Shown: positions 1 through 64,000 of the stretch, piece after piece
Position numbering within the stretch: position 1 is the first letter of the stretch
Layout of the letters: each line of letters starts with the position of its first letter
Virus record (IMG/VR): IMGVR_UViG_3300032229_000588
Location: 1-64,000 of that record
Origin: a virus
Length of the DNA stretch: 64,000 nt
Strand: one strand, 5' to 3'
The notes under the pieces: generated by a model
Told to the model about the DNA's origin: nothing
The model's input: only the letters and a program-made list of their open reading frames with translations
The model's database searches: none
Translations under genes and position numbers: made by a program

Positions 1-549
1 AATACCCATACCAATCTTATCTGCCAATACAGATGCGTTGTGTTGTTTACCACCCTTACCATCAAAAGTCATCTTACAAGGAACTGAACCAACAGAATCC
101 CACAAGAACAATAAACTGTAGTCCAATTCACCTTTATCTTGAGCGTCTAACAAACTGTTGATGTAGTCTGTAATTTGTTCGATGTAATCGAAGTCATTGT
201 TGAAGATGTAAAAACCATCCCAATCAATCTCACCTGTCTCCTCATCAACTACTTCCTCACATTCAAAACCCATAAGTTTTGCGTGTTCAAAAGACCATTT
301 TTGTTCTGTAATAATGAATACAGGTAGGATACCCTTCTTTTGAGCGTCAACCGCAGTCTTAACCAAAGCAGTTGTTTTACCTGTATCCGAGTGACCCAAG
401 AACATATTCAAGTGTCCAATCGCAGGACCTGGTAGTCCAACCGCATCCAAGAAATCAGGACCTAAGTCGAAAAATCTTTGTGGTTTGTACTTAGCCGATG
501 TAGAGAATTTCTTCTTTACCGCACTAAAATCGTTTTTCTTAATTGCCAT
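1..549 (-). CDS. recA: RecA/UvsX-like recombinase (runs off the left window edge)
   Basis: Not in the ORF track. Manual translation from ATG at 549: MAIKKNDFSAVKKKF...GPAIGHLNMFLGHSDTGKTTALVKTAVDAQKKGILPVFIITEQKW...LLFLWDSVGSV. Contains Walker A (GHSDTGKT), catalytic E and RecA-type Walker B (WDSVG). Lies near the SSB gene. Confidence 0.85.
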   Translation of the reverse strand, partial: MAIKKNDFSAVKKKFSTSAKYKPQRFFDLGPDFLDAVGLPGPAIGHLNMFLGHSDTGKTTALVKTAVDAQKKGILPVFIITEQKWSFEHAKLMGFECEEVVDEETGEIDWDGFYIFNNDFDYIEQITDYINSLLDAQDKGELDYSLLFLWDSVGSVPCKMTFDGKGGKQHNASVLADKIGMGI

Positions 550-766
550 AATGTTTTGCGTAAAATTCTTTTATGGTTACAAGTTTATCTGACGCGTTTG
601 CAAGTTTCTCGACGAAATTATCCATCTCTTCCAAATGTTGTGGGTGTTCACCAATCCCTACCGCATTTTCCATATAAACCATTAATGTTGCCTCAGCCTC
701 AGCAACTTCACTCTCGTATTTCAATACAAGAGATTCAAACATTCTTTTTCCAATTCTATTTTGCAT
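539..766 (-). CDS. Small hypothetical helical protein
   Basis: 75-aa ORF between SSB and RecA; its stop overlaps the RecA start by 11 nt. Confidence 0.7.
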   Translation of the reverse strand: MQNRIGKRMFESLVLKYESEVAEAEATLMVYMENAVGIGEHPQHLEEMDNFVEKLANASDKLVTIKEFYAKHYGN

Positions 767-790
767 GTGTTGTTTTTTTCTTGATTAAAT

Positions 791-831
791 AAAAAAAGCA
801 TGGACACTATGTCTATCCAAGTGTCCATGCT
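791..831 (-). terminator. Intrinsic terminator after SSB
   Basis: Inverted repeat AGCATGGACACT (797-808) / AGTGTCCATGCT (820-831), followed on the - strand by a T-run (A-run at 791-797). Confidence 0.75.
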
Positions 832-839
832 CTGTTAAA

Positions 840-1688
840 TTAGAATGGTAATTCTGAGTCAGTTTCGTCGTTAGCCTGTGGGTCAACAGACGGTGTAGAT
901 TTACCACCACCGATAGATGTTGTTGATTCGAGGTCGTTTGCATAAACGTATCCACCTTTTTCAGAATCCCACTTTGGAGTTTCTCCACGAGCAATTGCCT
1001 CAAGGTAATCAACAGGTTTCTTAGAATATACATCCATCCAAGTCAACTCGTCATTAATCCAAGCGTCAGCCTGAGCTTTGTCTTCATGAACAGAAGTTGG
1101 GTCATCGTACATGATTGTAGAAATACTTGTGTACTCTTTACCCGCAGGTGTTTTAGATTTAGTCAATTCGATGATAAGGTCACGTCCTTTTTCAGGGTCA
1201 GTGATGTCACCTTTGTTTCTCCAAATCGGAATGATTTTATCCAAGATACCATCATTCTTATAGTTGTGTTTAAATCTCCAAAATTTAACTCCGTCTTCCT
1301 CATTATCACGGTCGATAACTTTAACGATGTAAAATTTACGAGACTTGTATTGTTTTGCCAATTCTTTGTCTGATTCTTTACCCGTAGACATCAACTCTTC
1401 GTAAACCTCATTCAAAGGTGAACGCTCGTTGTCATTTTTTCCTGGGTCATAGAATTTGTTCCACTGACCACCAACTTGAATTTCGTGGTACCATGCTTCT
1501 TTGAATGGTGAAGAACCATCATGTGTTGGGAGGATACGTACTCTACGTTGTCCTGATTTCTCTTTGTCAGAGAGGATACAAGCGAAATACTTTTTCATTC
1601 TTTCGTCTTGCGACATCTTACTTTGGGCCCCGCCCCCTTGTTGTGCTTTTTCGTACTGTGCCAATACGGCGTCTAATGAACTCATCAT
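840..1688 (-). CDS. Single-stranded DNA-binding protein, T4 gp32-like
   Basis: RVRILP...PFKEAWYH, KFYIVKVIDRD...GVKFWRF, DITDPEKGRDLIIE, and an acidic tail ending DETDSELPF; recombination gene context. Confidence 0.85.
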   Translation of the reverse strand: MMSSLDAVLAQYEKAQQGGGAQSKMSQDERMKKYFACILSDKEKSGQRRVRILPTHDGSSPFKEAWYHEIQVGGQWNKFYDPGKNDNERSPLNEVYEELMSTGKESDKELAKQYKSRKFYIVKVIDRDNEEDGVKFWRFKHNYKNDGILDKIIPIWRNKGDITDPEKGRDLIIELTKSKTPAGKEYTSISTIMYDDPTSVHEDKAQADAWINDELTWMDVYSKKPVDYLEAIARGETPKWDSEKGGYVYANDLESTTSIGGGKSTPSVDPQANDETDSELPF

Positions 1689-1718
1689 GTTTTATATATT
1701 TAAGTTTAATTTGTTCTA

Positions 1719-1750
1719 CAAATATAGTCTAGTTTTCCCACTTTGTCAAA
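1719..1750 (-). promoter_or_regulatory. Bacteroidota-type housekeeping promoter (-33 TTTG / -7 TAnnTTTG) upstream of SSB
   Basis: The - strand reads TTTG-ACAAAGTGGGAAAACTAGAC (20 nt)-TATATTTG. It also reads TTGACA-17 nt-TATATT. Confidence 0.7.
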
Positions 1751-1751
1751 T

Positions 1752-1779
1752 AAAAAAAGGTCACCTTTTGGGTGACCTT
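1752..1779 (-). terminator. Intrinsic terminator
   Basis: AAGGTCACC-loop-GGTGACCTT hairpin with a T7 run on the - strand, just downstream of ORF 1799..2497. Confidence 0.8.
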
Positions 1780-1798
1780 CCATTATTTATTGTGTTTG

Positions 1799-2497
1799 TT
1801 ATTTGTATTTGAATTCGTCCTCAAATCCGTTACCTTGGAAAGAATTCTTAATGTCATTAACATTGATGTCAGTCACGTCATCAGGTGTTAAAACATAATC
1901 ATTTTTTCCCGTCTTTTCCATCTCTTCTGATTTGTCATCGAAGAATTGTGATAATTTTTGACTGTAAGGATATGAATCATATGTTCTTAGCTCCAATTTT
2001 TCTTGTGGAGTTTTTTCACGATACTTTTCGATTTTATTTTCAAGAGCATTTAACTTATTCATAATTGAATCCATCTCACCCAATCTTGATTCCAATTTGT
2101 TTAATTGTCCAAACAAATTATCAAAATAACTATCTTGTTTTGATTGAATATCTTTTTGAGTAGTAACTAATTCAGTTATATCTAATTCCTCAGAATCGGT
2201 TTCTTCAGCACCTTTTTCTTGTGATTCCCCATCATCTCCAATTTTTTCAACATCGGGGTCATTCTCAACATCAATAGGTGTTGGAGCTGCGTCTGCTGCT
2301 GGTGGAGCTGCCGCATCACCTGGAGGTGGTGGGGGAACTGCCGCAGCATCTGCGGGTGGTGGTGGAGGTGCCGCCCCTGCATCAGGTGCAAGTGCCGCTA
2401 AATCATCAGGAGCAGGCTCTGCAGCTTGTTCCATAATATATTTATTGATACTTCTGTATCTTTCAATTTCACTTAAAATTTTTCTGTCTATGCTCAT
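1799..2497 (-). CDS. Hypothetical acidic, Pro/Ala-rich, coiled-coil protein (possible head-internal or scaffold-like)
   Basis: 232 aa; N-terminal ILSE/IME motifs, a P/A low-complexity stretch, and a heptad region (LNKLESRLGEMDSIMNKLNALENKIE). Confidence 0.6.
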   Translation of the reverse strand: MSIDRKILSEIERYRSINKYIMEQAAEPAPDDLAALAPDAGAAPPPPPADAAAVPPPPPGDAAAPPAADAAPTPIDVENDPDVEKIGDDGESQEKGAEETDSEELDITELVTTQKDIQSKQDSYFDNLFGQLNKLESRLGEMDSIMNKLNALENKIEKYREKTPQEKLELRTYDSYPYSQKLSQFFDDKSEEMEKTGKNDYVLTPDDVTDINVNDIKNSFQGNGFEDEFKYK

Positions 2498-2501
2498 TTC
2501 G

Positions 2502-2726
2502 TTAACCGTTTAACAATTGCTTTATACCTTTAGAGGTTTCAACTCTAACTTTTCTGTTGGCAGTTGTTTGGTGTCCAGCTCTTTCAATAAGACCATCTCT
2601 TTCTCTTACAGTATAACAATCTCCTGTATCCAAGTCACAAACTTGCTTAGTTCCGTCACCATTATCTTCTTGTGAAAATCTTGTAGATTTACCAAGGTAG
2701 TTGTCTAATGCTGTTTTAATGTCCAT
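2502..2726 (-). CDS. Hypothetical protein
   Basis: 74-aa ORF preceded by a TATTTATA motif; contains CDLDTGDC. Confidence 0.65.
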   Translation of the reverse strand: MDIKTALDNYLGKSTRFSQEDNGDGTKQVCDLDTGDCYTVRERDGLIERAGHQTTANRKVRVETSKGIKQLLNG

Positions 2727-2764
2727 AATTATGTTTCTATATAAATATATCGTTATTTGTTAAA

Positions 2765-5700
2765 TTATATTTGTATGTTTAGTTTAAAGAATTGGTAAAC
2801 CGTTTGAGGTGGTACCGCAGCAACTAAAATAGGTTCAGCGTTAAACGCAAACTCACAAATAATATTACTGTTTGGTGGTGGAGTTTGCCAAGCAGTCGTA
2901 ATAACCGATATTATATCATTTTCTGACATATAGAAATTAGATGGTGTTGTGAAATAAATCACATCTAAGGCAATTTCACCACTCTCATAAACCGTATATG
3001 TTTCCGTAACATTATTTGTTGTATTTTGTTGTGTTACCTTAAATTTAAGTATTGGTGGTATTTGTGTTGGTAACATTGTGTATGAAGCGCTTAACAATGG
3101 ATTAACACTAACGTTGATAGACGCCTGACTTAACGAGTATAAACCATTTTGAGTTGCACCAATCAATGGTAATTCACCAGTCTGTTGTGGTTGGGTATTA
3201 GCATTTAACGGTACATTTGATACTGTTGATGGAGGTGCCGCAGATACTTGTTGCGGATTATATGTAAATGTTGTCGTACTTGAACCGACACCGTAAACAC
3301 CTTTTAATGTTATTACGTTGTTTTGTGGAACAATAGTATTACTAAATGGAACTACGACAACTACATTAGTATCACTATTAATAGTAATACCCGTTGTAAC
3401 GGTAACTCCATTTATTGTTACACCAGTCACTGAACTAAATTCTTTACCAATAATATTAACTATCGTACCTGTAACACCTGTTGATGGTGTAAATGATGTG
3501 ATAGATGGTGGTAAACAAACAGGTGCAGGAACCGTTGTAGTATTTTGATTATTTGTGGTACCAGTACCTCCACTAGCAATTTGTTGTTCTTGTTCTTTAT
3601 TTGCCTTAGCAACATTAAAATTAGCATCAGTACTTAATTGTACTTCTCTAGCTGATTTTAATCCTTTTTTAACCGTTTCAAAAAGTGTTTTAAACTCATC
3701 TTGATTTGCATCAAAATATTCTGGAGTCGTATTAGGATTTGCACTTGTTGCTGGCGTCCAATAACAAACATAGAATTTTGGTAATCCTAATGGAGCATTA
3801 CCATTCTCACCAAACAAAATACGTCTAACATTTGGCGTTAACCTTGCAATCATAAAATCAATAAACTTGTCAATACTATCAAAGTTAGCGATTGGTGTTG
3901 AACTATTTGCTAATGATGAAGTTGAGTTTGAAACTGAAACACATGATGCTTGTTTTTGTATGAAGTATTGTGTACTTTGCCCCCAATATACACTTAACTC
4001 AACATTGGCGAAGTTGTTATTATAACCATAGAAACTATCCTTATTATATGTTTTAATATAACACATTAGGTAAATAAGCATTTGTAAATTCACATCACTT
4101 GTTTTAGCAACAATTGCATCCGCTAATTGTTGTTCACTCAATTTAATTGTTGCGGATTCAACAAAATCTCCCCAAGTACTATAATTAGTGTTCAAAGATA
4201 AAGTACAACTATTCACTGCTGCCGCAGTATTTTCACCTATTTGTGAAAGAAGTGCGGTCTTATTTATATTTGTGATTGGTTTTGCAGGTATGTTATCTTT
4301 CTTAGTTAATATCGCGGTTTCAATTTGTGTTAATAAATTCTGATTTAAACTTTGTAATAAATTATCGATAGATGGTAAATCATAAATACCCTGTCTAACA
4401 CCCGTAAAATCTGTTTGGAATTGACCTGGTTGAATTGTGTGATTAACCTCTGTTATCAAATAAGGTCCATTAAACATTGGGACGTGTCTTAAATTAAAGT
4501 ACATCGTTGGTTGTAATAAAGCATTACCCAAACAAACCACTTGGCATTGGTAACTTCTTTGTTTATATAGATTATATAACCCGACGTTTTGTGTTGCAAC
4601 ATTTTTACCATTAGCTTGATTAACCATGTTAATCTGAGTCTGTATTGTTTCAGATGTTGCTTTACCACTATCCATTGAAACATTGAATGAGTAAAATATG
4701 TTTTGATTTCTAGTTCCAATATCAACATTAAATCCAACACATTTATTAGAAAATGCCCAATCTCGTTTACCAACTTGATTTTCAATTAACGGATTTTCAG
4801 ATGCTCGTCTTAATTCAAATGAATCATCTCTAAATCTTGAATTACCTTTAGGTAAGTCTAATTGAGCGGATGGTAATCCCGCATAGAAACAAACCACTTT
4901 TGGACTTGATTTTCTATAATCAACATCTAAAAATGTACCCCACATATTATCCGCAAATTCTAAAGAACCCTCAGCGCTTTGTGATATGGTTGTTCCATCA
5001 GCGTCTTGTACATTATAAAAATTAACGTAAGCTGGTAATGGCATCACATTAAATTTATTTCTAATTAATATTCCACTTATGAATGTGAAAACACTCATTT
5101 CCATATTAAATGAAGATTCTTCAAAAGTTTTGTTACCTAAAAGACTATCTTTTAATGAGAAGATGTCAACTAATAAAGTGTCACCAATATTTCTTGACGC
5201 TCTGTCTAAGAACAAGAAATCTTCGAATAATGTTTTACTTGAATAATCTCCACCCGCAATCCATTTATCATTTAACGCTTTGAACATTTCATAGTTCTCA
5301 ACTTTAGATTGTTGCCCGTCAATAACACTCTGTATTTTCTTTTCAGGTAATTCTTGTTGATTAGGTAACTCAAGTCTAACTCTTGTTAATATTTGATTTA
5401 AAAACAAATCTTGAATCGCAGTAGTACCATCCAAATAAGTTTGTAATCTCGTTTTAAACTCACTACTTGTTAAAGTTGGCGTTAAAAGTTTTTGTGTTGC
5501 GTATTGTTTTATTAACTGGGAACATAAAACAATGTTGTCCACAGTAAACTCGATGTTATTATCAATAAAGAAATCCGTAATATACGAACCTTGATTAGTA
5601 TATCTCAAGTTTTGAATTGTTGAGAATCCAACTTCAGTTTCTAATGCTAACCATTGATTAGGATATAACGCTTTAGATTGAGCTAAAGTTATAGTTCCGT

Positions 5701-8700
5701 TACTTGACGGTAAGGTACCATTAACGTAAGTTCCAAAATTAATTGGGTCGGTAACTGTATTTGGTCCGTTGTTAGCCTCGATAAACGAATCAACAACTCT
5801 TCTCTTGTAATTAGCGGGGTTACCATATTTCAACATCACATCATAATCTAAAAACGATTTGATTGTATTTGAAAATGAAACTAATTGTGTATTACCAAGT
5901 GTGTTAAAATATTCCGAATTAGATAGTCCAAGGTTTGTATTTACAGACATTAAACTTCTAAACAAATATTGGAAATTCCTATATAATGCCGTGTTATCAA
6001 CAGGGGATTCACCAACAGGTACACTTACTTGTGGACCTAAATCAATATCCGCAATTGGCTTAGAGAAATTTAAAAACTCTTGTTCAAATTTATCCAAAAT
6101 ACTTTTATCAAATACAGAGAATATTTCTTCAATGTTTGAATATTCGTCAGTAATTAATAATTTAAATGCCGATTGTTTTGTGTTACCCGTTAATATCTTA
6201 TTGACATATTTTTCAGGACTTGGTTTAACTACTTGTGTGTTATCAAAATAACCATAGTTTGGTGCCGACCACAACATTCTCACAGAACCATTATAAATGG
6301 AAGGGTTATTTAAGAACGGAACAATCTGAACATTATTTTGTAATAACTCAACGTTTATTTGGTTTATAGGTGTACCAAATGAAGGTACTATAAAATACTT
6401 ACCACTTTTAGTATTTTGGTTTGGTTTACAATTACTTGCTAAATTATCTAAATCCATTACCGTATCAGGTAACACCACAGACCAAGTCTCAATTGTCGTT
6501 ATTTTAGGAACACCAGTTAAAAGGTCTACAACCGAACCACTTGGATTAATATTTGAATCTTTAAAGTTATACACTTTCATACCTCCACCAATACTCGATT
6601 GAATCTCAGTATCAGTATAATCCTTGTATAAATCATAACCATTATAAAACACGTTAAAGTCATTAATAACTTTAGGATAAAACCCTGATTGTATTTTTGG
6701 ATTTAAACTTGATGTTGTGTTTTGTAATGTGATTTCTTTAAAACCGTCAAACTCAAATTTATATGTTTTAGTATCTGAACTAGTTATTGGGTCAAAATTA
6801 GTCTTATAGTCAAAGTTGGTCCAAGCGCTATCCAAGAAATCAACGCCAGTTGTTTTATACGTTTTATATCTATACCAAATAGACCCCATCTTTAAAACCC
6901 AAGCGTATGGCATTTTATGAATCGCACCAAACTTCTTAAAACAAGACGCGATGTAATCTAAATCATTCGATGAGTTTAATGTCTTGTATTTTTCTTTTAG
7001 AGATGCTAAAGGTAATGAATTAATAAATAAGTAAGCAGCTTGAACGTATGGGTACTTATCTTTCTTTCTCCAATTATAGACACCATTTTGAATTGCGTTC
7101 ACCATGTACGGTGTATTCAACATAGTGGTTGTTGTTTCAGTTGTAATATTATTTACCTGTCTTGTATGGTAAACATACCCTTCAGTTGGTATGAACTTTT
7201 CAGGGTTTTTTCTAGTATCCAAAAATATCGCCAAATTAGTTTGGGTAATCTCAGGAATTGGGTCAGTTACCGTTAAATAAGAAAAATTAGTTACAGGTCT
7301 GTTTGTTGTATAATCATAAACACTATCAAAGTTAGATATAACATTTCTTTCTTTAAAAACTCTCAATACTTGTTTTGTATTATAAACAGAATTGTTAGTG
7401 TTTGTTATACTTTGAGCCATGTTATTAGAAACCCAAGTTGGGTTTGTAAACGGATATGTGTCAATAATTAATGGGTCATTTGACGCGTTTTTAACTAATT
7501 GTTCTAACGCTTCAAATTTGGCGGCATTTTGGGGTTCTTTACCCAAGTCATTTATTGTGAGTATATTAAAAGAGTTTTCAGTTAAATTTCGAATATATGG
7601 TGTTACATAAAAATCTCGTATAAATTCTTGGTACGCCTTACCCGTACCTTGGTTAGAGAAATTAGATAAAGTTTGTTTATAGTTCTGAGCAGTTATATCA
7701 TAATTTTTAAGCTTCAACGTTAAAAATGGTGAACTAACACCTAAACTTGTAACAATATTAGTTGTTTCGGAATTTGAAACTAAGTCCGTTAATTGACTTA
7801 ACTGATTTGTATTTGCTCTAATATATCCTGAGTAGTTAGCAGTTAAAAATTGTCTTTCCCAAATTTCATAGAAGAATTTAATTTCTTCTTTATTAGCATA
7901 AGCAATCCCATTTGAAGGGTATTCAATCGCATTAATATTGATAATATTCGTAGTTGCCTGACTATCTGTTGGTACCTGAGCAATAGGCGGATTAAACCTT
8001 TGGGTAATACCTCTCATATATTCTTCAACAAACTCAACTTCAGGCCATTTGTCATACAAAAATCCTTTTGTTATATCAACAACTGAAGGGTCGGCAATAT
8101 ACCTTAATTGAAAACGTCCTTTTTTATCGTCAGGGGTTTCAACAAAGAATTGAGGCCAAGGATAAACAGGTACATCACTTGTTGATAATCCTTGGTTTTG
8201 ATTTGCAGCTTCTTGAGTTTTCCCAACTTTTTGTACCGTGTCAGTACCAGGCGCCGAAGAGGGATTATCTAATATCGCTAATTGTCTAACAGGGTCATAT
8301 TTTACATTCCAAGCATTTGTATGAACCTCATCCATTAAACGAATAAACGCTTCAGCAGATGCCATTATAACCGCACAAACATTTCTTACCGTTGGTCTAA
8401 ATCCAAGACCAATTTTAGAATCCTCAATTTTTCTTGAAAAATCGGCGGTTAATATAGTTTCATATTCCGTTAGTTTTCTATTAGCTTCCGCTTCAACTTG
8501 GTAAATTAAATTTTCAAATCTTGGCTCAACTTGGTTTGTCACCGTATTTGTTTTAAAAATAAAAAATGGTGATTTAATTACATTTAAAGAACTTGACTGA
8601 TTTGAAGATGTTGTCGGATTTAAAGTTATTTCAGCAATTGGTTGGTACAATTCTTGTAAGTACTTTTTAGTCGCGTCAATATTTCCCTGGGTTGGTGCAA

Positions 8701-10129
8701 ATATACCTGTTTGTTGAATTGTTGTTTTAACCAAATCAATATCATCTATATTAACCGTAATTAACATAGTATTATTGGTTATTGGGTTTTTAATTGGTGA
8801 TTTACCTTTTACCCCAAGTGTTGGGTTTTCAGCTAACAATGTATTATATTGTGAGGTATAACCACTTAACAATGTTCGAGCAGCTTGTTGTCTTGTAGGG
8901 TCTTTTAATATTTCTTCTTTAAACGCGTAAATGTAAGTTCCATTTTTTAATACAATTGGTCTTGTATTCATGTATGTATTATACCAAGACGTATCAGAAC
9001 CATAAATTTCGTTATAATAATTTTTCAAAGTTTCTTTATACGCCCTAATATTAGTCAATGGTTCCACATCAACTTTAGTATATGAGTCAATGATAGTCTT
9101 TTCAAAGTTCTCCAACGCATTCATAAACTGAGCAAATGTCATTTCAGGAAAATCAGGGTCAAGTAATCCTTTGGCTTTATATTCACTATAAACCTCAATA
9201 ACTTTCTGATAACCTTTTTCACTTACAATTTGGGTAACCACATTATTTTGACTATTACTTGCCTGACCAGCAATTGTATTACTTTGCTTTGTAGTTGATT
9301 CAATGTTTTTATTACCACCCTCCGCAGATGTTGGTGATTTAGAAATATCAAATCTTGTACTATACATGTGTGGAGCAGCCAATAAATGACCCATAGATAT
9401 TTCATTAAGGATATTAAATTTATATCCAACAAATTCTAACGTAACTTGATAATTCCCACTGAATGAATTAAATCTGGCATTAAAAGTTTTTAAATTTAAT
9501 TGATACTTAATCGCTTGACCATAATAACCTTTAAGTGTAAGATAAAATGGAGGATATGGTAAATTAAAAAATGCCGCGTAAGGTGAGTTATCACCGAGTT
9601 CAAATAAAGCTTTACCTTGAATATCCTCTAATTCAATTGTTACTTGAGGTACAAATGAAGTGTTTGTTCTTACGTTAATTGAAGTGATACCCAATAACCC
9701 GTTGTCGGTTGCCACATTTCCAGGGTTGTTTACCGTAACTTTATCATATGGTTTTGTCCCATCATTTGGGTCAATAGTTTGTGTTCTTGTTTGGTTTACA
9801 CCTAAACCATTTGTACTCCCCTTACCTGTCAGCTCATCGTAATACCCTGAAGTTAAATAAGTCCCCTCAGTTGGTCTTAAAAAATTAATTTTAGCAACGG
9901 AAATAACTCGAGCCCTATCTTCAGGACTTCCACCTACCGCCAACTTAGTTCTTGGCAATACTTCAGCTTCAAGGTTGGCAAACATGACCAAATTCTCATG
10001 GTCAACCAATCTTTCACTAATATTACCAAACGCATCAATAGTTTTATTTGGGTCAACAACAATAATGTTATTGTAATCAAATTCTACTAATACGTTTCCA
10101 CTGTTGTCTCCTGGTCTGTTACCTGCCAT
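2765..10129 (-). CDS. Giant virion baseplate hub-like protein with C-terminal IPT/TIG domain
   Basis: 2454 aa in the tail module. Hub-like (gp27/GpD-type) segment CLGNALLQPTMYFNLRHVPMFNGPYLITEVNHTIQPGQFQTDFTGVR; IPT/TIG-like PPSITSFTPSTGVTGTIVNIIGKEFSSVTGVTING. Confidence 0.65.
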   Translation of the reverse strand: MAGNRPGDNSGNVLVEFDYNNIIVVDPNKTIDAFGNISERLVDHENLVMFANLEAEVLPRTKLAVGGSPEDRARVISVAKINFLRPTEGTYLTSGYYDELTGKGSTNGLGVNQTRTQTIDPNDGTKPYDKVTVNNPGNVATDNGLLGITSINVRTNTSFVPQVTIELEDIQGKALFELGDNSPYAAFFNLPYPPFYLTLKGYYGQAIKYQLNLKTFNARFNSFSGNYQVTLEFVGYKFNILNEISMGHLLAAPHMYSTRFDISKSPTSAEGGNKNIESTTKQSNTIAGQASNSQNNVVTQIVSEKGYQKVIEVYSEYKAKGLLDPDFPEMTFAQFMNALENFEKTIIDSYTKVDVEPLTNIRAYKETLKNYYNEIYGSDTSWYNTYMNTRPIVLKNGTYIYAFKEEILKDPTRQQAARTLLSGYTSQYNTLLAENPTLGVKGKSPIKNPITNNTMLITVNIDDIDLVKTTIQQTGIFAPTQGNIDATKKYLQELYQPIAEITLNPTTSSNQSSSLNVIKSPFFIFKTNTVTNQVEPRFENLIYQVEAEANRKLTEYETILTADFSRKIEDSKIGLGFRPTVRNVCAVIMASAEAFIRLMDEVHTNAWNVKYDPVRQLAILDNPSSAPGTDTVQKVGKTQEAANQNQGLSTSDVPVYPWPQFFVETPDDKKGRFQLRYIADPSVVDITKGFLYDKWPEVEFVEEYMRGITQRFNPPIAQVPTDSQATTNIININAIEYPSNGIAYANKEEIKFFYEIWERQFLTANYSGYIRANTNQLSQLTDLVSNSETTNIVTSLGVSSPFLTLKLKNYDITAQNYKQTLSNFSNQGTGKAYQEFIRDFYVTPYIRNLTENSFNILTINDLGKEPQNAAKFEALEQLVKNASNDPLIIDTYPFTNPTWVSNNMAQSITNTNNSVYNTKQVLRVFKERNVISNFDSVYDYTTNRPVTNFSYLTVTDPIPEITQTNLAIFLDTRKNPEKFIPTEGYVYHTRQVNNITTETTTTMLNTPYMVNAIQNGVYNWRKKDKYPYVQAAYLFINSLPLASLKEKYKTLNSSNDLDYIASCFKKFGAIHKMPYAWVLKMGSIWYRYKTYKTTGVDFLDSAWTNFDYKTNFDPITSSDTKTYKFEFDGFKEITLQNTTSSLNPKIQSGFYPKVINDFNVFYNGYDLYKDYTDTEIQSSIGGGMKVYNFKDSNINPSGSVVDLLTGVPKITTIETWSVVLPDTVMDLDNLASNCKPNQNTKSGKYFIVPSFGTPINQINVELLQNNVQIVPFLNNPSIYNGSVRMLWSAPNYGYFDNTQVVKPSPEKYVNKILTGNTKQSAFKLLITDEYSNIEEIFSVFDKSILDKFEQEFLNFSKPIADIDLGPQVSVPVGESPVDNTALYRNFQYLFRSLMSVNTNLGLSNSEYFNTLGNTQLVSFSNTIKSFLDYDVMLKYGNPANYKRRVVDSFIEANNGPNTVTDPINFGTYVNGTLPSSNGTITLAQSKALYPNQWLALETEVGFSTIQNLRYTNQGSYITDFFIDNNIEFTVDNIVLCSQLIKQYATQKLLTPTLTSSEFKTRLQTYLDGTTAIQDLFLNQILTRVRLELPNQQELPEKKIQSVIDGQQSKVENYEMFKALNDKWIAGGDYSSKTLFEDFLFLDRASRNIGDTLLVDIFSLKDSLLGNKTFEESSFNMEMSVFTFISGILIRNKFNVMPLPAYVNFYNVQDADGTTISQSAEGSLEFADNMWGTFLDVDYRKSSPKVVCFYAGLPSAQLDLPKGNSRFRDDSFELRRASENPLIENQVGKRDWAFSNKCVGFNVDIGTRNQNIFYSFNVSMDSGKATSETIQTQINMVNQANGKNVATQNVGLYNLYKQRSYQCQVVCLGNALLQPTMYFNLRHVPMFNGPYLITEVNHTIQPGQFQTDFTGVRQGIYDLPSIDNLLQSLNQNLLTQIETAILTKKDNIPAKPITNINKTALLSQIGENTAAAVNSCTLSLNTNYSTWGDFVESATIKLSEQQLADAIVAKTSDVNLQMLIYLMCYIKTYNKDSFYGYNNNFANVELSVYWGQSTQYFIQKQASCVSVSNSTSSLANSSTPIANFDSIDKFIDFMIARLTPNVRRILFGENGNAPLGLPKFYVCYWTPATSANPNTTPEYFDANQDEFKTLFETVKKGLKSAREVQLSTDANFNVAKANKEQEQQIASGGTGTTNNQNTTTVPAPVCLPPSITSFTPSTGVTGTIVNIIGKEFSSVTGVTINGVTVTTGITINSDTNVVVVVPFSNTIVPQNNVITLKGVYGVGSSTTTFTYNPQQVSAAPPSTVSNVPLNANTQPQQTGELPLIGATQNGLYSLSQASINVSVNPLLSASYTMLPTQIPPILKFKVTQQNTTNNVTETYTVYESGEIALDVIYFTTPSNFYMSENDIISVITTAWQTPPPNSNIICEFAFNAEPILVAAVPPQTVYQFFKLNIQI

Positions 10130-10442
10130 AATAATAGAAATAGTTATCTAAAGCCGCTTTATAGTCTTGTAATGAAGGTAGTAGTGGATAAGGAATAATC
10201 AATACCGCACCATCGAATATATTATTTTCCAAACCACCAAATTGAGGGTTAGCTTGTAAAATTAACCAACCAAAATATGGTGAGTTATAATACTCTTGAG
10301 ATACCACATCTAATCGACTACGAGCCACTTTATATATGTAAGACTTATCTGTTGGTTTTTGAGGTAATTGCACAAAAGGAACAACGGTTTGTTCACCATT
10401 AATTAAAAAATCACTATACCTATTCCAATATTGATACGCCAT
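10119..10442 (-). CDS. LysM-like baseplate wedge protein (gp53/tail X-like)
   Basis: RLDVVSQEYYNSPYFGWLILQANP...GAVLIIP pattern; position between hub and tube-initiator genes. Confidence 0.75.
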   Translation of the reverse strand: MAYQYWNRYSDFLINGEQTVVPFVQLPQKPTDKSYIYKVARSRLDVVSQEYYNSPYFGWLILQANPQFGGLENNIFDGAVLIIPYPLLPSLQDYKAALDNYFYYYGR

Positions 10443-13400
10443 TAGTTAAACTTCGCTTTTGATATATATACGTCGGCAGATAATTCATCATTCCACGTTT
10501 TATTATTTGTATTTTGGTTTTCAATCGAACCTAACCCTTTGATTAAAGTTTCTTGAGGTTTTGTTCCCGCATTTTCAGTCGTGTAACTGAATACACGTTT
10601 TTTAGTTGGATAAGGGGTGTATTTTAAGAAAGGTTCTAATTTAACTTTTTCTTGACTTGTTATAAACTCTTTAGTTAAATTATTTTCTTCATTAAATAAT
10701 GGTTTTGCAATTTTATCCCAATATGCATCAAACTGTTCGCTTAATTTAGTACCGTCCCATCCATCACCAATAAGCCCCTGATTATTAATTATATTACCAA
10801 TCATAGCATTTTTAAAGGTTTCATATTTTTTTGAATCAACAACATCATCAGACAATAACATATATACCATTTTAAATGTCGTATTTTCAAATGTTGCTGT
10901 TGGACTTAAGTTAACATAACTTTGATTTTTAGAAATTGGTACAAATACTTTTACCCCTTGAGGGAAAGTATAATTTGGCGGGAAAACTAAATAAACTCCA
11001 GCATATAATTTACCGTCGCCAGGATTTAAGAAAGAACTTGGAGTCATTACGACTTTATTAAATTCAGTAATTCCACTGTTAATTTTTTTGATATCAAGTA
11101 CCAATTCTTCTAATGTGTTTGTAACACCTTGAGAACTAGTATCAACCTCTAAAGTTGGTATTGTAATGTATGTAATAACATTTCCATTTTTTTGTTGTGA
11201 ACCATCAGTACCAGTATTCGTAAATGATGGAACAGTATATGAAATAGTATTAGCTCTAGCAATATAACCAACATAAGTTTGTTGGGTATTAACAATACTC
11301 TGAGTAATGTTAGTTACCGCATTTTGATACGTTCCTCGTTTATCGTTAAGTATTTTAGCATAATTTTCTTTTACTTGTCGAATTACTTTGTTTGAAAAGT
11401 TTTTTTGAGAATTATCAATAAATTGAATAAATCCTTCGTCACCTTGTTTAACATCTTTAATTAAGTCGTTGAAAATATCATCGATTCTTTTTTCAAAATT
11501 ATATGGTTTTCCAAATAAAATAGTATCACTGTTTTCAGTTAACAAGAACTTACCTTGTTGATAATTTCTCTCTAACATCCACTGTTGACGTAAAGCGTTG
11601 TTATACTGATTTACAGCTTCTTTATTTTTATTTACAACATTTGTAAAATAATTTTGTGTTTCAGCCACCAACTTATCCATAAAAGTTTGATAACTAATAG
11701 TACCTGTTTGACCCGTTTCACTAATAACATTTGTCAATATTGTACCAATTGTACTTTCATTTGATAAACCATTGTTTGGTTCCGCACTATTGATGGATGG
11801 TGGTGGTACATTAGATAATGCCGCAAATTGTAAAAATTCTTTATCCAATACTTGATAACTTGTATCGGTAACATCTGCCCTATCATCATAAATCTCAGTA
11901 TTTGCATAGTAGTTAAATGTTAGTGCGTTCTGTAATCTATCAACAGACTCTTTCAATCCACTACCACCAACAAAGTTAAATTGCATCTGAACTTTAGCAA
12001 TCATAGGTTGAACCCCAATACCTTCAGGGTTAATATCTAAATTTTCATAACTTATACTCAAACTTGTTGGTATAATCTTGGTATTATAAAAGTCTCCAAC
12101 CCTTAAAATAAGAACTGGTGGAGCCCCAAATGCAGTGTTAGTAGCATTATTATATTCTAACACATCCTTACCCCCAATAGACTTAACCACAGGTATTGTA
12201 TCACCAGGTCTCATACATTGTTGTAAGAAGGTTAATCTCGTATTTAAACCTTCAGGTGTTGTTGAGTGGAAAGCTGGTTGGAAAAACTTTAATTTATCTT
12301 TAAGATTATCAAACACCATTGGTGTTTCTTCTTTAATAACTTCAAAATAATCACACTCAGATAAAAGAGCTCTTAAAACTCTTTTTGTAATATTATCTCT
12401 TGGTGCCCAAGTTTCTTCAACTGTTGTTTGAGTCTCAGTTGTTGTAACAACATTACCCGTAACAACTGTTTGTGTTCTTTGTGCAGGAGTTGTAGGTATT
12501 GGTTGCGGAACCTTTAAATTAGATTTAATATTAGAAATATATGCCCTTCTACATGACATAGCATTTATTGTATATATTTCTTTAGAAACTGATTGAGTGT
12601 CACCACCAACAGCTTGACCATCGTTGTCAGTACAATTCACAACATTCCCTACGGGTGAAAGTCCCTCAATGGAATATGGTGCTTGAGTTGTTTTAGATTT
12701 TAAAGGTTGTGATGTTGTTTGTTCTCCAAAACCTGTACCACTAAGTACTAATAATCTTTTTTCTTTCATCCATTTGGATGTTGCAGGATTGTTTTCAAAA
12801 AATTTAATAACAGAATTAATTCTTCGAGCCGACAATGATTTGTTATACGCGACCGTTTGAGGGGCAGAACAACTTGAATTAACATAAACAGTTACAGTAC
12901 CGCTTTCACTATTTTTTAATTGTTCTGCAACATCAATAGCGAATTGTTTAGCAACTTCGTAGTTTGGCATAACCACAGTATTATAAAACTCATCCAATTG
13001 TGGTCCATTTGATTTTTTAGAATATGTTGGTTTTTCACCAATATATTCGGTATACATTTCTTCATAGTTTGGAGATGTTTTAGGTTGTGGATAGTCGTTT
13101 GAAAAATAAAATCCAAGTTGCTTATACTTGTTAAAATAATCTTCACTACCTGCGCCACTACCTCCCGAACCAGAAGCTCCTCCACCACTATTATTTGCGG
13201 CAACTTGGTCAGTTACAGTTATCTCACTAACCGCATATTGCATCTGTTCTTTTGTAATCTCCTTTGATGTTATCGCTTGTTGGATTTGGAACAAATCGTT
13301 AGGGTTAATTGTATAATATTTTTTAGCTAATTCATATAGGTCGTATTTTCTACATCCAGCAAAGAATGAATCTAAAATACTATCAATTCTTGGTTTGTTA

Positions 13401-15514
13401 GTTTCGTTAGCTAAAACCTTATTTACAATAACATTCAATACTGATGGGTGGTCAACCACAATATCCCAACTTAAACTACCACTTCTACTTGTATTTTTAT
13501 AAGTATAAATTGGTTCAGGTCTTCCAATAAAGTCATTACCTTGCCAACTTGCCTGAACGGACTCATTGAATGTTAGATTATATGGTGGGAACCACATAAC
13601 TCGACCTCCATTAGGTCCTCTCTCACACACCGCCAAATCTGAAACCGAATAACCTGGAGTATTTGATGTTGCCCATGCCAAGTTTTCTAATGAGAACATA
13701 TACTTTTTAGCATAAGCGTTATTCATTGTTCCAATTATATTTGTTGAGTCTTGCCCCCCTTCTTGTTTGTTTGGAGCAATGTTAAGGTTGTATGTCTTAT
13801 CTAAAACAGACCAAGCAAATCTTCTACCTTCGGTTGTAATACCGTCAGTTTTTTGAAGGTCGTTGTATTGTAAGTAAGGAATGTCTTTGGCAAATACACG
13901 ACAATATTCAGTTCCGACTTCTTGTCCAATAGCCCCAACATAACTTAACACTCTTGAACCTTTAGTCATTTCTTTGTATCCATCGTTGAATACCTTACTG
14001 ACTTGGTCAATTGCATTACCCGCATGTTTTAAACGATTACCACCTTGTGGTTGACTATCAATAATTCTTTGGGTGTCGTCAAGGATTGAACCTTCTCTGA
14101 ATGTTCTTTGAGTAGACTCAGTCGAGTTGTATGATGATGGTTTAAAGTCCTCATCTTCGTTTGTAATCTCTCCACCAATACCAACTTTCTTACCCGCATT
14201 ACCTTTATACTTTGGAGATACCCATGTGAATCCACCTTCAATACCCCCACCATTACTGTAAGTCGGTCCGTTAGCACCAAGTCTAATCTCTTTACTTGGT
14301 CCCTCATATAATTGAGCCAGTACTTCAGGTCCATAAACAGGTGATTGTTGTTCAAATCCAAAGGCATTGTTTGGAAGTGCCCCTGATGGAGAAAAGATTC
14401 TTGATGGGTCTGATGTTGTTGAACCAATATAATAGTTGGCATTGTTTGTGTTGGTACCAACAAGAGCACCACCCAATCTATCAATTAAAGTTCTATCGTA
14501 ACTTGGTTTATATTTGTTAAAGTTAATGTTCTTAAACAATAACGATTTTTGACCTTGTCCTGTATTTTCGTAAAATATTTGAGAACCAGTCTTACCAGCA
14601 CCTAAAAGATTACTAATTAAATTACCTACCGCAGCAATAGGATTACCAAGAAGTGCTTGACCAATCGTTGAAGGCTGTGGTGGGTTAACATTTGGGTCCC
14701 AATATGAACCAGGTATAGTTGAGAACGGTACTTGACTTCCCGCAAGACTCAATCCAAATTGTGCAGCAGCACCAATTGGGTTAGAAGGTACCGTAATATT
14801 ATAATTTGGTTCAATTAAAGGTACATTACCTGTTAAAATATTAACAAGATTACTACTACTATTAACATTTAATATGTTGGCTTTACCTAAAGTTTCTCTA
14901 ATGATTGCTCGTCCAATTCGGTCTTCAAATTCTTTCTTTAAAGTTTTGGCACCTAAACGAGCAATAAACGAGTCAGCACTCAATAAACCATTACTACCTT
15001 GAGGGTCAGGGTTTAATAATATTGATATTGGTCTATAGGATGATGGATTAAATCTTGGGTATGGTTGTCCGTTTGCAGGTCTATCTTGGTCAGGAGTAAC
15101 AACTTCTAAAGACACAACCGCTTCACCCGCATCAAAATTATTTGGACTTGAGTAAGCGTTTAATGGTCTCCATAATTGAGTTGCTGCAAATCCTGTATCA
15201 ACAATGTGTGCGTCTTGTTGTCCAGGTCCGTATTCACCTTGGTTAGACGTTGTGTTTAAATTACCCGTTAAGTCAGGAGCAAACTCATATCCCCCCTCAT
15301 TACCCCACCTGTTAAGTGGATATTGTTTGTCGGCAAAAAATGTTGTATCAATTAAGAAATCGGGTGAATCAACAGGTGTTAAATCTTGTTGAATTACTTC
15401 ATAAGTAATTGGTGGCGTAGCAGGACTTGGCGATTTAGCATAAGGTACTAAATTACGAGTCATCAGTTTTTTTCTGAATCCTTCGGTGCTAATATAATCT
15501 AACGGACTACCCAT
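10442..15514 (-). CDS. Large baseplate/tail-tube-initiator-like protein with inserted OmpA-like domain
   Basis: 1690 aa. Tube-initiator-like segments (FNESVQASWQGNDFIGRPEPIYTYKNTSRSGSLSW; PPVLILRVGDFYNTKIIPTSLSISYE) flank an OmpA_C-like region (YFSNDYP...SSCSAPQTVAYNKSLSARRINSVIKFF...GFGEQ...CRRAYI). Confidence 0.65.
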   Translation of the reverse strand: MGSPLDYISTEGFRKKLMTRNLVPYAKSPSPATPPITYEVIQQDLTPVDSPDFLIDTTFFADKQYPLNRWGNEGGYEFAPDLTGNLNTTSNQGEYGPGQQDAHIVDTGFAATQLWRPLNAYSSPNNFDAGEAVVSLEVVTPDQDRPANGQPYPRFNPSSYRPISILLNPDPQGSNGLLSADSFIARLGAKTLKKEFEDRIGRAIIRETLGKANILNVNSSSNLVNILTGNVPLIEPNYNITVPSNPIGAAAQFGLSLAGSQVPFSTIPGSYWDPNVNPPQPSTIGQALLGNPIAAVGNLISNLLGAGKTGSQIFYENTGQGQKSLLFKNINFNKYKPSYDRTLIDRLGGALVGTNTNNANYYIGSTTSDPSRIFSPSGALPNNAFGFEQQSPVYGPEVLAQLYEGPSKEIRLGANGPTYSNGGGIEGGFTWVSPKYKGNAGKKVGIGGEITNEDEDFKPSSYNSTESTQRTFREGSILDDTQRIIDSQPQGGNRLKHAGNAIDQVSKVFNDGYKEMTKGSRVLSYVGAIGQEVGTEYCRVFAKDIPYLQYNDLQKTDGITTEGRRFAWSVLDKTYNLNIAPNKQEGGQDSTNIIGTMNNAYAKKYMFSLENLAWATSNTPGYSVSDLAVCERGPNGGRVMWFPPYNLTFNESVQASWQGNDFIGRPEPIYTYKNTSRSGSLSWDIVVDHPSVLNVIVNKVLANETNKPRIDSILDSFFAGCRKYDLYELAKKYYTINPNDLFQIQQAITSKEITKEQMQYAVSEITVTDQVAANNSGGGASGSGGSGAGSEDYFNKYKQLGFYFSNDYPQPKTSPNYEEMYTEYIGEKPTYSKKSNGPQLDEFYNTVVMPNYEVAKQFAIDVAEQLKNSESGTVTVYVNSSCSAPQTVAYNKSLSARRINSVIKFFENNPATSKWMKEKRLLVLSGTGFGEQTTSQPLKSKTTQAPYSIEGLSPVGNVVNCTDNDGQAVGGDTQSVSKEIYTINAMSCRRAYISNIKSNLKVPQPIPTTPAQRTQTVVTGNVVTTTETQTTVEETWAPRDNITKRVLRALLSECDYFEVIKEETPMVFDNLKDKLKFFQPAFHSTTPEGLNTRLTFLQQCMRPGDTIPVVKSIGGKDVLEYNNATNTAFGAPPVLILRVGDFYNTKIIPTSLSISYENLDINPEGIGVQPMIAKVQMQFNFVGGSGLKESVDRLQNALTFNYYANTEIYDDRADVTDTSYQVLDKEFLQFAALSNVPPPSINSAEPNNGLSNESTIGTILTNVISETGQTGTISYQTFMDKLVAETQNYFTNVVNKNKEAVNQYNNALRQQWMLERNYQQGKFLLTENSDTILFGKPYNFEKRIDDIFNDLIKDVKQGDEGFIQFIDNSQKNFSNKVIRQVKENYAKILNDKRGTYQNAVTNITQSIVNTQQTYVGYIARANTISYTVPSFTNTGTDGSQQKNGNVITYITIPTLEVDTSSQGVTNTLEELVLDIKKINSGITEFNKVVMTPSSFLNPGDGKLYAGVYLVFPPNYTFPQGVKVFVPISKNQSYVNLSPTATFENTTFKMVYMLLSDDVVDSKKYETFKNAMIGNIINNQGLIGDGWDGTKLSEQFDAYWDKIAKPLFNEENNLTKEFITSQEKVKLEPFLKYTPYPTKKRVFSYTTENAGTKPQETLIKGLGSIENQNTNNKTWNDELSADVYISKAKFN

Positions 15515-15555
15515 TTATATCTTTACTAATAAATAGGTTGATTGAGTTTTTTTTA

Positions 15556-17397
15556 TCATTGGTAACTAATAACACCTGAACCTTTTGTATCTTTTCCAAG
15601 AGTGGCAACATATTGTTTAAATCCTTCACTATTGAATATTTGAGTTAATTGTTGTTGTGTTAATCCATTGGCACCAACAGGACCATCTATAGTTATTTTA
15701 ATACTACCCGTTACGTTATTTGTAACATTAGTTGTTTTTGGTTGAGTGGTTTCAATTTGTTTTGACGCCATTTTAGATTGTATTGTTTCACCTAAAATTT
15801 GAGCATCACTAATTGGTTTTACATTTGCTCTTTCTTTTACCGCCTCAGCAGCTGCTGTTGGTCTACCCACAGCATTTAAAACTTCATTAGCATATGTCCT
15901 AAATTCTTTTTCAATACCACTTGAACCTTTAACATTTTTACTTGTTATTTCTAAAACATCTTTAAGTGCTTCCATACCTTTATCACCAAGAGTTCCAGCC
16001 TGTTTAAGAATACCATCTTCCAAAGCCTTAATCTTTTTGGCAAAATCATCTTGGGACAATTTACCAGCATCTTTTTCAACAAACAACGCCCTCATCTTAT
16101 CAATTGCACCTGTAACACTTTTAGTAATCTCAGCACTTTCAGGAACTGTTTTATCAACAGCCTTTGCTAATGCCCCCATAATTCTGTCCGCACCCATAAG
16201 GTTTTCACGAATTACTGGTGTAGCTGCAACACCAAAAGTACCTTTAGCAAGGTTAGCCCTAAGGGACGCATCTATATTTTCTAAAACCCCTAATTGACTT
16301 ATCGAAATATCTTCAAGTGTTTTAGGTCTGTTTTCTTGAATCTCTTTTAATTTATTAAATTCGTCTTGAGTTAAATCACTTAATTTCTTTTGTTCAATAA
16401 TACCTGTTTGGTCATTTTTAAGTTGGACAACATATTGACCGTCTTTCATTGTCGCCATATTTGCCAACAATTGTTTGTCCTCTTCTTTTTCAAATTGTAT
16501 TTCAGGACTAATCGCAGATATTCTTTTGTCCAAATCTGCCGCAGCTAAAGCCGCCTTACTTAAAGAACCAGCCGACATTCCCGCTTCTTGTTCAATTTCC
16601 TTTAACATTAAAACACCTTGTGGGTTTATTTTAAATGTTTTCGTTTTTTCGTCAAACTCTGTAAATTGTTTTGCGGCTTTAATAATACTATCTTGTAATC
16701 CTGAAGGGTCAGTCAATGATTGATTCATTAATGCAAATGGGTCAGTTAAGTTCCCAATAGACACTCCTAATCTTTGTAAACCTGCCGCGGTTTCAATTGC
16801 ACCTTCAGGCGTTAAAACTTTTTCAGCGAAATTAAACGTCTCTTGCATATCAAACCTCAACATTGAAGCTTGAGCCGCCATTTTTGCCATACCTTGAACC
16901 CCACCTTCAAATTGGTATCGGTTCATTTTGGACATGTTTTCATTAACATCTCCCATTACATCCTTAGCATTTAATCCAACACTTTGAATGTATTCAATTG
17001 AACTTTCAAGGTTTGTACCTATTTGAGATGCTTCAATACCGACTTCCGCAAAATTATTAACTAAGTCCTTTGATGTTCCACCTAATAATGTCGTAGCCGC
17101 ATATAACTTTGAAACTTGTTCTTCAGTGGCAATTACATTTCGTTTTGAACCTTCAGCAATTTCTGCCATTGTTCTAGATGCCGCAGCAGCATCCCCACCT
17201 AAACGAATGACACCCGCAGCAGACCTTGCAACCGCGTCCGCCATTTCATCCATTCGGGTTCTTCCTTGGAGAAACGCTTTGTTCAGCTCTTCAGCTTGTT
17301 CAAACATGTCTCCCATTGACTCAAGAATTCTGTCAATTGGTTTACCAATACCCTCAATCGATTTTTTTAGATTTTCAAAATCTTCTTGTGATGCCAT
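15556..17397 (-). CDS. Tape measure protein (probable)
   Basis: 613 aa, Ala/Gln/Met-rich and helical; canonical position after tube and chaperone and before baseplate genes. Confidence 0.7.
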   Translation of the reverse strand: MASQEDFENLKKSIEGIGKPIDRILESMGDMFEQAEELNKAFLQGRTRMDEMADAVARSAAGVIRLGGDAAAASRTMAEIAEGSKRNVIATEEQVSKLYAATTLLGGTSKDLVNNFAEVGIEASQIGTNLESSIEYIQSVGLNAKDVMGDVNENMSKMNRYQFEGGVQGMAKMAAQASMLRFDMQETFNFAEKVLTPEGAIETAAGLQRLGVSIGNLTDPFALMNQSLTDPSGLQDSIIKAAKQFTEFDEKTKTFKINPQGVLMLKEIEQEAGMSAGSLSKAALAAADLDKRISAISPEIQFEKEEDKQLLANMATMKDGQYVVQLKNDQTGIIEQKKLSDLTQDEFNKLKEIQENRPKTLEDISISQLGVLENIDASLRANLAKGTFGVAATPVIRENLMGADRIMGALAKAVDKTVPESAEITKSVTGAIDKMRALFVEKDAGKLSQDDFAKKIKALEDGILKQAGTLGDKGMEALKDVLEITSKNVKGSSGIEKEFRTYANEVLNAVGRPTAAAEAVKERANVKPISDAQILGETIQSKMASKQIETTQPKTTNVTNNVTGSIKITIDGPVGANGLTQQQLTQIFNSEGFKQYVATLGKDTKGSGVISYQ

Positions 17398-17426
17398 TTA
17401 GTTTTTTTGGTTTCTATATAAATAGA

Positions 17427-17453
17427 AGAAGGACTAATTTTTTTAGTCCTTCT
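17427..17453 (-). terminator. Hairpin overlapping the stop of the chaperone extension ORF
   Basis: AGAAGGACTA (17427-17436) / TAGTCCTTCT (17444-17453). Confidence 0.45.
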
Positions 17454-17601
17454 GATTATCTTCTATCCATTTATTAAGTAGATATTTTCTAACAAATATT
17501 GGCATCCTCTCAAAATCTTGATAAGAAACCTTCATTAACGTAGTTAAATAATAAAATTCGTCGATTTGACTTTTCCTATACTCAGAAGAAAGGGCGAAAA
17601 A
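17443..17601 (-). CDS. Tail assembly chaperone C-terminal extension (GT-like), probably expressed by frameshift
   Basis: Not in the ORF track. The +1 frame relative to ORF 17582..18325 reads FFALSSEYRKSQIDEFYYLTTLMKVSYQDFERMPIFVRKYLLNKWIEDNQKD*. The only ATG near the start (17535) gives just 30 aa. Confidence 0.65.
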   Translation of the reverse strand, partial: FFALSSEYRKSQIDEFYYLTTLMKVSYQDFERMPIFVRKYLLNKWIEDNQKD

Positions 17602-18325
17602 AGTCGACCCCAAAACCAACATTTACTGTTAGTCTTTCTCCTGACGGGGTCATAATTGTTTTGTTCATGTCTAATCTTGGTTCATTTTCATTCATAAAGT
17701 TTCTAATGAACTTTGAATCAGCAATTGGCATTGACTCAATAAACTTAGCAATTTGTGCCTTATCTCTTGAACCGTCAACCTCTAATATTTCTTTTTCCAT
17801 TCTCCAAGTAACTCTCGGAACAACTCGACCTTGTGGGTATGTTGAAGCCATACGATTAATATCTTGAATCTCACCGTATGATAATGGTTTAATTTTAATT
17901 GTTGATTGTGATTTTGGTAGCATTATAGTAAATGTTCCGTCCTCATTTGGTTTTTGATTACTAATAATAGACAATTCATCTAACATTACTGTGGTTTGGA
18001 ATTGTTTCTTAGTGGTGGGGTCTGTAACATTTAATGTCATTTCAGGACCAAACGCAGTATTTCTTAAAAAGATAAGAATCGCCTCAACGTCACCTTCAAT
18101 TAAGTCTTCAACTTTAATATCTGGTTCGTATATTTTAGCTCTTAACAAACTCATTGTTAAGTCATTAGCACCACCCATCAAAATGTTTTCATCTGATGCG
18201 GTAAGGTAACCAACTTTAATTGCCTTCTTCTTATTTTTGTAAAACACACCTTGTGAAGGTAGTTGAACCACGTCATGTGGTAGTGTGAAATTGTCTTGAC
18301 CGTAGTCTCTTGCTTGATTGTCCAT
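17582..18325 (-). CDS. Tail/baseplate hub assembly chaperone (T4 gp26/gp51-like)
   Basis: VVQLPSQGVFY...GYLTASDENIL...LIEGDVEAILIFLRNTAFG; ends GVDFFRPFF; lies between tube and tape measure. Confidence 0.75.
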   Translation of the reverse strand: MDNQARDYGQDNFTLPHDVVQLPSQGVFYKNKKKAIKVGYLTASDENILMGGANDLTMSLLRAKIYEPDIKVEDLIEGDVEAILIFLRNTAFGPEMTLNVTDPTTKKQFQTTVMLDELSIISNQKPNEDGTFTIMLPKSQSTIKIKPLSYGEIQDINRMASTYPQGRVVPRVTWRMEKEILEVDGSRDKAQIAKFIESMPIADSKFIRNFMNENEPRLDMNKTIMTPSGERLTVNVGFGVDFFRPFF

Positions 18326-18327
18326 AT

Positions 18328-18364
18328 AAAAAAATAACCGTAAAGTTTATTAGCTTTACGGTTA
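18328..18364 (-). terminator. Intrinsic terminator/attenuator after the tail tube gene
   Basis: TAACCGTAAAG / CTTTACGGTTA 11-bp stem with a T-run on the - strand, ending just before the chaperone ATG. Confidence 0.7.
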
Positions 18365-18397
18365 AATATAAATGAATATGATTTTATGTAAATAGTA

Positions 18398-18886
18398 TTA
18401 GTATACTAACACACATCTGTCCATTCTTAAAGAAGCTGTGATATCCGCTAACGCATCCTGACTGTAAGATAACGCTCCGAAGTTTACATCAGTTAAGAAT
18501 GTTCCATAAAGAATCCATTTCTCAACAACAACTCCTGTAGGGTCCAACATTTCAAGGTCAATGTCTTTTTTGTAACCCGCAGCATAACCCATACGACCTG
18601 TCACTGATTCAGCGTGTAAACGAACCCACTCCATAAGTGCTTGAGCCGCAGAAGGTCCAATAGGGTCACGGAACTTAACACTAATTGGGTCCCAGTTAAA
18701 TCTACCTGCAACGAATGTAGATGTGTTTAAGAATTGAATTTCAGTTGCTCCAATCTTGATAGATGGTCTTGAAGCACTTTCAACAAACCATTCGTTAATA
18801 CCTAAACTTGATGGAAACCTTAAGATGAAACGGTTCTGGCGTTTCGGTTCGTAAGGTATCGGCATTTTCATTAATAAATCAGCCAT
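18398..18886 (-). CDS. Tail tube protein (T4 gp19-like fold)
   Basis: YEPKRQNRFIL...SASRPSI...AGRFNWDPISVKFRD...YKKDIDLEMLDPTGVVVEKWILYGTF; downstream of sheath. Confidence 0.9.
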   Translation of the reverse strand: MADLLMKMPIPYEPKRQNRFILRFPSSLGINEWFVESASRPSIKIGATEIQFLNTSTFVAGRFNWDPISVKFRDPIGPSAAQALMEWVRLHAESVTGRMGYAAGYKKDIDLEMLDPTGVVVEKWILYGTFLTDVNFGALSYSQDALADITASLRMDRCVLVY

Positions 18887-18984
18887 GTTATTTTAATTTT
18901 TGTTTTTTTTTGTTGTTTATATCCTATAAATATAGTCTTGTTAAAAATTTTTTCTCTTTACTTTTAATTTGTCGGGATTATAAT

Positions 18985-19815
18985 CTACTTATATTCCTTC
19001 TTAACGCCTCCAGCAGTAGAATAAGTTTTAACTATATTATCTGGTTTATCTTTAAAATGTTTACTCATTACTTCTACATTTCTAACATCATCATCTGAGA
19101 ATCCAATACTAGGTTGCTCTGGAACAAAGTTATTAGATACATCATTTTTAAAAAATGCTCTTTTATTTAAGTCATTTGCCATTTGTTTAATATAAGAAAC
19201 AAATCCTTCCATAGCACGAACTTTTGCTTCTTCGGGGTTGGCGGCACCTTCTTCATCGTCAAAAGACACTGGATGATATTTGTTAAGGTCTAAATACGAC
19301 TTGATTAATTCATCGTCCGTCATATCGTCCTCGTCATAAAACGACCTGTATTTTTTAAGGTTCTTAACGAGTTGGTCTTTATCTATACCATTAAATCCGT
19401 CAATAATATAATTGTAAACGGCTTGTTTTAAAGTGTTGGGGTTATGACCTCTTGCCGTGATGATGGAAAATATTGAACCATTATTAATTGCTTCTCTAAA
19501 ATCATTAAACGCTGGTCCAAGTTTTGCTCTCATCGCATCGACCAAGAAATCTTTATCACCTTCAGTTCTAAAATTTTTAAAAGGGTCTTCACCGAATCCA
19601 ACAATAGTATCTCCGTTATATTCAAAATCTTCTTTTCCGATTATACTTCTGTATTCGGCAAAATCATCAGTACTCATACCAACTTCGTCACCATCTTCAG
19701 TTTTTAATATTATCTTTGTTGGCATATGGACAATATTATCATCCCAATCAAAAGCATAATATTTCATATCTGGTGTTCCCTCACCTTTAAATCCCTCTCT
19801 AAGTTGTCTTTTCAT
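18985..19815 (-). CDS. HAD-superfamily phosphatase-like protein
   Basis: Motif I YAFDWDDNI, motif II IITARGH, a conserved K (EEAK), motif IV GFSDDD. Likely start is ATG 19815 (MKRQLREG). Confidence 0.7.
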   Translation of the reverse strand: MKRQLREGFKGEGTPDMKYYAFDWDDNIVHMPTKIILKTEDGDEVGMSTDDFAEYRSIIGKEDFEYNGDTIVGFGEDPFKNFRTEGDKDFLVDAMRAKLGPAFNDFREAINNGSIFSIITARGHNPNTLKQAVYNYIIDGFNGIDKDQLVKNLKKYRSFYDEDDMTDDELIKSYLDLNKYHPVSFDDEEGAANPEEAKVRAMEGFVSYIKQMANDLNKRAFFKNDVSNNFVPEQPSIGFSDDDVRNVEVMSKHFKDKPDNIVKTYSTAGGVKKEYK

Positions 19816-19823
19816 ATTTGGCA

Positions 19824-19850
19824 AATAAAGGGGGTATGATTAGTACCCCC
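19824..19850 (-). terminator. Hairpin/terminator after the sheath gene
   Basis: GGGGGTA / TACCCCC stem followed by TTTATTT on the - strand. Confidence 0.55.
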
Positions 19851-19860
19851 GTTAAGTTTA

Positions 19861-22800
19861 TTAAATATTCTCAAACGAAGCTCCTGTTGGAGTGATGAAG
19901 AATTCGATATCGATGAATTCTAACGCCTTCGTAGGTTTTAAGTAGATTTTACCTGTTAATGTATTTCTATCTAAGTCTTCAGGTGAAGATGATACAGTTA
20001 CACGGAAATCGTATAAACCTCTGTCTCTTCTGATTGAATCTAAGATAGGGTTAACACTATCCAAGAATTGTTGTCTAACAATTTGGTCGTTTTGTTCGAA
20101 CAATAATCTTACAGCTACTGCGGAAATCAACTTACGAGCCTGAAGTAATAATCTTCTTACGTTCAATCTGTTAAGTGCTGTGTCAGCAACTTGTAATGTT
20201 TTATTACCCCAAATTACAGTTCCAACATCAGAGAAAGTTGCGATAGGGTTAATTCTACCTTGATACAATGTATCTCTATCTGTTTGTGTAAGTTTTTGTC
20301 TAGCTTTGATTGAATTAACAAGACCTCTTGTGTAACCCGCTGATGCGAACCATGGGAATGAAATGTTATCGGTCAATGCCAAGTTTCTACAAACTTCACC
20401 TGTTGGTGGTAAATAGATTTGTGTGTTATTAACAGTATCACGAACTAAAATCCAAGGATAGTAAGTCGCTGTGTAGTTAGAGTCAATTCCTGTATTATCC
20501 AAGTTGTCAACCGCTTCCTGTGAGTAGATAACATCTAAAGAGTTAGTTGAGTCTGGTGTATACATTCTATAGTCAGGTGTTGTTGCAATATAAACAGAAT
20601 CAGCTCTTGAGTATTGAACCATATCAATTGCTTCCTCAACTAGGTTTGAGTTGTTTACATAGTCAATACTCGCAGTTGCAAATACATTTATATTTGTAGC
20701 TTCAGGGTTTGCAAATGTTAAGATACCAAGTAAGTATGCGTAGTAGTCAGTGTTTGCAAAATCCTGAGTATTGTTTTGAACAACAATTCTCTTAAACATA
20801 CCGTCACCTGTTGCAGTTGGGTATCTTGATGAAGGATATGCTCCAGCCAAATAACCTGATGCCCCTAATTGGAATCTATCTTCGTTAGTTCTCCACTCTC
20901 TGTAGATATCCCAACCATCAAATCCACCTGCAAAACATACTGTATATTTTCTTGAGTAGATGAAGTAGTATGGGTTTTCTTGAGTTTCAGGGTCATTTCT
21001 AAAATCCGCAGTACCACATTCAAATGCTGTTTGTCCACTTGACATTGAAGTATTTGAAATAGTTACAACAGTCGCTCCTGAGTCCATGTGGAAACCTTTA
21101 CTTAATACATTCCATTTAATTGAATCTGTTGCAGTTTCCCAACCTGTTTGTGGGTTTTGTTTTCCTTTATAAGTTAAGAATGATTCATCAATACCATATT
21201 GAGTTGAGAAACCTAAATACGCTCTTCTTACAATATCACCTGGAGACTCAATAGAATTTGAACCTCCTGTTGCAGTACCAAATGGTGGATTAGCAATAAC
21301 TTCACCAGGGTAGTCATATTTTGTTTTGTATTTAGGGTAAGGTGATGGATATACCGCAACATCTTCATATTCTCTTTGTGTATATCCGTAGAATCCACAA
21401 GGAATTGCGTCGATTGGTGCCTCATCCGCCATCTCAACCATTATATACTTTGAAATTAATGCGAATTCACCGTTAGATGAACCTATCTTTTTAGCGATGA
21501 AATTATTTGATGCTGGGTCCAAATTACAATTTGTGAATTTTTCAATTACAACAGGATTAGCATCAGTATCAAAGAAATTTCTAACCAATACATCAAACGA
21601 CATATTGTTAAATGATAAGTTTGCGATTGAAACTTTAATTTCAGTGTTTGCAGAATCACCGTCAGAAATTGAAATAAATTTAAATAAGTTATAAACTTTA
21701 TTACCTCTTAATTCAGAAACTAAGAATGGTGTTTCAGGTGATTGATATTTTTCTAAATTCCATGCGATTGATTGACTTGACTGACTTCTTGCATCAGGTA
21801 GTGCAATTAATTGAGAATTTAAACCTCTGATGTAACCTTGATTATAAGCATAATTTAAACTTCCTTGGTAAACCTCCTCAACAAAAATCGGAACTTCAAA
21901 TCTTGATTTTCCGAAATTATCAACACCTAAAACTTTAGTTAAGTATTTTGACGATGATGCCAACAATGAAGTCTCAAATGAGAATGTGTCATTATCTCTA
22001 GTAATACCTGATAGTAAGAAAGTTGCGAATGGTGAATCTGTAATACCTGAGTATTGACCAGTACTTATAAGTTGTAAATCTGTAAGACCACTTACTTGAT
22101 AAACAGGTCCGTGATTTTCACTTGTTGAACTATTACTATATAATGAAATACCTCTTGAACGAAGTGTTCCAACAACCATGTTATTAAACTCAGTATAAGC
22201 AGTACCTGTGAAAGTATAAGATTCACCTGTAATTACACCTGTAAATACACCTGTTCCACCTGTACTTAAACTACTTACAGAATAATAGAAAGAATAACCT
22301 GTATATGCATTTCCACTTGAGATGTCAAAGTTTGCGTAAAACCATGGGTCATTTGATGAAGATGATAAATCATTATCATTAAATGTGTTAACACAATTGT
22401 ATGGGTCAGTAACCGCATTGTATGTTGCAACTAAAGTATCGTAATCTGCGTTTGGTATTGCACCGTAAACAACTGAAGTAGTTGCCGATAATGATGGTGT
22501 ATCTAATATATTACCTAAAGTCGTATTGAAATCAGATTGTAGTGTAGATGTAGAACCATCACTTAATCTATATTGTGTATTCAAATTTACTTGCACTTGT
22601 GCAGGTAATTGACTAATATTAGTGAATGAGATAGTACTACCTGAAGAATATCCTGTAAATGTGGCACTAAAGGTAGTTGCGTTTGATGGGTTACCAATAG
22701 TCGTTGGGTCAACGTTGGCGATTAAGGATAAACTCCAAGATGGACCCGCATCATAACCCGACAAACCTAATACTCTCGTAACAAACAATTGGTTTGATTG

Positions 22801-23064
22801 TTGCAAGTATGATTTAGCAATGTATGCTGCCTCATATTTTGGGATTTGGGTGTTATAAAATTTAACGGGTTCGGTTCCGCCAAAGTAGGCTTGGAACTCG
22901 TCGTAGTTAGTTATGAATACTGGTTCGAACGCTGGACCTTTTAAAGTCTCACCAACAATACCTAATGTAGTTACCCCAACGCTCTGAGCTACAAATGATA
23001 AGTCGGTTTCAGATGTGTATACGCCTGGTGATACGAATACTTTTTGATTTACTTGTGTTGCCAT
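19861..23064 (-). CDS. Contractile tail sheath protein
   Basis: FVSPGVYTSETDLS, GETLKGPAFEPVFI, YTATYYPW, PWFASAGYTRG, INPIATF, WGNKTLQ, LNVRRLL, FEQND, LKPTKALEFIDIEF. Confidence 0.95.
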   Translation of the reverse strand: MATQVNQKVFVSPGVYTSETDLSFVAQSVGVTTLGIVGETLKGPAFEPVFITNYDEFQAYFGGTEPVKFYNTQIPKYEAAYIAKSYLQQSNQLFVTRVLGLSGYDAGPSWSLSLIANVDPTTIGNPSNATTFSATFTGYSSGSTISFTNISQLPAQVQVNLNTQYRLSDGSTSTLQSDFNTTLGNILDTPSLSATTSVVYGAIPNADYDTLVATYNAVTDPYNCVNTFNDNDLSSSSNDPWFYANFDISSGNAYTGYSFYYSVSSLSTGGTGVFTGVITGESYTFTGTAYTEFNNMVVGTLRSRGISLYSNSSTSENHGPVYQVSGLTDLQLISTGQYSGITDSPFATFLLSGITRDNDTFSFETSLLASSSKYLTKVLGVDNFGKSRFEVPIFVEEVYQGSLNYAYNQGYIRGLNSQLIALPDARSQSSQSIAWNLEKYQSPETPFLVSELRGNKVYNLFKFISISDGDSANTEIKVSIANLSFNNMSFDVLVRNFFDTDANPVVIEKFTNCNLDPASNNFIAKKIGSSNGEFALISKYIMVEMADEAPIDAIPCGFYGYTQREYEDVAVYPSPYPKYKTKYDYPGEVIANPPFGTATGGSNSIESPGDIVRRAYLGFSTQYGIDESFLTYKGKQNPQTGWETATDSIKWNVLSKGFHMDSGATVVTISNTSMSSGQTAFECGTADFRNDPETQENPYYFIYSRKYTVCFAGGFDGWDIYREWRTNEDRFQLGASGYLAGAYPSSRYPTATGDGMFKRIVVQNNTQDFANTDYYAYLLGILTFANPEATNINVFATASIDYVNNSNLVEEAIDMVQYSRADSVYIATTPDYRMYTPDSTNSLDVIYSQEAVDNLDNTGIDSNYTATYYPWILVRDTVNNTQIYLPPTGEVCRNLALTDNISFPWFASAGYTRGLVNSIKARQKLTQTDRDTLYQGRINPIATFSDVGTVIWGNKTLQVADTALNRLNVRRLLLQARKLISAVAVRLLFEQNDQIVRQQFLDSVNPILDSIRRDRGLYDFRVTVSSSPEDLDRNTLTGKIYLKPTKALEFIDIEFFITPTGASFENI

Positions 23065-23184
23065 TATTAAATTATTCTGTTACAGATTTATTTTATTGAT
23101 AAATATTAGAGATTTTACGAAAAAACTTTACTTTTGGATAAGTATTTATAAACGGTATGAATTAATTCTACCTTTTTTCTACCT

Positions 23185-23346
23185 ATGAAAATCAAGAAAG
23201 AAATAAAGAACATTAAAATATCCCCTGAATCACATGATATCCTAAAAAAGTATTGTGATAAGCGTGGAATAAAGATTTATAAGTTTTTGGAAAATTTGAT
23301 TTTTGAAAACTGTAAAGAAAAGAAAGATATCTATGGGGAAGATTAA
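23185..23346 (+). CDS. Ribbon-helix-helix (CopG/Arc-like) DNA-binding protein
   Basis: Not in the ORF track. 53 aa: MKIKKEIKNIKISPESHDILKKYCDKRGIKIYKFLENLIFENCKEKKDIYGED, a beta-strand followed by helix-G-helix. Preceded by TATTTATA (23143-23150). Confidence 0.7.
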   Translation: MKIKKEIKNIKISPESHDILKKYCDKRGIKIYKFLENLIFENCKEKKDIYGED

Positions 23347-24386
23347 ACTAATTTGTTTTCGTATTTCACAACTGCTTCTTGAGTATTGTCATTTTTTGTA
23401 ACTTCGATTCGTAATACATCGTTTGTGGTAATTTCAATTCTTTGTAAATCACTACCATAATAATCACCATTAATATAGACATCAAACGTATCAACATTAT
23501 CAGTTGATATTAAACTCATATTCGCAGTAAAATCAATTATATCGGTTAAAATCGTGTTACCTGAAACAAATAAAAACGGCATTTCAAATTCATCAGGATT
23601 TTCAGGAAATTTGTTTCTTCTTTGTTTTCTTGTTGAAGTATCAAGTTCAATAAGTTGGGTAACCCTTTGAATTGCAGGTTTTACTTCAAACTCTTCTTCA
23701 TCAATTAGGTAACCTAACATGGTAAAGTCATAACTTTGAACATAATACTTTCTTGAATCCATATTCAATTGAGATTCATCAGAAACATTATTTAATATAA
23801 TTGGGACATATTGACCTTTAATAAAGGTGTAAGCTTGTCTTGATGAAAAAGTTTGCATTACAATTTTATTTAATTGGTTCAACTCTCTCATTCTGTTGCA
23901 AATAATTTTAACTTGATAGTTGATGTCAACAGGTACAGGTTGTGGAATTGTGTAAATGTCCATTCCTTGTTCGTTTCCATTCCAAGTCGGAACAGAAGCA
24001 TAATAAAATTGTTTTCTGTTTGGTATTGTATATTGAAGTGATGGGTTGCTACCATACTTAACTTCAGGCGTTCTAACTACTGTAATAAATGGTGGGGATG
24101 CGTTATAATCTAAATCCACAAATTGCCATGTCTCCAAGTATTGAGTCCAATTTTGAGTTGTAATGATAATATCTAATAAAGGGACAACTTTACCTGCAGT
24201 TACAACTTCAAGGTCTGTTTTAACAAAATCAAGCATACCTCTATCCAAGTCGGCATGTAAAACTGACTTAGGTAAATAAGTTCCATCCTCTTTAATATAT
24301 TCTAAAAGTTGTTCTCTTCTTTCAGACAAAACTTTTTTTGGTACTAAAGGTAAGGTAGGTTTGACTATTGTTCTTGGTAGCGGCAT
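23343..24386 (-). CDS. Tail completion/terminator protein (T4 gp15-like)
   Basis: PQPVPVDINYQVKIICNRMRELNQL...YYVQSYDFTMLGYL; upstream of sheath. Confidence 0.65.
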   Translation of the reverse strand: MPLPRTIVKPTLPLVPKKVLSERREQLLEYIKEDGTYLPKSVLHADLDRGMLDFVKTDLEVVTAGKVVPLLDIIITTQNWTQYLETWQFVDLDYNASPPFITVVRTPEVKYGSNPSLQYTIPNRKQFYYASVPTWNGNEQGMDIYTIPQPVPVDINYQVKIICNRMRELNQLNKIVMQTFSSRQAYTFIKGQYVPIILNNVSDESQLNMDSRKYYVQSYDFTMLGYLIDEEEFEVKPAIQRVTQLIELDTSTRKQRRNKFPENPDEFEMPFLFVSGNTILTDIIDFTANMSLISTDNVDTFDVYINGDYYGSDLQRIEITTNDVLRIEVTKNDNTQEAVVKYENKLV

Positions 24387-24799
24387 TATTCTTTTGTTAC
24401 AAATATTTTATCTCTTAAGTTGGCAAGCACTACTTCTTTAGCCGAGTATATTGGTTCACTTGTTGATTTATATATAAATGAATCATATTCATTGGGATAG
24501 TAAGTTACCGTAATATTTGAATTTGGGTTTGGTATGTCATCACAAGGATATTCACAATAATCCATTAATGTTCCAATTACAAATGCGTGAACATTTTTTT
24601 GTTTCTCTCTTTTAACCCTTTCATTTCCACCCTTTCTCACTCTAAATTCAACATCATCTAATTTAACATAGTCGGCATGCATAATTACTTTACTCTTATA
24701 TGTTATGGAGAATGTGTGTTTGTGTAAGTTGTAATATACCATTACTTTTTTACCCAAAAATAAATTATCGAATTGTGATTCTGTTATTATTACTTGCAT
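24386..24799 (-). CDS. Conserved phage protein of unknown function
   Basis: VYYNLHKHTFS...VEFRVRKGGNERVKREKQKNVHAFVIG, a pattern I recall from phage hypotheticals; N-terminal IITESQ leader. Confidence 0.65.
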   Translation of the reverse strand: MQVIITESQFDNLFLGKKVMVYYNLHKHTFSITYKSKVIMHADYVKLDDVEFRVRKGGNERVKREKQKNVHAFVIGTLMDYCEYPCDDIPNPNSNITVTYYPNEYDSFIYKSTSEPIYSAKEVVLANLRDKIFVTKE

Positions 24800-25323
24800 T
24801 ATATTCCTCTAAATTCGTTTTCACTTACCCATGTTGCGGTAATTGTTCTATAGAACGGTTTGTACCCACCGTAAGTGTGTTTATTATCTGACTTAACATA
24901 TCCATCATCACTGACAACATAATATCTAACTCGGTCTTCACTTTCGTAATATCCAAAATAATCGCCCATCCATATCTCAACCCCTAAATCATCAAGAGTT
25001 TTTTGATAAACCGAAAACTTCATACTTCCTGGTTCTTGAATCTCAACTCTTGAATTACCATAGAACTTATTGGTTGGTGCCATAACTTGAACCAAACCTT
25101 TTATTTCTACAGGTGCCATGAATTGAACTCCGTCTTCAACTACTTCACCGTATACTGAATCCTTTTTGGTTTTGTAACGGTCAATACGATATAAAACCAC
25201 TGTAAAGTTCATATCACCTTCTAACCACTCTTGTCCCATCCCAACATCAAGGTCATAATCCTCACCTCCGAAGAACATACCCAATCTTGTAATTGGAACT
25301 AACTTTTCTGATGTCTTTTTCAT
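24799..25323 (-). CDS. Neck/head-closure protein (gp14-like)
   Basis: VVLYRIDRYKTKKDSVYGE...PVEIKGLV...GDYFGY; location next to the tail terminator. Confidence 0.6.
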   Translation of the reverse strand: MKKTSEKLVPITRLGMFFGGEDYDLDVGMGQEWLEGDMNFTVVLYRIDRYKTKKDSVYGEVVEDGVQFMAPVEIKGLVQVMAPTNKFYGNSRVEIQEPGSMKFSVYQKTLDDLGVEIWMGDYFGYYESEDRVRYYVVSDDGYVKSDNKHTYGGYKPFYRTITATWVSENEFRGI

Positions 25324-25379
25324 ATATTGATAAATACCTAAACTTTTACTATATTTAAGATAAAATTTACGAATATTAA

Positions 25380-27134
25380 ATGAGTGATGTTAGTTTAGAG
25401 TCAAAAGCGATGACGATACTTGAATCTTATGAAGGATTCAATAACTATATCTTGGAATTAAAACGCAAATCACAAATCAATAAAAAGTTTTATCCGACAC
25501 GAAGTCAATCAGAATACATTATTAATTTCCACGACCAAAAACCAAAGGTTGCTAAGAAGTGGGTTATCCTTGACGCATACTTCGCTCAAAAATTAGCCGA
25601 TGATAAATTGTATACTGAAATACCACAGAAAGTGTGGGTGGAGAAGTTATTGGCGGATAAAGAAAAGGCATATCACATTTGGGGTAGGATTTTAGAAACT
25701 GAAGAATTACACGATTTTTGGTTACCGAAAGCGGCAATCATTAAGGATAATTCAGTCAAAGACGTGGTAATTGATTATTCAAAGTATTCACACCGACCAC
25801 CACTTGAACACCAAAAAGAAGCAATCCAAAAATTAGTTGAGAACAAAAAGTTTATCCTTGCCGATGACATGGGTCTTGGTAAAACAACTTCAACAATTAT
25901 TGCGGCATTAGAATCAGGTTCAAAAAAAGTATTAATTATTTGTCCTGCAACATTAAAGATTAACTGGAAACGTGAGATTGAAAACTATTCAGACAAATCA
26001 ATTTATATCGCTGAAAGTAAAAACTTTAGTACCGAAGCAGATTTTGTAATTATAAACTACGACATAATAAAAAATTTCCATGACACTAAAAAGAAAGATG
26101 ACTCTCAAGTTCTTGCTGCCAATTTTGATTTGGTCATTGTCGATGAAGCACACTATATCAAAAATGCTACGGCTCAAAGAACGAAACTAATTAACGACAT
26201 CGTTAAAAAAACTGAACGACTTTGGTTGTTGACGGGGACACCGATGACATCAAGACCAATAGATTATTTCAACTTATTAAGTATTATTGATTCTCCTGTG
26301 GCAAAGAATTGGATGGCTTACGCAATCCGTTATTGTTCAGGGTACCAATTCAAAGTTGGAAATAGAAAAGTTTGGAACGTAACAGGAGCATCTAACTTGG
26401 AGGAATTAAGAGACCGAACTGTTGGTCTTACATTAAGAAGACTAAAAGAAAACGTACTTGACTTACCTGACAAGATTATCACACCAGTATATTTAAGATT
26501 GAAGTCGAAAGAATATGAAAATGTAATGGGTGAGTATTACGATTGGTACGACAAGAACCCTGAAGAATCAAAATCACTTACAGTTCAGTTCACTAAACTT
26601 ACAAAAGTTCGACAAATCATAGCCGATGAAAAAATTAAGCAAACTATTGAACTCGCTGAAAACATTCTTGAACAAGACAAGAAAGTTATTATTTTCTGTA
26701 ATTTCACTGATTCCTTAAATAAAATTACAGAACACTTTGGTAAGTCGGCAGTTAAACTTGATGGTTCTATGTCAAAACCTGAAAGACAAAACTCAGTTGA
26801 CCAATTCCAAGACAACCCCAAGGTTAAAGTATTTGTGGGTAACATCAAAGCGGCTGGTGTAGGTATTACACTAACCGCAGCTGAAGCTGTTATTATGAAT
26901 GACTTATCATTCCTTCCATCTGACCACGCACAGGCTGAAGACCGAGCTTATCGTTATGGACAAAAAAATAATGTTTTGGTTTATTACCCAATATTCGAAA
27001 ACACAATTGAAGGTATCATCTACGATATCTTAAATAACAAAAAACAAGTTATTGCGACGGTCATGGGAGACAACCAACACCCCGCAGATATGGCAGAAGA
27101 AATACTACAAAGAATCAACGAACTGCGACATTAA
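25380..27134 (+). CDS. SNF2-family helicase/ATPase (HARP/SMARCAL1-like)
   Basis: ILADDMGLGKT, DEAH, LTGTP, AAGVGITLTAA, QAEDRAYRYGQ. Confidence 0.92.
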   Translation: MSDVSLESKAMTILESYEGFNNYILELKRKSQINKKFYPTRSQSEYIINFHDQKPKVAKKWVILDAYFAQKLADDKLYTEIPQKVWVEKLLADKEKAYHIWGRILETEELHDFWLPKAAIIKDNSVKDVVIDYSKYSHRPPLEHQKEAIQKLVENKKFILADDMGLGKTTSTIIAALESGSKKVLIICPATLKINWKREIENYSDKSIYIAESKNFSTEADFVIINYDIIKNFHDTKKKDDSQVLAANFDLVIVDEAHYIKNATAQRTKLINDIVKKTERLWLLTGTPMTSRPIDYFNLLSIIDSPVAKNWMAYAIRYCSGYQFKVGNRKVWNVTGASNLEELRDRTVGLTLRRLKENVLDLPDKIITPVYLRLKSKEYENVMGEYYDWYDKNPEESKSLTVQFTKLTKVRQIIADEKIKQTIELAENILEQDKKVIIFCNFTDSLNKITEHFGKSAVKLDGSMSKPERQNSVDQFQDNPKVKVFVGNIKAAGVGITLTAAEAVIMNDLSFLPSDHAQAEDRAYRYGQKNNVLVYYPIFENTIEGIIYDILNNKKQVIATVMGDNQHPADMAEEILQRINELRH

Positions 27135-27175
27135 CGAACTACGGATTATTTATATACAACGGATAATCCAAAACT

Positions 27176-28705
27176 ATGAAAAAAACAGAAGCGAAAATCC
27201 AACAACTAGAGTTACAGATACTTGAAAATCACGTAACCAAAGAAAAAGAGTTGTTGATTACAGAAATGAAGAAAATCGGAATAGAAAAACTACCTTATTC
27301 CTACTCAGCCCTCAAACAGTTTATTGACCCTGAAACCATGAGTTTTCACTACAATAAACACTACAAAGGGTATGTCGATAAACTAAACGACGCATTATCA
27401 AAGAAAAAATACGGGGATTTAGATTTAGAAAAAATCATCAAAACAATCAGTCGTTTTGATAAAACAATTCGAAACAACGCAGGTGGAGCATTTAATCACG
27501 CTTTGTTTTGGAACATGTTAACTCCCGAACCCAAAAAACTTACTGGTGAACTTTACAAAAAGATTACAAAACAGTGGGGGACATTTACAAACTTTAAAAA
27601 AGAATTTGAAAAAGTTGCCAAAGAAAGATTTGGTTCAGGTTGGGTGTGGTTAGTTTTGACATCTCGAAACACCTTGAAAATTATGTCGACCCCAAACCAA
27701 GACAATCCATTAATGAATGTGATTGAAGGTGGGGGATTTCCGTTATTAGGTTTGGACCTATGGGAACATGCATACTATTTGAAGTATAGAAACAAAAGAG
27801 ATGAATATATTTTAAACTTTTGGAAAGTTGTGAATTGGGACTTTGTTACTAAAATGTATGAAATGAAAATTGAAACTAAATTATTAGAGTCGACAAAGAT
27901 GAAACAAGTTATTAGTGAAGGTAAATCTGAAATGTGTTCCAAGTCTGAAACAGAATTTTACAGAATGTTATTCAATGTAAACCAAGAAGTTAAATGGACT
28001 TACATGAATGGTATTAATAGAATCCTTAGAGATGCGTTTAGTGAAAACTTTATTGAAAAACCTGACAACAATCAATTATCGGGTGTCTACGATTTAGAAG
28101 GTACTGGTAGGTCGGTGATTAATAAATTGAATACGAATTACACAACGTTCTGTATTTTATTGAGAGATTTGAATCAAGTCATCTCAAAGATTCCAAACAA
28201 ACAACCAATCAGTTTTACAGACAAAACTCCTGCAGAACAAAAGAAAGAAGTCGAAAGATTTATAAGTGCATTGAATTACTTTAAAGATAGAATCTTTGAT
28301 AAAGACAGTTCAACCCTTCACAACATATTAAGAGTCTTAACTGAAAAAGATAAGGCGGGTAGTAAAAGAGAAGAAATCACCGCATCAATTCTTAAAAGAT
28401 TTTTTGGTAAATCCGCCAAAGTTGAATTGGTTGGTGAGTTAGGAAATAAGAAAGACGCAATACAAGGTGTAGATTTAGAAATAATTAAAGACGGTAAGTT
28501 ATATACCGCTCAAGTTAAACCATTCAGAGAAATGAAAGAAACTGAAGATGGGATTTCTTTAGAGGGTACCGCAAGTGTTAAATTATATAAGACGGATTGG
28601 ATGGTATTCCAACGAGGTAAGAACGTTTTAGTGTTCGACCAAAAACCAAAAATAGTTGATGGTAATTTTCTTTTCCCGTCTGACTCACTTTTATATAACA
28701 TATAA
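27176..28705 (+). CDS. sodA: Mn/Fe superoxide dismutase fused to a C-terminal domain with a PD-(D/E)xK-like motif
   Basis: LPYSYSAL...HYNKHYKGY, NNAGGAFNHALFW, FGSGWVWL, NQDNP, DLWEHAYY; all metal ligands present, and GG plus NQD is the Mn-type signature. About 280 extra C-terminal residues include DAIQGVDLEII...TAQVK. Confidence 0.9.
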   Translation: MKKTEAKIQQLELQILENHVTKEKELLITEMKKIGIEKLPYSYSALKQFIDPETMSFHYNKHYKGYVDKLNDALSKKKYGDLDLEKIIKTISRFDKTIRNNAGGAFNHALFWNMLTPEPKKLTGELYKKITKQWGTFTNFKKEFEKVAKERFGSGWVWLVLTSRNTLKIMSTPNQDNPLMNVIEGGGFPLLGLDLWEHAYYLKYRNKRDEYILNFWKVVNWDFVTKMYEMKIETKLLESTKMKQVISEGKSEMCSKSETEFYRMLFNVNQEVKWTYMNGINRILRDAFSENFIEKPDNNQLSGVYDLEGTGRSVINKLNTNYTTFCILLRDLNQVISKIPNKQPISFTDKTPAEQKKEVERFISALNYFKDRIFDKDSSTLHNILRVLTEKDKAGSKREEITASILKRFFGKSAKVELVGELGNKKDAIQGVDLEIIKDGKLYTAQVKPFREMKETEDGISLEGTASVKLYKTDWMVFQRGKNVLVFDQKPKIVDGNFLFPSDSLLYNI

Positions 28706-28728
28706 TAAACTAAAAGATATTTATTAGC

Positions 28729-29850
28729 ATGTCAGTTATACCAGAACCAGAAAGGTCAAAAATTTATACAAGAGTAAAGCATCTCTTGGGAGCTCCATTA
28801 CGTAGTGTTGAAGTCACTGACGAAATGATGGATTCTTTAATGGAATTATCTATTCAGGATTACGAACAGTATATCTTGAATTGGTTGATTGATAGTCAGT
28901 GGGTTAACTTGGTTAATCTTAACATGACTGAGAAATCTGTTGCTCAAGCGTTAATCACAAGAACTATGGACTTTGAACAACAGTTCTCATATTCATATTC
29001 TAAAATTGTTGGTCTTCAGACACAAGGTCCTTGGGTCTTGAAAAAGGACTATATTGTTCTTGAAAGAGACAAACAAAACTATGAAATCCCTGCTGGTCGT
29101 GAAATCAATGAAGTGTTATGGTTTAGTAATCAACCATGGACCGCCTTTGGTATGGGTGGTATTGGTGGATTTGGTGGTGTAGGTCTTGGGGCTAAAGAAG
29201 CAGGATTTGCTCAAATGGGTTATCAAGGTTCTTACTTCATGATGTCAGGTTTTGATTATCTAATCAGAATGCAAGAGGCAAACATCTTAAATAGAATTTT
29301 AGGTGGTTCTTTAACTTATAGAATCACAGCATTACCTGACGGTAAAAAAGATTTACAACTATACAACGCACCTGGTAATAACTTTAACTGGAGTCAGTAT
29401 AGTAATTATGTTGGTAAAGCGGTATGGTATTGGTATTATGATGTAACACCTGATAGTAGAGCAGATTGTTTAAAGAACAATCCTGACGTAATTAAAATGC
29501 CAAACGAAGTTCCTTTAGAAGAAATGACTTGGACTGATTTAAATGTTCCTGCACAACAATGGGTAAGAAGATGGTTTACCGCTTATGTAAAAGAAACATT
29601 AGGTCGTGTTAGAGGAAAATATAGTGGTAATTTAAAAACTCCTGACTCGGAACTACAGATGGATTATACAAGTCTATTGACGGAAGGTAAGGATGAAAAA
29701 ACAAAATTAATTGAAGAACTTACAGGTGCTGAAGGATGGTTAACCAGATTAAGACCTGAAAAAGTTATGGAGAAAGAAGCATTACTTGCTGAAAACTTGA
29801 ATAAACAAATGAAGTTTAGAGCAATGCCTCGTCAAATATACGTAATATAA
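28729..29850 (+). CDS. Neck/head-tail adaptor protein (T4 gp13-like)
   Basis: LLGAPLRSVEVTDEM...WVRRWFTAYVKETLGRVRGKYSG...LLTEGKDEKTKLIEEL. Confidence 0.8.
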   Translation: MSVIPEPERSKIYTRVKHLLGAPLRSVEVTDEMMDSLMELSIQDYEQYILNWLIDSQWVNLVNLNMTEKSVAQALITRTMDFEQQFSYSYSKIVGLQTQGPWVLKKDYIVLERDKQNYEIPAGREINEVLWFSNQPWTAFGMGGIGGFGGVGLGAKEAGFAQMGYQGSYFMMSGFDYLIRMQEANILNRILGGSLTYRITALPDGKKDLQLYNAPGNNFNWSQYSNYVGKAVWYWYYDVTPDSRADCLKNNPDVIKMPNEVPLEEMTWTDLNVPAQQWVRRWFTAYVKETLGRVRGKYSGNLKTPDSELQMDYTSLLTEGKDEKTKLIEELTGAEGWLTRLRPEKVMEKEALLAENLNKQMKFRAMPRQIYVI

Positions 29851-29853
29851 TTT

Positions 29854-30189
29854 ATGGCAATTATTAGAACAATACCGTCCACAAGATTAATCAATGGTGA
29901 GATTCTTGAAACATCGGAAATTTCAATCGTATCTGAAAAAGAATACAGAACAAACGGTGAAGCGTGTGTTATTATTAGAAACGTACAAGAATCAACAGTA
30001 ATATTGGATTCAAAAACAACAGACCACGTTGTAGTTAAATCCATGACATTACTAACAATCAAACCAGATATCGGTAAAATTGATGAAGATTACGATGAAA
30101 TCGTTGCGGACAAATATTCTTGTATTGAGTTTAGATTCTGTGCAGGAAATTGGTATATCCTATCATCAGACGGTCTCAAGAATTCCTAA
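29854..30189 (+). CDS. Hypothetical beta-rich protein
   Basis: 111-aa ORF directly after the neck gene. Confidence 0.65.
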   Translation: MAIIRTIPSTRLINGEILETSEISIVSEKEYRTNGEACVIIRNVQESTVILDSKTTDHVVVKSMTLLTIKPDIGKIDEDYDEIVADKYSCIEFRFCAGNWYILSSDGLKNS

Positions 30190-32895
30190 TTTTTCTTTCC
30201 AATCTGCTTCAGCAAAATCATACATGTAGTCTGGTTCAAGACCTCGTTTTTCCCAATATTTCAATTCTTGTTCAGTAATATCAAGTACGTCTTCTTGTAG
30301 TCTATCTTGGTCACCTTCACCTAATGGATGTCCATTGATAAGTTCACATTGTGATTTAGTGAAGATACCTCTTTTTTCAGGGTCATTAACAATTAAGTTA
30401 TTTCTTACCTCATCTTGGAATACAACCATTAATGGTTCCATTCTTTTGTTAAATGTGGTAATCGCTCTTGGTACATTGTAATCACCTGTTAAGTTTGGAT
30501 TGTTTTCCAAGATGTCCTTACTCAACATATAACAGTTAATCTGAACACCATCACCTTTTTTCTGAACATCACCATGAGATGCCTTCAAACCATTATTTAC
30601 ATACATGATAACATCCCCAAGATTTACTGCAAGGTTTTCTTGTAGTGCAAGTTCCATGTGAGCCATTCTACTCATACTATTACCCGCCTTAGTTTTTGTG
30701 GTTAATCGTTTCTTATAATCATCAAGAGTCAACTTAACCTTAGCTCGTTGTGCAATCTTACTTAATGGAATTTGTTTGTCAAAAATCTTTTGTAGGTATT
30801 CGTAGTAGTATTCAACAAATGCCTGACCATCACCTTCTAACAACATCTTAATACCTTTGTCCAAGAACTCCTCGATATAGATTGGAAGTTTCTTTGACTT
30901 GATACTGTTACCTGTCAATTTGATTTTACCCTTGGCATCCATAACCGCATAGTTCTTACGAGCCAAGTTAATACATGAAGGCCAAACACCATCCGTATCG
31001 AGTGCCATCTCACCTCTCATGAAGATATCGTTATACTCGGCAACGTCAGCTTCGGGACCATAATATTCTTTACCCTCTTTAACTTTCCAATTCAATCCAC
31101 GACCAACATATACTCTGTCTTTAGCGTCGTCAGGAGTCGAGAAGTTCACACCGTCCGTATCCATTACCAATGGAACATATCCTTTCGTCATAAAGAACTT
31201 AATCATTTGACGAAGGTATTGTCTACCTGTACAAGTAATTTGTTCTCCCATATACATGTCACCCCAAGCAAATACCTGTGGTGCTGACAACGCACCGAAC
31301 ATCGAGTTGATGAAAATCTTAATCGGTAATTGTTTGTTACCGTATGACTCTGATTTCTTACGGTCAGTATCATAGTATTGTTCCGCAAGTTGTTTGTACT
31401 TGATACGAGTATCACGGAAATACTTTAACATTCCTTTCATCGCACCTGTAACATCACACTTAGGGAATACATCATGTACCAACTGAATAGATGGATACAG
31501 AGACGAGAAGTCGAGCTTAAGTACGTTCTTACTATAACCAACCTTAAGTAGTCGTGAAAGACCTCCTACGAAGTCTGTCTTACCCTGTTTAGCGGGGATT
31601 GCAAGTCCGTGTTTGTAAGACCAAGCCAACATCAACATTTTCCATAATGTGGCGGTACCCATGGTTGAAACCCTTTCATATGTTGTTGGAATCATCGCCG
31701 CCAACAAGAACGAACCTTGGTTGAACTCTTGGTCAACCTTTAGGGTTTCATCTAAGTCATCGTCAAGATACATCTCGACAATCTTATCACCTGTAACTTT
31801 TTTGTAGACGTTAGGGAATTTAATATCTAAGTTATCGTATTCAGGATTGTCAGCTTTTTTGTATTTACCGTTCTGAGTATTTAACCAAAACTCTTCTTTG
31901 TTAAGATATAACTTACCGATGTTATCGTGTTCTATATAAACACGACTCGGTGATTCAGCATTGATGTACTTGGTAATGTATTTCAAACCTGCCGCTTTGA
32001 TACTTGAATTGATTGCCTGAGCTCTACGAACTGCGTGGATAATATCAATTACATTATATCCCCAAATTGAAGTTTGAGTATATGTCTCTACCTCGTTGGC
32101 AAGTTTCAACATCCCGTCTTTTCTTGTAAATGAATGTTGGGGGTGTAGAGATTTACAAATCTTTTTTGGGTCAAGTCCCAAGATTTTACAACGTTCAAAT
32201 ATCCAATGCCAGTCAAAGTTCGCCGAGTTATATCCACCAATGATACTTGGTTTTAATTCGTCAATTACTCGGAAGAATTCGATAATCGCATTTCGTTCTT
32301 CAGATTCATCGAAACATTCAATAACTCTGTGGTATCCTTTATTTGTTTTAATTCCAATCATGAATATACGACCGTCCTGTGGTTCAAGAGAGGTCGTCTC
32401 CAAGTCATATACGAGTCGGGTGACTTCATCGTAGTTCTCGAATCCCTTAAATAGTCGTTTTTCTTTTGAGATGAGGTATTGTTCTACAGGTGGGAGGATA
32501 ATAATTTTATCCTTCGTTTTTTCTCCCCATGGGTCACATCCACCTTCTCTAAAGAATTGGATAAGTTCACGATAACCTTTAAGAGATTTAACCATAAAGG
32601 TCATACCCTTTTCTAATCGCTCATCACCATGAGTTTCCAATTTGTCAATCATGATACCATGTTTGGTCATGGCTTCCTTTTGAGCGGCTTTGGAACCACC
32701 GTAAAAGTTGATATTGCGTAAATCACCTACCCAAGCGAATGGGGTAAATGTATCCTTACGGATTTCTTTTCCTTTACCAGGAATTTCTTTTATTTTGTAA
32801 ATGGAGTTGGATGCGTAGTCAAATTCGATTGCTACAATAAATTCTTCAGGGTCATTACCATGTAAGAATGATTCAATTTCTTCGTTAGATATCAT
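30166..32895 (-). CDS. polB: Family B DNA polymerase
   Basis: ExoI DLETT, ExoII YNSANFD, ExoIII YLDDD, motif A DFSSLYPSI, motif B KIFINSMFG, motif C DTDG, RKNYA. Confidence 0.95.
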   Translation of the reverse strand: MISNEEIESFLHGNDPEEFIVAIEFDYASNSIYKIKEIPGKGKEIRKDTFTPFAWVGDLRNINFYGGSKAAQKEAMTKHGIMIDKLETHGDERLEKGMTFMVKSLKGYRELIQFFREGGCDPWGEKTKDKIIILPPVEQYLISKEKRLFKGFENYDEVTRLVYDLETTSLEPQDGRIFMIGIKTNKGYHRVIECFDESEERNAIIEFFRVIDELKPSIIGGYNSANFDWHWIFERCKILGLDPKKICKSLHPQHSFTRKDGMLKLANEVETYTQTSIWGYNVIDIIHAVRRAQAINSSIKAAGLKYITKYINAESPSRVYIEHDNIGKLYLNKEEFWLNTQNGKYKKADNPEYDNLDIKFPNVYKKVTGDKIVEMYLDDDLDETLKVDQEFNQGSFLLAAMIPTTYERVSTMGTATLWKMLMLAWSYKHGLAIPAKQGKTDFVGGLSRLLKVGYSKNVLKLDFSSLYPSIQLVHDVFPKCDVTGAMKGMLKYFRDTRIKYKQLAEQYYDTDRKKSESYGNKQLPIKIFINSMFGALSAPQVFAWGDMYMGEQITCTGRQYLRQMIKFFMTKGYVPLVMDTDGVNFSTPDDAKDRVYVGRGLNWKVKEGKEYYGPEADVAEYNDIFMRGEMALDTDGVWPSCINLARKNYAVMDAKGKIKLTGNSIKSKKLPIYIEEFLDKGIKMLLEGDGQAFVEYYYEYLQKIFDKQIPLSKIAQRAKVKLTLDDYKKRLTTKTKAGNSMSRMAHMELALQENLAVNLGDVIMYVNNGLKASHGDVQKKGDGVQINCYMLSKDILENNPNLTGDYNVPRAITTFNKRMEPLMVVFQDEVRNNLIVNDPEKRGIFTKSQCELINGHPLGEGDQDRLQEDVLDITEQELKYWEKRGLEPDYMYDFAEADWKEKLGILETV

Positions 32896-32984
32896 AATAT
32901 TAATTTCGTTGGTTTATTAGCTTTCACACCATCGTGAAATTTACCTTCGTAAATAAATATAAATGAAATAACGAATTAATCAAA

Positions 32985-33362
32985 TTAACAACAAGCAGTT
33001 TCTGAAATAAAACTTGGTTGGACGTTAATATACAATTCCTCTCTAATTGGGAGAATTAAATTACCCTCATCGTTCTTAATTAAGAATTGACCAACGTATC
33101 TACCAGGTTCGTCCGTATCTCTTGAACTAAACTTGAAATAGATGTAATATTCAGGTGCAGCACCTAATGGTAGGATAAGTGAAACGATTTCACAAGGTGC
33201 AGATACTATTTTAGGAATTTCGGTTTCAACATTAATCATTGTAAAGAAAATAGTAGAAACTTCCAAGTCCTGCATTAGTTCCAAGTAACCAGCTCTACCA
33301 TCTTTTACTACTTGCATTTTTAATACAGGTAGCGTCGCATTTTGTTTAATAAAGAATTCCAT
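32985..33362 (-). CDS. Hypothetical Ig-like/BppU-N-like structural adaptor
   Basis: MEFFIKQNATLPVLKMQV...DTDEPGRYVGQF...LILP resembles baseplate upper protein N-domains; preceded by a TATTTATT motif. Confidence 0.5.
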   Translation of the reverse strand: MEFFIKQNATLPVLKMQVVKDGRAGYLELMQDLEVSTIFFTMINVETEIPKIVSAPCEIVSLILPLGAAPEYYIYFKFSSRDTDEPGRYVGQFLIKNDEGNLILPIREELYINVQPSFISETACC

Positions 33363-33378
33363 AACAATAAATATATTG

Positions 33379-35055
33379 TTAAGACTCTTTTCTTAAACTT
33401 CTTTCATAATGTTCAAATCTATCGTGTTCTGTTGGTGTCATCAGTAACAATCCAGGGTATAACTCACCTTTCTTAACCAACTGATACATATGACTCATCC
33501 AAGTCTGTTCAAATGGATGACCCCATGTTGTATCTAAAAACATTTTTTGATTTCCTGTTCTTGTAACTATCTGAGGCCAATTACAATAATAAACTTCACC
33601 TGTCACATATGGTATTCCTTGAAACGAATTAATTGAATCGTATACGGCTCTTGGAGCATTTGGGTCCAACCCTTGAACAGGTAATCTATTTTTGCCAGGC
33701 CAAAATTGCTCTCTAACATTTTGAGGTACATTATACCAAGACCATTGGGTTCCGTTGTCACCAAAAAATTCACTGTAATTAAGTTTTAAGAAATCAAAGT
33801 TTTCTTTTTTAACAATCTGTAATGTCTTTGAATATAAATTTGGGACGTATCTGTTAAAACCATTACGACATACCTCACCTTCGTGTGGGTAGAAAAACAT
33901 ATCATCTTCAAAGAACAAATAGAAGTCTAAATCAGTTTCATTTTGAAAATGTTCTGCAATCCATTGACGACCGCCACAAATACCTAAATTATCTTTTTTA
34001 ATATGTTCAAATCCATATTCTTCACATAACTCAGCATAATCGTCAAATGTTGATTTATCACTGGAGTTATCTAATAAAAACTTTTTAGTTTTTAATAAAT
34101 AATCTTTATCATACGCCTCCATTGACTCAATTAGAGTTAAGAATTGTTTTGGACTATTAAAAGTAATAACATATAAACCAACTTTATTCACATCTAAAGA
34201 ATTTGTAGTCCCTCTAATATTTTCTGATTTAGCAACTAAGTTATTGTTTTTTAAATCTTCGAAAAACTTACCAACTAATCCGTTTGGTTCAATTTCAAAA
34301 TAGTTAATTAAATCAGAATGTTTGTAACACATGATACTAAAGATTGATTCTTCAGTTCCCATGTAACCCTCATCTAACGTTGTCTTTAGTAAATTATAAT
34401 ATATTCCATTAATATCCGCAATTGAATGTTTTGGACCACCAAAAAACCCACCACGAGCAACTTTATTTACCTTTGCTCCCGCAAGAGAATTTAATTTATT
34501 ATATTCAAATCCATGAATTTCTCTTTCCGCGTCGTATGGGAAACAAATAAATGAAAACTTTGAAATGTATTTTGATAAATTATTAAAAACTTTATCATGG
34601 GTAAAATAACCTTGGTGAACGGTATTTGTTAATCCTCCATCAATCCAAAACATATATTCAGAATCAAATCTGTCCATAATTTTTGCATCATGTAATAAGA
34701 ATACTTTGGACATTACTAATGGATTATAATTTTCTAATCTACCTTGAGTCGATTCTTTTAACCATCCTGCCAAGTTTTGCCAGTTTTCATCAGTTCTGAT
34801 AGACTGAATCTTATCAAAAAATTCAGAATCAGTGAACCAAGATAATGGTCTTAAAACAAATTGGGTGTTGTCCGAACTACGTCTTTCAAATACAAACTTT
34901 TGAAGTTCTTCATCACCAAAAATTATCATATTCTCCTCACACTTTAAAAGTTGTTCGAACTTATCTAAATAATGTTGGAATGGTCTTGACCATCCTTCTG
35001 ATAATTCACCTCTACCGATGTCCCAAATTCCTGTTACTAATGTTATATTACTCAT
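33379..35055 (-). CDS. Two-domain glycosyltransferase: HtrL/YibB-like N-domain plus GT-A C-domain
   Basis: ITLVTGIWDIGR, YNPLVMSK, FWIDGG, GGFFGG, GTEESIF; second domain GLYVITFN...NLGICGGRQ...FFEDD. Confidence 0.7.
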   Translation of the reverse strand: MSNITLVTGIWDIGRGELSEGWSRPFQHYLDKFEQLLKCEENMIIFGDEELQKFVFERRSSDNTQFVLRPLSWFTDSEFFDKIQSIRTDENWQNLAGWLKESTQGRLENYNPLVMSKVFLLHDAKIMDRFDSEYMFWIDGGLTNTVHQGYFTHDKVFNNLSKYISKFSFICFPYDAEREIHGFEYNKLNSLAGAKVNKVARGGFFGGPKHSIADINGIYYNLLKTTLDEGYMGTEESIFSIMCYKHSDLINYFEIEPNGLVGKFFEDLKNNNLVAKSENIRGTTNSLDVNKVGLYVITFNSPKQFLTLIESMEAYDKDYLLKTKKFLLDNSSDKSTFDDYAELCEEYGFEHIKKDNLGICGGRQWIAEHFQNETDLDFYLFFEDDMFFYPHEGEVCRNGFNRYVPNLYSKTLQIVKKENFDFLKLNYSEFFGDNGTQWSWYNVPQNVREQFWPGKNRLPVQGLDPNAPRAVYDSINSFQGIPYVTGEVYYCNWPQIVTRTGNQKMFLDTTWGHPFEQTWMSHMYQLVKKGELYPGLLLMTPTEHDRFEHYERSLRKES

Positions 35056-35929
35056 AGATTCTGTTAAATTCTTCTAATATTCTAAAAAAGCTTTTATTTA
35101 CTGTGAACATTTCATCCGTCACTCCTGCGGGTGCATTATCTCTACACCACCAAATGTCAAAATGTTTACGTTCAAACAATTCACGATGATTTACATACAT
35201 GAGACTCATAACTTGTTCTTCATGTGGAAGACCCTCATCCTCAGTTAAAATGTCACTAACATATTTCTCAAACAAAGTTACAACCTCATCCCATTTATCT
35301 CTATGACCACCAAACATACCACCAATGATGTGAATACTTCTATCAAACTCTTTATACCATTTTGGGTCAACAGTTCCCGACCAATAGTTTCGGTCGTTCT
35401 CTTTACCAAGAAGTAAAAACTTATCGTTAGTGTCGGTTATCACGTTTTTAAGAAATTCATTATTGAATAGAGTACTTTCATAATATCTCGCTTGAGGATG
35501 TTCTCCAACAAGATATTTGTTTGGTATTAAACCACAATGTGAAAGACCAGCATCAATCCAATAATAGTAGTCGTAAGATTTATCTTCGTTCCACCACCAA
35601 TGGAATTTAGAGTATTGAATCTCAATACATCTATCTCCTTGTTTAATTTGGTCTACATTTTTTCTTAATTTGATTAAATCCCTGAATTTTGTTTCAGAAA
35701 TGTCAAATATTTGAAATTTTAATTTTTCAGGTGAGATTGAGTGTTCGTCGTAAAAGAAAGACTTTAACGATTCGATTTCACGGTCTGATGTATAACATAG
35801 GAAATCTGCGTCGGTCATCTTTAACAATGAAAGAAGACTATATCTGTAATGACCATTTCTACCTACCCTACCACCGAATTCTGTTCCGTGTAAATCACTG
35901 TATATTGATGTGATAAATTTAACTGACAT
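35048..35929 (-). CDS. HtrL/YibB-like putative glycosyltransferase
   Basis: IQYSKF, YYWIDAGL, IIGGMFGG, HEEQVM; paralogous to the N-domain of 33379..35055. Confidence 0.65.
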   Translation of the reverse strand: MSVKFITSIYSDLHGTEFGGRVGRNGHYRYSLLSLLKMTDADFLCYTSDREIESLKSFFYDEHSISPEKLKFQIFDISETKFRDLIKLRKNVDQIKQGDRCIEIQYSKFHWWWNEDKSYDYYYWIDAGLSHCGLIPNKYLVGEHPQARYYESTLFNNEFLKNVITDTNDKFLLLGKENDRNYWSGTVDPKWYKEFDRSIHIIGGMFGGHRDKWDEVVTLFEKYVSDILTEDEGLPHEEQVMSLMYVNHRELFERKHFDIWWCRDNAPAGVTDEMFTVNKSFFRILEEFNRIYE

Positions 35930-36653
35930 ATGTAAATTCTTTGTGTTGTTTATTTTTTTTCATTTCATCGGTTAGTGTTCCATGTAAATACTCTGAAGGT
36001 ATCTTACAAGGACTGTATAAATTCCAATTATATGTTTGAGTATAAAAATTATTGTATTGTCCTTGAGACACATCAGACCAACTACTCATTTGAGGAGCAA
36101 TTGGTAAAATTGGACAATAACTTTGTTTTAATGGGAGAATAAATTGATAGATGAAATCATCAATTGCATAATAATTTAAATTTTCAGGAATCTCCATTTT
36201 AAGAACTTCGTCGTATATTGACTCATGATATAATATCATATTTGTTGCAAATATACCCCTTTCGTGTTCTTTTTTTGGAGGTAAGTTTGTTATGTCTAAA
36301 AACAATGGTTGTTCTTCACTACGATTAACAGGTCGATTTAATGTTGGTGCAAAATTAATTATACCGAAATCAAACTCACCAGTTTCAGTTTCAATCTTAT
36401 TAATTAAATCTTTTGAATATGGTAAGAAGGTACAATCATCTTCTATTACCAAAACTGATTTATATCCACGTTCTTTAGCGATTTTAATAATTTCAGTATG
36501 AGACAAAGTACATCCACCATGATGATTTAAATCAACCGCTTTAAACAATTCATAGTCCCAACCCATATAGTCCAATTCTTTTTGGATATGTTCTAATCGG
36601 TCAGGTCGTCTTTCTAAATTAACGACAAACTTAGGTATACTTGTGATATTCAT
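35919..36653 (-). CDS. Glycosyltransferase family 25
   Basis: FVVNLERRPDRL, FKAVD, GCTLSH, VLVIEDD. Confidence 0.85.
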   Translation of the reverse strand: MNITSIPKFVVNLERRPDRLEHIQKELDYMGWDYELFKAVDLNHHGGCTLSHTEIIKIAKERGYKSVLVIEDDCTFLPYSKDLINKIETETGEFDFGIINFAPTLNRPVNRSEEQPLFLDITNLPPKKEHERGIFATNMILYHESIYDEVLKMEIPENLNYYAIDDFIYQFILPLKQSYCPILPIAPQMSSWSDVSQGQYNNFYTQTYNWNLYSPCKIPSEYLHGTLTDEMKKNKQHKEFTYVS

Positions 36654-37918
36654 TAACTAACGTGGTTGTGGGTTAATCTACCTGTGATTCTATCACACCA
36701 TCCTTTTGATTCTGAGTGAGGCCATACAACCCAATAAGATGGCATCTCATCTGTTTGGAATTCTCTCCATACTTTACAATATCCATCAGGGTCTCTCATG
36801 AAACCTGCAATTTCATTTTTGTCCGCATCTTTTCTAAATAAAGTTTCATCTTTATCGTTATGGAATGCAACAACCCAAAAATCATAATCTGTTTCAGGAA
36901 CTTGAGAATAACCAATATCAATGCAATGTTTGAACATCATACAGAAACTATCTTTCCATTCTTGTTCGGTTTCAAAATTATATGGGTTTGGTGGATAGTT
37001 TTTATCTAATGTGTGTTTGTCGATTGCTCTTTTTGAAAAAAGGATGCCTGTATATTTTTCATAATCAGTTAAGGTTCTAACAGGACCAAAACCATAAGGA
37101 CCATCATGACCCTCTTGAGTTTCACCATCCATACCAAACAACTTTCTATTTGTTAAATGTGAGTGAGTATTTCGTTGACCCCAAGTTTTGTCATCATCCC
37201 ACTGTTTTGTTCTACCTTTACGAGTGTACTCATGGTAAACAACAGGGATGTGTGGGTGGAATAAATCGTAACCCCAAGTGTAAGCTCTTGCAGCAATTGA
37301 AATCTCTTCTCCGTGGAAATAATATTCAGGGTTGTGTTGAACTTCAGTTGAGAATTGTCCTAATGTAAAACAGAAGTGAGCCGAGTAGAATCTTGCAGTT
37401 ACAGGTTTTGTCATTTCTCTCCAACCTGGAATTGTTTCAGGTAAGAAGAACACCGCACCTTCAGGAATAAAACGGTCAAACACCATTCTCCAAGCGTCTT
37501 GAGCTCTCCCTGCAGGGTCATTTTCGGGGTCAAAAGAAGGAACGTAGCCCGTAAGTAGAGGCTTCTTATACCCGTCCTTCTGTAACCCCTTTATCATTTT
37601 GATAAGGATATCATCCCAATCCTTAACAAATCTCATGTGAGAATCAATTTGTAGTGTGTATGTTTCACCCTTGTAAAGTTGTTGAACTTGATGTCTTGCC
37701 CAACATACACCTTTGGCATCTTGATAAGGAATATCTAAGATTCTAAATCTTTTGTCTTTTCTGTATTCATCTAAGTTATCAAACCCATCTTCGTCGCTAT
37801 ATTGTCTTGCAATACCGATAACAAGGTTATTTGGTTTCTTGGCATTTGCCAACATGTCTTTAATTGTTGGGACCAACTGTGGGTCTCTGTACGATGCGAT
37901 TTGAACGAATATTTTCAT
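36653..37918 (-). CDS. GT60-family polypeptide alpha-N-acetylglucosaminyltransferase-like enzyme
   Basis: IFVQIASYRDPQL, AKGVCWARH, LQIDSHMRF (DSH motif), LLTGY, YFHGEEI, TWGYDLFHP, VVYHEY. Likely start is ATG 37918, because the longer ORF overlaps a terminator. Confidence 0.85.
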   Translation of the reverse strand: MKIFVQIASYRDPQLVPTIKDMLANAKKPNNLVIGIARQYSDEDGFDNLDEYRKDKRFRILDIPYQDAKGVCWARHQVQQLYKGETYTLQIDSHMRFVKDWDDILIKMIKGLQKDGYKKPLLTGYVPSFDPENDPAGRAQDAWRMVFDRFIPEGAVFFLPETIPGWREMTKPVTARFYSAHFCFTLGQFSTEVQHNPEYYFHGEEISIAARAYTWGYDLFHPHIPVVYHEYTRKGRTKQWDDDKTWGQRNTHSHLTNRKLFGMDGETQEGHDGPYGFGPVRTLTDYEKYTGILFSKRAIDKHTLDKNYPPNPYNFETEQEWKDSFCMMFKHCIDIGYSQVPETDYDFWVVAFHNDKDETLFRKDADKNEIAGFMRDPDGYCKVWREFQTDEMPSYWVVWPHSESKGWCDRITGRLTHNHVS

Positions 37919-37944
37919 GTAATAATATTTTATACATAAAAATA

Positions 37945-37974
37945 AAAAACCCTCCACGAAGGTGAAGGGTTTTT
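37945..37974 (-). terminator. Intrinsic terminator after the Thr/Pro-rich gene array
   Basis: The - strand reads AAAAACCCTTCAC-CTTC-GTGGAGGGTTTTT; the G-U pair works only on the - strand. Confidence 0.75.
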
Positions 37975-37995
37975 GAGTATATTAATTTTGTTTTT

Positions 37996-39111
37996 TTAGA
38001 TACATGCGTTAGGGTCAACTCCAGTAACTTCACCCAATCCTCCTGATACTATGAACGCTGCAGTTCCATTAGAGTAGTATCCGTCAATAACAGGTACTGT
38101 TAATGCTGTATCGAAGTATAAGTACTCACCCGCGTTTGGACCAGGTCCTCCTGCTACTGTACCATAGATTGTATTAGGTGCTGAAATAAAGTCAGTACAT
38201 GCATCATTTGCCGTTGCTCCTGTTCCTAAACTATAAGTGTAATAACCAAATGTTGCCGTTGGTGTTGATGTAACTGTTGGTGTTTGTGTTGTAGTTGTTG
38301 TTACTGTTGGAGTTATTGTCGGTGTTAATGTGTTTGTCGGTGTTGGTGTTAAGGTTGTACATAATGAACCAAACCCTGTAGGAACACCAAAGTCATCCAA
38401 TTCAGTAACATAATTACCATTTTTATAGAAACCACTCAAATCAACAGTTGAATTACCTGTTGGTACATTCCAGAATTCAGTAGATAAATCAAATTGTGGG
38501 TTATTACCGTAAATTGTTACTGTTGAGTTATATTGACCACAAGCCTCATCTTGAGTTGTACCAGTATAAACTGTGAAAGCAACTCTAGCAATTGTTGGAG
38601 TTGGTGTCGGTGTTGCCGCTGCAGTTCCTGTTTGTGTATTTGTTGGAGTTATACTTGGTGTTGGAGTTACAGGTGAAGTTCCTGTAGGTGTAGGTGTTGG
38701 AGTTACTGCCGCAGTTCCTGTGTTAGTTGGTGTTGGGGTTACTGCCGCAGTCCCTGTTTGAGTTTGAGTTATTGTTGGTGTTGGTGTTGGAGTATGAGAT
38801 GCGGTAACACTTGGTGTCGGTGTATTAGTTGCAGTAACACTTGGTGTTGGTGTATTAGTTGGTGTAACTGATGGGGTCATTGTAGGTGTTGGACTTGGGT
38901 AAACAGGTGGGAATACACCTTCATTTACCAATACAATACTACTTTGATATAGTTGTGCAATTGAATACGTGTTATTGATTAACCAAATATTTTTGGTTTG
39001 GTTAGGGTACAATTCTACCTGGTATTCCCACATAGAATCATCACATCTTCTATAATTGAAGTTGATTATAGTAGAACCTGTGTTCGTCAAAGTATATTTA
39101 CTACATGCCAT
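37996..39111 (-). CDS. Mucin-like Thr/Pro-rich modular protein (probable virion appendage)
   Basis: N-terminal [10 protein letters not shown] module, two TPT tracts and two Cys-bracketed modules of about 75-80 aa; no signal peptide. Confidence 0.75.
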   Translation of the reverse strand: MACSKYTLTNTGSTIINFNYRRCDDSMWEYQVELYPNQTKNIWLINNTYSIAQLYQSSIVLVNEGVFPPVYPSPTPTMTPSVTPTNTPTPSVTATNTPTPSVTASHTPTPTPTITQTQTGTAAVTPTPTNTGTAAVTPTPTPTGTSPVTPTPSITPTNTQTGTAAATPTPTPTIARVAFTVYTGTTQDEACGQYNSTVTIYGNNPQFDLSTEFWNVPTGNSTVDLSGFYKNGNYVTELDDFGVPTGFGSLCTTLTPTPTNTLTPTITPTVTTTTTQTPTVTSTPTATFGYYTYSLGTGATANDACTDFISAPNTIYGTVAGGPGPNAGEYLYFDTALTVPVIDGYYSNGTAAFIVSGGLGEVTGVDPNACI

Positions 39112-39181
39112 CGTTTTGTTTTCTTTTAATATAAATACTTTATACAGGTTAAAGTTTACAACTAATTATTTTATTTTTTAA

Positions 39182-41143
39182 TTACGGTGTATAACTTGTC
39201 CTGATGTCAAGTTTATTTGTTGGTTGAGGTGGAACTAATGAAGAAATATAAAGACCTGTAAATGTATAAGTTCCACTTGCAGTAATTGTTTGAGTATACT
39301 GAACTCCATTAGAATCTGTCACAGTAAGGTCAATAGTACCCGATGGAACTGACTGTAAATCAATACCAACCTGAGCAGTATAGTTATTACTCCAATTTGA
39401 TGTAGTAAATCCTGAATTAAATTGTGAAAATAATAATGGGAATCCATCACCACTTGCGGGTTGTCCAAGAGGTGAGGAACCTGTAACACCTGAAATGGTT
39501 ACTCCTGTGATTGTACTTGCACTTGAACTATCGTAGTTTTCAACGTAAACAAATGTTGTTGGTTCAGGTAATAAACCTAACGATAATAAAATGGAATTAC
39601 CATATAATTCATTCATTGTTGACGATGTAAATGTTGATATGTTGGCAACATATGCGTTTATACTCACCAATGTTGCCCCACTAACTTTCTTATAAGCCAT
39701 CGCACTATAACTTGGTGAAACCCAAGTTGCTAATGATTTAGCTCCTGTTGATGTAGAAATTGGTGTTGCTGGTGTTGTGGTACTACTACCATTTATTGAA
39801 ATCGAAGTTCCAAATCCGCTATTAGTTAAACCTGAAGTGATTGGATTACTTAACACTTGATTAACCCATATAGTATTACCTGCAAATACAGTACCAACAG
39901 TATTTCTTACATTATATGCCGTTAGTTCTGAATGATTAAATCCTGAAGGATATGATGACCATAATCTAGCCCCCGATACAAAGCTACCTCCACTACTCAC
40001 ATAATTATATAATGCGGTACTCAAAGTTGATGAGTATGGACTTCCACTCAATGAATCTATGGTGTACATAACAACTGCATCATAATTCGAAGGTGTTATT
40101 CCATCACTACCTGTATAAGATGCGTCTAAAGTAACTGCCGAGAATGTTGATGAATACCCCGTACTACTTAAGTAATTTTGTATTGATATTACTTCATCCG
40201 CAGCATTTGGACCTCCAATATATAATACATTAAATGCTGAAGTTGCAGTTGGAGTTGGTGTTGGGGTTGTTGTTGTAGTATTAGTTGGTGTGACCGCAGG
40301 TGTTCCCGTATTAGTTGGTGTTGGTGTGACATCAGGTGTTCCCGTATTGGTTGGTGTTGGTGTGACATCAGGTGTTCCTGTATTGGTTGGTGTTGGTGTT
40401 ACAGACGCAGTCCCTGTGTTAGTTGGAGTTGGTGTGACATCAGGTGTTCCCGTATTGGTTGGTGTTGGTGTTACAGACGCAGTCCCTGTGTTAGTTGGAG
40501 TTATTGTAGGGGTTGGTGTTTGAGTTTCAGTTGCCGTTGGAGATGCACCAATTGTACCTGTTGGAGTTGGGGTCGAAGTTTCAGTACTTGTTGGAGTTGG
40601 GGTCGAAGTTTCAGTACTTGTTGGAGTTGGTGTTGCACCTGCAGTTCCTGTATTAGTTGGTGTTGGTGTAACATTAGGCGTTCCTGTAACTGTTGCCGTT
40701 GGTGTCGGAGTTGATGTTTCAGTTGCGGTTGGGGTTGCCCCTATAGTTGCGGTTGGTGTTGAGGTTGCGTTTGGTGTACCCGAATTTGTTGGTGTATTTG
40801 TTGGTGTACTTGTATTCGTAGGAGTAACTGCTGGTGTTCCTGTATTAGTAGGTGTGACTGAAGTAGTCGTAGTTTGTGTTGGGGTATTACTTGGGGTTAC
40901 ACTTGGCGTAGGTGTAGGTGTTGGTGTTACATAAACTGGTGGAAATACACCATTATCCTCCAAAATTAAATTTGTATTATACAATGGAGCGATTGAAAAA
41001 GTATCATCCATTAACCAAATATTTTTGGTTTGATTAGGGTATAACTCTACTTGGTATTCCCACATAGAGTCATCACATCTCCTGTAATTAAAGTTTATTA
41101 CGGTAGTTCCAGTATTTGTTAAAGTATATTTACTACAAGCCAT
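39182..41143 (-). CDS. Mucin-like Thr/Pro-rich modular protein, paralog of 37996..39111
   Basis: Near-identical N-terminal ~70 aa, a Thr/Pro tract of about 230 aa, and an unrelated C-terminal region. Confidence 0.75.
40285..40505 (-). repeat. 36-nt coding tandem repeat (TPTPTNTGT[AS/PD/PA]V), about 6 copies
   Basis: Seen in DNA (e.g. ttggtgtgacatcaggtgttcccgtattggttggtg) and in the protein. Confidence 0.85.
40561..40620. repeat. Exact 30-nt tandem duplication
   Basis: ttggagttggggtcgaagtttcagtacttg occurs twice in tandem. Confidence 0.9.
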
Positions 41144-41167
41144 CTTAATTTTTTATTGTTAAATATT

Positions 41168-43264
41168 TTATATTATAATTGATTCTACCGCAATAGTCCC
41201 TCCACTTAAGAAAGTCACTTTTTGACTACTATCCGCAGCATCTAACACAACATTTACAGGAATATTTGTGTAAAGTATTGGATTTCCACCTGTACCACCT
41301 GAAAAAGTTAAGTTTTGATTAAAGTTGGTAAATGTAAAATTATTATTTCTACATTGACCTGAAGTATCTAAATCGGCAAATGTTGTACCATTCATCCCAT
41401 AAGAAATTTTATTATTTATAAAAAAATCTTGAATTACGTTAAACGTAAATAAGTCACCAATCGTATTGTCGTAGAAATATTCTCCAATGTCGTTACCTTG
41501 GAATCCATTTCCAATTACATTACCTCTATAGTTTCCGCCTCCGTAACCAAAGTCACTTGCAATTGTATTACTTGTAAAGTAGTCACCAATTTGGTTATAT
41601 GAAAAATTGGTTGAGATTGTATTACTATAAAACTCGTGTCCGACTTTGTTAAATTGTGTGTTACCTGTAAAAGTATTATTACGGCAACCACTTTGAAATG
41701 AATTATGGTCGAAGCTAAAATTTTGAATATTTGCAGCATCACCTATATTATTACTATAGAAATCAGACCCTAAATTATTTTGTGTAACGTTGTGGTAAAA
41801 AATATTATTGTAAAGATTTGGTCCACCAGTATTGGTCTGAAAAGACCCGTAGAAAGTGTTTGTATAAACAGAATCACCAAGTACATTATTGTCGAAGTTT
41901 TGTTTAATGATGTTACCGTTAAATACATTACCAATTTGATTGTCATCGAAAGTACCCGTAATAGTATTATCAGTGAAATTGGTGCCAATTACGTTTCTCG
42001 CAAAACCATAATGAATTAAATTCTGATTAAAATTATTACCAATTTTATTATTAACAAAATCATTATCACTAAAAGTAAAAAAGTTATTTTGGAATCCCCA
42101 ACCTACTTGATTGAAATCAAAATCTTGTCCATCGTTGTCTCCTAACATATTATAGTCAAAATTACCAACAATGGTATTCCCTTGCATATCACATTCTATA
42201 AAGTTGTATGTAAAGTCAGAACCAACTATATTATTATCAAAATTATTTGTTATAATGTTGAATTGGAAAAATGGACCGCAGGTAGAACTAGTCATAAAAT
42301 TGTCAAACGTGTTACCAACAACATTACCTCCAAATGTCATATCTTCATAGTTACCATTCAAAAACACGTTATTAGACAAAATGAAATCATTATAATTTTG
42401 ATTATCTCCCAAATATGTGTTGAAGTTTTGATTATTGTTGAATGTGTAATATTCTGAGGAACCTGTATATGACGGTGTAGGTACGTTACATTGGAATGGT
42501 GACCTAAGTCCTCCTGAAAGACCTCGTGAATAAAATCTGTTACTTGTAGAATAGAAGGTTGTACCTGTTACTGTCATATTTGTCGCGTCGGCAATGGTTA
42601 AGATTTCATAATACGCGAAGCCACCAATAAGATTAGTGCCTGGAGTAAATATACCTAAAATATTACCAACTGAAAAAGTGTTATCAAAATCAGTACCGAC
42701 TCCAACAACATTACCTGAACCATCTATTGATACCGTACCAGTATAATAATCTTCAGATAAAAATGCTTGATATCTGATAAACTGAACTGCTCTGAAATCG
42801 TACTCCGCTCTGTTATTATTTTGGTCAATTCTTTCAGTAATTCTTCCTTTTGCAGGTGAACCTGTTACTTCAGTTGTACTCCACGTAAAATCATATGATA
42901 TTTTATCTTTAGGATAAAGTGTGGAATATACAGTTGGGGAGAATTCATTTGCTGATATTGCCAACAATAAAATTGGTTCTGTAGTTCCTGTTTTATAATT
43001 TCCTGTTGTTATTGCAACACCCTCATTAGTATAATTTGGTTGGTCATAACAAGTTTGGAAATCTGTCATTAAATAATATTGACCAACAACTAAATTACTA
43101 GTATTAGATGCTATAGTTAATCCTGAATACGTAGCTTGACTATAGTTAATACCTGAAAAGGCAATGTGATAAGTCGTACCCGCCTCTTCAACTGGGATTA
43201 AAAGGTTATTTGTTGTATAATCTAATGCCGTTAATTCACCGATTGTTTTTCCTGTTAGTGCCAT
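41168..43264 (-). CDS. Tail fibre/spike-like protein with Asn-rich beta-helix repeats
   Basis: N-terminal KTIGELTAL anchor-like motif; many repeats of the form F.xNxIGxxFxxNxI in the C-terminal half. Confidence 0.65.
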   Translation of the reverse strand: MALTGKTIGELTALDYTTNNLLIPVEEAGTTYHIAFSGINYSQATYSGLTIASNTSNLVVGQYYLMTDFQTCYDQPNYTNEGVAITTGNYKTGTTEPILLLAISANEFSPTVYSTLYPKDKISYDFTWSTTEVTGSPAKGRITERIDQNNNRAEYDFRAVQFIRYQAFLSEDYYTGTVSIDGSGNVVGVGTDFDNTFSVGNILGIFTPGTNLIGGFAYYEILTIADATNMTVTGTTFYSTSNRFYSRGLSGGLRSPFQCNVPTPSYTGSSEYYTFNNNQNFNTYLGDNQNYNDFILSNNVFLNGNYEDMTFGGNVVGNTFDNFMTSSTCGPFFQFNIITNNFDNNIVGSDFTYNFIECDMQGNTIVGNFDYNMLGDNDGQDFDFNQVGWGFQNNFFTFSDNDFVNNKIGNNFNQNLIHYGFARNVIGTNFTDNTITGTFDDNQIGNVFNGNIIKQNFDNNVLGDSVYTNTFYGSFQTNTGGPNLYNNIFYHNVTQNNLGSDFYSNNIGDAANIQNFSFDHNSFQSGCRNNTFTGNTQFNKVGHEFYSNTISTNFSYNQIGDYFTSNTIASDFGYGGGNYRGNVIGNGFQGNDIGEYFYDNTIGDLFTFNVIQDFFINNKISYGMNGTTFADLDTSGQCRNNNFTFTNFNQNLTFSGGTGGNPILYTNIPVNVVLDAADSSQKVTFLSGGTIAVESIII

Positions 43265-43288
43265 AGTTTTTTATTTTATAAATAGTTT

Positions 43289-44665
43289 TTAAAATTCAAG
43301 ATATTCGTTAGTACCAACACTCAAATATTCATCATTACCAATTAAAATTGCATTTATAATAATTGGGTCATTTGTTGGTGTTGGTGTTTGAGTTAATGTT
43401 GGTGTTGGTGTCTGTGTTGCACAAAGTGAACCAAATCCTACAGGATTACCTTGTGAATCAAGTTGTACCACATAACTAACATTTTTATAATATCCCGTCA
43501 TGTTAATAGTTGAATCTCCATTCAATACGTTCCAAAATTTTGTTGATAAATCAAACTGAGTATTATTACCATAAATGGTAGTTGACGGGTTAATTTCATT
43601 ACAAGCGTCGTTTTGTGTAACTCCTGAATAAACCGTAAATGCAATTCTACTATGAGTTGGTGTCGGAGTTGGTGTTAAACCTACAGTTACTGTTGGTGTA
43701 ACAGTTTGAGTAATGGTTGGTGTTGGAGTATTTGATGTTGTAGTTGTTGGTGTTGGAGTGTTGGATGATGTATTAGTCGGTGTTGGAGTATTAGATGCCG
43801 TGTTACTTGGTGTGTTTGTTTGAGTTGGGGTATGACTTGGAGTTACACTTGGTGTTGGAGTATTACTTGCAGTATTGGTTGGAGTTACCGTTGGTGTTGG
43901 TAAAGGACAACCACCTAAATACGTAATTGTTCCGTCTCCATCGGCAATTATAATTTCCTCCGCACAGAATATTAATGTTTGGAATACGTCTAAGAAGAAA
44001 TCAAATACAAATCCGTCACAATCTCTACCAACAAAAGAGGTTTGGTTTGTCACACCACCAAATAATAAGTAAGTTTTACAAATTGAATTAGTGGGTGTTT
44101 GAGTATTAGTTGGTGTGTTAGTTGGAGTTGTTGTGTTAGTCGTAGTGACTGTCGGAGTTGTTGTTGGCGTTGACGTGTTAGTCGGAGTAACTGTTGGCGT
44201 TTCAGTATTGGTTGGAGTGACGGTCGGAGTTGATGTTTCAGACGCAGTAATACTTGGAGTAATTGACGGTGTTGGCGTGTTACTTGCAGTTGCGGTCGGA
44301 GTCAATCCTATGGTTACTGATGGAGTTGGTGTTTGAGTTACAGTTGGAGTTACAGTTGGTGTTTCAGTAGTTGTTGGTGTTGGAGTTAATGTTGAGGTTG
44401 GGGACGGACTTAATCCTGGTGTTAATGTTGGTGTTTGAGTATTTGTTGGTGTAGGACTTGGTGTAGGACCTGGTACATTTACTGAATATGTGTATCCATA
44501 AGTTGGAACATAACAGTTGTAAATACCATAATAATAGTCGGAAATATAATTAAATGGAAATACTTGGGTACCTAAATCAATCGTACCTCCACTATCAGGA
44601 AGATACGTCACTTCTGTGGTCTGACCACTTAAATTATCACTTAAAATTCTTACCCCTATTGCCAT
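43289..44665 (-). CDS. Mucin-like Thr/Pro-rich modular protein
   Basis: Three TPT tracts separating a 4-Cys module and a module homologous to one in 37996..39111. Confidence 0.75.
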
Positions 44666-44692
44666 GTCTATAAATACGTATTTGTTTTCATT

Positions 44693-45247
44693 TTAACCAC
44701 AAATTCCAGTATTAACTACTAATGTTCCTGAAAGTTGTATAAATGTTGCTCCGTCAGATATTGTCGAATTTGCATTTATTGGTGGGATTGTTAATGACAT
44801 ATTACCGTAAACATTATCACCAGGACTTAATTCACTGAAAGGTATTAAAGTATAAATTGTAACATTTGAAGGAGTTGCAAACATGGTTACATCTTGACAC
44901 ACATCTTGATAATAACCTCCACTCCATAAATTATATGTGTAGATAATAACAGGAGTTCTTGTTGGTGTTGGTGTAAATGATGGTGTTGGTGTAACAGTTG
45001 GAGTTACAGATGTTTGTGTTGGTGTTGGAGTAATTGATGGAGTTGGCGTTGTTGAAGGACAAAGTCCCATAATTACCACATCCAAAGGAGCCGCATAATC
45101 CTCAACATATAAATCATTAGCACAAACGTAACTTGTTTGTAAAGGTTCAACGCCAGTTACACTGACGATACCTGTACATCCTGTCCATCTGTAAAAACCT
45201 TCTTGGACATTATTGTAATTTGTTATTCTATAGTAGTCGCAACTCAT
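44693..45247 (-). CDS. Small Thr/Pro-linker protein with two Cys modules
   Basis: MSCDYYRITN...WTGCTG...YVCA...GLCP, a TPT tract, then YTYNLWSGGYYQDVC...GICG. Confidence 0.75.
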   Translation of the reverse strand: MSCDYYRITNYNNVQEGFYRWTGCTGIVSVTGVEPLQTSYVCANDLYVEDYAAPLDVVIMGLCPSTTPTPSITPTPTQTSVTPTVTPTPSFTPTPTRTPVIIYTYNLWSGGYYQDVCQDVTMFATPSNVTIYTLIPFSELSPGDNVYGNMSLTIPPINANSTISDGATFIQLSGTLVVNTGICG

Positions 45248-45251
45248 TTGA

Positions 45252-47867
45252 TTAGATGAATAAACCGTTAAAGGTGACTAAGTTATACTGTAATGAGGTG
45301 ATATTTTCACCTTCAATACAATTAGATTCGTTAATTGTCACCGTGGTTCCAGGTGATAATGCACCGTACGCGGCAGTAAATGTGTTGTTGTAGAATGTAT
45401 AGTTATCAGGGTCGGCAACCATAGTTCCCCCTTTATATAATGTAACTCTAATTGTTACAGGATTTGAACCAAGTTCTCCATACCAAAATGCTTTAGAATT
45501 CATTACTATTACATTTTCACCAGGATATTGAGATTTAAATTCAATTAAGTCAATTAACACGGATTCAAATCCTGTACCCGTATTATCTCCACCCCATGTT
45601 AAAATTGGATTACCCGTTGTTGGCCATTGTTCAGAACAACACCAACCAATAGAGTCAGTCAATGTTGTTTGACCTATATCAGGTACAGTAACTTTTGTTC
45701 TTGTATCTAAATCTATACCGTCAGTAAACGCATAAGTTAATACGATATAATCGGCATCAAATGTGAAACCACCAGGTACAAATGGTATTGAAGTTGGAGT
45801 TGGTGTTAGAGTTGGTGTAGGGGTTTGAGTTACTCCATTTGTTGGAGTTGGTGTAGGTGTTGGAGGAATAGTTGGAGTTGGTGTAGGTGTTGGAGGAATA
45901 GTTGGTGTGGGTGTAGGTGAACTAGTTTGTGTTGGTGTTGGATTAATTAATTCGTAATACAAATCATTCGCAGGAATACTAATATAATGCAAATCATTTG
46001 AAGGTATGAATATTCTACAATTAGGGCAATCAGGGTCTAATAGATTGTATTTTAATTTTAATAATCTAAAGTTGTGTTTGATTTGAGACGCGTTTAATGG
46101 TTCGGTATACATTCTAAATGCACTAACGTCACCAATCATACTACCACCAAAATATTCTTCTAATTTAATATGAGTAGTTAAACCTGAGTAAATTGTATTA
46201 TCTAAATCGTGAGTTGTTAAACATTCTGGGTCTTGTTGATAAACCATCTCTTCAATTGTTTCAGGACATACACCTGAGAATGTTAGGTTATCGTGAAGAC
46301 CTTGAGTTCCTCCACCAATTGAAATGTTATATCCAACTCCAATTTGTTTTTCTTTTGGAGTGTTCAATAATCTTGGAATAATTTCTTCAAAGTTTTCAGT
46401 AACCATGAATAGCTTTCCATTCACATAAAACTTAAGTGTACCCAATCGATACTTTTGTTCTTCAGTCCACATGTCATTGAACGTAACAACTTCAGTCGAT
46501 GCTGGGTCATAAGGTTGTTCACGAGTGATTGGTGGTTCAATTAATGAAACACTTCTATTTTCAAGGGTTGCATAATAAACATCCTTAACAAGTAGACCAA
46601 GTCCCCCCTTATCATATAAGTCACATTTATCTAACCATTCATATCTTTGGAAGACAGCGTCAATCTGAACCCAATGTTCTACGTTTGAATATGTGGTTCC
46701 TGAACAATTGTCAAAAATACCTCTTGTTGAACACCATTCGGTTAATGATGTTCCTGTCACATAAGTAAGTCCTGTCAAACAAGTTCCTGTACTTTCACAT
46801 CCACCTGTTATCCTATATGTCTTAACACATAGTCTTGGACTACCTGTATCACCACTTAATCTTAATGATAGGGCGTTTGAAACCTCATCATATAATGGGT
46901 CTTTTTCAGGGTATTCCGCCTTAGATTCACAATCACATGGACAACCACAAGTACAATGTGTTATTGTCCCACCTGAAGGTTGGTATACCTGCATACAATC
47001 TGATGATGTGTTGGCAGTACTTGCACAACCACAAGTGTGCATACAAGTTAAACCTGACGTAACTCTTGTGTAACCCGTGTCTTGTTTTGGACTACCATCG
47101 GCGTAATGGTAAAATTTATTTTCGGCTCTTGCCCCCATGTAAAAGAACGTACCCTTATTGTCGGGGTATCTATTGTTAAGACCTCCTGATGTATCACCAG
47201 TCCATCTATATCTTAACATGAATTCTGCTGTCCAACCTAAAGAAACTCTTTGTGGGAAAACTTGGTAATCGTATCCTGGTATTTTATAAAATCCTTGGAA
47301 GAATCCACCTTTTAAATTGGCAACGTATCCGATATCTCCACCAACATTTTGATACGATAAATCGTAGGTATATGAATCATCATCCCATAATCTATTTTCA
47401 GTTGTTGTAAAACCTGTGATAGGGTGAAGTTTCATTCTCCTATCATATTTGTATCGACTAAACTTGTCTGAAATATTTGTATATAATCCTGTTGTAATTT
47501 CGATTGTCTCACCCGACATGTTTTGAACAAGTCCGTTATCAATACCCGTTAACCCAACATCACATAATTCTGTTACGATTGGACAAAAATTTGGGTCAAC
47601 GTCATCAGGGTTCCAATAATTTTCAGAAACGATTGTTTGATAGTCAAAAGAACATGCAGATGTTTGACATAATGTTGTTCCTGAACTATTGAAATCAAAC
47701 TTAAATGGCATTCTGTTTCCGTCCAATTCGCCAATTAATAATGGCGAAAAAACGACTTCTTGGTCATAGTCTCTCTCGTCCGACGCTAAACAAATGTCGG
47801 TGATTTCATTGACAGGTTTTATCCCCCATCTACGAAAATTATACTGATTAATATTCTGATATGCCAT
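45252..47867 (-). CDS. Large Cys-rich LamG/ConA-like virion protein with Thr/Pro linker
   Basis: GWTAEFML, HWVQIDAVF, LKFYVNGKL, GSMIGDVSAFRMYTEPLNASQIKHNF are LamG-like strands; Cys-rich insert (CMHTCGC, CTCGCPCDC); TPT linker and C-terminal domain. Confidence 0.65.
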   Translation of the reverse strand: MAYQNINQYNFRRWGIKPVNEITDICLASDERDYDQEVVFSPLLIGELDGNRMPFKFDFNSSGTTLCQTSACSFDYQTIVSENYWNPDDVDPNFCPIVTELCDVGLTGIDNGLVQNMSGETIEITTGLYTNISDKFSRYKYDRRMKLHPITGFTTTENRLWDDDSYTYDLSYQNVGGDIGYVANLKGGFFQGFYKIPGYDYQVFPQRVSLGWTAEFMLRYRWTGDTSGGLNNRYPDNKGTFFYMGARAENKFYHYADGSPKQDTGYTRVTSGLTCMHTCGCASTANTSSDCMQVYQPSGGTITHCTCGCPCDCESKAEYPEKDPLYDEVSNALSLRLSGDTGSPRLCVKTYRITGGCESTGTCLTGLTYVTGTSLTEWCSTRGIFDNCSGTTYSNVEHWVQIDAVFQRYEWLDKCDLYDKGGLGLLVKDVYYATLENRSVSLIEPPITREQPYDPASTEVVTFNDMWTEEQKYRLGTLKFYVNGKLFMVTENFEEIIPRLLNTPKEKQIGVGYNISIGGGTQGLHDNLTFSGVCPETIEEMVYQQDPECLTTHDLDNTIYSGLTTHIKLEEYFGGSMIGDVSAFRMYTEPLNASQIKHNFRLLKLKYNLLDPDCPNCRIFIPSNDLHYISIPANDLYYELINPTPTQTSSPTPTPTIPPTPTPTPTIPPTPTPTPTNGVTQTPTPTLTPTPTSIPFVPGGFTFDADYIVLTYAFTDGIDLDTRTKVTVPDIGQTTLTDSIGWCCSEQWPTTGNPILTWGGDNTGTGFESVLIDLIEFKSQYPGENVIVMNSKAFWYGELGSNPVTIRVTLYKGGTMVADPDNYTFYNNTFTAAYGALSPGTTVTINESNCIEGENITSLQYNLVTFNGLFI
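45841..45900. repeat. Exact 30-nt tandem duplication in a Thr/Pro linker
   Basis: gttggagttggtgtaggtgttggaggaata occurs twice in tandem. Confidence 0.9.
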
Positions 47868-47875
47868 ATACTAAT

Positions 47876-47904
47876 GATAAATACCTTATGAGCTAGTATT
47901 TATA
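47876..47904. promoter_or_regulatory. Back-to-back TATTTAT motifs at a divergent gene junction
   Basis: TATTTATC on - (47876-47883) before 47867 and TATTTATA on + (47897-47904) before 47920. Confidence 0.65.
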
Positions 47905-47919
47905 GATAAAAAAGAAGAG

Positions 47920-48750
47920 ATGATTAATACAGACCAAGAATTTTATTCGTCACCATATTATTTTTTATTAAGGGAAAAGAAAGAAAAATACTCTTTATAC
48001 TTCTCTGTGGAAGAGAATTTAAATGAAGCTCGTAAAAAAGACGAGGTAATTCACTTCGAAAAAAGTAAAGTTGGGAAAGTTAAAAATCACCTTAAAAAAG
48101 TGGTTAAGGATAAAAAAACAAAAACAACTAAGGGACTTAAAACAGATTTGGAAGAATTGGTGAATTTGGATGGGGCATTTTCTAACTCAAAAATTCCAAT
48201 TCTTGACCCAAGACTTCACCCACAAAAAACTATGGACCAAACGGTTGCCGCCGCTCGTATCACAAACGACCCTATCTCTCGTGGATATAGAACATACTAT
48301 GGTGAATCAGTTGAAGATATTGAGGATATGGAGAATAGTGATATGCCAAGAATTCCAAAACCATTTGGATGGGAAGAAACTGAAGATATGGATGGGGCAG
48401 AAACCTTCAAATATTTCGTTAAAAAAATGGGAATGGAACCTGATGAGGCAAAAGAAAGGACAAAGCAAAAAGGTCAGGACCCGACAGGTGAAAAAGATAA
48501 AAAATCACCTTATTATAAGGATAAGAATTTTATAACAAGAGCAACTATATCAGAAATCCAAAAACAAAAAATGATTAAAGTTGTGGAGGATATCTTGATG
48601 GGTAAGAAAAATTCCGACAATTCTGAAGTTGGAAAAAAAGAATCTGAGGTGTCTAAAGTTTTAAAGAAAAATATTTCATCATTAAAGAAACAAGCGGAAA
48701 AAGAAGGTTTGTCTCTTGCAGAATTACTAAAGATGTTTAAAAGTGAATAA
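47920..48750 (+). CDS. Hypothetical Lys/Glu-rich protein
   Basis: 276-aa ORF with LNE/ISE/LEE motifs. Confidence 0.7.
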   Translation: MINTDQEFYSSPYYFLLREKKEKYSLYFSVEENLNEARKKDEVIHFEKSKVGKVKNHLKKVVKDKKTKTTKGLKTDLEELVNLDGAFSNSKIPILDPRLHPQKTMDQTVAAARITNDPISRGYRTYYGESVEDIEDMENSDMPRIPKPFGWEETEDMDGAETFKYFVKKMGMEPDEAKERTKQKGQDPTGEKDKKSPYYKDKNFITRATISEIQKQKMIKVVEDILMGKKNSDNSEVGKKESEVSKVLKKNISSLKKQAEKEGLSLAELLKMFKSE

Positions 48751-49210
48751 AAGTTTATACGATAAAGAAATTGAGTTTCCGTCCGATAAAAGAGAACATA
48801 TGCGAATATGTTTTCAGATGGTCAAAGGTGCGGATGAAAATACTGAAGGGTTTAATAGAAATAAAGAACTACAAGGAAAAAATTTCATATCATATAAACA
48901 AATGAAAAGGATTAAAAACTTTTTTGATAATTTCAAAGGTAACCAAAACGAAGCACCATTCATTTTAAATGGGGGTGTTAAAATAAAAAATTGGGTTAAC
49001 GATGAATTAAGAAAAATGAGGGACTATATAAAGAATACCAAGACAAACAAAATGAATGCTGGTATGATGAATCAATTTATTGACCCACATGAGAAAAAAG
49101 ATTTTACAAATGTAAGAACATCTCAAGAACACTCAAGAACCGTTGATAAGTATAACCCATCTGTCAATGAAAGTGTTAAGAGAATAAACGAACTAATATC
49201 AAAAATATAA
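48743..49210 (+). CDS. Hypothetical protein
   Basis: 155-aa ORF overlapping the upstream stop; ends SVNESVKRINELISKI. Confidence 0.7.
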   Translation: MNKSLYDKEIEFPSDKREHMRICFQMVKGADENTEGFNRNKELQGKNFISYKQMKRIKNFFDNFKGNQNEAPFILNGGVKIKNWVNDELRKMRDYIKNTKTNKMNAGMMNQFIDPHEKKDFTNVRTSQEHSRTVDKYNPSVNESVKRINELISKI

Positions 49211-49214
49211 AATT

Positions 49215-49508
49215 ATGTCAAGTCAAATTACTGTAGATTTAAGTCAAACAGAACCAAACGCACTTACTGCGATTGCTGACCAAGAAAGAGCAAAATTAAT
49301 TCCTAAAAATGATTTTAACGCTGTTGGTAATGAATACTCATCAGTTAACCGTGACGCACTCGCTGACGGTGACTCAATGGGTAGAGGTACTGGTGCGTTC
49401 TTGGACGTTTATAACGTAAATGCTGGTACTATTGATGATATCATTGAAAGAAAAAATGATATCAAAATTAATAAATTTAACTCATCAAACGTATATCCTA
49501 ATTTCTAA
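49215..49508 (+). CDS. Hypothetical protein
   Basis: 97-aa ORF coupled to the next gene (TAATG). Confidence 0.65.
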   Translation: MSSQITVDLSQTEPNALTAIADQERAKLIPKNDFNAVGNEYSSVNRDALADGDSMGRGTGAFLDVYNVNAGTIDDIIERKNDIKINKFNSSNVYPNF

Positions 49509-49990
49509 TGAAACTAAAAGGGGCATTAAAAAGTTTAATTTGTGAAATCGCTTCTTTAGATAGTATTGTTGATGCTATAAAGAACAGACAAGTCGTAATC
49601 ATTTACTACGATGGTGATGAGCCAGGTGGTAGAGGTATTCGACAAATTGAACCTGTATGCTTAGGAGTTAGTAAAGCGGGAAATAAAGTTTTAAGAGCTT
49701 GGGATAGTGAGGGAGCGTCTCACACTGGTTATAAAGGGGAACAACCATTACCTGGGTGGAGATTATTTAGATTGGATAAAATACTATCAAACAAACCAAC
49801 TGGTGAGGTTTACAATGAACCTAAACCTGGTTATAATTTTAATGGAGATAAAAGTATGGTTAGTGTTATTATAAATGCAAAATTTGATAATAACCCTCAG
49901 ACACCTCAACCACCACAAGAACAACCAACAACACCAACAGAAGAACCAACTTCCGACATTAACCCACAAACACCTGAAGAAGAAATATAA
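49508..49990 (+). CDS. Stand-alone WYL-domain protein
   Basis: IVDAIKNRQVVIIYY...RQIEPVCLG...VLRAW...GWRLFRLDKI; no HTH domain. Confidence 0.8.
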   Translation: MKLKGALKSLICEIASLDSIVDAIKNRQVVIIYYDGDEPGGRGIRQIEPVCLGVSKAGNKVLRAWDSEGASHTGYKGEQPLPGWRLFRLDKILSNKPTGEVYNEPKPGYNFNGDKSMVSVIINAKFDNNPQTPQPPQEQPTTPTEEPTSDINPQTPEEEI

Positions 49991-49991
49991 T

Positions 49992-50630
49992 ATGGACAGA
50001 TTAATGGAAAAATTGGCTTTATCAAAAGCAATTATGGATAAGGCAGATGGAATTAAAAATTCAAATTCCATGAGCGGTGGATTACCACCAACATCATTAC
50101 AACAACTTAACTCGCCAGAAACATTTAATGTTCCTGCGGCAAAATATAATATTCCACAGGAATTCTTACAAGAGTCAGGCTCAGTCCAAGAACCATATCT
50201 TTCTAACGTTCCAAGAGAAAATACCAAGCCAGTTGGTGTACCAACCGTGGATGCAATTAAAAACTCTAAATTACCCGATGAAATTAAAAGGTTAATGATG
50301 GAACACCCAATTGCTCAACCACAACAACAAGTAACTTCAATCTCTGATGAACTTGTAGAAAAGGCAACTCGTTTAATGAAGAGAAATGACGGTAACTATA
50401 TCCCCGAATCCGCAAAGTCTAAACAACAACCACAACAACAGGTTCAACAAACTACAAACGGGATTGATTATAAATTAATCCAAAAAATGATTAATGAAGC
50501 GGTATCAAACGCTCTTAAAGAAAATGGATTGCTTGTTGAAAGTTCAGAAAAATCTAACGAAATTTTTAACTTTAAAGTAGGTAAACACATATTTGAAGGG
50601 AAGGTAACTAAAATCAAAAAATTGTCTTAA
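49992..50630 (+). CDS. Hypothetical protein
   Basis: Likely start is ATG 49992 (MDRLMEKL); contains IKNSKLPDEIKRLMMEHPI and INE/LKE/LVE motifs. Confidence 0.7.
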   Translation: MDRLMEKLALSKAIMDKADGIKNSNSMSGGLPPTSLQQLNSPETFNVPAAKYNIPQEFLQESGSVQEPYLSNVPRENTKPVGVPTVDAIKNSKLPDEIKRLMMEHPIAQPQQQVTSISDELVEKATRLMKRNDGNYIPESAKSKQQPQQQVQQTTNGIDYKLIQKMINEAVSNALKENGLLVESSEKSNEIFNFKVGKHIFEGKVTKIKKLS

Positions 50631-50681
50631 CGTATTTCTTTATTCGACAACAATTACTATATTTTAAGAAATATAATAATA

Positions 50682-51896
50682 ATGTCGAAAATTAAAATCT
50701 TAGTAGTACCATCCGATAGAACAGGAGTTGGTAAATTTAGGTCGGTAGACCCTCACGTCTTTTTACAGAATCTTTATGGTGATGATTTCCATGTGGACAT
50801 CGATTATGAGCCACCTTATGATGATATGTCATATTGGTCTCAATACCAAATTGTTGCTTGTCACAGAAGTATTGGTCCTGATTTTGAAAAGGCGAATGAA
50901 CTTATCAAAAAACTTACGGAAAACGGTATAATCACAATTGTCGATATTGACGATTATTGGATGCCAGGTAAAGAACACCCAATTCACGATATCATCAGAT
51001 TCAATAAGATTAACGAAAAAATTGTAGCGAATCTTAAAGTCGCGTCTTACGTAACAACTACAACTACGTTATTTGCAGATGAGATTAAAAAATTCAATAA
51101 GAATGTAGTTGTATTCCCAAATGCGATTAATCCACAAGAACCACAGTTCAACGAACCAACTTTAGAATCTGATAAAATTAGGGTTGGATGGTTAGGTGGT
51201 TCATCTCACTTACATGACTTACAGTTATTGGATTCACCATTAGGTAAAATAACTCACTTAAAAGACAAGTTACAATTTGTTTTATGTGGGTTCGATACTA
51301 GAGGGACTGTAACCGAAATTAACCAACAAACAGGTGAACACAAAAAAAGAGATATTCTTCCACACGAAACGGTATGGGCACAATACGAAAAGATATTTAC
51401 CCAAAACCATTTGTTAGTTTCTGAAGACTACAAAAAATATCTTCTTAAATACACTCAAGAAAAATATCCAAATGAACTTGACGAATCTTATGTAAGGGTT
51501 TGGACACAACCTGTAACATCTTACGCTAAGAATTATTCAAAGTTTGACGTATCTTTGGCTCCAATCAAAAATACAATGTTTAACCGAATGAAATCTCAGT
51601 TAAAGGTAATTGAAGCAGGCTTCTATAAAAAAGCTATTATCGCATCCGATTTAGGACCATATACAATAGATTTGAAACATTGTTTGAATCACGGTAACTT
51701 TGTTGATGGTAATGCGATGTTGGTCGATGAAAATCGAAACCACTCAGATTGGGCAAAGTATATCAAGAAATTAGTTGAAAATCCTAGTATGATAAAAGAC
51801 ATGGGTGAAAGATTGTATGAGACAGTAAAAGACACTTACGACTTAAATGTTGTTACAAAAAACAGAGCGGAATTTTATAAATCATTAATTAAATAA
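50682..51896 (+). CDS. GT-B (GT4-like) glycosyltransferase
   Basis: VDIDDYW, VFPNAI, RVGWLGGSSHLHDL, DVSLAP...FNRMKSQLKVIEAG, IIASDLGPY. Confidence 0.85.
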   Translation: MSKIKILVVPSDRTGVGKFRSVDPHVFLQNLYGDDFHVDIDYEPPYDDMSYWSQYQIVACHRSIGPDFEKANELIKKLTENGIITIVDIDDYWMPGKEHPIHDIIRFNKINEKIVANLKVASYVTTTTTLFADEIKKFNKNVVVFPNAINPQEPQFNEPTLESDKIRVGWLGGSSHLHDLQLLDSPLGKITHLKDKLQFVLCGFDTRGTVTEINQQTGEHKKRDILPHETVWAQYEKIFTQNHLLVSEDYKKYLLKYTQEKYPNELDESYVRVWTQPVTSYAKNYSKFDVSLAPIKNTMFNRMKSQLKVIEAGFYKKAIIASDLGPYTIDLKHCLNHGNFVDGNAMLVDENRNHSDWAKYIKKLVENPSMIKDMGERLYETVKDTYDLNVVTKNRAEFYKSLIK

Positions 51897-51898
51897 TC

Positions 51899-52354
51899 AT
51901 GGACTCAAAAAAAGGTAGGATAGGGTTTACCGCGGGTAACTTTGATTTATTACATCCAGGTTACATTTACACATTTGAATCAGCAAAAGAAAACTGTGAT
52001 TATTTTATAGTTTTCTTACAAAGAGACCCATCTTTAACAAGATTCACAAAATATAAACCTGTAGTTCCTCTATATGAACGATACAAAGTTTTAATGTCAA
52101 TAAAGTACATTGATGAGGTTGTTTGTTATGATGATGAGGATGACTTATTACGTCTTATTGAATTTTACAAACCTGACGTAAGAATTCTTGGTGATGACTA
52201 TATCGGTAAAAGATTTACTGGTGACCACCTACCAATTGATGTTGTCTACACTACTCGTGCTCACGGTTGGTCTACAACAAAAATCAAAGATTTAATTACA
52301 ATCCAAACTTTAAAACAAAATCCAGAAATCACTAATAATATAGAAAATGTTTAA
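51899..52354 (+). CDS. Cytidylyltransferase (TagD/RfaE-like)
   Basis: AGNFDLLHPGY, K.PVVPLYER, IDEVV, GDDY, RAHGWSTT. Confidence 0.85.
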   Translation: MDSKKGRIGFTAGNFDLLHPGYIYTFESAKENCDYFIVFLQRDPSLTRFTKYKPVVPLYERYKVLMSIKYIDEVVCYDDEDDLLRLIEFYKPDVRILGDDYIGKRFTGDHLPIDVVYTTRAHGWSTTKIKDLITIQTLKQNPEITNNIENV

Positions 52355-53048
52355 TATACCACTAACAAAAATTTTATTTTTAGACATCGAAACAGTTGGT
52401 GTCCAACCTGATTGGGATTCATTGGTAAAACATAATGAACCTCTCTCATTTCAATTTGAACATTACTTTGATTGGTTTCAAAAAAGGTTTCCTGAGGATG
52501 GTGCTGAAGGTGTTGGTCAAATGTTTGTCAATCGTTCAGCCTTAGTTCCTGAATTTGCAAGAATCGCATGTGTTAGTGTTGCCTTTGTAACAGAAAAGGG
52601 TGAAGTTAAAATGCAATCATTTAGTGACATTGATGAGAAAAAAATGTTATTAGAAGTCCAAAAACTTTTATATAGAGTTGGAGAACTTGGATTTTACTTA
52701 TGTGGTCATAATGTTAAAGGATTTGATATTCCGATGTTAGCAAAACGTATGATTATGAATGGTATTATGCCACCAAAGATTTTACCTGGTCATGATACAA
52801 AACCATGGGAAATCAAAGCTTTAGATACTAAAGAAGTTTGGCAATATGGTGGATACGGTTCCATCGCATCTCTTGAATTAATGTGTGTTTGTTTAGGTGT
52901 TGAATCATCTAAAACAATGGAAGTAACGGGTAATAAAGTACACGAAGCATTTTGGGTTAAGAAAGATATCGAAGGTATTGTAAAATATTGTGAGAAAGAT
53001 GTGTCGGTATTAATTGAGGTAATTAAAAAATTAATAGACTTAAAATAA
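52347..53048 (+). CDS. DnaQ-like 3'-5' exonuclease (PolB exo2 type)
   Basis: FLDIETV, GHNVKGFDIP, YCEKDV. Confidence 0.85.
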   Translation: MFNIPLTKILFLDIETVGVQPDWDSLVKHNEPLSFQFEHYFDWFQKRFPEDGAEGVGQMFVNRSALVPEFARIACVSVAFVTEKGEVKMQSFSDIDEKKMLLEVQKLLYRVGELGFYLCGHNVKGFDIPMLAKRMIMNGIMPPKILPGHDTKPWEIKALDTKEVWQYGGYGSIASLELMCVCLGVESSKTMEVTGNKVHEAFWVKKDIEGIVKYCEKDVSVLIEVIKKLIDLK

Positions 53049-53668
53049 TGGACAATTTAAATGATGTTGGGTTTGACCCAAAAGCTTACGACGAAATTTT
53101 AAAACAATTTGAAAAAATTAAATCTGAAGCAGGGATTGAACCTGATGAAGATTATCAAAAAGAACTTGAAGATTTATTAGGAATTGGATTTGATGAGTTG
53201 GAGGAAGAGATTTATCATAATGCAATGTCTAAAACAGTTCATGTAGAAACGACTCATCCTGATGCGGTTTTTCCAAAATATGCCTACCCATCAGATTCAG
53301 GATTTGATTTACATTCCACTGAAGATTTATCAGTTGGTCCATTCGGTCGAATCTTAGTTCCAACAGGTATTAAAATATCTTTCCCTGAAAACCACGAAAT
53401 TCAAGTTAGACCTAAAAGTGGGTTGGCAATTAAACAAGGATTAACCGTTCTTAACACACCAGGAACTGTTGACCAAGGATATACAGGTGAAATACAAGTA
53501 ATTGTTTTTAACACAAACAACTATACTGTAATGATACCAAAAGGTATGAAAATTGCTCAAGCGGTATTATGTCCCGTTATAAACGGAAAATACGTAAGAT
53601 TTGAGTCTGTTGAGTCTTTAGATGAAAAAGACAGAGGTGATAATGGTTTTGGTAGTACAGGAATATGA
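53048..53668 (+). CDS. dut: Trimeric dUTPase with acidic N-terminal extension
   Basis: SGFDL, RPKSGLA, NTPGTVDQGYTGEI, KIAQ, RGDNGFGSTG. Confidence 0.93.
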   Translation: MDNLNDVGFDPKAYDEILKQFEKIKSEAGIEPDEDYQKELEDLLGIGFDELEEEIYHNAMSKTVHVETTHPDAVFPKYAYPSDSGFDLHSTEDLSVGPFGRILVPTGIKISFPENHEIQVRPKSGLAIKQGLTVLNTPGTVDQGYTGEIQVIVFNTNNYTVMIPKGMKIAQAVLCPVINGKYVRFESVESLDEKDRGDNGFGSTGI

Positions 53669-53814
53669 GTACAAAAGAAAAATTAGAAAAGGAATTAAAT
53701 AAGGTTAAACAACAATTAGTGATGAAAGATGCTAATGATGGTTGGTGGAATCTTTACATGGAAGAACGGAAAAGTTTTTTAGAAAAATTAATTAAAGAAT
53801 TAGATAACAAATGA
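53665..53814 (+). CDS. Small hypothetical helical protein
   Basis: Not in the ORF track. 49 aa (MSTKEKLEKELNKVKQQLVMKDANDGWWNLYMEERKSFLEKLIKELDNK) with ATGA overlaps at both ends. Confidence 0.65.
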   Translation: MSTKEKLEKELNKVKQQLVMKDANDGWWNLYMEERKSFLEKLIKELDNK

Positions 53815-55451
53815 TTACAGTAGGATATTCAACAAGAGAACATAACCCCCAATTTATCGAGTACTTAAAGAAAAGTTCGGGGTTTAAAAAAATAGAAGTT
53901 ATTGAAAAGATTAATAACGGAGAAAAATCATTATCTGAGGTCTATAACGAAATTCTTGCAGAATCCACAACTGACATAGTTGTTCTTTGTCACGACGACA
54001 TTTATTTCGACACATCAAGTTGGTTTCACAAAATAAGAACTCACTTTGAAAAAAGTGATTTTGGTATCTTGGGTGTTGCGGGTACAACCAATATGTCTGA
54101 AACTGGTAGATGGTGGGAAACCAATCGTAGAAAAGACATGATTGGTATTGTTAATCATGAAAGTGGTGGAAAGAAATGGACTTCAAAATATTCTGAAGAC
54201 CACGGTAAGTCAATCAGACAAACAGTTATTGTTGATGGTTTATTCATCGCATTGAGTAAATCAAGAATCAAACACAATTTTGACGAAGAGTTTAAAGGGT
54301 TCCACTTTTACGACATTGCTTTTTGTTTTAAAAACCATTTAGAAGGTGTAAAAATTGGTGTAATCAGTAACATTAGAATCACTCACAAATCTATTGGTCA
54401 AACTAACGAACAGTGGGAAGAAAACAGAGAGTTTTTTGTTCAAAAATATAAAGACAACTTACCGTCAAAAATACCGTTTGACCCAAATAGAAGATTGAAG
54501 GTTTTATTATCTTGCATTTCATTTAGAAACTTTACAGGGTCTGAGTTGTATGTTTTTGAGTTAGCCAAATCATTACTTAAATTAAACTGCAGTGTTACCG
54601 TCCTTTCACAAATTGGCGGTCCTTTAACTGACATGGCTAAGAAACTTGGTATTAAATGTGTTTCATTTGAAAACGCACCAGGTTTTAAGATTGGAGATGG
54701 TCAATGGGGAATGAATACACCTGAAGGATTTAAACCTTCAGTTCAAAACATGTTGTATAGAATTTCTGAAGTTGATTACGATATCGTCCACATACAACAC
54801 AAACCAGTTGCCGAGAGAGTTTTAAGTATGTATCCTGAATTAGATAAGATTTGTACTATCCACTCTGAGGTAATGTCAAGAGATTTGGAAAATCCTGTTT
54901 TGGACCCAACAATTAAAAAATACATTGCAATCAGACCTGAAATTAAAGAACACATGATTAATAATTTTGAGGTTCCTGAAGAGATGATTGAGGTAATCTA
55001 TAATCCTGTAGATAATGAAAAGTTCAAATCAAAATCATTACCATCTGAAAACTATGTTTTGTTTGTTGGTACCATTGATTACCTAAGAAAAGAATCAATT
55101 TTGGATTTGATTGAATACACAAGAGAGATTGGAAAAGAGTTGTGGTTAGTAGGTGAAGACAATGGTAATTATTTACAAAATGTGTTACTTGAAAGTCATG
55201 TTAAGCATTTTCCAGCAACTTGGAATGTTGAAAATTACATTTCTAAATCATATGAAACCGCGGGTATCCAATTAGGTAGAACAACTATCGAAAGTTGGTT
55301 GTGTGGTAAACCAAGTTGGATTTATAAAGTTGATGCTGGTGGATTTATCCTTTCAAAAGAAAGACACGAACCACCAACTGATATTGAGAAGTATTATGCT
55401 ATGAACGTAGCTCAACAGATAAAAGACGAGTATCTTAAAATCCTATCATAA
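53811..55451 (+). CDS. Bifunctional glycosyltransferase (GT-A/GT2-like plus GT-B/GT4-like)
   Basis: N-domain SLSEVYN, VLCHDD, GVAG, VDGLF, GFHFYD, HKSIG; C-domain TGSELYVFELA, TIHSE, VIYNPVD, GRTTIES. Confidence 0.8.
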   Translation: MITVGYSTREHNPQFIEYLKKSSGFKKIEVIEKINNGEKSLSEVYNEILAESTTDIVVLCHDDIYFDTSSWFHKIRTHFEKSDFGILGVAGTTNMSETGRWWETNRRKDMIGIVNHESGGKKWTSKYSEDHGKSIRQTVIVDGLFIALSKSRIKHNFDEEFKGFHFYDIAFCFKNHLEGVKIGVISNIRITHKSIGQTNEQWEENREFFVQKYKDNLPSKIPFDPNRRLKVLLSCISFRNFTGSELYVFELAKSLLKLNCSVTVLSQIGGPLTDMAKKLGIKCVSFENAPGFKIGDGQWGMNTPEGFKPSVQNMLYRISEVDYDIVHIQHKPVAERVLSMYPELDKICTIHSEVMSRDLENPVLDPTIKKYIAIRPEIKEHMINNFEVPEEMIEVIYNPVDNEKFKSKSLPSENYVLFVGTIDYLRKESILDLIEYTREIGKELWLVGEDNGNYLQNVLLESHVKHFPATWNVENYISKSYETAGIQLGRTTIESWLCGKPSWIYKVDAGGFILSKERHEPPTDIEKYYAMNVAQQIKDEYLKILS

Positions 55452-56608
55452 TGAAAATTGGTATAGTCGATACCAACATTACTGGTCTATCTTTTGGTTT
55501 ATTATGTGAAAAAAATGGATACGAGGTTTTGTTCTCCAACAAGGACGAAAACTTCGTATTCAATTTAAACCAAAGAGTTTGTATTACAAACGAACCCCTA
55601 ATTCAAAGTTTATTATTTGATTGTCCAAAGTTTAGTGCAACCACAAGCGTATTAGATGTTATTAAAGAATCTGATATTGTTTTTGTCTTTTCTGAAACAC
55701 CAATAAATTTAGAGGGTAATTACGACACAACGGAAGTCTTCAACATCATCACAAACTTTTATAGTTTATCGTCTCAAGACGTAGTTCTGTATGAGAAGAA
55801 GTTGGTTATTTGTTCCACCACTAACCCTGGTGAAGTTGAACAAATTCAATCAAGACTAAACATGTTTAATGTTCAAGTCGCATATAACCCCATGTTTGTT
55901 GAAACGGGAGAGGTTGTAAAAAACCTACAAGAATCTGACATGGTTTTAATTGGTACAGAACACCAAGAATTATCAAACGAATTGATAAACATTCACACAA
56001 GAATAAAGAAGGTAACTATAAACGCTTACGTGATGTCATATAAAGCATCTGAAATTGTTAAAGTAGGTATTAACTCATTTTTGTGTTCAAAAATTAACCA
56101 AGCCAATATGATTGGTCAAATTGCAATTAAATCAGGTATCGAATCAGAAATCGGCATGATTTTAACTGCAATAGGTGGGGTTGATGGAATCGGTAAAAAA
56201 CATATGTCTTACGGATTTGGGTTTGGTGGTCCATCAATTAATAGTGATAATAAAGCAATCAAACACTATTCTGAAAGTATTGGAGTTGAAACTAACTTAC
56301 TAACATCAATTAATGAATTTAATAAATCACAATTAAAGTTCATTAAAGATTATTATATTCAACAAAATCCAACAGGTGAACAACCATTCGTTTTTAACTA
56401 TATAACGTATAAAAATAACGTTAATGTATTAGAAGAGTCCCAACCATTTCAATTATGTGTTGATTTATTAGACGATGGATATAACGTGAATGTTATTGAA
56501 AAACCTGAAATTATTTCACAATTAAATGATTTATCTGAAAAATATAACGGTAGATTAAGATTTTATAAACAAGGTACAAAACCTGAAGGAATACTAATTA
56601 AACTATAA
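55451..56608 (+). CDS. UDP-glucose/GDP-mannose dehydrogenase-like protein with degenerate catalytic motifs
   Basis: Family layout (NEP, STTNPG, AYNP, VLIG, SEIVK..N, YGFGFGG) is present, but IVDTNITG replaces GxGxxG and GGPSINSD replaces GGxCxPKD. Confidence 0.75.
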   Translation: MKIGIVDTNITGLSFGLLCEKNGYEVLFSNKDENFVFNLNQRVCITNEPLIQSLLFDCPKFSATTSVLDVIKESDIVFVFSETPINLEGNYDTTEVFNIITNFYSLSSQDVVLYEKKLVICSTTNPGEVEQIQSRLNMFNVQVAYNPMFVETGEVVKNLQESDMVLIGTEHQELSNELINIHTRIKKVTINAYVMSYKASEIVKVGINSFLCSKINQANMIGQIAIKSGIESEIGMILTAIGGVDGIGKKHMSYGFGFGGPSINSDNKAIKHYSESIGVETNLLTSINEFNKSQLKFIKDYYIQQNPTGEQPFVFNYITYKNNVNVLEESQPFQLCVDLLDDGYNVNVIEKPEIISQLNDLSEKYNGRLRFYKQGTKPEGILIKL

Positions 56609-57321
56609 TGGTAATACTAACAACAACATACAATTGCGAAAACTTTGTAGAGAAATCACTCGTGTCAATTATGACACAAAGATTCGGAGATTTCAAATGT
56701 TATATCACAGATGATTTATCTACTGATAATACGGTGGAGGTAATCAAAAAAACAATAAGTGGTGATGATAGATTTGTATTAATCGAAAATAAAACCAAAA
56801 TGTATCAACCAGGAAATTACGACCAAGTAATTCGTGGTTTAAACATTCCCGATGATGAAATATGTGTTGAGGTTGATGGTGACGATTGGTTACCAAACTC
56901 AAATGTTTTTGGTTTAATTAATGAAACTTATTCTGACCCTAATGTTTGGATGACAAGTGGTTCTTTCAAATACAGTAACGGAGCACAAGGATTTTCAACC
57001 GCCCCAACAAGTTTTAGTAATATAAGAAAACAAGGATTTACCCTATCTCATTTAAGGACTTGGAAGTCTTGGTTGTGGAAAAAAATCAAAGAAGAAGACT
57101 TAAAAGACTCAGATAATAACTATTGGAGTGTGGCGGGTGACTTAGCATTTATGTTCCCAATGTTTGAAATGTCAGGTGAAAAACACTATAGACATATACC
57201 AACAATAACTTACATTTACAACGAAACTAATCCTTTGAATGACCATAAAGTTAACATGCCTAAAGTAAATTCAACGGTTAGTATAATTAGAAATAAACAA
57301 CCATACGAATTATTATCATGA
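56608..57321 (+). CDS. GT2-family glycosyltransferase
   Basis: TTTYNCENFV, DDLSTD, VDGDDWL. Confidence 0.85.
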   Translation: MVILTTTYNCENFVEKSLVSIMTQRFGDFKCYITDDLSTDNTVEVIKKTISGDDRFVLIENKTKMYQPGNYDQVIRGLNIPDDEICVEVDGDDWLPNSNVFGLINETYSDPNVWMTSGSFKYSNGAQGFSTAPTSFSNIRKQGFTLSHLRTWKSWLWKKIKEEDLKDSDNNYWSVAGDLAFMFPMFEMSGEKHYRHIPTITYIYNETNPLNDHKVNMPKVNSTVSIIRNKQPYELLS

Positions 57322-57968
57322 GTTTTGATTCAAGCATTGAAAACAGAATTAAACATTATAATGAAACCAATCCAATTAAAAACATCCTACACATAGGTGC
57401 ATGTTTAGGTGAGGAAGTTTCATTTTACGAACAATTCAACCCAAATGTAGTTTATTGGTTCGAACCAAATCCAAAACTACTCACAAGATTAACAGAAAAT
57501 GTACAAGGTAAATCATTTACCAACATCGTGTTTCCATACGCGGTAAGTAATAAAAAAGGAACCGCCAATTTCAACATCATTGAAAATAGGGACGGTTCAA
57601 ATCCTGGATGTTCATCTCTTCAAGATTTAAAATTACATTCAGAATTATATCCCGATATTAAAAAAGTTGACACTTGTGTTGTAGAAACAATCAATGTTGA
57701 TGAATTCCTTTTGGAAAATAAACTTGAAACACAATTTGATTTAGTGAGTCTTGATACACAAGGTCACGATTTTGAAATTTTAACTTCAAGTGATTTTATA
57801 TTAAACGCTAAATTGATAGTTATTGAAACCGCATCAATTGAGTTATATGAAGGTCAACAAACTGATACTAAGATTGAAGAGTTCCTGATGACCAAAGGTT
57901 TCATTAAGGATTATTATCACGCCTTCCATAATGTTTGGGGTGATACTTTATTTGTAAAACAAGATTAA
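57318..57968 (+). CDS. FkbM-family methyltransferase
   Basis: LHIGACLGEE, FEPNP, LDTQGHDFEIL. Confidence 0.85.
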   Translation: MSFDSSIENRIKHYNETNPIKNILHIGACLGEEVSFYEQFNPNVVYWFEPNPKLLTRLTENVQGKSFTNIVFPYAVSNKKGTANFNIIENRDGSNPGCSSLQDLKLHSELYPDIKKVDTCVVETINVDEFLLENKLETQFDLVSLDTQGHDFEILTSSDFILNAKLIVIETASIELYEGQQTDTKIEEFLMTKGFIKDYYHAFHNVWGDTLFVKQD

Positions 57969-57969
57969 T

Positions 57970-58779
57970 ATGATTTCAGCACATTTGATGGGTGGTTTAG
58001 GTAATCAATTATTTGAAGCCGCTCATGCCCTAGCACAAGGATGGAAACATAATAGAGAAGTTAAATTTTTTCCTGATTCATGGACACCTGGTCAAGGACG
58101 AAATGCTAGAAATTATGTAGATAACGTTTTTAGAAATTTGGAGTTTTCGGAAAATTTAGAAGGGTTTACTCACGTATATGAGGGACCTTTTGAATATTCT
58201 GAAGTTCATCCATTAGATACCAATACATCTTTTCACGGATACTTTCAAAGTTCAAAAAATTGGTTTGGATATGATGACAAGATTAGAGACACTTTTGAAC
58301 CTTCAATTGAGTTTACTAAAAAGATGTATGAAAAATATCCCCAACTTTTAAAACCAAATACATTATCTCTTCACGTAAGACGAAGTGAATATCTTCAGTT
58401 TCCTGAGATTCACCCAACAATTACTTTAGAATATATTCAAGAGGCACTCAAACTTATTGGTGAGTATTCCACAGTATTTGTGTTCAGTGATGACCACGAT
58501 TTTGTAAAAGAAAACCTTAATTTCCCTGACGTAGTTTATGTAAATGAGACTGAAGACTGGGAAGAATTATGGTTAATGGGATTGTGTAATAACCACATCA
58601 TTTCAAATTCAACATTCTCTTGGTGGGGAGTGTTTTTAAATCAAGATAAAAATAAAAAAGTAGTCGCACCTTCAACTTGGTTTGGACCTAAAGGACCAAA
58701 TGCTAAAGATATTTACGAACCATATTGGTTAGTAGTTCCAACAAAGTGGGAAGAGGGTGGATTAATCAAACCAATATAA
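57970..58779 (+). CDS. GT11 alpha-1,2-fucosyltransferase-like
   Basis: GGLGNQLF, GYFQS, LHVRRSEY, VFSDD, IISNSTFSWWG. Confidence 0.9.
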   Translation: MISAHLMGGLGNQLFEAAHALAQGWKHNREVKFFPDSWTPGQGRNARNYVDNVFRNLEFSENLEGFTHVYEGPFEYSEVHPLDTNTSFHGYFQSSKNWFGYDDKIRDTFEPSIEFTKKMYEKYPQLLKPNTLSLHVRRSEYLQFPEIHPTITLEYIQEALKLIGEYSTVFVFSDDHDFVKENLNFPDVVYVNETEDWEELWLMGLCNNHIISNSTFSWWGVFLNQDKNKKVVAPSTWFGPKGPNAKDIYEPYWLVVPTKWEEGGLIKPI

Positions 58780-58781
58780 TC

Positions 58782-59615
58782 ATGGAAAAACAAAAAATCA
58801 GAAAAGTATCGGATTGGTGGGGTGAATACGATTGTTCATCTAACCGTAACATGCCAAAGTATCTACAATGGCTATCAAGAGACACACAAGACCCTTACAC
58901 AGTAAGTGTTTATGTTGATAACTACATTAAAGATGTTGGTTTCAACGACCCATCAAGAGAAAAAATTGGTTGGTTGTTAGAATCGCCACAAATGAATGAA
59001 GGTACCATTAAGTATCTTGTAGATAATTTGGAAATGACAAGAGAACATTACAAATGTATCTTTACTTGTATGGATAGTTTAATTGAACTTGGTGCTCCAT
59101 TTACTTACACTATTTCTAACGCAGCTCCTTGGATTTGGGAAAGAAATAGAATGATTTATCCAAAGACTAAATTGGTGAGTATGATTGCGTCTAACAAAGG
59201 TTGGTTACGTGGTCACCAAAACAGATTAGAGTGGGTTGAAAAATTAAAAGATAAAGTTGATTTGTTTGGTACTGGTAGACCTCACCAACTTAATGATAAA
59301 GAAGATGGTTTAAGAGATTATATGTTCTCTGTTTCAATTGAAAACGATGACTCTGATGGATACTTCACGGAAAAATTGACGGACAACTTTGTAATGGGTA
59401 CCGTACCAGTTTATTGGGGTTCAAGAAAAGTTGTTGAAAGATACTTTGACCCTGCGGGTGTTATCTTCTTGGAGGACGACCCAGATTTATCAACATTAAC
59501 TCCTGAAAAATATCAATCAATGATGCCCGCTATTGAACGTAATTTTAAAATTGCAATGGAAATGGGGACATCAGAAGATTATATGTGGGAACATTATTTA
59601 AAAAACTTATTTTAA
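58782..59615 (+). CDS. GT10 alpha-1,3/4-fucosyltransferase-like
   Basis: LLESP and YMFSVSIEND...GYFTEKLTD...GTVPVYWG (GT10 motif). Likely start is ATG 58782. Confidence 0.8.
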   Translation: MEKQKIRKVSDWWGEYDCSSNRNMPKYLQWLSRDTQDPYTVSVYVDNYIKDVGFNDPSREKIGWLLESPQMNEGTIKYLVDNLEMTREHYKCIFTCMDSLIELGAPFTYTISNAAPWIWERNRMIYPKTKLVSMIASNKGWLRGHQNRLEWVEKLKDKVDLFGTGRPHQLNDKEDGLRDYMFSVSIENDDSDGYFTEKLTDNFVMGTVPVYWGSRKVVERYFDPAGVIFLEDDPDLSTLTPEKYQSMMPAIERNFKIAMEMGTSEDYMWEHYLKNLF

Positions 59616-59616
59616 T

Positions 59617-60426
59617 ATGAAATATCTTGTATTAGGTTCTGCAGGACAAGTTGGAGCAGAACTTTGTAAATTTTTAAGAAACGAAAATCACGAGGTAGTT
59701 GAATTCGATATTGCATCAGATGACTCACAAGATTTAAGAATACCTAACGTAATTGATAATTTGGTTGAGGAGTCTGATTTTGTCATGTTCTTGGCGTTTG
59801 ATGTTGGGGGTTCAAGGTATTTGAAAAAATACCAACACACTTATGAGTTTATTGAAAACAACACCAAGTTAACTCTTTATACTTTTGAAAGTTTGAGAAA
59901 ACATAATAAACCATTTATTTTTGCGTCCTCACAGATGGCAAATATGTCTTACTCACCATACGGTATTTGTAAATCATTAGGTGAAGTTTATACGAAAGCG
60001 TTAAATGGATTAACAGTTAAGTTTTGGAACGTATATGGTCCTGAACACGATTTAGAAAAATCTCACGTAATTACTGACTTTATCTTAAAGGCTAAGGAAG
60101 GTAAGATTGAAATGTTAACAGATGGTAAAGAAGAAAGACAATTTTTACATGCGGAAGATTGTTCGCGATGTCTCTTAACATTATCGGAAAAATATGATGA
60201 GATTGACCGTGAATCAAATTTACACATTACCAATTTTGGTTGGAATACAATTTTAGAAGTTGCACAAATTATTCAAGAATTCATTCCTTGTGAAATTATT
60301 CCTTCGACAGAAATTGACACAGTACAATTAAATAAAAGAAATGAACCTGATACATATATCTTGAATTTTTGGAAACCCGAAATTTCATTAAAAGACGGGA
60401 TTGAAAAAATTATCAAAGAAATTTAA
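59617..60426 (+). CDS. NAD-dependent nucleotide-sugar epimerase/dehydratase
   Basis: GSAGQVG, ASS, YGICK (YxxxK), NVYGP, RQFLHAED. Confidence 0.85.
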   Translation: MKYLVLGSAGQVGAELCKFLRNENHEVVEFDIASDDSQDLRIPNVIDNLVEESDFVMFLAFDVGGSRYLKKYQHTYEFIENNTKLTLYTFESLRKHNKPFIFASSQMANMSYSPYGICKSLGEVYTKALNGLTVKFWNVYGPEHDLEKSHVITDFILKAKEGKIEMLTDGKEERQFLHAEDCSRCLLTLSEKYDEIDRESNLHITNFGWNTILEVAQIIQEFIPCEIIPSTEIDTVQLNKRNEPDTYILNFWKPEISLKDGIEKIIKEI

Positions 60427-60428
60427 TT

Positions 60429-61037
60429 ATGGAAAAGTACCTTATTGAATTAATGAACCGTACTTTAAAAACTGTTAATGATGGTGAAACCCAACATTTT
60501 GAACACGTTTTAACATTCTTTTCAATTGCACTTCAGATGAAGACAAAAAAGATTTTAGAACTTGGTGTAAGAAATGGTGGGTCAAGTTATCCATTCTTGG
60601 TTGCTTGTAAAGTACTTGGAGGTCATTTAACCTCAGTTGATATAAATAATAGTGTTTGGAAAGCACCCGAAGATTTAGCACAATACCAAACTTTTATTCA
60701 ATCAGATGCAATTGAGTTCTTAACAAATAATAATGAAAAATACGATTTAATATATGTTGATGATTGGCATAGTTATCCTCACGTTAAAAAAGAACTTGAA
60801 CAAATTGACCGAGTAAGTGATGAAAACACCATCATATTATTACATGATTTGATGGGACAAAGTTGTCACCCGCATTATTACAATCCTTTATACTCAAAAG
60901 AAAGTACAGAGTGGGGACTAGGTGGTCCATACAGAGCGGTGAATGAATTAGACAAAAGTAAATGGGAGTGGATGACTATTCCAATAAATCACGGGTTAAC
61001 CATTTTAAGAAAAAAGGGGAACGTAATAACAACTTAA
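60429..61037 (+). CDS. Class I SAM-dependent methyltransferase (Methyltransf_24-like)
   Basis: ILELGVRNGGS, SVD, DLIYVDDWHSY, LLHD. Confidence 0.85.
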   Translation: MEKYLIELMNRTLKTVNDGETQHFEHVLTFFSIALQMKTKKILELGVRNGGSSYPFLVACKVLGGHLTSVDINNSVWKAPEDLAQYQTFIQSDAIEFLTNNNEKYDLIYVDDWHSYPHVKKELEQIDRVSDENTIILLHDLMGQSCHPHYYNPLYSKESTEWGLGGPYRAVNELDKSKWEWMTIPINHGLTILRKKGNVITT

Positions 61038-61040
61038 TTA

Positions 61041-61910
61041 ATGGAATTTACTGATTTTTTATCACCATATTACGATTTTTATAACACTGAAACCAAATTA
61101 TATACTAATAAACGAGGTGCTGGTTTATACGCGGTTTTAAATTGGATGGTGAGAGCAATTTGTCTTTTGGAATTAAAGGGGGATAAAGTTGAAAAGATTG
61201 AAATGTTCCTTAACGAATATGCGAGTAACGTAGAGATATTTAATTCATTGTTTGACATTTCTCCCCAAGAAATTAAATTACCTGAACTAACGGAATCTGA
61301 AAAATTAGACTTTTTAAAAGTTAGTCATTATTCAAATACAGGATTATCTGAAAACCCTAAATATCTAAATTTAGAGATAACCAATCAAATAATTTCAAAG
61401 TTTTTTAATCCAAAACAAGAAGTTTTGGATTGGTACAATATTTTTATTAACCACATTGGTTGTGATGTAAATGACATTATTTTTATTTGGGCTAGAAGAA
61501 CAGATAAATCTTCAGAATCAAAAATACCATCAGTTGATGAATATTTAAGACTATTATCCACAATAGATTGTGGAAATAAAAAAGTTTTAATTCAAACTGA
61601 TGACCATTCAGTTCTTGAGGAATTTAATTCTAAAAATTTATCATTTTACACATTATCACAAATACCTTTACCTAAAGATAAGGACAAACCATTTCATGTT
61701 GATTTATGGTTGGTGTCAGATGAAGATTTTAAAAAAATGTATGGTATAACAAAAATAGACCATTTGAGACAAATGGTTGCACTTTCATTAATTGCTAAAA
61801 ACGCACATAAATCAATAATATATCCAGGTAATCCAACAACTTTTATTCCATTATTTAAAGGTTCGTTTGATGACTGTATTTTATATAAAGATGATATAAA
61901 TTTATTTTAA
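61041..61910 (+). CDS. GT23/NodZ-like (alpha-1,6-fucosyltransferase fold) protein
   Basis: GAGLYA, IWARRTDKSSE (compare FUT8 HVRRTDK..E), LIQTDD. Confidence 0.55.
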   Translation: MEFTDFLSPYYDFYNTETKLYTNKRGAGLYAVLNWMVRAICLLELKGDKVEKIEMFLNEYASNVEIFNSLFDISPQEIKLPELTESEKLDFLKVSHYSNTGLSENPKYLNLEITNQIISKFFNPKQEVLDWYNIFINHIGCDVNDIIFIWARRTDKSSESKIPSVDEYLRLLSTIDCGNKKVLIQTDDHSVLEEFNSKNLSFYTLSQIPLPKDKDKPFHVDLWLVSDEDFKKMYGITKIDHLRQMVALSLIAKNAHKSIIYPGNPTTFIPLFKGSFDDCILYKDDINLF

Positions 61911-61923
61911 AACAAACACAAAT

Positions 61924-62997
61924 ATGAAAAGAGTAGTAATACTTGGTGGTGGTGGTTTCATTGGAGGTCACTTAGCCAAAAGATTAAAAGAAGAAGGTAA
62001 TCACGTTAGAATCTGTGATATAAAAAAACACGAATATTTTTACCATGACGAAATTTGTCATGAGTTTATCTTGGGGGATTTAACTGACCCTAAAGTTGTT
62101 GATACCGTAATTGAGGAAGGTGTTGATGAGGTTTATCAGTTAGCTGCAGATATGGGTGGAGCATTATATATCTTTACTGGTGAAAATGATGCTAATTTGA
62201 TGCATAACTCAGCAATGATTAACTTAAACGTATCAAGAGAGTGTGTTAAGAAAAACGTTAAAAAAGTATTCTATTCATCGTCAGCATGTATGTACCCTGA
62301 ACATAATCAGTTGGACCCTGAAAATCCAAACTGTGAAGAAAGTTCTGCATACCCTGCAAACCCTGACTCAGAATACGGATGGGAAAAATTGTTTTCAGAA
62401 AGAGTATTTTTAGCATACAACAGAAACTACGGTTTAAATGTTAGAATTGCAAGATTCCACAACATCTTTGGACCACAAGGTACATGGACAGGTGGTAGAG
62501 AAAAATCACCAGCTGCGATGTGTAGAAAAGTCGCTGAAGCAAAAGAAGGTGATGTTATCGAAGTTTGGGGTAATGGTCAGCAAACTCGTTCATTCTTATA
62601 TGTTGATGAATGTGTTGAGGCAGTATTGAGATTGATGAATAGTGATTTTACAGGTCCTGTTAATATTGGGTCTGAAGAAATGGTAACTATTAATCAGTTG
62701 GCAGAAATAGCAATTAATATTTCAGGTAAAAATTTAAGTATCAAAAATATTGAGGGGGAGGAATTTGTTAATAAATATGGTTTCAAATGTCCTTTAGGTG
62801 TTAAAGGTAGAAATTCAGATAACGAATTATATCGTGAAAAAATCGGTTGGGAAGTTAATCAACCATTATTAGTTGGATTACAAAAAACGTATAATTGGAT
62901 TAGTGCTAAAGTAATTGAAAAAGAACAGAATACTCTTTGGATTTACGAAAGTCCTGATGGTGGTAAAACCGTAAACCGTAGACCTATGAACCAATGA
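61924..62997 (+). CDS. GDP-mannose 3,5-epimerase-like
   Basis: GGGGFIG, YQLAADMGG, YSSSACMYPE, YGWEK, RFHNIFGP, GGREKSPAAMCRK, GVKGRNSDN. Confidence 0.88.
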   Translation: MKRVVILGGGGFIGGHLAKRLKEEGNHVRICDIKKHEYFYHDEICHEFILGDLTDPKVVDTVIEEGVDEVYQLAADMGGALYIFTGENDANLMHNSAMINLNVSRECVKKNVKKVFYSSSACMYPEHNQLDPENPNCEESSAYPANPDSEYGWEKLFSERVFLAYNRNYGLNVRIARFHNIFGPQGTWTGGREKSPAAMCRKVAEAKEGDVIEVWGNGQQTRSFLYVDECVEAVLRLMNSDFTGPVNIGSEEMVTINQLAEIAINISGKNLSIKNIEGEEFVNKYGFKCPLGVKGRNSDNELYREKIGWEVNQPLLVGLQKTYNWISAKVIEKEQNTLWIYESPDGGKTVNRRPMNQ

Positions 62998-63377
62998 TAA
63001 CAATTCCTGTCAGTGTTGGTGAATTACTTGATAAGTTATCAATTCTTCACGTAAAAAAAATAAAAATTTTTAATGAAGAAAAACTATTGTTCATTAATAA
63101 AGAATTTGAATTACTATATAATATGTCATCGTATTATTTGAATGACTCTGAGATATCAAAATTATATCATGATTTAGTGAACGTTAATACCAAATTATGG
63201 GAAGTTGAAGATGAACTTAGAGTTTACGAATCAAAAAATGTGTTTGATGCGTCATTTGTTGAATTGGCAAGAAAAGTTTATTACACAAATGATGAAAGGT
63301 TTTCATTAAAAAATAAAATTAATGAGTTGACAGACTCAGAAATTAGAGAACAAAAAGAATACATTGAATATAAATAA
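62994..63377 (+). CDS. DUF6165-like protein
   Basis: IPVSVGELLDKLSIL...VNTKLWEVEDELR...ELARKVYYTNDERFSLK. Confidence 0.75.
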   Translation: MITIPVSVGELLDKLSILHVKKIKIFNEEKLLFINKEFELLYNMSSYYLNDSEISKLYHDLVNVNTKLWEVEDELRVYESKNVFDASFVELARKVYYTNDERFSLKNKINELTDSEIREQKEYIEYK

Positions 63378-63392
63378 ATTTAAAACAACATA

Positions 63393-64000
63393 ATGGCAAA
63401 ATCGACAAGAAAAACCCCAACACCTACTCCTTCATTAAATGAGGAGAGACAGGTTAGAACTAAAAAAGAAATCATTTGTTCAATAATTAAGAAGAAAACT
63501 AAAGAAAAATTTTTAACTCAAACTCAAAAAAATTATTATGATGTTTTAACCTCAAGTGAGGTAACTGTTTGTTCAGGACCTGCAGGTGTAGGTAAAAGTT
63601 ACATTACAATGAAAGCGGCTGTTGATTTATTGGCAGACCCAAACACACCTTACGAAAAAATAATAATTGTTAGACCAGCGGTTGAAGCGGAGGAGAAGTT
63701 AGGTAGTTTACCAGGTAATGTAGAAGAAAAACTTGACCCTTATATTTTCCCATCATATTACTTATTAAATAAAATTATTGGTAAAGAAGCTAGAGAAAAA
63801 TTAAAGGATTTAGAAATTATCGAGGTATTCGCATTGGCATTTATGAGAGGTATGAATATTGACAACTCAATTCTAATTTTTGAAGAAGGTCAAAACGCAA
63901 CCCCAAGTCAAATGAAACTTCTATTGACAAGGATTGGGTTTAATAGTAAATTTTTTATTTCAGGAGATGTTGAACAGTCCGACAGGTATAAGAATAAAAC
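63393..64000 (+). CDS. phoH: PhoH-like ATPase (runs off the right window edge)
   Basis: Not in the ORF track. GPAGVGKS, VRPAVEAEEKLGSLPG, LAFMRG, EEGQN, LTRIG, GDVEQSD. Confidence 0.9.
   Translation, partial: MAKSTRKTPTPTPSLNEERQVRTKKEIICSIIKKKTKEKFLTQTQKNYYDVLTSSEVTVCSGPAGVGKSYITMKAAVDLLADPNTPYEKIIIVRPAVEAEEKLGSLPGNVEEKLDPYIFPSYYLLNKIIGKEAREKLKDLEIIEVFALAFMRGMNIDNSILIFEEGQNATPSQMKLLLTRIGFNSKFFISGDVEQSDRYKNK

What the first reader, a model, noticed from the sequence alone, without database searches (positions are those of the whole stretch)
33379..47867. Candidate phage-encoded mucin-type O-glycosylation system: GT60 initiator next to an array of Thr/Pro mucin-like proteins
Seen: five genes encode long TPT/TPS tracts (up to about 230 aa). 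They are immediately followed, on the same strand, by a GT60-like gene, a GT25 and two HtrL/YibB-like genes. None has an obvious signal peptide or TM anchor. Known: GT60 enzymes (Dictyostelium Skp1 GlcNAc-transferase Gnt1; Trypanosoma cruzi mucin alpha-GlcNAc-transferase) attach GlcNAc directly to hydroxyproline or Thr of proteins. They are related to the GT27 ppGalNAc-Ts that start animal mucin O-glycans. Inference: the phage primes Thr residues of its own Thr/Pro-rich appendage proteins in the cytoplasm and extends them with the neighbouring GTs. This would build a mucin-like coat on the virion, for stiff extended linkers, protease shielding, or engagement of glycan receptors of a Bacteroidota host. 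No prolyl hydroxylase is visible here, which favours Thr as the acceptor.
Basis: partly seen in the sequence, partly recalled or inferred. Interest (0 to 1): 0.92.

Follow-up and report, generated by a model that had tools for sequence, protein, structure and literature searches.

The report
Phage mucin-like proteins beside GT60 glycosyltransferase
An uncultured freshwater jumbo phage encodes five fibre-like proteins with long threonine/proline tracts next to soluble sugar-adding enzymes, the first of which belongs to the family that starts mucin-type sugar chains in protists; the phage therefore probably sugar-coats its own proteins, but no sugar has been measured.

Summary
Five co-oriented genes (37996-47867, minus strand) carry Thr/Pro tracts of 48-244 aa. 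They are followed by a GT60 gene (Pfam PF11397, E 1e-66), a GT25, an HtrL-like gene, and a 558-aa fusion of an HtrL-like domain and a GT2-like domain.

The GT60 model is closest to animal and Toxoplasma polypeptide GalNAc-transferases (Z 19-22, versus 16.8 or less for other GT-A enzymes).

New evidence:
- The linkage is not confined to this clade. In 160 other loci (80 bacterial/MAG, 80 diverse viral), Thr/Pro-tract genes cluster next to GT60 genes and thin out or vanish with distance.
- Five GT60-positive jumbo phages have 40-68 (Thr-Pro) codon-pattern hits each; four GT60-negative relatives have 0-1.
- Virions of XacN1, which has the same cassette, contain Schiff-positive glycoproteins, and its DNA is cut by restriction enzymes (published).
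- GT60 and the 558-aa enzyme bracket a hypervariable set of tailoring genes.
- A second glycan island lies at 50682-62997.

Not shown: any sugar on any protein, the acceptor residue, or virion location.

This scan has already noted the same pairing on other DNA (168 notes in at least 128 genomes), with similar follow-up verdicts. Those notes are not independent evidence.

Verdict: first reading partly supported; new variant of a known kind.

The parts
45252..47867 (-). 871-aa Thr/Pro-tract protein. It has an N-terminal ~636-aa domain (a lead points to a concanavalin/LamG-like fold), a TP tract at residues 637-702, and a C-terminal domain of phrog_24956.
   Evidence: An Atlas lead points to Laminin_G_3 clusters. 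The C-terminal domain has homologues in XacN1 ORF372 (1088 aa, with 258 aa of TP tract), in the crAssphage gp62 'putative tail protein' and in cyanophage S-SSM7. A TATTTAT motif lies 16 nt upstream.
44693..45247 (-). 184-aa protein with a TP tract at residues 58-105, between two small Cys-containing modules.
   Evidence: It is conserved at 55-67% identity in clade relatives.
43289..44665 (-). 458-aa beads-on-a-string protein with three TP tracts (59-198, 252-340, 412-436).
   Evidence: Its module at residues 340-415 is 62% identical to residues 176-251 of the 371-aa protein. A TATTTAT motif lies 11 nt upstream.
41168..43264 (-). 698-aa Asn/Gly-rich repeat protein inside the array, with no TP tract. 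It is fibre- or spike-like by composition only.
   Evidence: No Pfam or PHROG hit. A TATTTAT motif lies 20 nt upstream.
39182..41143 (-). 653-aa protein. It has a 64-aa N-terminal module, the longest TP tract (residues 65-308, 244 aa, 42% Thr, 20% Pro), and a ~345-aa C-terminal globular part.
   Evidence: The N-terminal module is 78% identical to that of the 371-aa protein.
37996..39111 (-). 371-aa protein with TP tracts at residues 65-174 and 248-287. It is the last gene before the enzymes.
   Evidence: A TATTTAT motif lies 26 nt upstream.
36653..37918 (-). GT60-family glycosyltransferase (421 aa), the proposed initiating polypeptide HexNAc-transferase. It has a GT-A catalytic domain (about residues 1-300) and a beta-rich C-terminal domain (about 325-414).
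   Evidence: PF11397 E 1.2e-66. D92-S93-H94, H229 and E204-E205 are invariant in 20 diverse homologues. The model has pLDDT 93 and pTM 0.89. The top 29 structural matches are all ppGalNAc-Ts, at Z 19.1-22.3, rmsd 3.3-3.9 A over 257-281 residues; the next best match has Z 16.8. It has no transmembrane segment.
35919..36653 (-). GT25-family glycosyltransferase (244 aa), part of the variable tailoring set.
   Evidence: PF01755 E 2.3e-12. It is replaced by other genes in 28 of 75 clade relatives.
35048..35929 (-). HtrL/YibB-like putative glycosyltransferase (293 aa), part of the variable tailoring set.
   Evidence: No Pfam hit. hhalign gives 93.6% probability to the HtrL-like domain of the 558-aa protein. 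It is 27-29% identical to Xoo-sp13 and XacN1 ORF332.
33379..35055 (-). 558-aa two-domain glycosyltransferase: an HtrL/YibB-like domain (3-252) and a GT2-like GT-A domain (about 290-558, with DNS..D and EDD motifs). It is the conserved partner of GT60.
   Evidence: PF09612 E 1.2e-20. N330, S331 and E383-D384-D385 are nearly invariant. The model has pLDDT 89. It matches dual-GT-A enzymes: LARGE1, LH3, mimivirus R699, K4CP, PmHS2 and COLGALT1, at E 1e-10 to 1e-7. A homologue lies in the same locus as GT60 in 168 of 240 loci.
50682..62997 (+). Second glycan island, divergent from the array. It encodes a GT-B enzyme, a cytidylyltransferase, a GT2_5+GT4 fusion, a UDP-Glc/GDP-Man dehydrogenase, a GT2, an FkbM methyltransferase, a GT11, a GT10, two SDR epimerase/reductases and an O-methyltransferase. 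An exonuclease and a dUTPase are interspersed.
   Evidence: The block 56608-62997 is absent from the complete relative G001. No transmembrane segments.

Best explanation
The window is part of a ~300-kb uncultured jumbo myophage. The proposed mechanism has five steps.

1. The soluble GT60 enzyme (36653-37918) acts in the infected cell's cytoplasm. It attaches a first sugar, most likely alpha-HexNAc from a UDP-sugar, to Thr residues in the Thr/Pro tracts of phage-encoded modular proteins. These include the five encoded just upstream.
2. The conserved two-domain enzyme (33379-35055) extends the primer.
3. A strain-variable set of tailoring enzymes decorates the chain. Here these are GT25 and an HtrL-like enzyme, plus the fucosyltransferase, methyltransferase and nucleotide-sugar genes of the second island.
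4. The products are mucin-like glycoproteins in which small globular modules are spaced by stiff, glycosylated stalks.
5. These glycoproteins are probably late-expressed appendages of the virion.

Shown here: the enzyme families, the fold kinship, solubility, and the genomic coupling of GT60 with Thr/Pro tracts across phages and bacteria.

Inferred: sugar transfer, donor, acceptor residue, order of enzyme action, virion location and purpose.
For: Enzyme:
- PF11397 at E 1e-66.
- An invariant DxH motif plus a His 135 residues downstream.
- The model is nearest to GT27 polypeptide GalNAc-transferases, about 3 or more Z units above all other GT-A enzymes.
- GT60 is the protist polypeptide alpha-GlcNAc-transferase family, which acts on Thr-rich mucin domains (PMC8724618; PMC3769586).

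Coupling with Thr/Pro tracts:
- In the window's clade, 38 of 38 loci with enough upstream DNA have 1-4 TP-tract genes in front of GT60.
- In 80 bacterial/MAG loci from many phyla, 23 TP-tract ORFs lie within 5 kb of GT60 and none at 5-10 kb (P about 2e-6, or 6e-5 after collapsing to 17 lineages).
- Several of these bacterial neighbours are small proteins made of little more than a twin-arginine signal and a TP tract, directly upstream in the same orientation.
- In 80 diverse viral loci, TP-ORF density is 16.6 per 100 kb within 1 kb of GT60, against 0.7 at 7.5-10 kb.
- After collapsing by lineage: 23/78 versus 2/57 clusters (P 8e-5), and 9/23 versus 0/22 (P 0.0015).

Whole genomes:
- GT60-positive phages have 40-68 TP-pattern hits (G001, G002, Xoo-sp13, XacN1, CM1).
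- The GT60-negative relatives RsoM2USA, XbC2, Phosso and Vibrio 2.275.O have 0-1.

Experiment in a relative:
- XacN1, which has the same cassette (GT60, a 286-aa homologue, a 546-aa homologue), has at least two Schiff-positive virion glycoproteins.
- Its DNA was cut by BssHII, NaeI and SpeI (PMC5852040).

Cytoplasmic, lipid-carrier-independent route:
- No transmembrane segment occurs in any GT or TP protein.
- No flippase, polymerase or initiating phosphoglycosyltransferase was seen.

Late or virion hints:
- A TATTTAT motif lies upstream of four array genes, and also of the tail sheath and other structural genes.
- The C-terminal domain of the 871-aa protein recurs behind a 258-aa TP tract in XacN1 ORF372 and in crAssphage 'putative tail protein' gp62.

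Glycan diversification:
- GT60 and the 558-aa gene bracket 2-8 variable genes (GT10, GT1, GT25, PLOD-type GT, FkbM and O-methyltransferases) among phages whose GT60 is at least 86% identical.
Against: - No glycan, glycopeptide or enzyme activity has been measured for this phage or any prokaryotic or phage GT60.
- The Schiff-positive XacN1 bands were not identified.
- Only about 30-50% of GT60 lineages have a TP-tract gene nearby.
- In the complete relative G001, five of the seven TP-tract genes lie far from the cassette: four at 72-89 kb and one at 195 kb. Adjacency is therefore neither necessary nor universal.
- Thr/Pro linkers occur widely in secreted bacterial enzymes without GT60.
- The whole-genome contrast rests on only two independent GT60-positive lineages.
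- The GT60 gene itself lacks the TATTTAT motif.
- None of the array proteins matches a known virion protein family over its main domain.
- The 558-aa enzyme and the GT25/HtrL families are better known from lipopolysaccharide and polysaccharide synthesis.
Confidence: 0.6

Rival explanations
1. The Thr/Pro tracts are ordinary unmodified linkers. The GT60-led cassette and the second island build or remodel a non-protein glycan instead, such as host lipopolysaccharide or capsule, or a free or lipid-linked glycan that helps infection or excludes other phages.
For: The GT25 and HtrL/YibB families are named after LPS-core loci. The 558-aa model resembles polysaccharide polymerases such as K4CP and PmHS2. 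Half or more of GT60 loci have no nearby TP-tract gene. The island has typical O-antigen-type genes: GT11, GT10, SDRs and methyltransferases.
Against: - GT60's nearest structural relatives are all polypeptide transferases.
- There is no membrane-bound initiating transferase, flippase or polymerase, and no transmembrane segment at all.
- The distance-dependent excess of TP-tract genes next to GT60 in bacteria and phages is unexplained under this view, as is the whole-genome contrast.
- XacN1 virions carry glycoproteins.
Confidence: 0.15
2. The enzymes glycosylate proteins, but the acceptor is not Thr of the neighbouring tracts. It could be hydroxyproline (Skp1/Gnt1-type), Ser/Thr of capsid or tail-tube subunits as in mycobacteriophages, or host proteins.
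For: The founding GT60 member, Gnt1, modifies hydroxyproline (known; PMC8724618 names the family). The tracts are 22% Pro. One relative (G002) encodes a P4H-type 2OG oxygenase. Mycobacteriophage glycans sit on capsid and tail-tube C-termini (as summarised in PMC12619734).
Against: - No P4H-type oxygenase is present in the complete relative G001, XacN1 or Xoo-sp13. The one in G002 lies about 80 kb from the cassette.
- Bacterial operons pair GT60 with proteins that are almost pure TP tract.
- Thr outnumbers Ser 304 to 54 in the tracts, as in T. cruzi mucin acceptors (PMC3769586).
Confidence: 0.12
3. The cassette hypermodifies phage DNA by glycosylating hydroxymethylated or hydroxylated pyrimidines, to evade restriction.
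For: Phage glycosyltransferases often act on DNA (PMC13326640). The cassette lies next to the DNA polymerase gene here and near replication genes in XacN1. A carbamoyltransferase sits in the XacN1 cassette. A dUTPase lies in the second island.
Against: - The thymidylate-synthase homologues of G002 and XacN1 score as canonical ThyA, above the TIGR03284 cut-off. G001's scores just under its best model's cut-off.
- XacN1 DNA was digested by BssHII, NaeI and SpeI.
- The GT60 fold is that of polypeptide transferases.
- Fucosyltransferases and O-methyltransferases are not known DNA-modifying enzymes.
- This view does not explain the TP-tract coupling.
Confidence: 0.04

Closest known systems
CAZy GT60 polypeptide alpha-GlcNAc-transferases of protists (T. 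cruzi mucin pp-alpha-GlcNAcT; Dictyostelium Golgi enzymes; cytoplasmic Gnt1 on Skp1)
   Same: Same Pfam family (PF11397). It has a DxH-type GT-A catalytic domain and lacks a ricin-type lectin domain. The presumed acceptors are dense Thr-rich, Pro-containing tracts like protist mucin domains (PMC8724618, PMC3769586). It is soluble and cytoplasmic, like Gnt1.
   Different: It is encoded by a phage, with thousands of prokaryotic and viral relatives. It has an extra beta-rich C-terminal domain of about 100 aa. It is paired with a two-domain GT and a hypervariable tailoring cassette. No activity, donor or acceptor has been measured.
GT27 polypeptide GalNAc-transferases (animal and Toxoplasma mucin-type O-glycan initiators)
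   Same: These are the nearest solved structures: Z 19-22, rmsd about 3.5 A over about 270 residues. The metal-binding D-x-H...H spacing is the same as I recall for GalNAc-T2 (from memory, not tested).
   Different: Sequence identity is only 12-15%. There is no sequence-level PDB hit. It has no ricin lectin domain, no signal anchor and no Golgi.
Mycobacteriophage virion glycosylation (Freeman et al. 2023, as summarised in PMC12619734)
   Same: Phage-encoded glycosyltransferases encoded near structural genes are held to O-glycosylate the phage's own virion proteins in the cytoplasm.
   Different: There the glycans sit on short C-terminal extensions of capsid and tail-tube subunits, and the enzymes are not GT60. 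Here the acceptors would be long internal mucin-like tracts in accessory fibre-like proteins, and the glycan gene set is much larger. The primary paper was not available to me.
Xanthomonas jumbo phage XacN1 (and Xoo-sp13, Stenotrophomonas CM1/RAS14)
   Same: It has homologues of GT60 (45-50% identity), of the 293-aa protein and of the 558-aa protein in one cassette. It has many TP-tract proteins. Schiff-positive virion glycoproteins have been reported (PMC5852040).
   Different: A carbamoyltransferase replaces GT25. No TP array lies directly upstream; the nearest TP tract is in a convergent 3313-aa gene that follows the baseplate genes. The fucosyltransferase island is absent.
Giant-virus self-glycosylation (chlorovirus PBCV-1 capsid, mimivirus fibrils) and LARGE1-type bifunctional enzymes
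   Same: The virus encodes soluble GTs and nucleotide-sugar enzymes that act without ER or Golgi (cited in PMC5852040). The 558-aa model resembles mimivirus R699 and LARGE1, which extends a glycan on the mucin domain of dystroglycan.
   Different: Bacterial host, different initiating enzyme. The fold similarity of the 558-aa protein shows architecture only, not polymerase activity.

Membership tests
CAZy GT60 / Pfam PF11397 (polypeptide alpha-GlcNAc-transferase family) | Match to the family HMM above the curated cut-off | tested here: met
   226 bits against a cut-off of 21, E 1.2e-66, in two stretches covering profile positions 2-43 and 94-349.
CAZy GT60 / Pfam PF11397 (polypeptide alpha-GlcNAc-transferase family) | GT-A fold with a DxH metal motif and a downstream His, related to GT27 | tested here: met
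   D92-S93-H94 and H229 are invariant in 20 homologues of 35-47% identity. The top 29 structural matches are ppGalNAc-Ts at Z 19-22.
CAZy GT60 / Pfam PF11397 (polypeptide alpha-GlcNAc-transferase family) | No C-terminal ricin-type lectin domain (distinguishes GT60 from GT27; PMC8724618) | tested here: inconclusive
   No ricin Pfam hit. A beta-rich domain of unknown kind at residues 325-414 is present and was not folded or searched on its own.
CAZy GT60 / Pfam PF11397 (polypeptide alpha-GlcNAc-transferase family) | Transfers GlcNAc from UDP-GlcNAc in alpha linkage to Thr or Hyp of a polypeptide | not testable with these tools
   Needs an enzyme assay. Genomic coupling with Thr/Pro-tract genes is consistent with this but indirect.
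Mucin-type O-glycosylation system (initiator plus dense Ser/Thr/Pro acceptor domains plus extenders) | Acceptor proteins with long, dense Thr/Pro tracts | tested here: met
   762 tract residues in five proteins, 40% Thr and 22% Pro.
Mucin-type O-glycosylation system (initiator plus dense Ser/Thr/Pro acceptor domains plus extenders) | Initiating polypeptide HexNAc-transferase functionally linked to those acceptors | tested here: inconclusive
   There is strong non-random adjacency and phyletic co-occurrence, but no biochemical link.
Mucin-type O-glycosylation system (initiator plus dense Ser/Thr/Pro acceptor domains plus extenders) | O-glycans actually present on the tracts | not testable with these tools
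   The only related datum is Schiff staining of unidentified XacN1 virion bands (PMC5852040).
HtrL/YibB family (PF09612) | HMM match above the cut-off | tested here: met
   For 33379-35055: 74.7 bits against a cut-off of 24.1. It is below the NCBIfam equivalog cut-offs, so it is a family member but not a YibB orthologue. 35048-35929 is linked only by profile comparison.
GT25 (PF01755) | HMM match above the cut-off | tested here: met
   47.7 bits against a cut-off of 24, in two stretches. Acceptor unknown.
Phage virion glycosylation (mycobacteriophage type) | Glycan carried by virion structural proteins | not testable with these tools
   Virion location of the TP proteins is inferred from the promoter-like motif shared with tail genes and from a domain shared with crAssphage 'putative tail protein'.

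The most novel reading that the evidence does not exclude
GT60-led cytoplasmic glycosylation of Thr/Pro tracts is a widespread, so far undescribed prokaryotic and phage protein-glycosylation system.
- It has a soluble initiator related to the enzymes that start eukaryotic mucin O-glycans.
- A conserved two-domain partner may polymerise a repeating chain, giving a proteoglycan-like product.
- A hypervariable tailoring cassette diversifies the glycan between near-identical phages, much as O-antigen loci do.
- In bacteria the modified 'mucins' would leave the cytoplasm by the Tat pathway.
- The family could be the prokaryotic root of eukaryotic mucin-type O-glycosylation.
Probability: 0.3. Interest if true: 0.9.

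Novelty: new variant of a known kind. Interest (0 to 1): 0.75.

Why it matters
Self-glycosylation of phage particles has so far been shown experimentally only in mycobacteriophages. Mucin-type O-glycan initiation (GT27/GT60) is treated as a eukaryotic invention (PMC8724618).

If the reading is right, a very abundant group of freshwater jumbo phages builds mucin-like glycoproteins with its own soluble enzymes. This gene has more than 7,000 protein clusters at 90% identity. Many bacteria would do the same.

That would:
- give a testable prokaryotic origin for mucin-type glycosylation;
- explain the puzzling Thr/Pro-rich 'beads-on-a-string' proteins of large phages;
- point to a hypervariable surface glycan as a new axis of phage diversity, relevant to adsorption, stability and recognition;
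- offer a compact cytoplasmic toolkit for making O-glycoproteins in bacteria.

Cultured carriers exist (XacN1, Xoo-sp13, CM1, RAS14), so the question is directly testable.

Tried and rejected
- Sequence searches of the PDB with the GT60 protein and with a 20-sequence profile found no relative. Only the fold search did.
- Megablast of the 15-kb region against cultured phages found nothing. The window's DNA polymerase finds only distant matches (at most 27% identity), so no cultured close relative exists.
- The N-terminal 636 aa of the 871-aa protein has no match in cultured phages.
Contexts of distant homologues were taken from the search for related loci instead.
- The search for a TET/JBP dioxygenase found nothing, but nothing rang in the control genomes either, so it says little.
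- One complex prediction of GT60 with Mn and a 50-residue TP-tract peptide gave no verdict (score 0.00, mark 0.32). This is no evidence either way.
- The primary paper on mycobacteriophage glycosylation is not in the held library. Literature searches for GT60 or PF11397 with phage found nothing relevant.
- Pfam and PHROG annotation of the second TP-tract cluster of the complete relative gave no structural-protein assignment. The only finding was a neighbouring protein (no TP tract itself) with SprB repeats and weak 'virion structural protein' and Hoc-like hits.
- I considered whether the window's phage belongs to the published 'moraphages' (PMC12619734, which reports four core glycosyltransferase groups). 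I could not test it, because no sequences were at hand.

Full report
WHAT THE WINDOW IS

The window is the first 64 kb of a 77,456-base IMG/VR virus record. CheckV estimates it at 26% complete, which implies a genome of roughly 300 kb. It encodes a tail sheath, a baseplate hub, a head-tail adaptor-like protein, a helicase and a family-B DNA polymerase, so it is a jumbo myophage.

No cultured phage is close. Megablast finds nothing, and the polymerase finds only matches of 27% identity or less. The clade is very abundant in metagenomes. Over 7,000 clusters (90% identity) of the GT60 protein passed E 1e-5 among the 8,000 candidates scored, and 524 viral contigs carry it. One of those is a 309,177-base record rated 100% complete (G001).

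Host hints point to Bacteroidota. A neighbour of a TP-tract gene in G001 has SprB repeats, and contigs with 70% identical GT60 are binned with Saprospiraceae MAGs. This was not pursued further.

THE OBSERVATION

It is correct. Ten co-oriented minus-strand genes run from 47867 down to 33379.

Five of them carry Thr/Pro tracts: the 871-, 184-, 458-, 653- and 371-aa proteins. The tracts total 762 residues (304 Thr, 165 Pro, 54 Ser), and the longest is 244 aa. Between the tracts lie small globular modules, some shared between proteins at 62-78% identity. A sixth protein (698 aa) has Asn/Gly-rich repeats and no tract.

Four enzyme genes follow:
- GT60: PF11397, E 1.2e-66.
- GT25: E 2.3e-12.
- A 293-aa protein with no Pfam hit, linked to HtrL/YibB by profile comparison (93.6%).
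- A 558-aa protein whose first half is HtrL/YibB (E 1.2e-20).

None of the ten has a transmembrane-like segment.

WHAT THE ENZYMES ARE

An alignment of 20 GT60 homologues (35-47% identical to the window's protein) keeps D92-S93-H94, H229 and E204-E205 invariant. The AlphaFold model is confident (pLDDT 93, pTM 0.89). By Foldseek, ranks 1 to 41 of the listing are polypeptide GalNAc-transferases. On re-alignment, the first 29 entries are all ppGalNAc-Ts, at Z 19.1-22.3 and rmsd 3.3-3.9 A over 257-281 residues. The best other GT-A enzyme scores Z 16.8. There is no sequence-level PDB relative. A review describes GT60 as the protist family of polypeptide alpha-GlcNAc-transferases, related to GT27 but lacking the ricin domain (PMC8724618). 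In T. cruzi the enzyme puts alpha-GlcNAc on Thr of mucins (PMC3769586).

The 558-aa protein keeps DNS..D and EDD motifs in its second half. It models (pLDDT 89) as two GT-A domains. Its best matches are dual-domain enzymes: LARGE1, LH3, mimivirus R699, the K4 chondroitin polymerase, heparosan synthase 2 and COLGALT1. The cassette therefore holds five GT domains. The resemblance to alternating-sugar polymerases is a lead, not a finding.

IS GT60 LINKED TO THR/PRO TRACTS?

I tested it in four ways.

1. Within the clade. All 38 loci with at least 6.5 kb upstream have 1-4 TP-tract genes in front of GT60, totalling 43-686 tract residues. These phages are close kin, so this alone shows little.

2. 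In bacteria. A profile scan of one genome per prokaryote species found at least 559 relatives. In the 80 loci kept, 23 ORFs with tracts of 40 aa or more lie within 5 kb of GT60 (672 kb scanned), and none at 5-10 kb (514 kb). That gives P about 2e-6, or 6e-5 if collapsed to 17 lineages. The 80 loci include Gemmatimonadota, Acidobacteriota, Verrucomicrobiota, Planctomycetota, Actinobacteriota, several proteobacterial classes and Bacteroidota. Many of these ORFs abut GT60 or the 558-aa homologue on the same strand. Several are small proteins made of a twin-arginine signal followed by almost pure TP repeats, and two end in a hydrophobic anchor with a basic tail. Such proteins have no obvious role other than as carriers of something on the tract.

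3. In 80 further viral loci whose GT60 is 38-74% identical. TP-ORF density is 16.6 per 100 kb within 1 kb of GT60, 2-5 per 100 kb out to 7.5 kb, and 0.7 beyond. With GT60 clustered at 70% identity, 23 of 78 clusters have a TP gene within 3 kb, against 2 of 57 in the 5-10 kb zone (P 8e-5). At 55% identity the figures are 9 of 23 against 0 of 22 (P 0.0015).

4. Whole genomes. The codon pattern for (Thr-Pro)3.5, with one mismatch allowed, occurs 57, 41, 55, 68 and 40 times in G001, G002, Xoo-sp13, XacN1 and CM1, which all carry GT60. Reversed-pattern controls give 0-3. The pattern occurs 0, 0, 1 and 0 times in RsoM2USA, XbC2, Phosso and Vibrio phage 2.275.O. These are the nearest GT60-negative relatives of XacN1 by polymerase. 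This contrast rests on only two independent GT60-positive lineages.

The coupling is real but not universal. About half of the diverse viral loci and two thirds of the bacterial loci show no TP gene nearby. In G001, five of the seven TP-tract genes lie elsewhere: four at 72-89 kb and one at 195 kb.

THE CULTURED RELATIVES

XacN1 and Xoo-sp13 have a cassette of GT60, a carbamoyltransferase, a homologue of the 293-aa protein, a 246-aa ORF and a homologue of the 558-aa protein. It lies convergent to a 3313-aa gene that follows the baseplate-wedge genes and carries a TP tract.

The XacN1 paper reports at least two Schiff-positive glycoprotein bands in purified virions. Its authors suggested the phage's own glycosyltransferases make them. 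[quoted passage not shown] The stained bands were not identified.

The C-terminal domain of the window's 871-aa protein recurs in XacN1 ORF372, behind 258 residues of TP tract. It also recurs in crAssphage gp62, annotated 'putative tail protein', and in cyanophage S-SSM7.

TIMING AND PLACE

A TATTTAT motif lies 11-41 nt upstream of 15 of about 70 genes. These include the tail sheath, the adaptor-like gene, a 1690-aa giant gene, and four genes of the array; a fifth has TATTTAA. The antisense control matches 4 genes. The GT60 gene has no such motif and may be read through from the 371-aa gene. This fits late co-expression with structural genes but is only a sequence motif.

RIVALS

DNA hypermodification. 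This is unlikely. The thymidylate-synthase homologues of G002 and XacN1 score as canonical ThyA, and G001's scores just under its best model's cut-off. XacN1 DNA is cut by C-containing restriction sites. The fold is that of a polypeptide transferase.

Hydroxyproline as acceptor. This is disfavoured. A P4H-type oxygenase is absent from G001, XacN1 and Xoo-sp13, and the one in G002 lies about 80 kb from the cassette.

A non-protein acceptor such as LPS or capsule. This cannot be excluded for the extending enzymes. It does not explain the TP coupling or the lack of any membrane component.

THE WIDER GLYCAN MACHINERY

Following a lead from another first-stage note, I confirmed a second island at 50682-62997 on the plus strand. 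It encodes a GT-B enzyme, a cytidylyltransferase, a GT2_5+GT4 fusion, a UDP-Glc/GDP-Man dehydrogenase, a GT2, an FkbM methyltransferase, a GT11, a GT10, an O-methyltransferase and two SDR enzymes, one nearest to GDP-fucose synthase. Its distal half (56608-62997) is missing from G001.

In the clade, GT60 and the 558-aa gene act as fixed bookends. 47 of 75 loci have GT25 plus the 293-aa gene between them. The rest have 2-8 other genes, which encode GT10, GT1-like, GT25, PLOD-type GT domains, FkbM and O-methyltransferases. Such turnover among phages whose GT60 is at least 86% identical resembles O-antigen loci. It suggests the glycan is exposed to diversifying selection.

VERDICT

However, no sugar, site, donor or virion location has been shown.

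I put 0.6 on the GT60-primes-Thr/Pro-tracts mechanism. I put somewhat less on the proteins being virion appendages.

The held literature has nothing on phage or bacterial GT60. The concept joins two known things: protist GT60 mucin glycosylation and phage self-glycosylation. I therefore rate it a new variant of a known kind.

The same pairing has already been noted by this scan on other DNA, in 168 notes from at least 128 genomes, with follow-up reports reaching similar conclusions. I count these as agreement, not as independent evidence.

Noticed in passing
window 50682-62997 (+): A second glycan island: GT-B, cytidylyltransferase, GT2_5+GT4 fusion, sugar dehydrogenase, GT2, FkbM methyltransferase, GT11, GT10, O-methyltransferase and two SDR enzymes. 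An exonuclease and a dUTPase sit inside it. The half at 56608-62997 is absent from the complete relative G001.
   Followed up: partly
L134:4189-5064, L140:6940-7452, L156:6880-7476, L183:6819-7457, L161:11563-12243, L173:8460-10001: Bacterial neighbours of GT60 are small proteins with a twin-arginine (Tat-like) signal followed by almost pure Thr/Pro repeats. Two (L156, L183; Halieaceae MAGs) end in a hydrophobic anchor plus a basic tail that resembles a PEP-CTERM-type sorting signal. They look like bacterial 'mucins' modified before export.
   Followed up: partly
L116:8510-9235, L119:9230-9955 (Gemmatimonadaceae MAGs): The gene directly upstream of GT60 encodes an N-terminal domain that looks like a PqqD/RiPP-recognition element, then a hydrophobic stretch and a TP tract. 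This is my reading of the sequence and was not tested.
   Followed up: no
L177:12267-15131, also L152, L153, L162, L182 (Burkholderiales): A VgrG-like type VI secretion spike protein with a Thr/Pro tract lies 1-4 kb from GT60 on the opposite strand in several Burkholderiales genomes.
   Followed up: no
window, 15 gene starts (e.g. upstream of 23064, 15514, 29850-side, 47867, 44665, 43264, 39111): A sense-strand TATTTAT motif lies 11-41 nt upstream of 15 of about 70 genes, mostly structural or array genes. The antisense control matches 4. It is a possible late promoter.
   Followed up: partly
G001 (L092-L093) 72783-88723: The complete relative has a second cluster of four TP-tract genes among very large ORFs (up to 1459 aa). 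It lies next to a protein with SprB repeats and weak Hoc-like and virion-protein hits, about 70 kb from the GT60 cassette.
   Followed up: partly
G001 195096-195545 (L098:15096-15545): A 149-aa protein with a 40-aa TP tract matches endolysin PHROGs (E 5e-6). This shows that tracts also occur in a non-fibre protein.
   Followed up: no
one search hits P0122-P0138: Many GT60 relatives in the 1.8-billion-protein library are very long (up to 2461 aa), with up to five matched stretches. These are multi-copy GT60 proteins of unknown origin. BFVD lists relatives in Megaviridae and Pandoravirus.
   Followed up: no
window 2765-10129 and 10442-15514 (-): Two giant ORFs (2454 and 1690 aa) lie downstream of the tail module. 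They have no TP tracts.
   Followed up: no
window 49508-49990 (+): A small protein with a WYL domain (E 1e-4) lies between the array and the glycan island.
   Followed up: no
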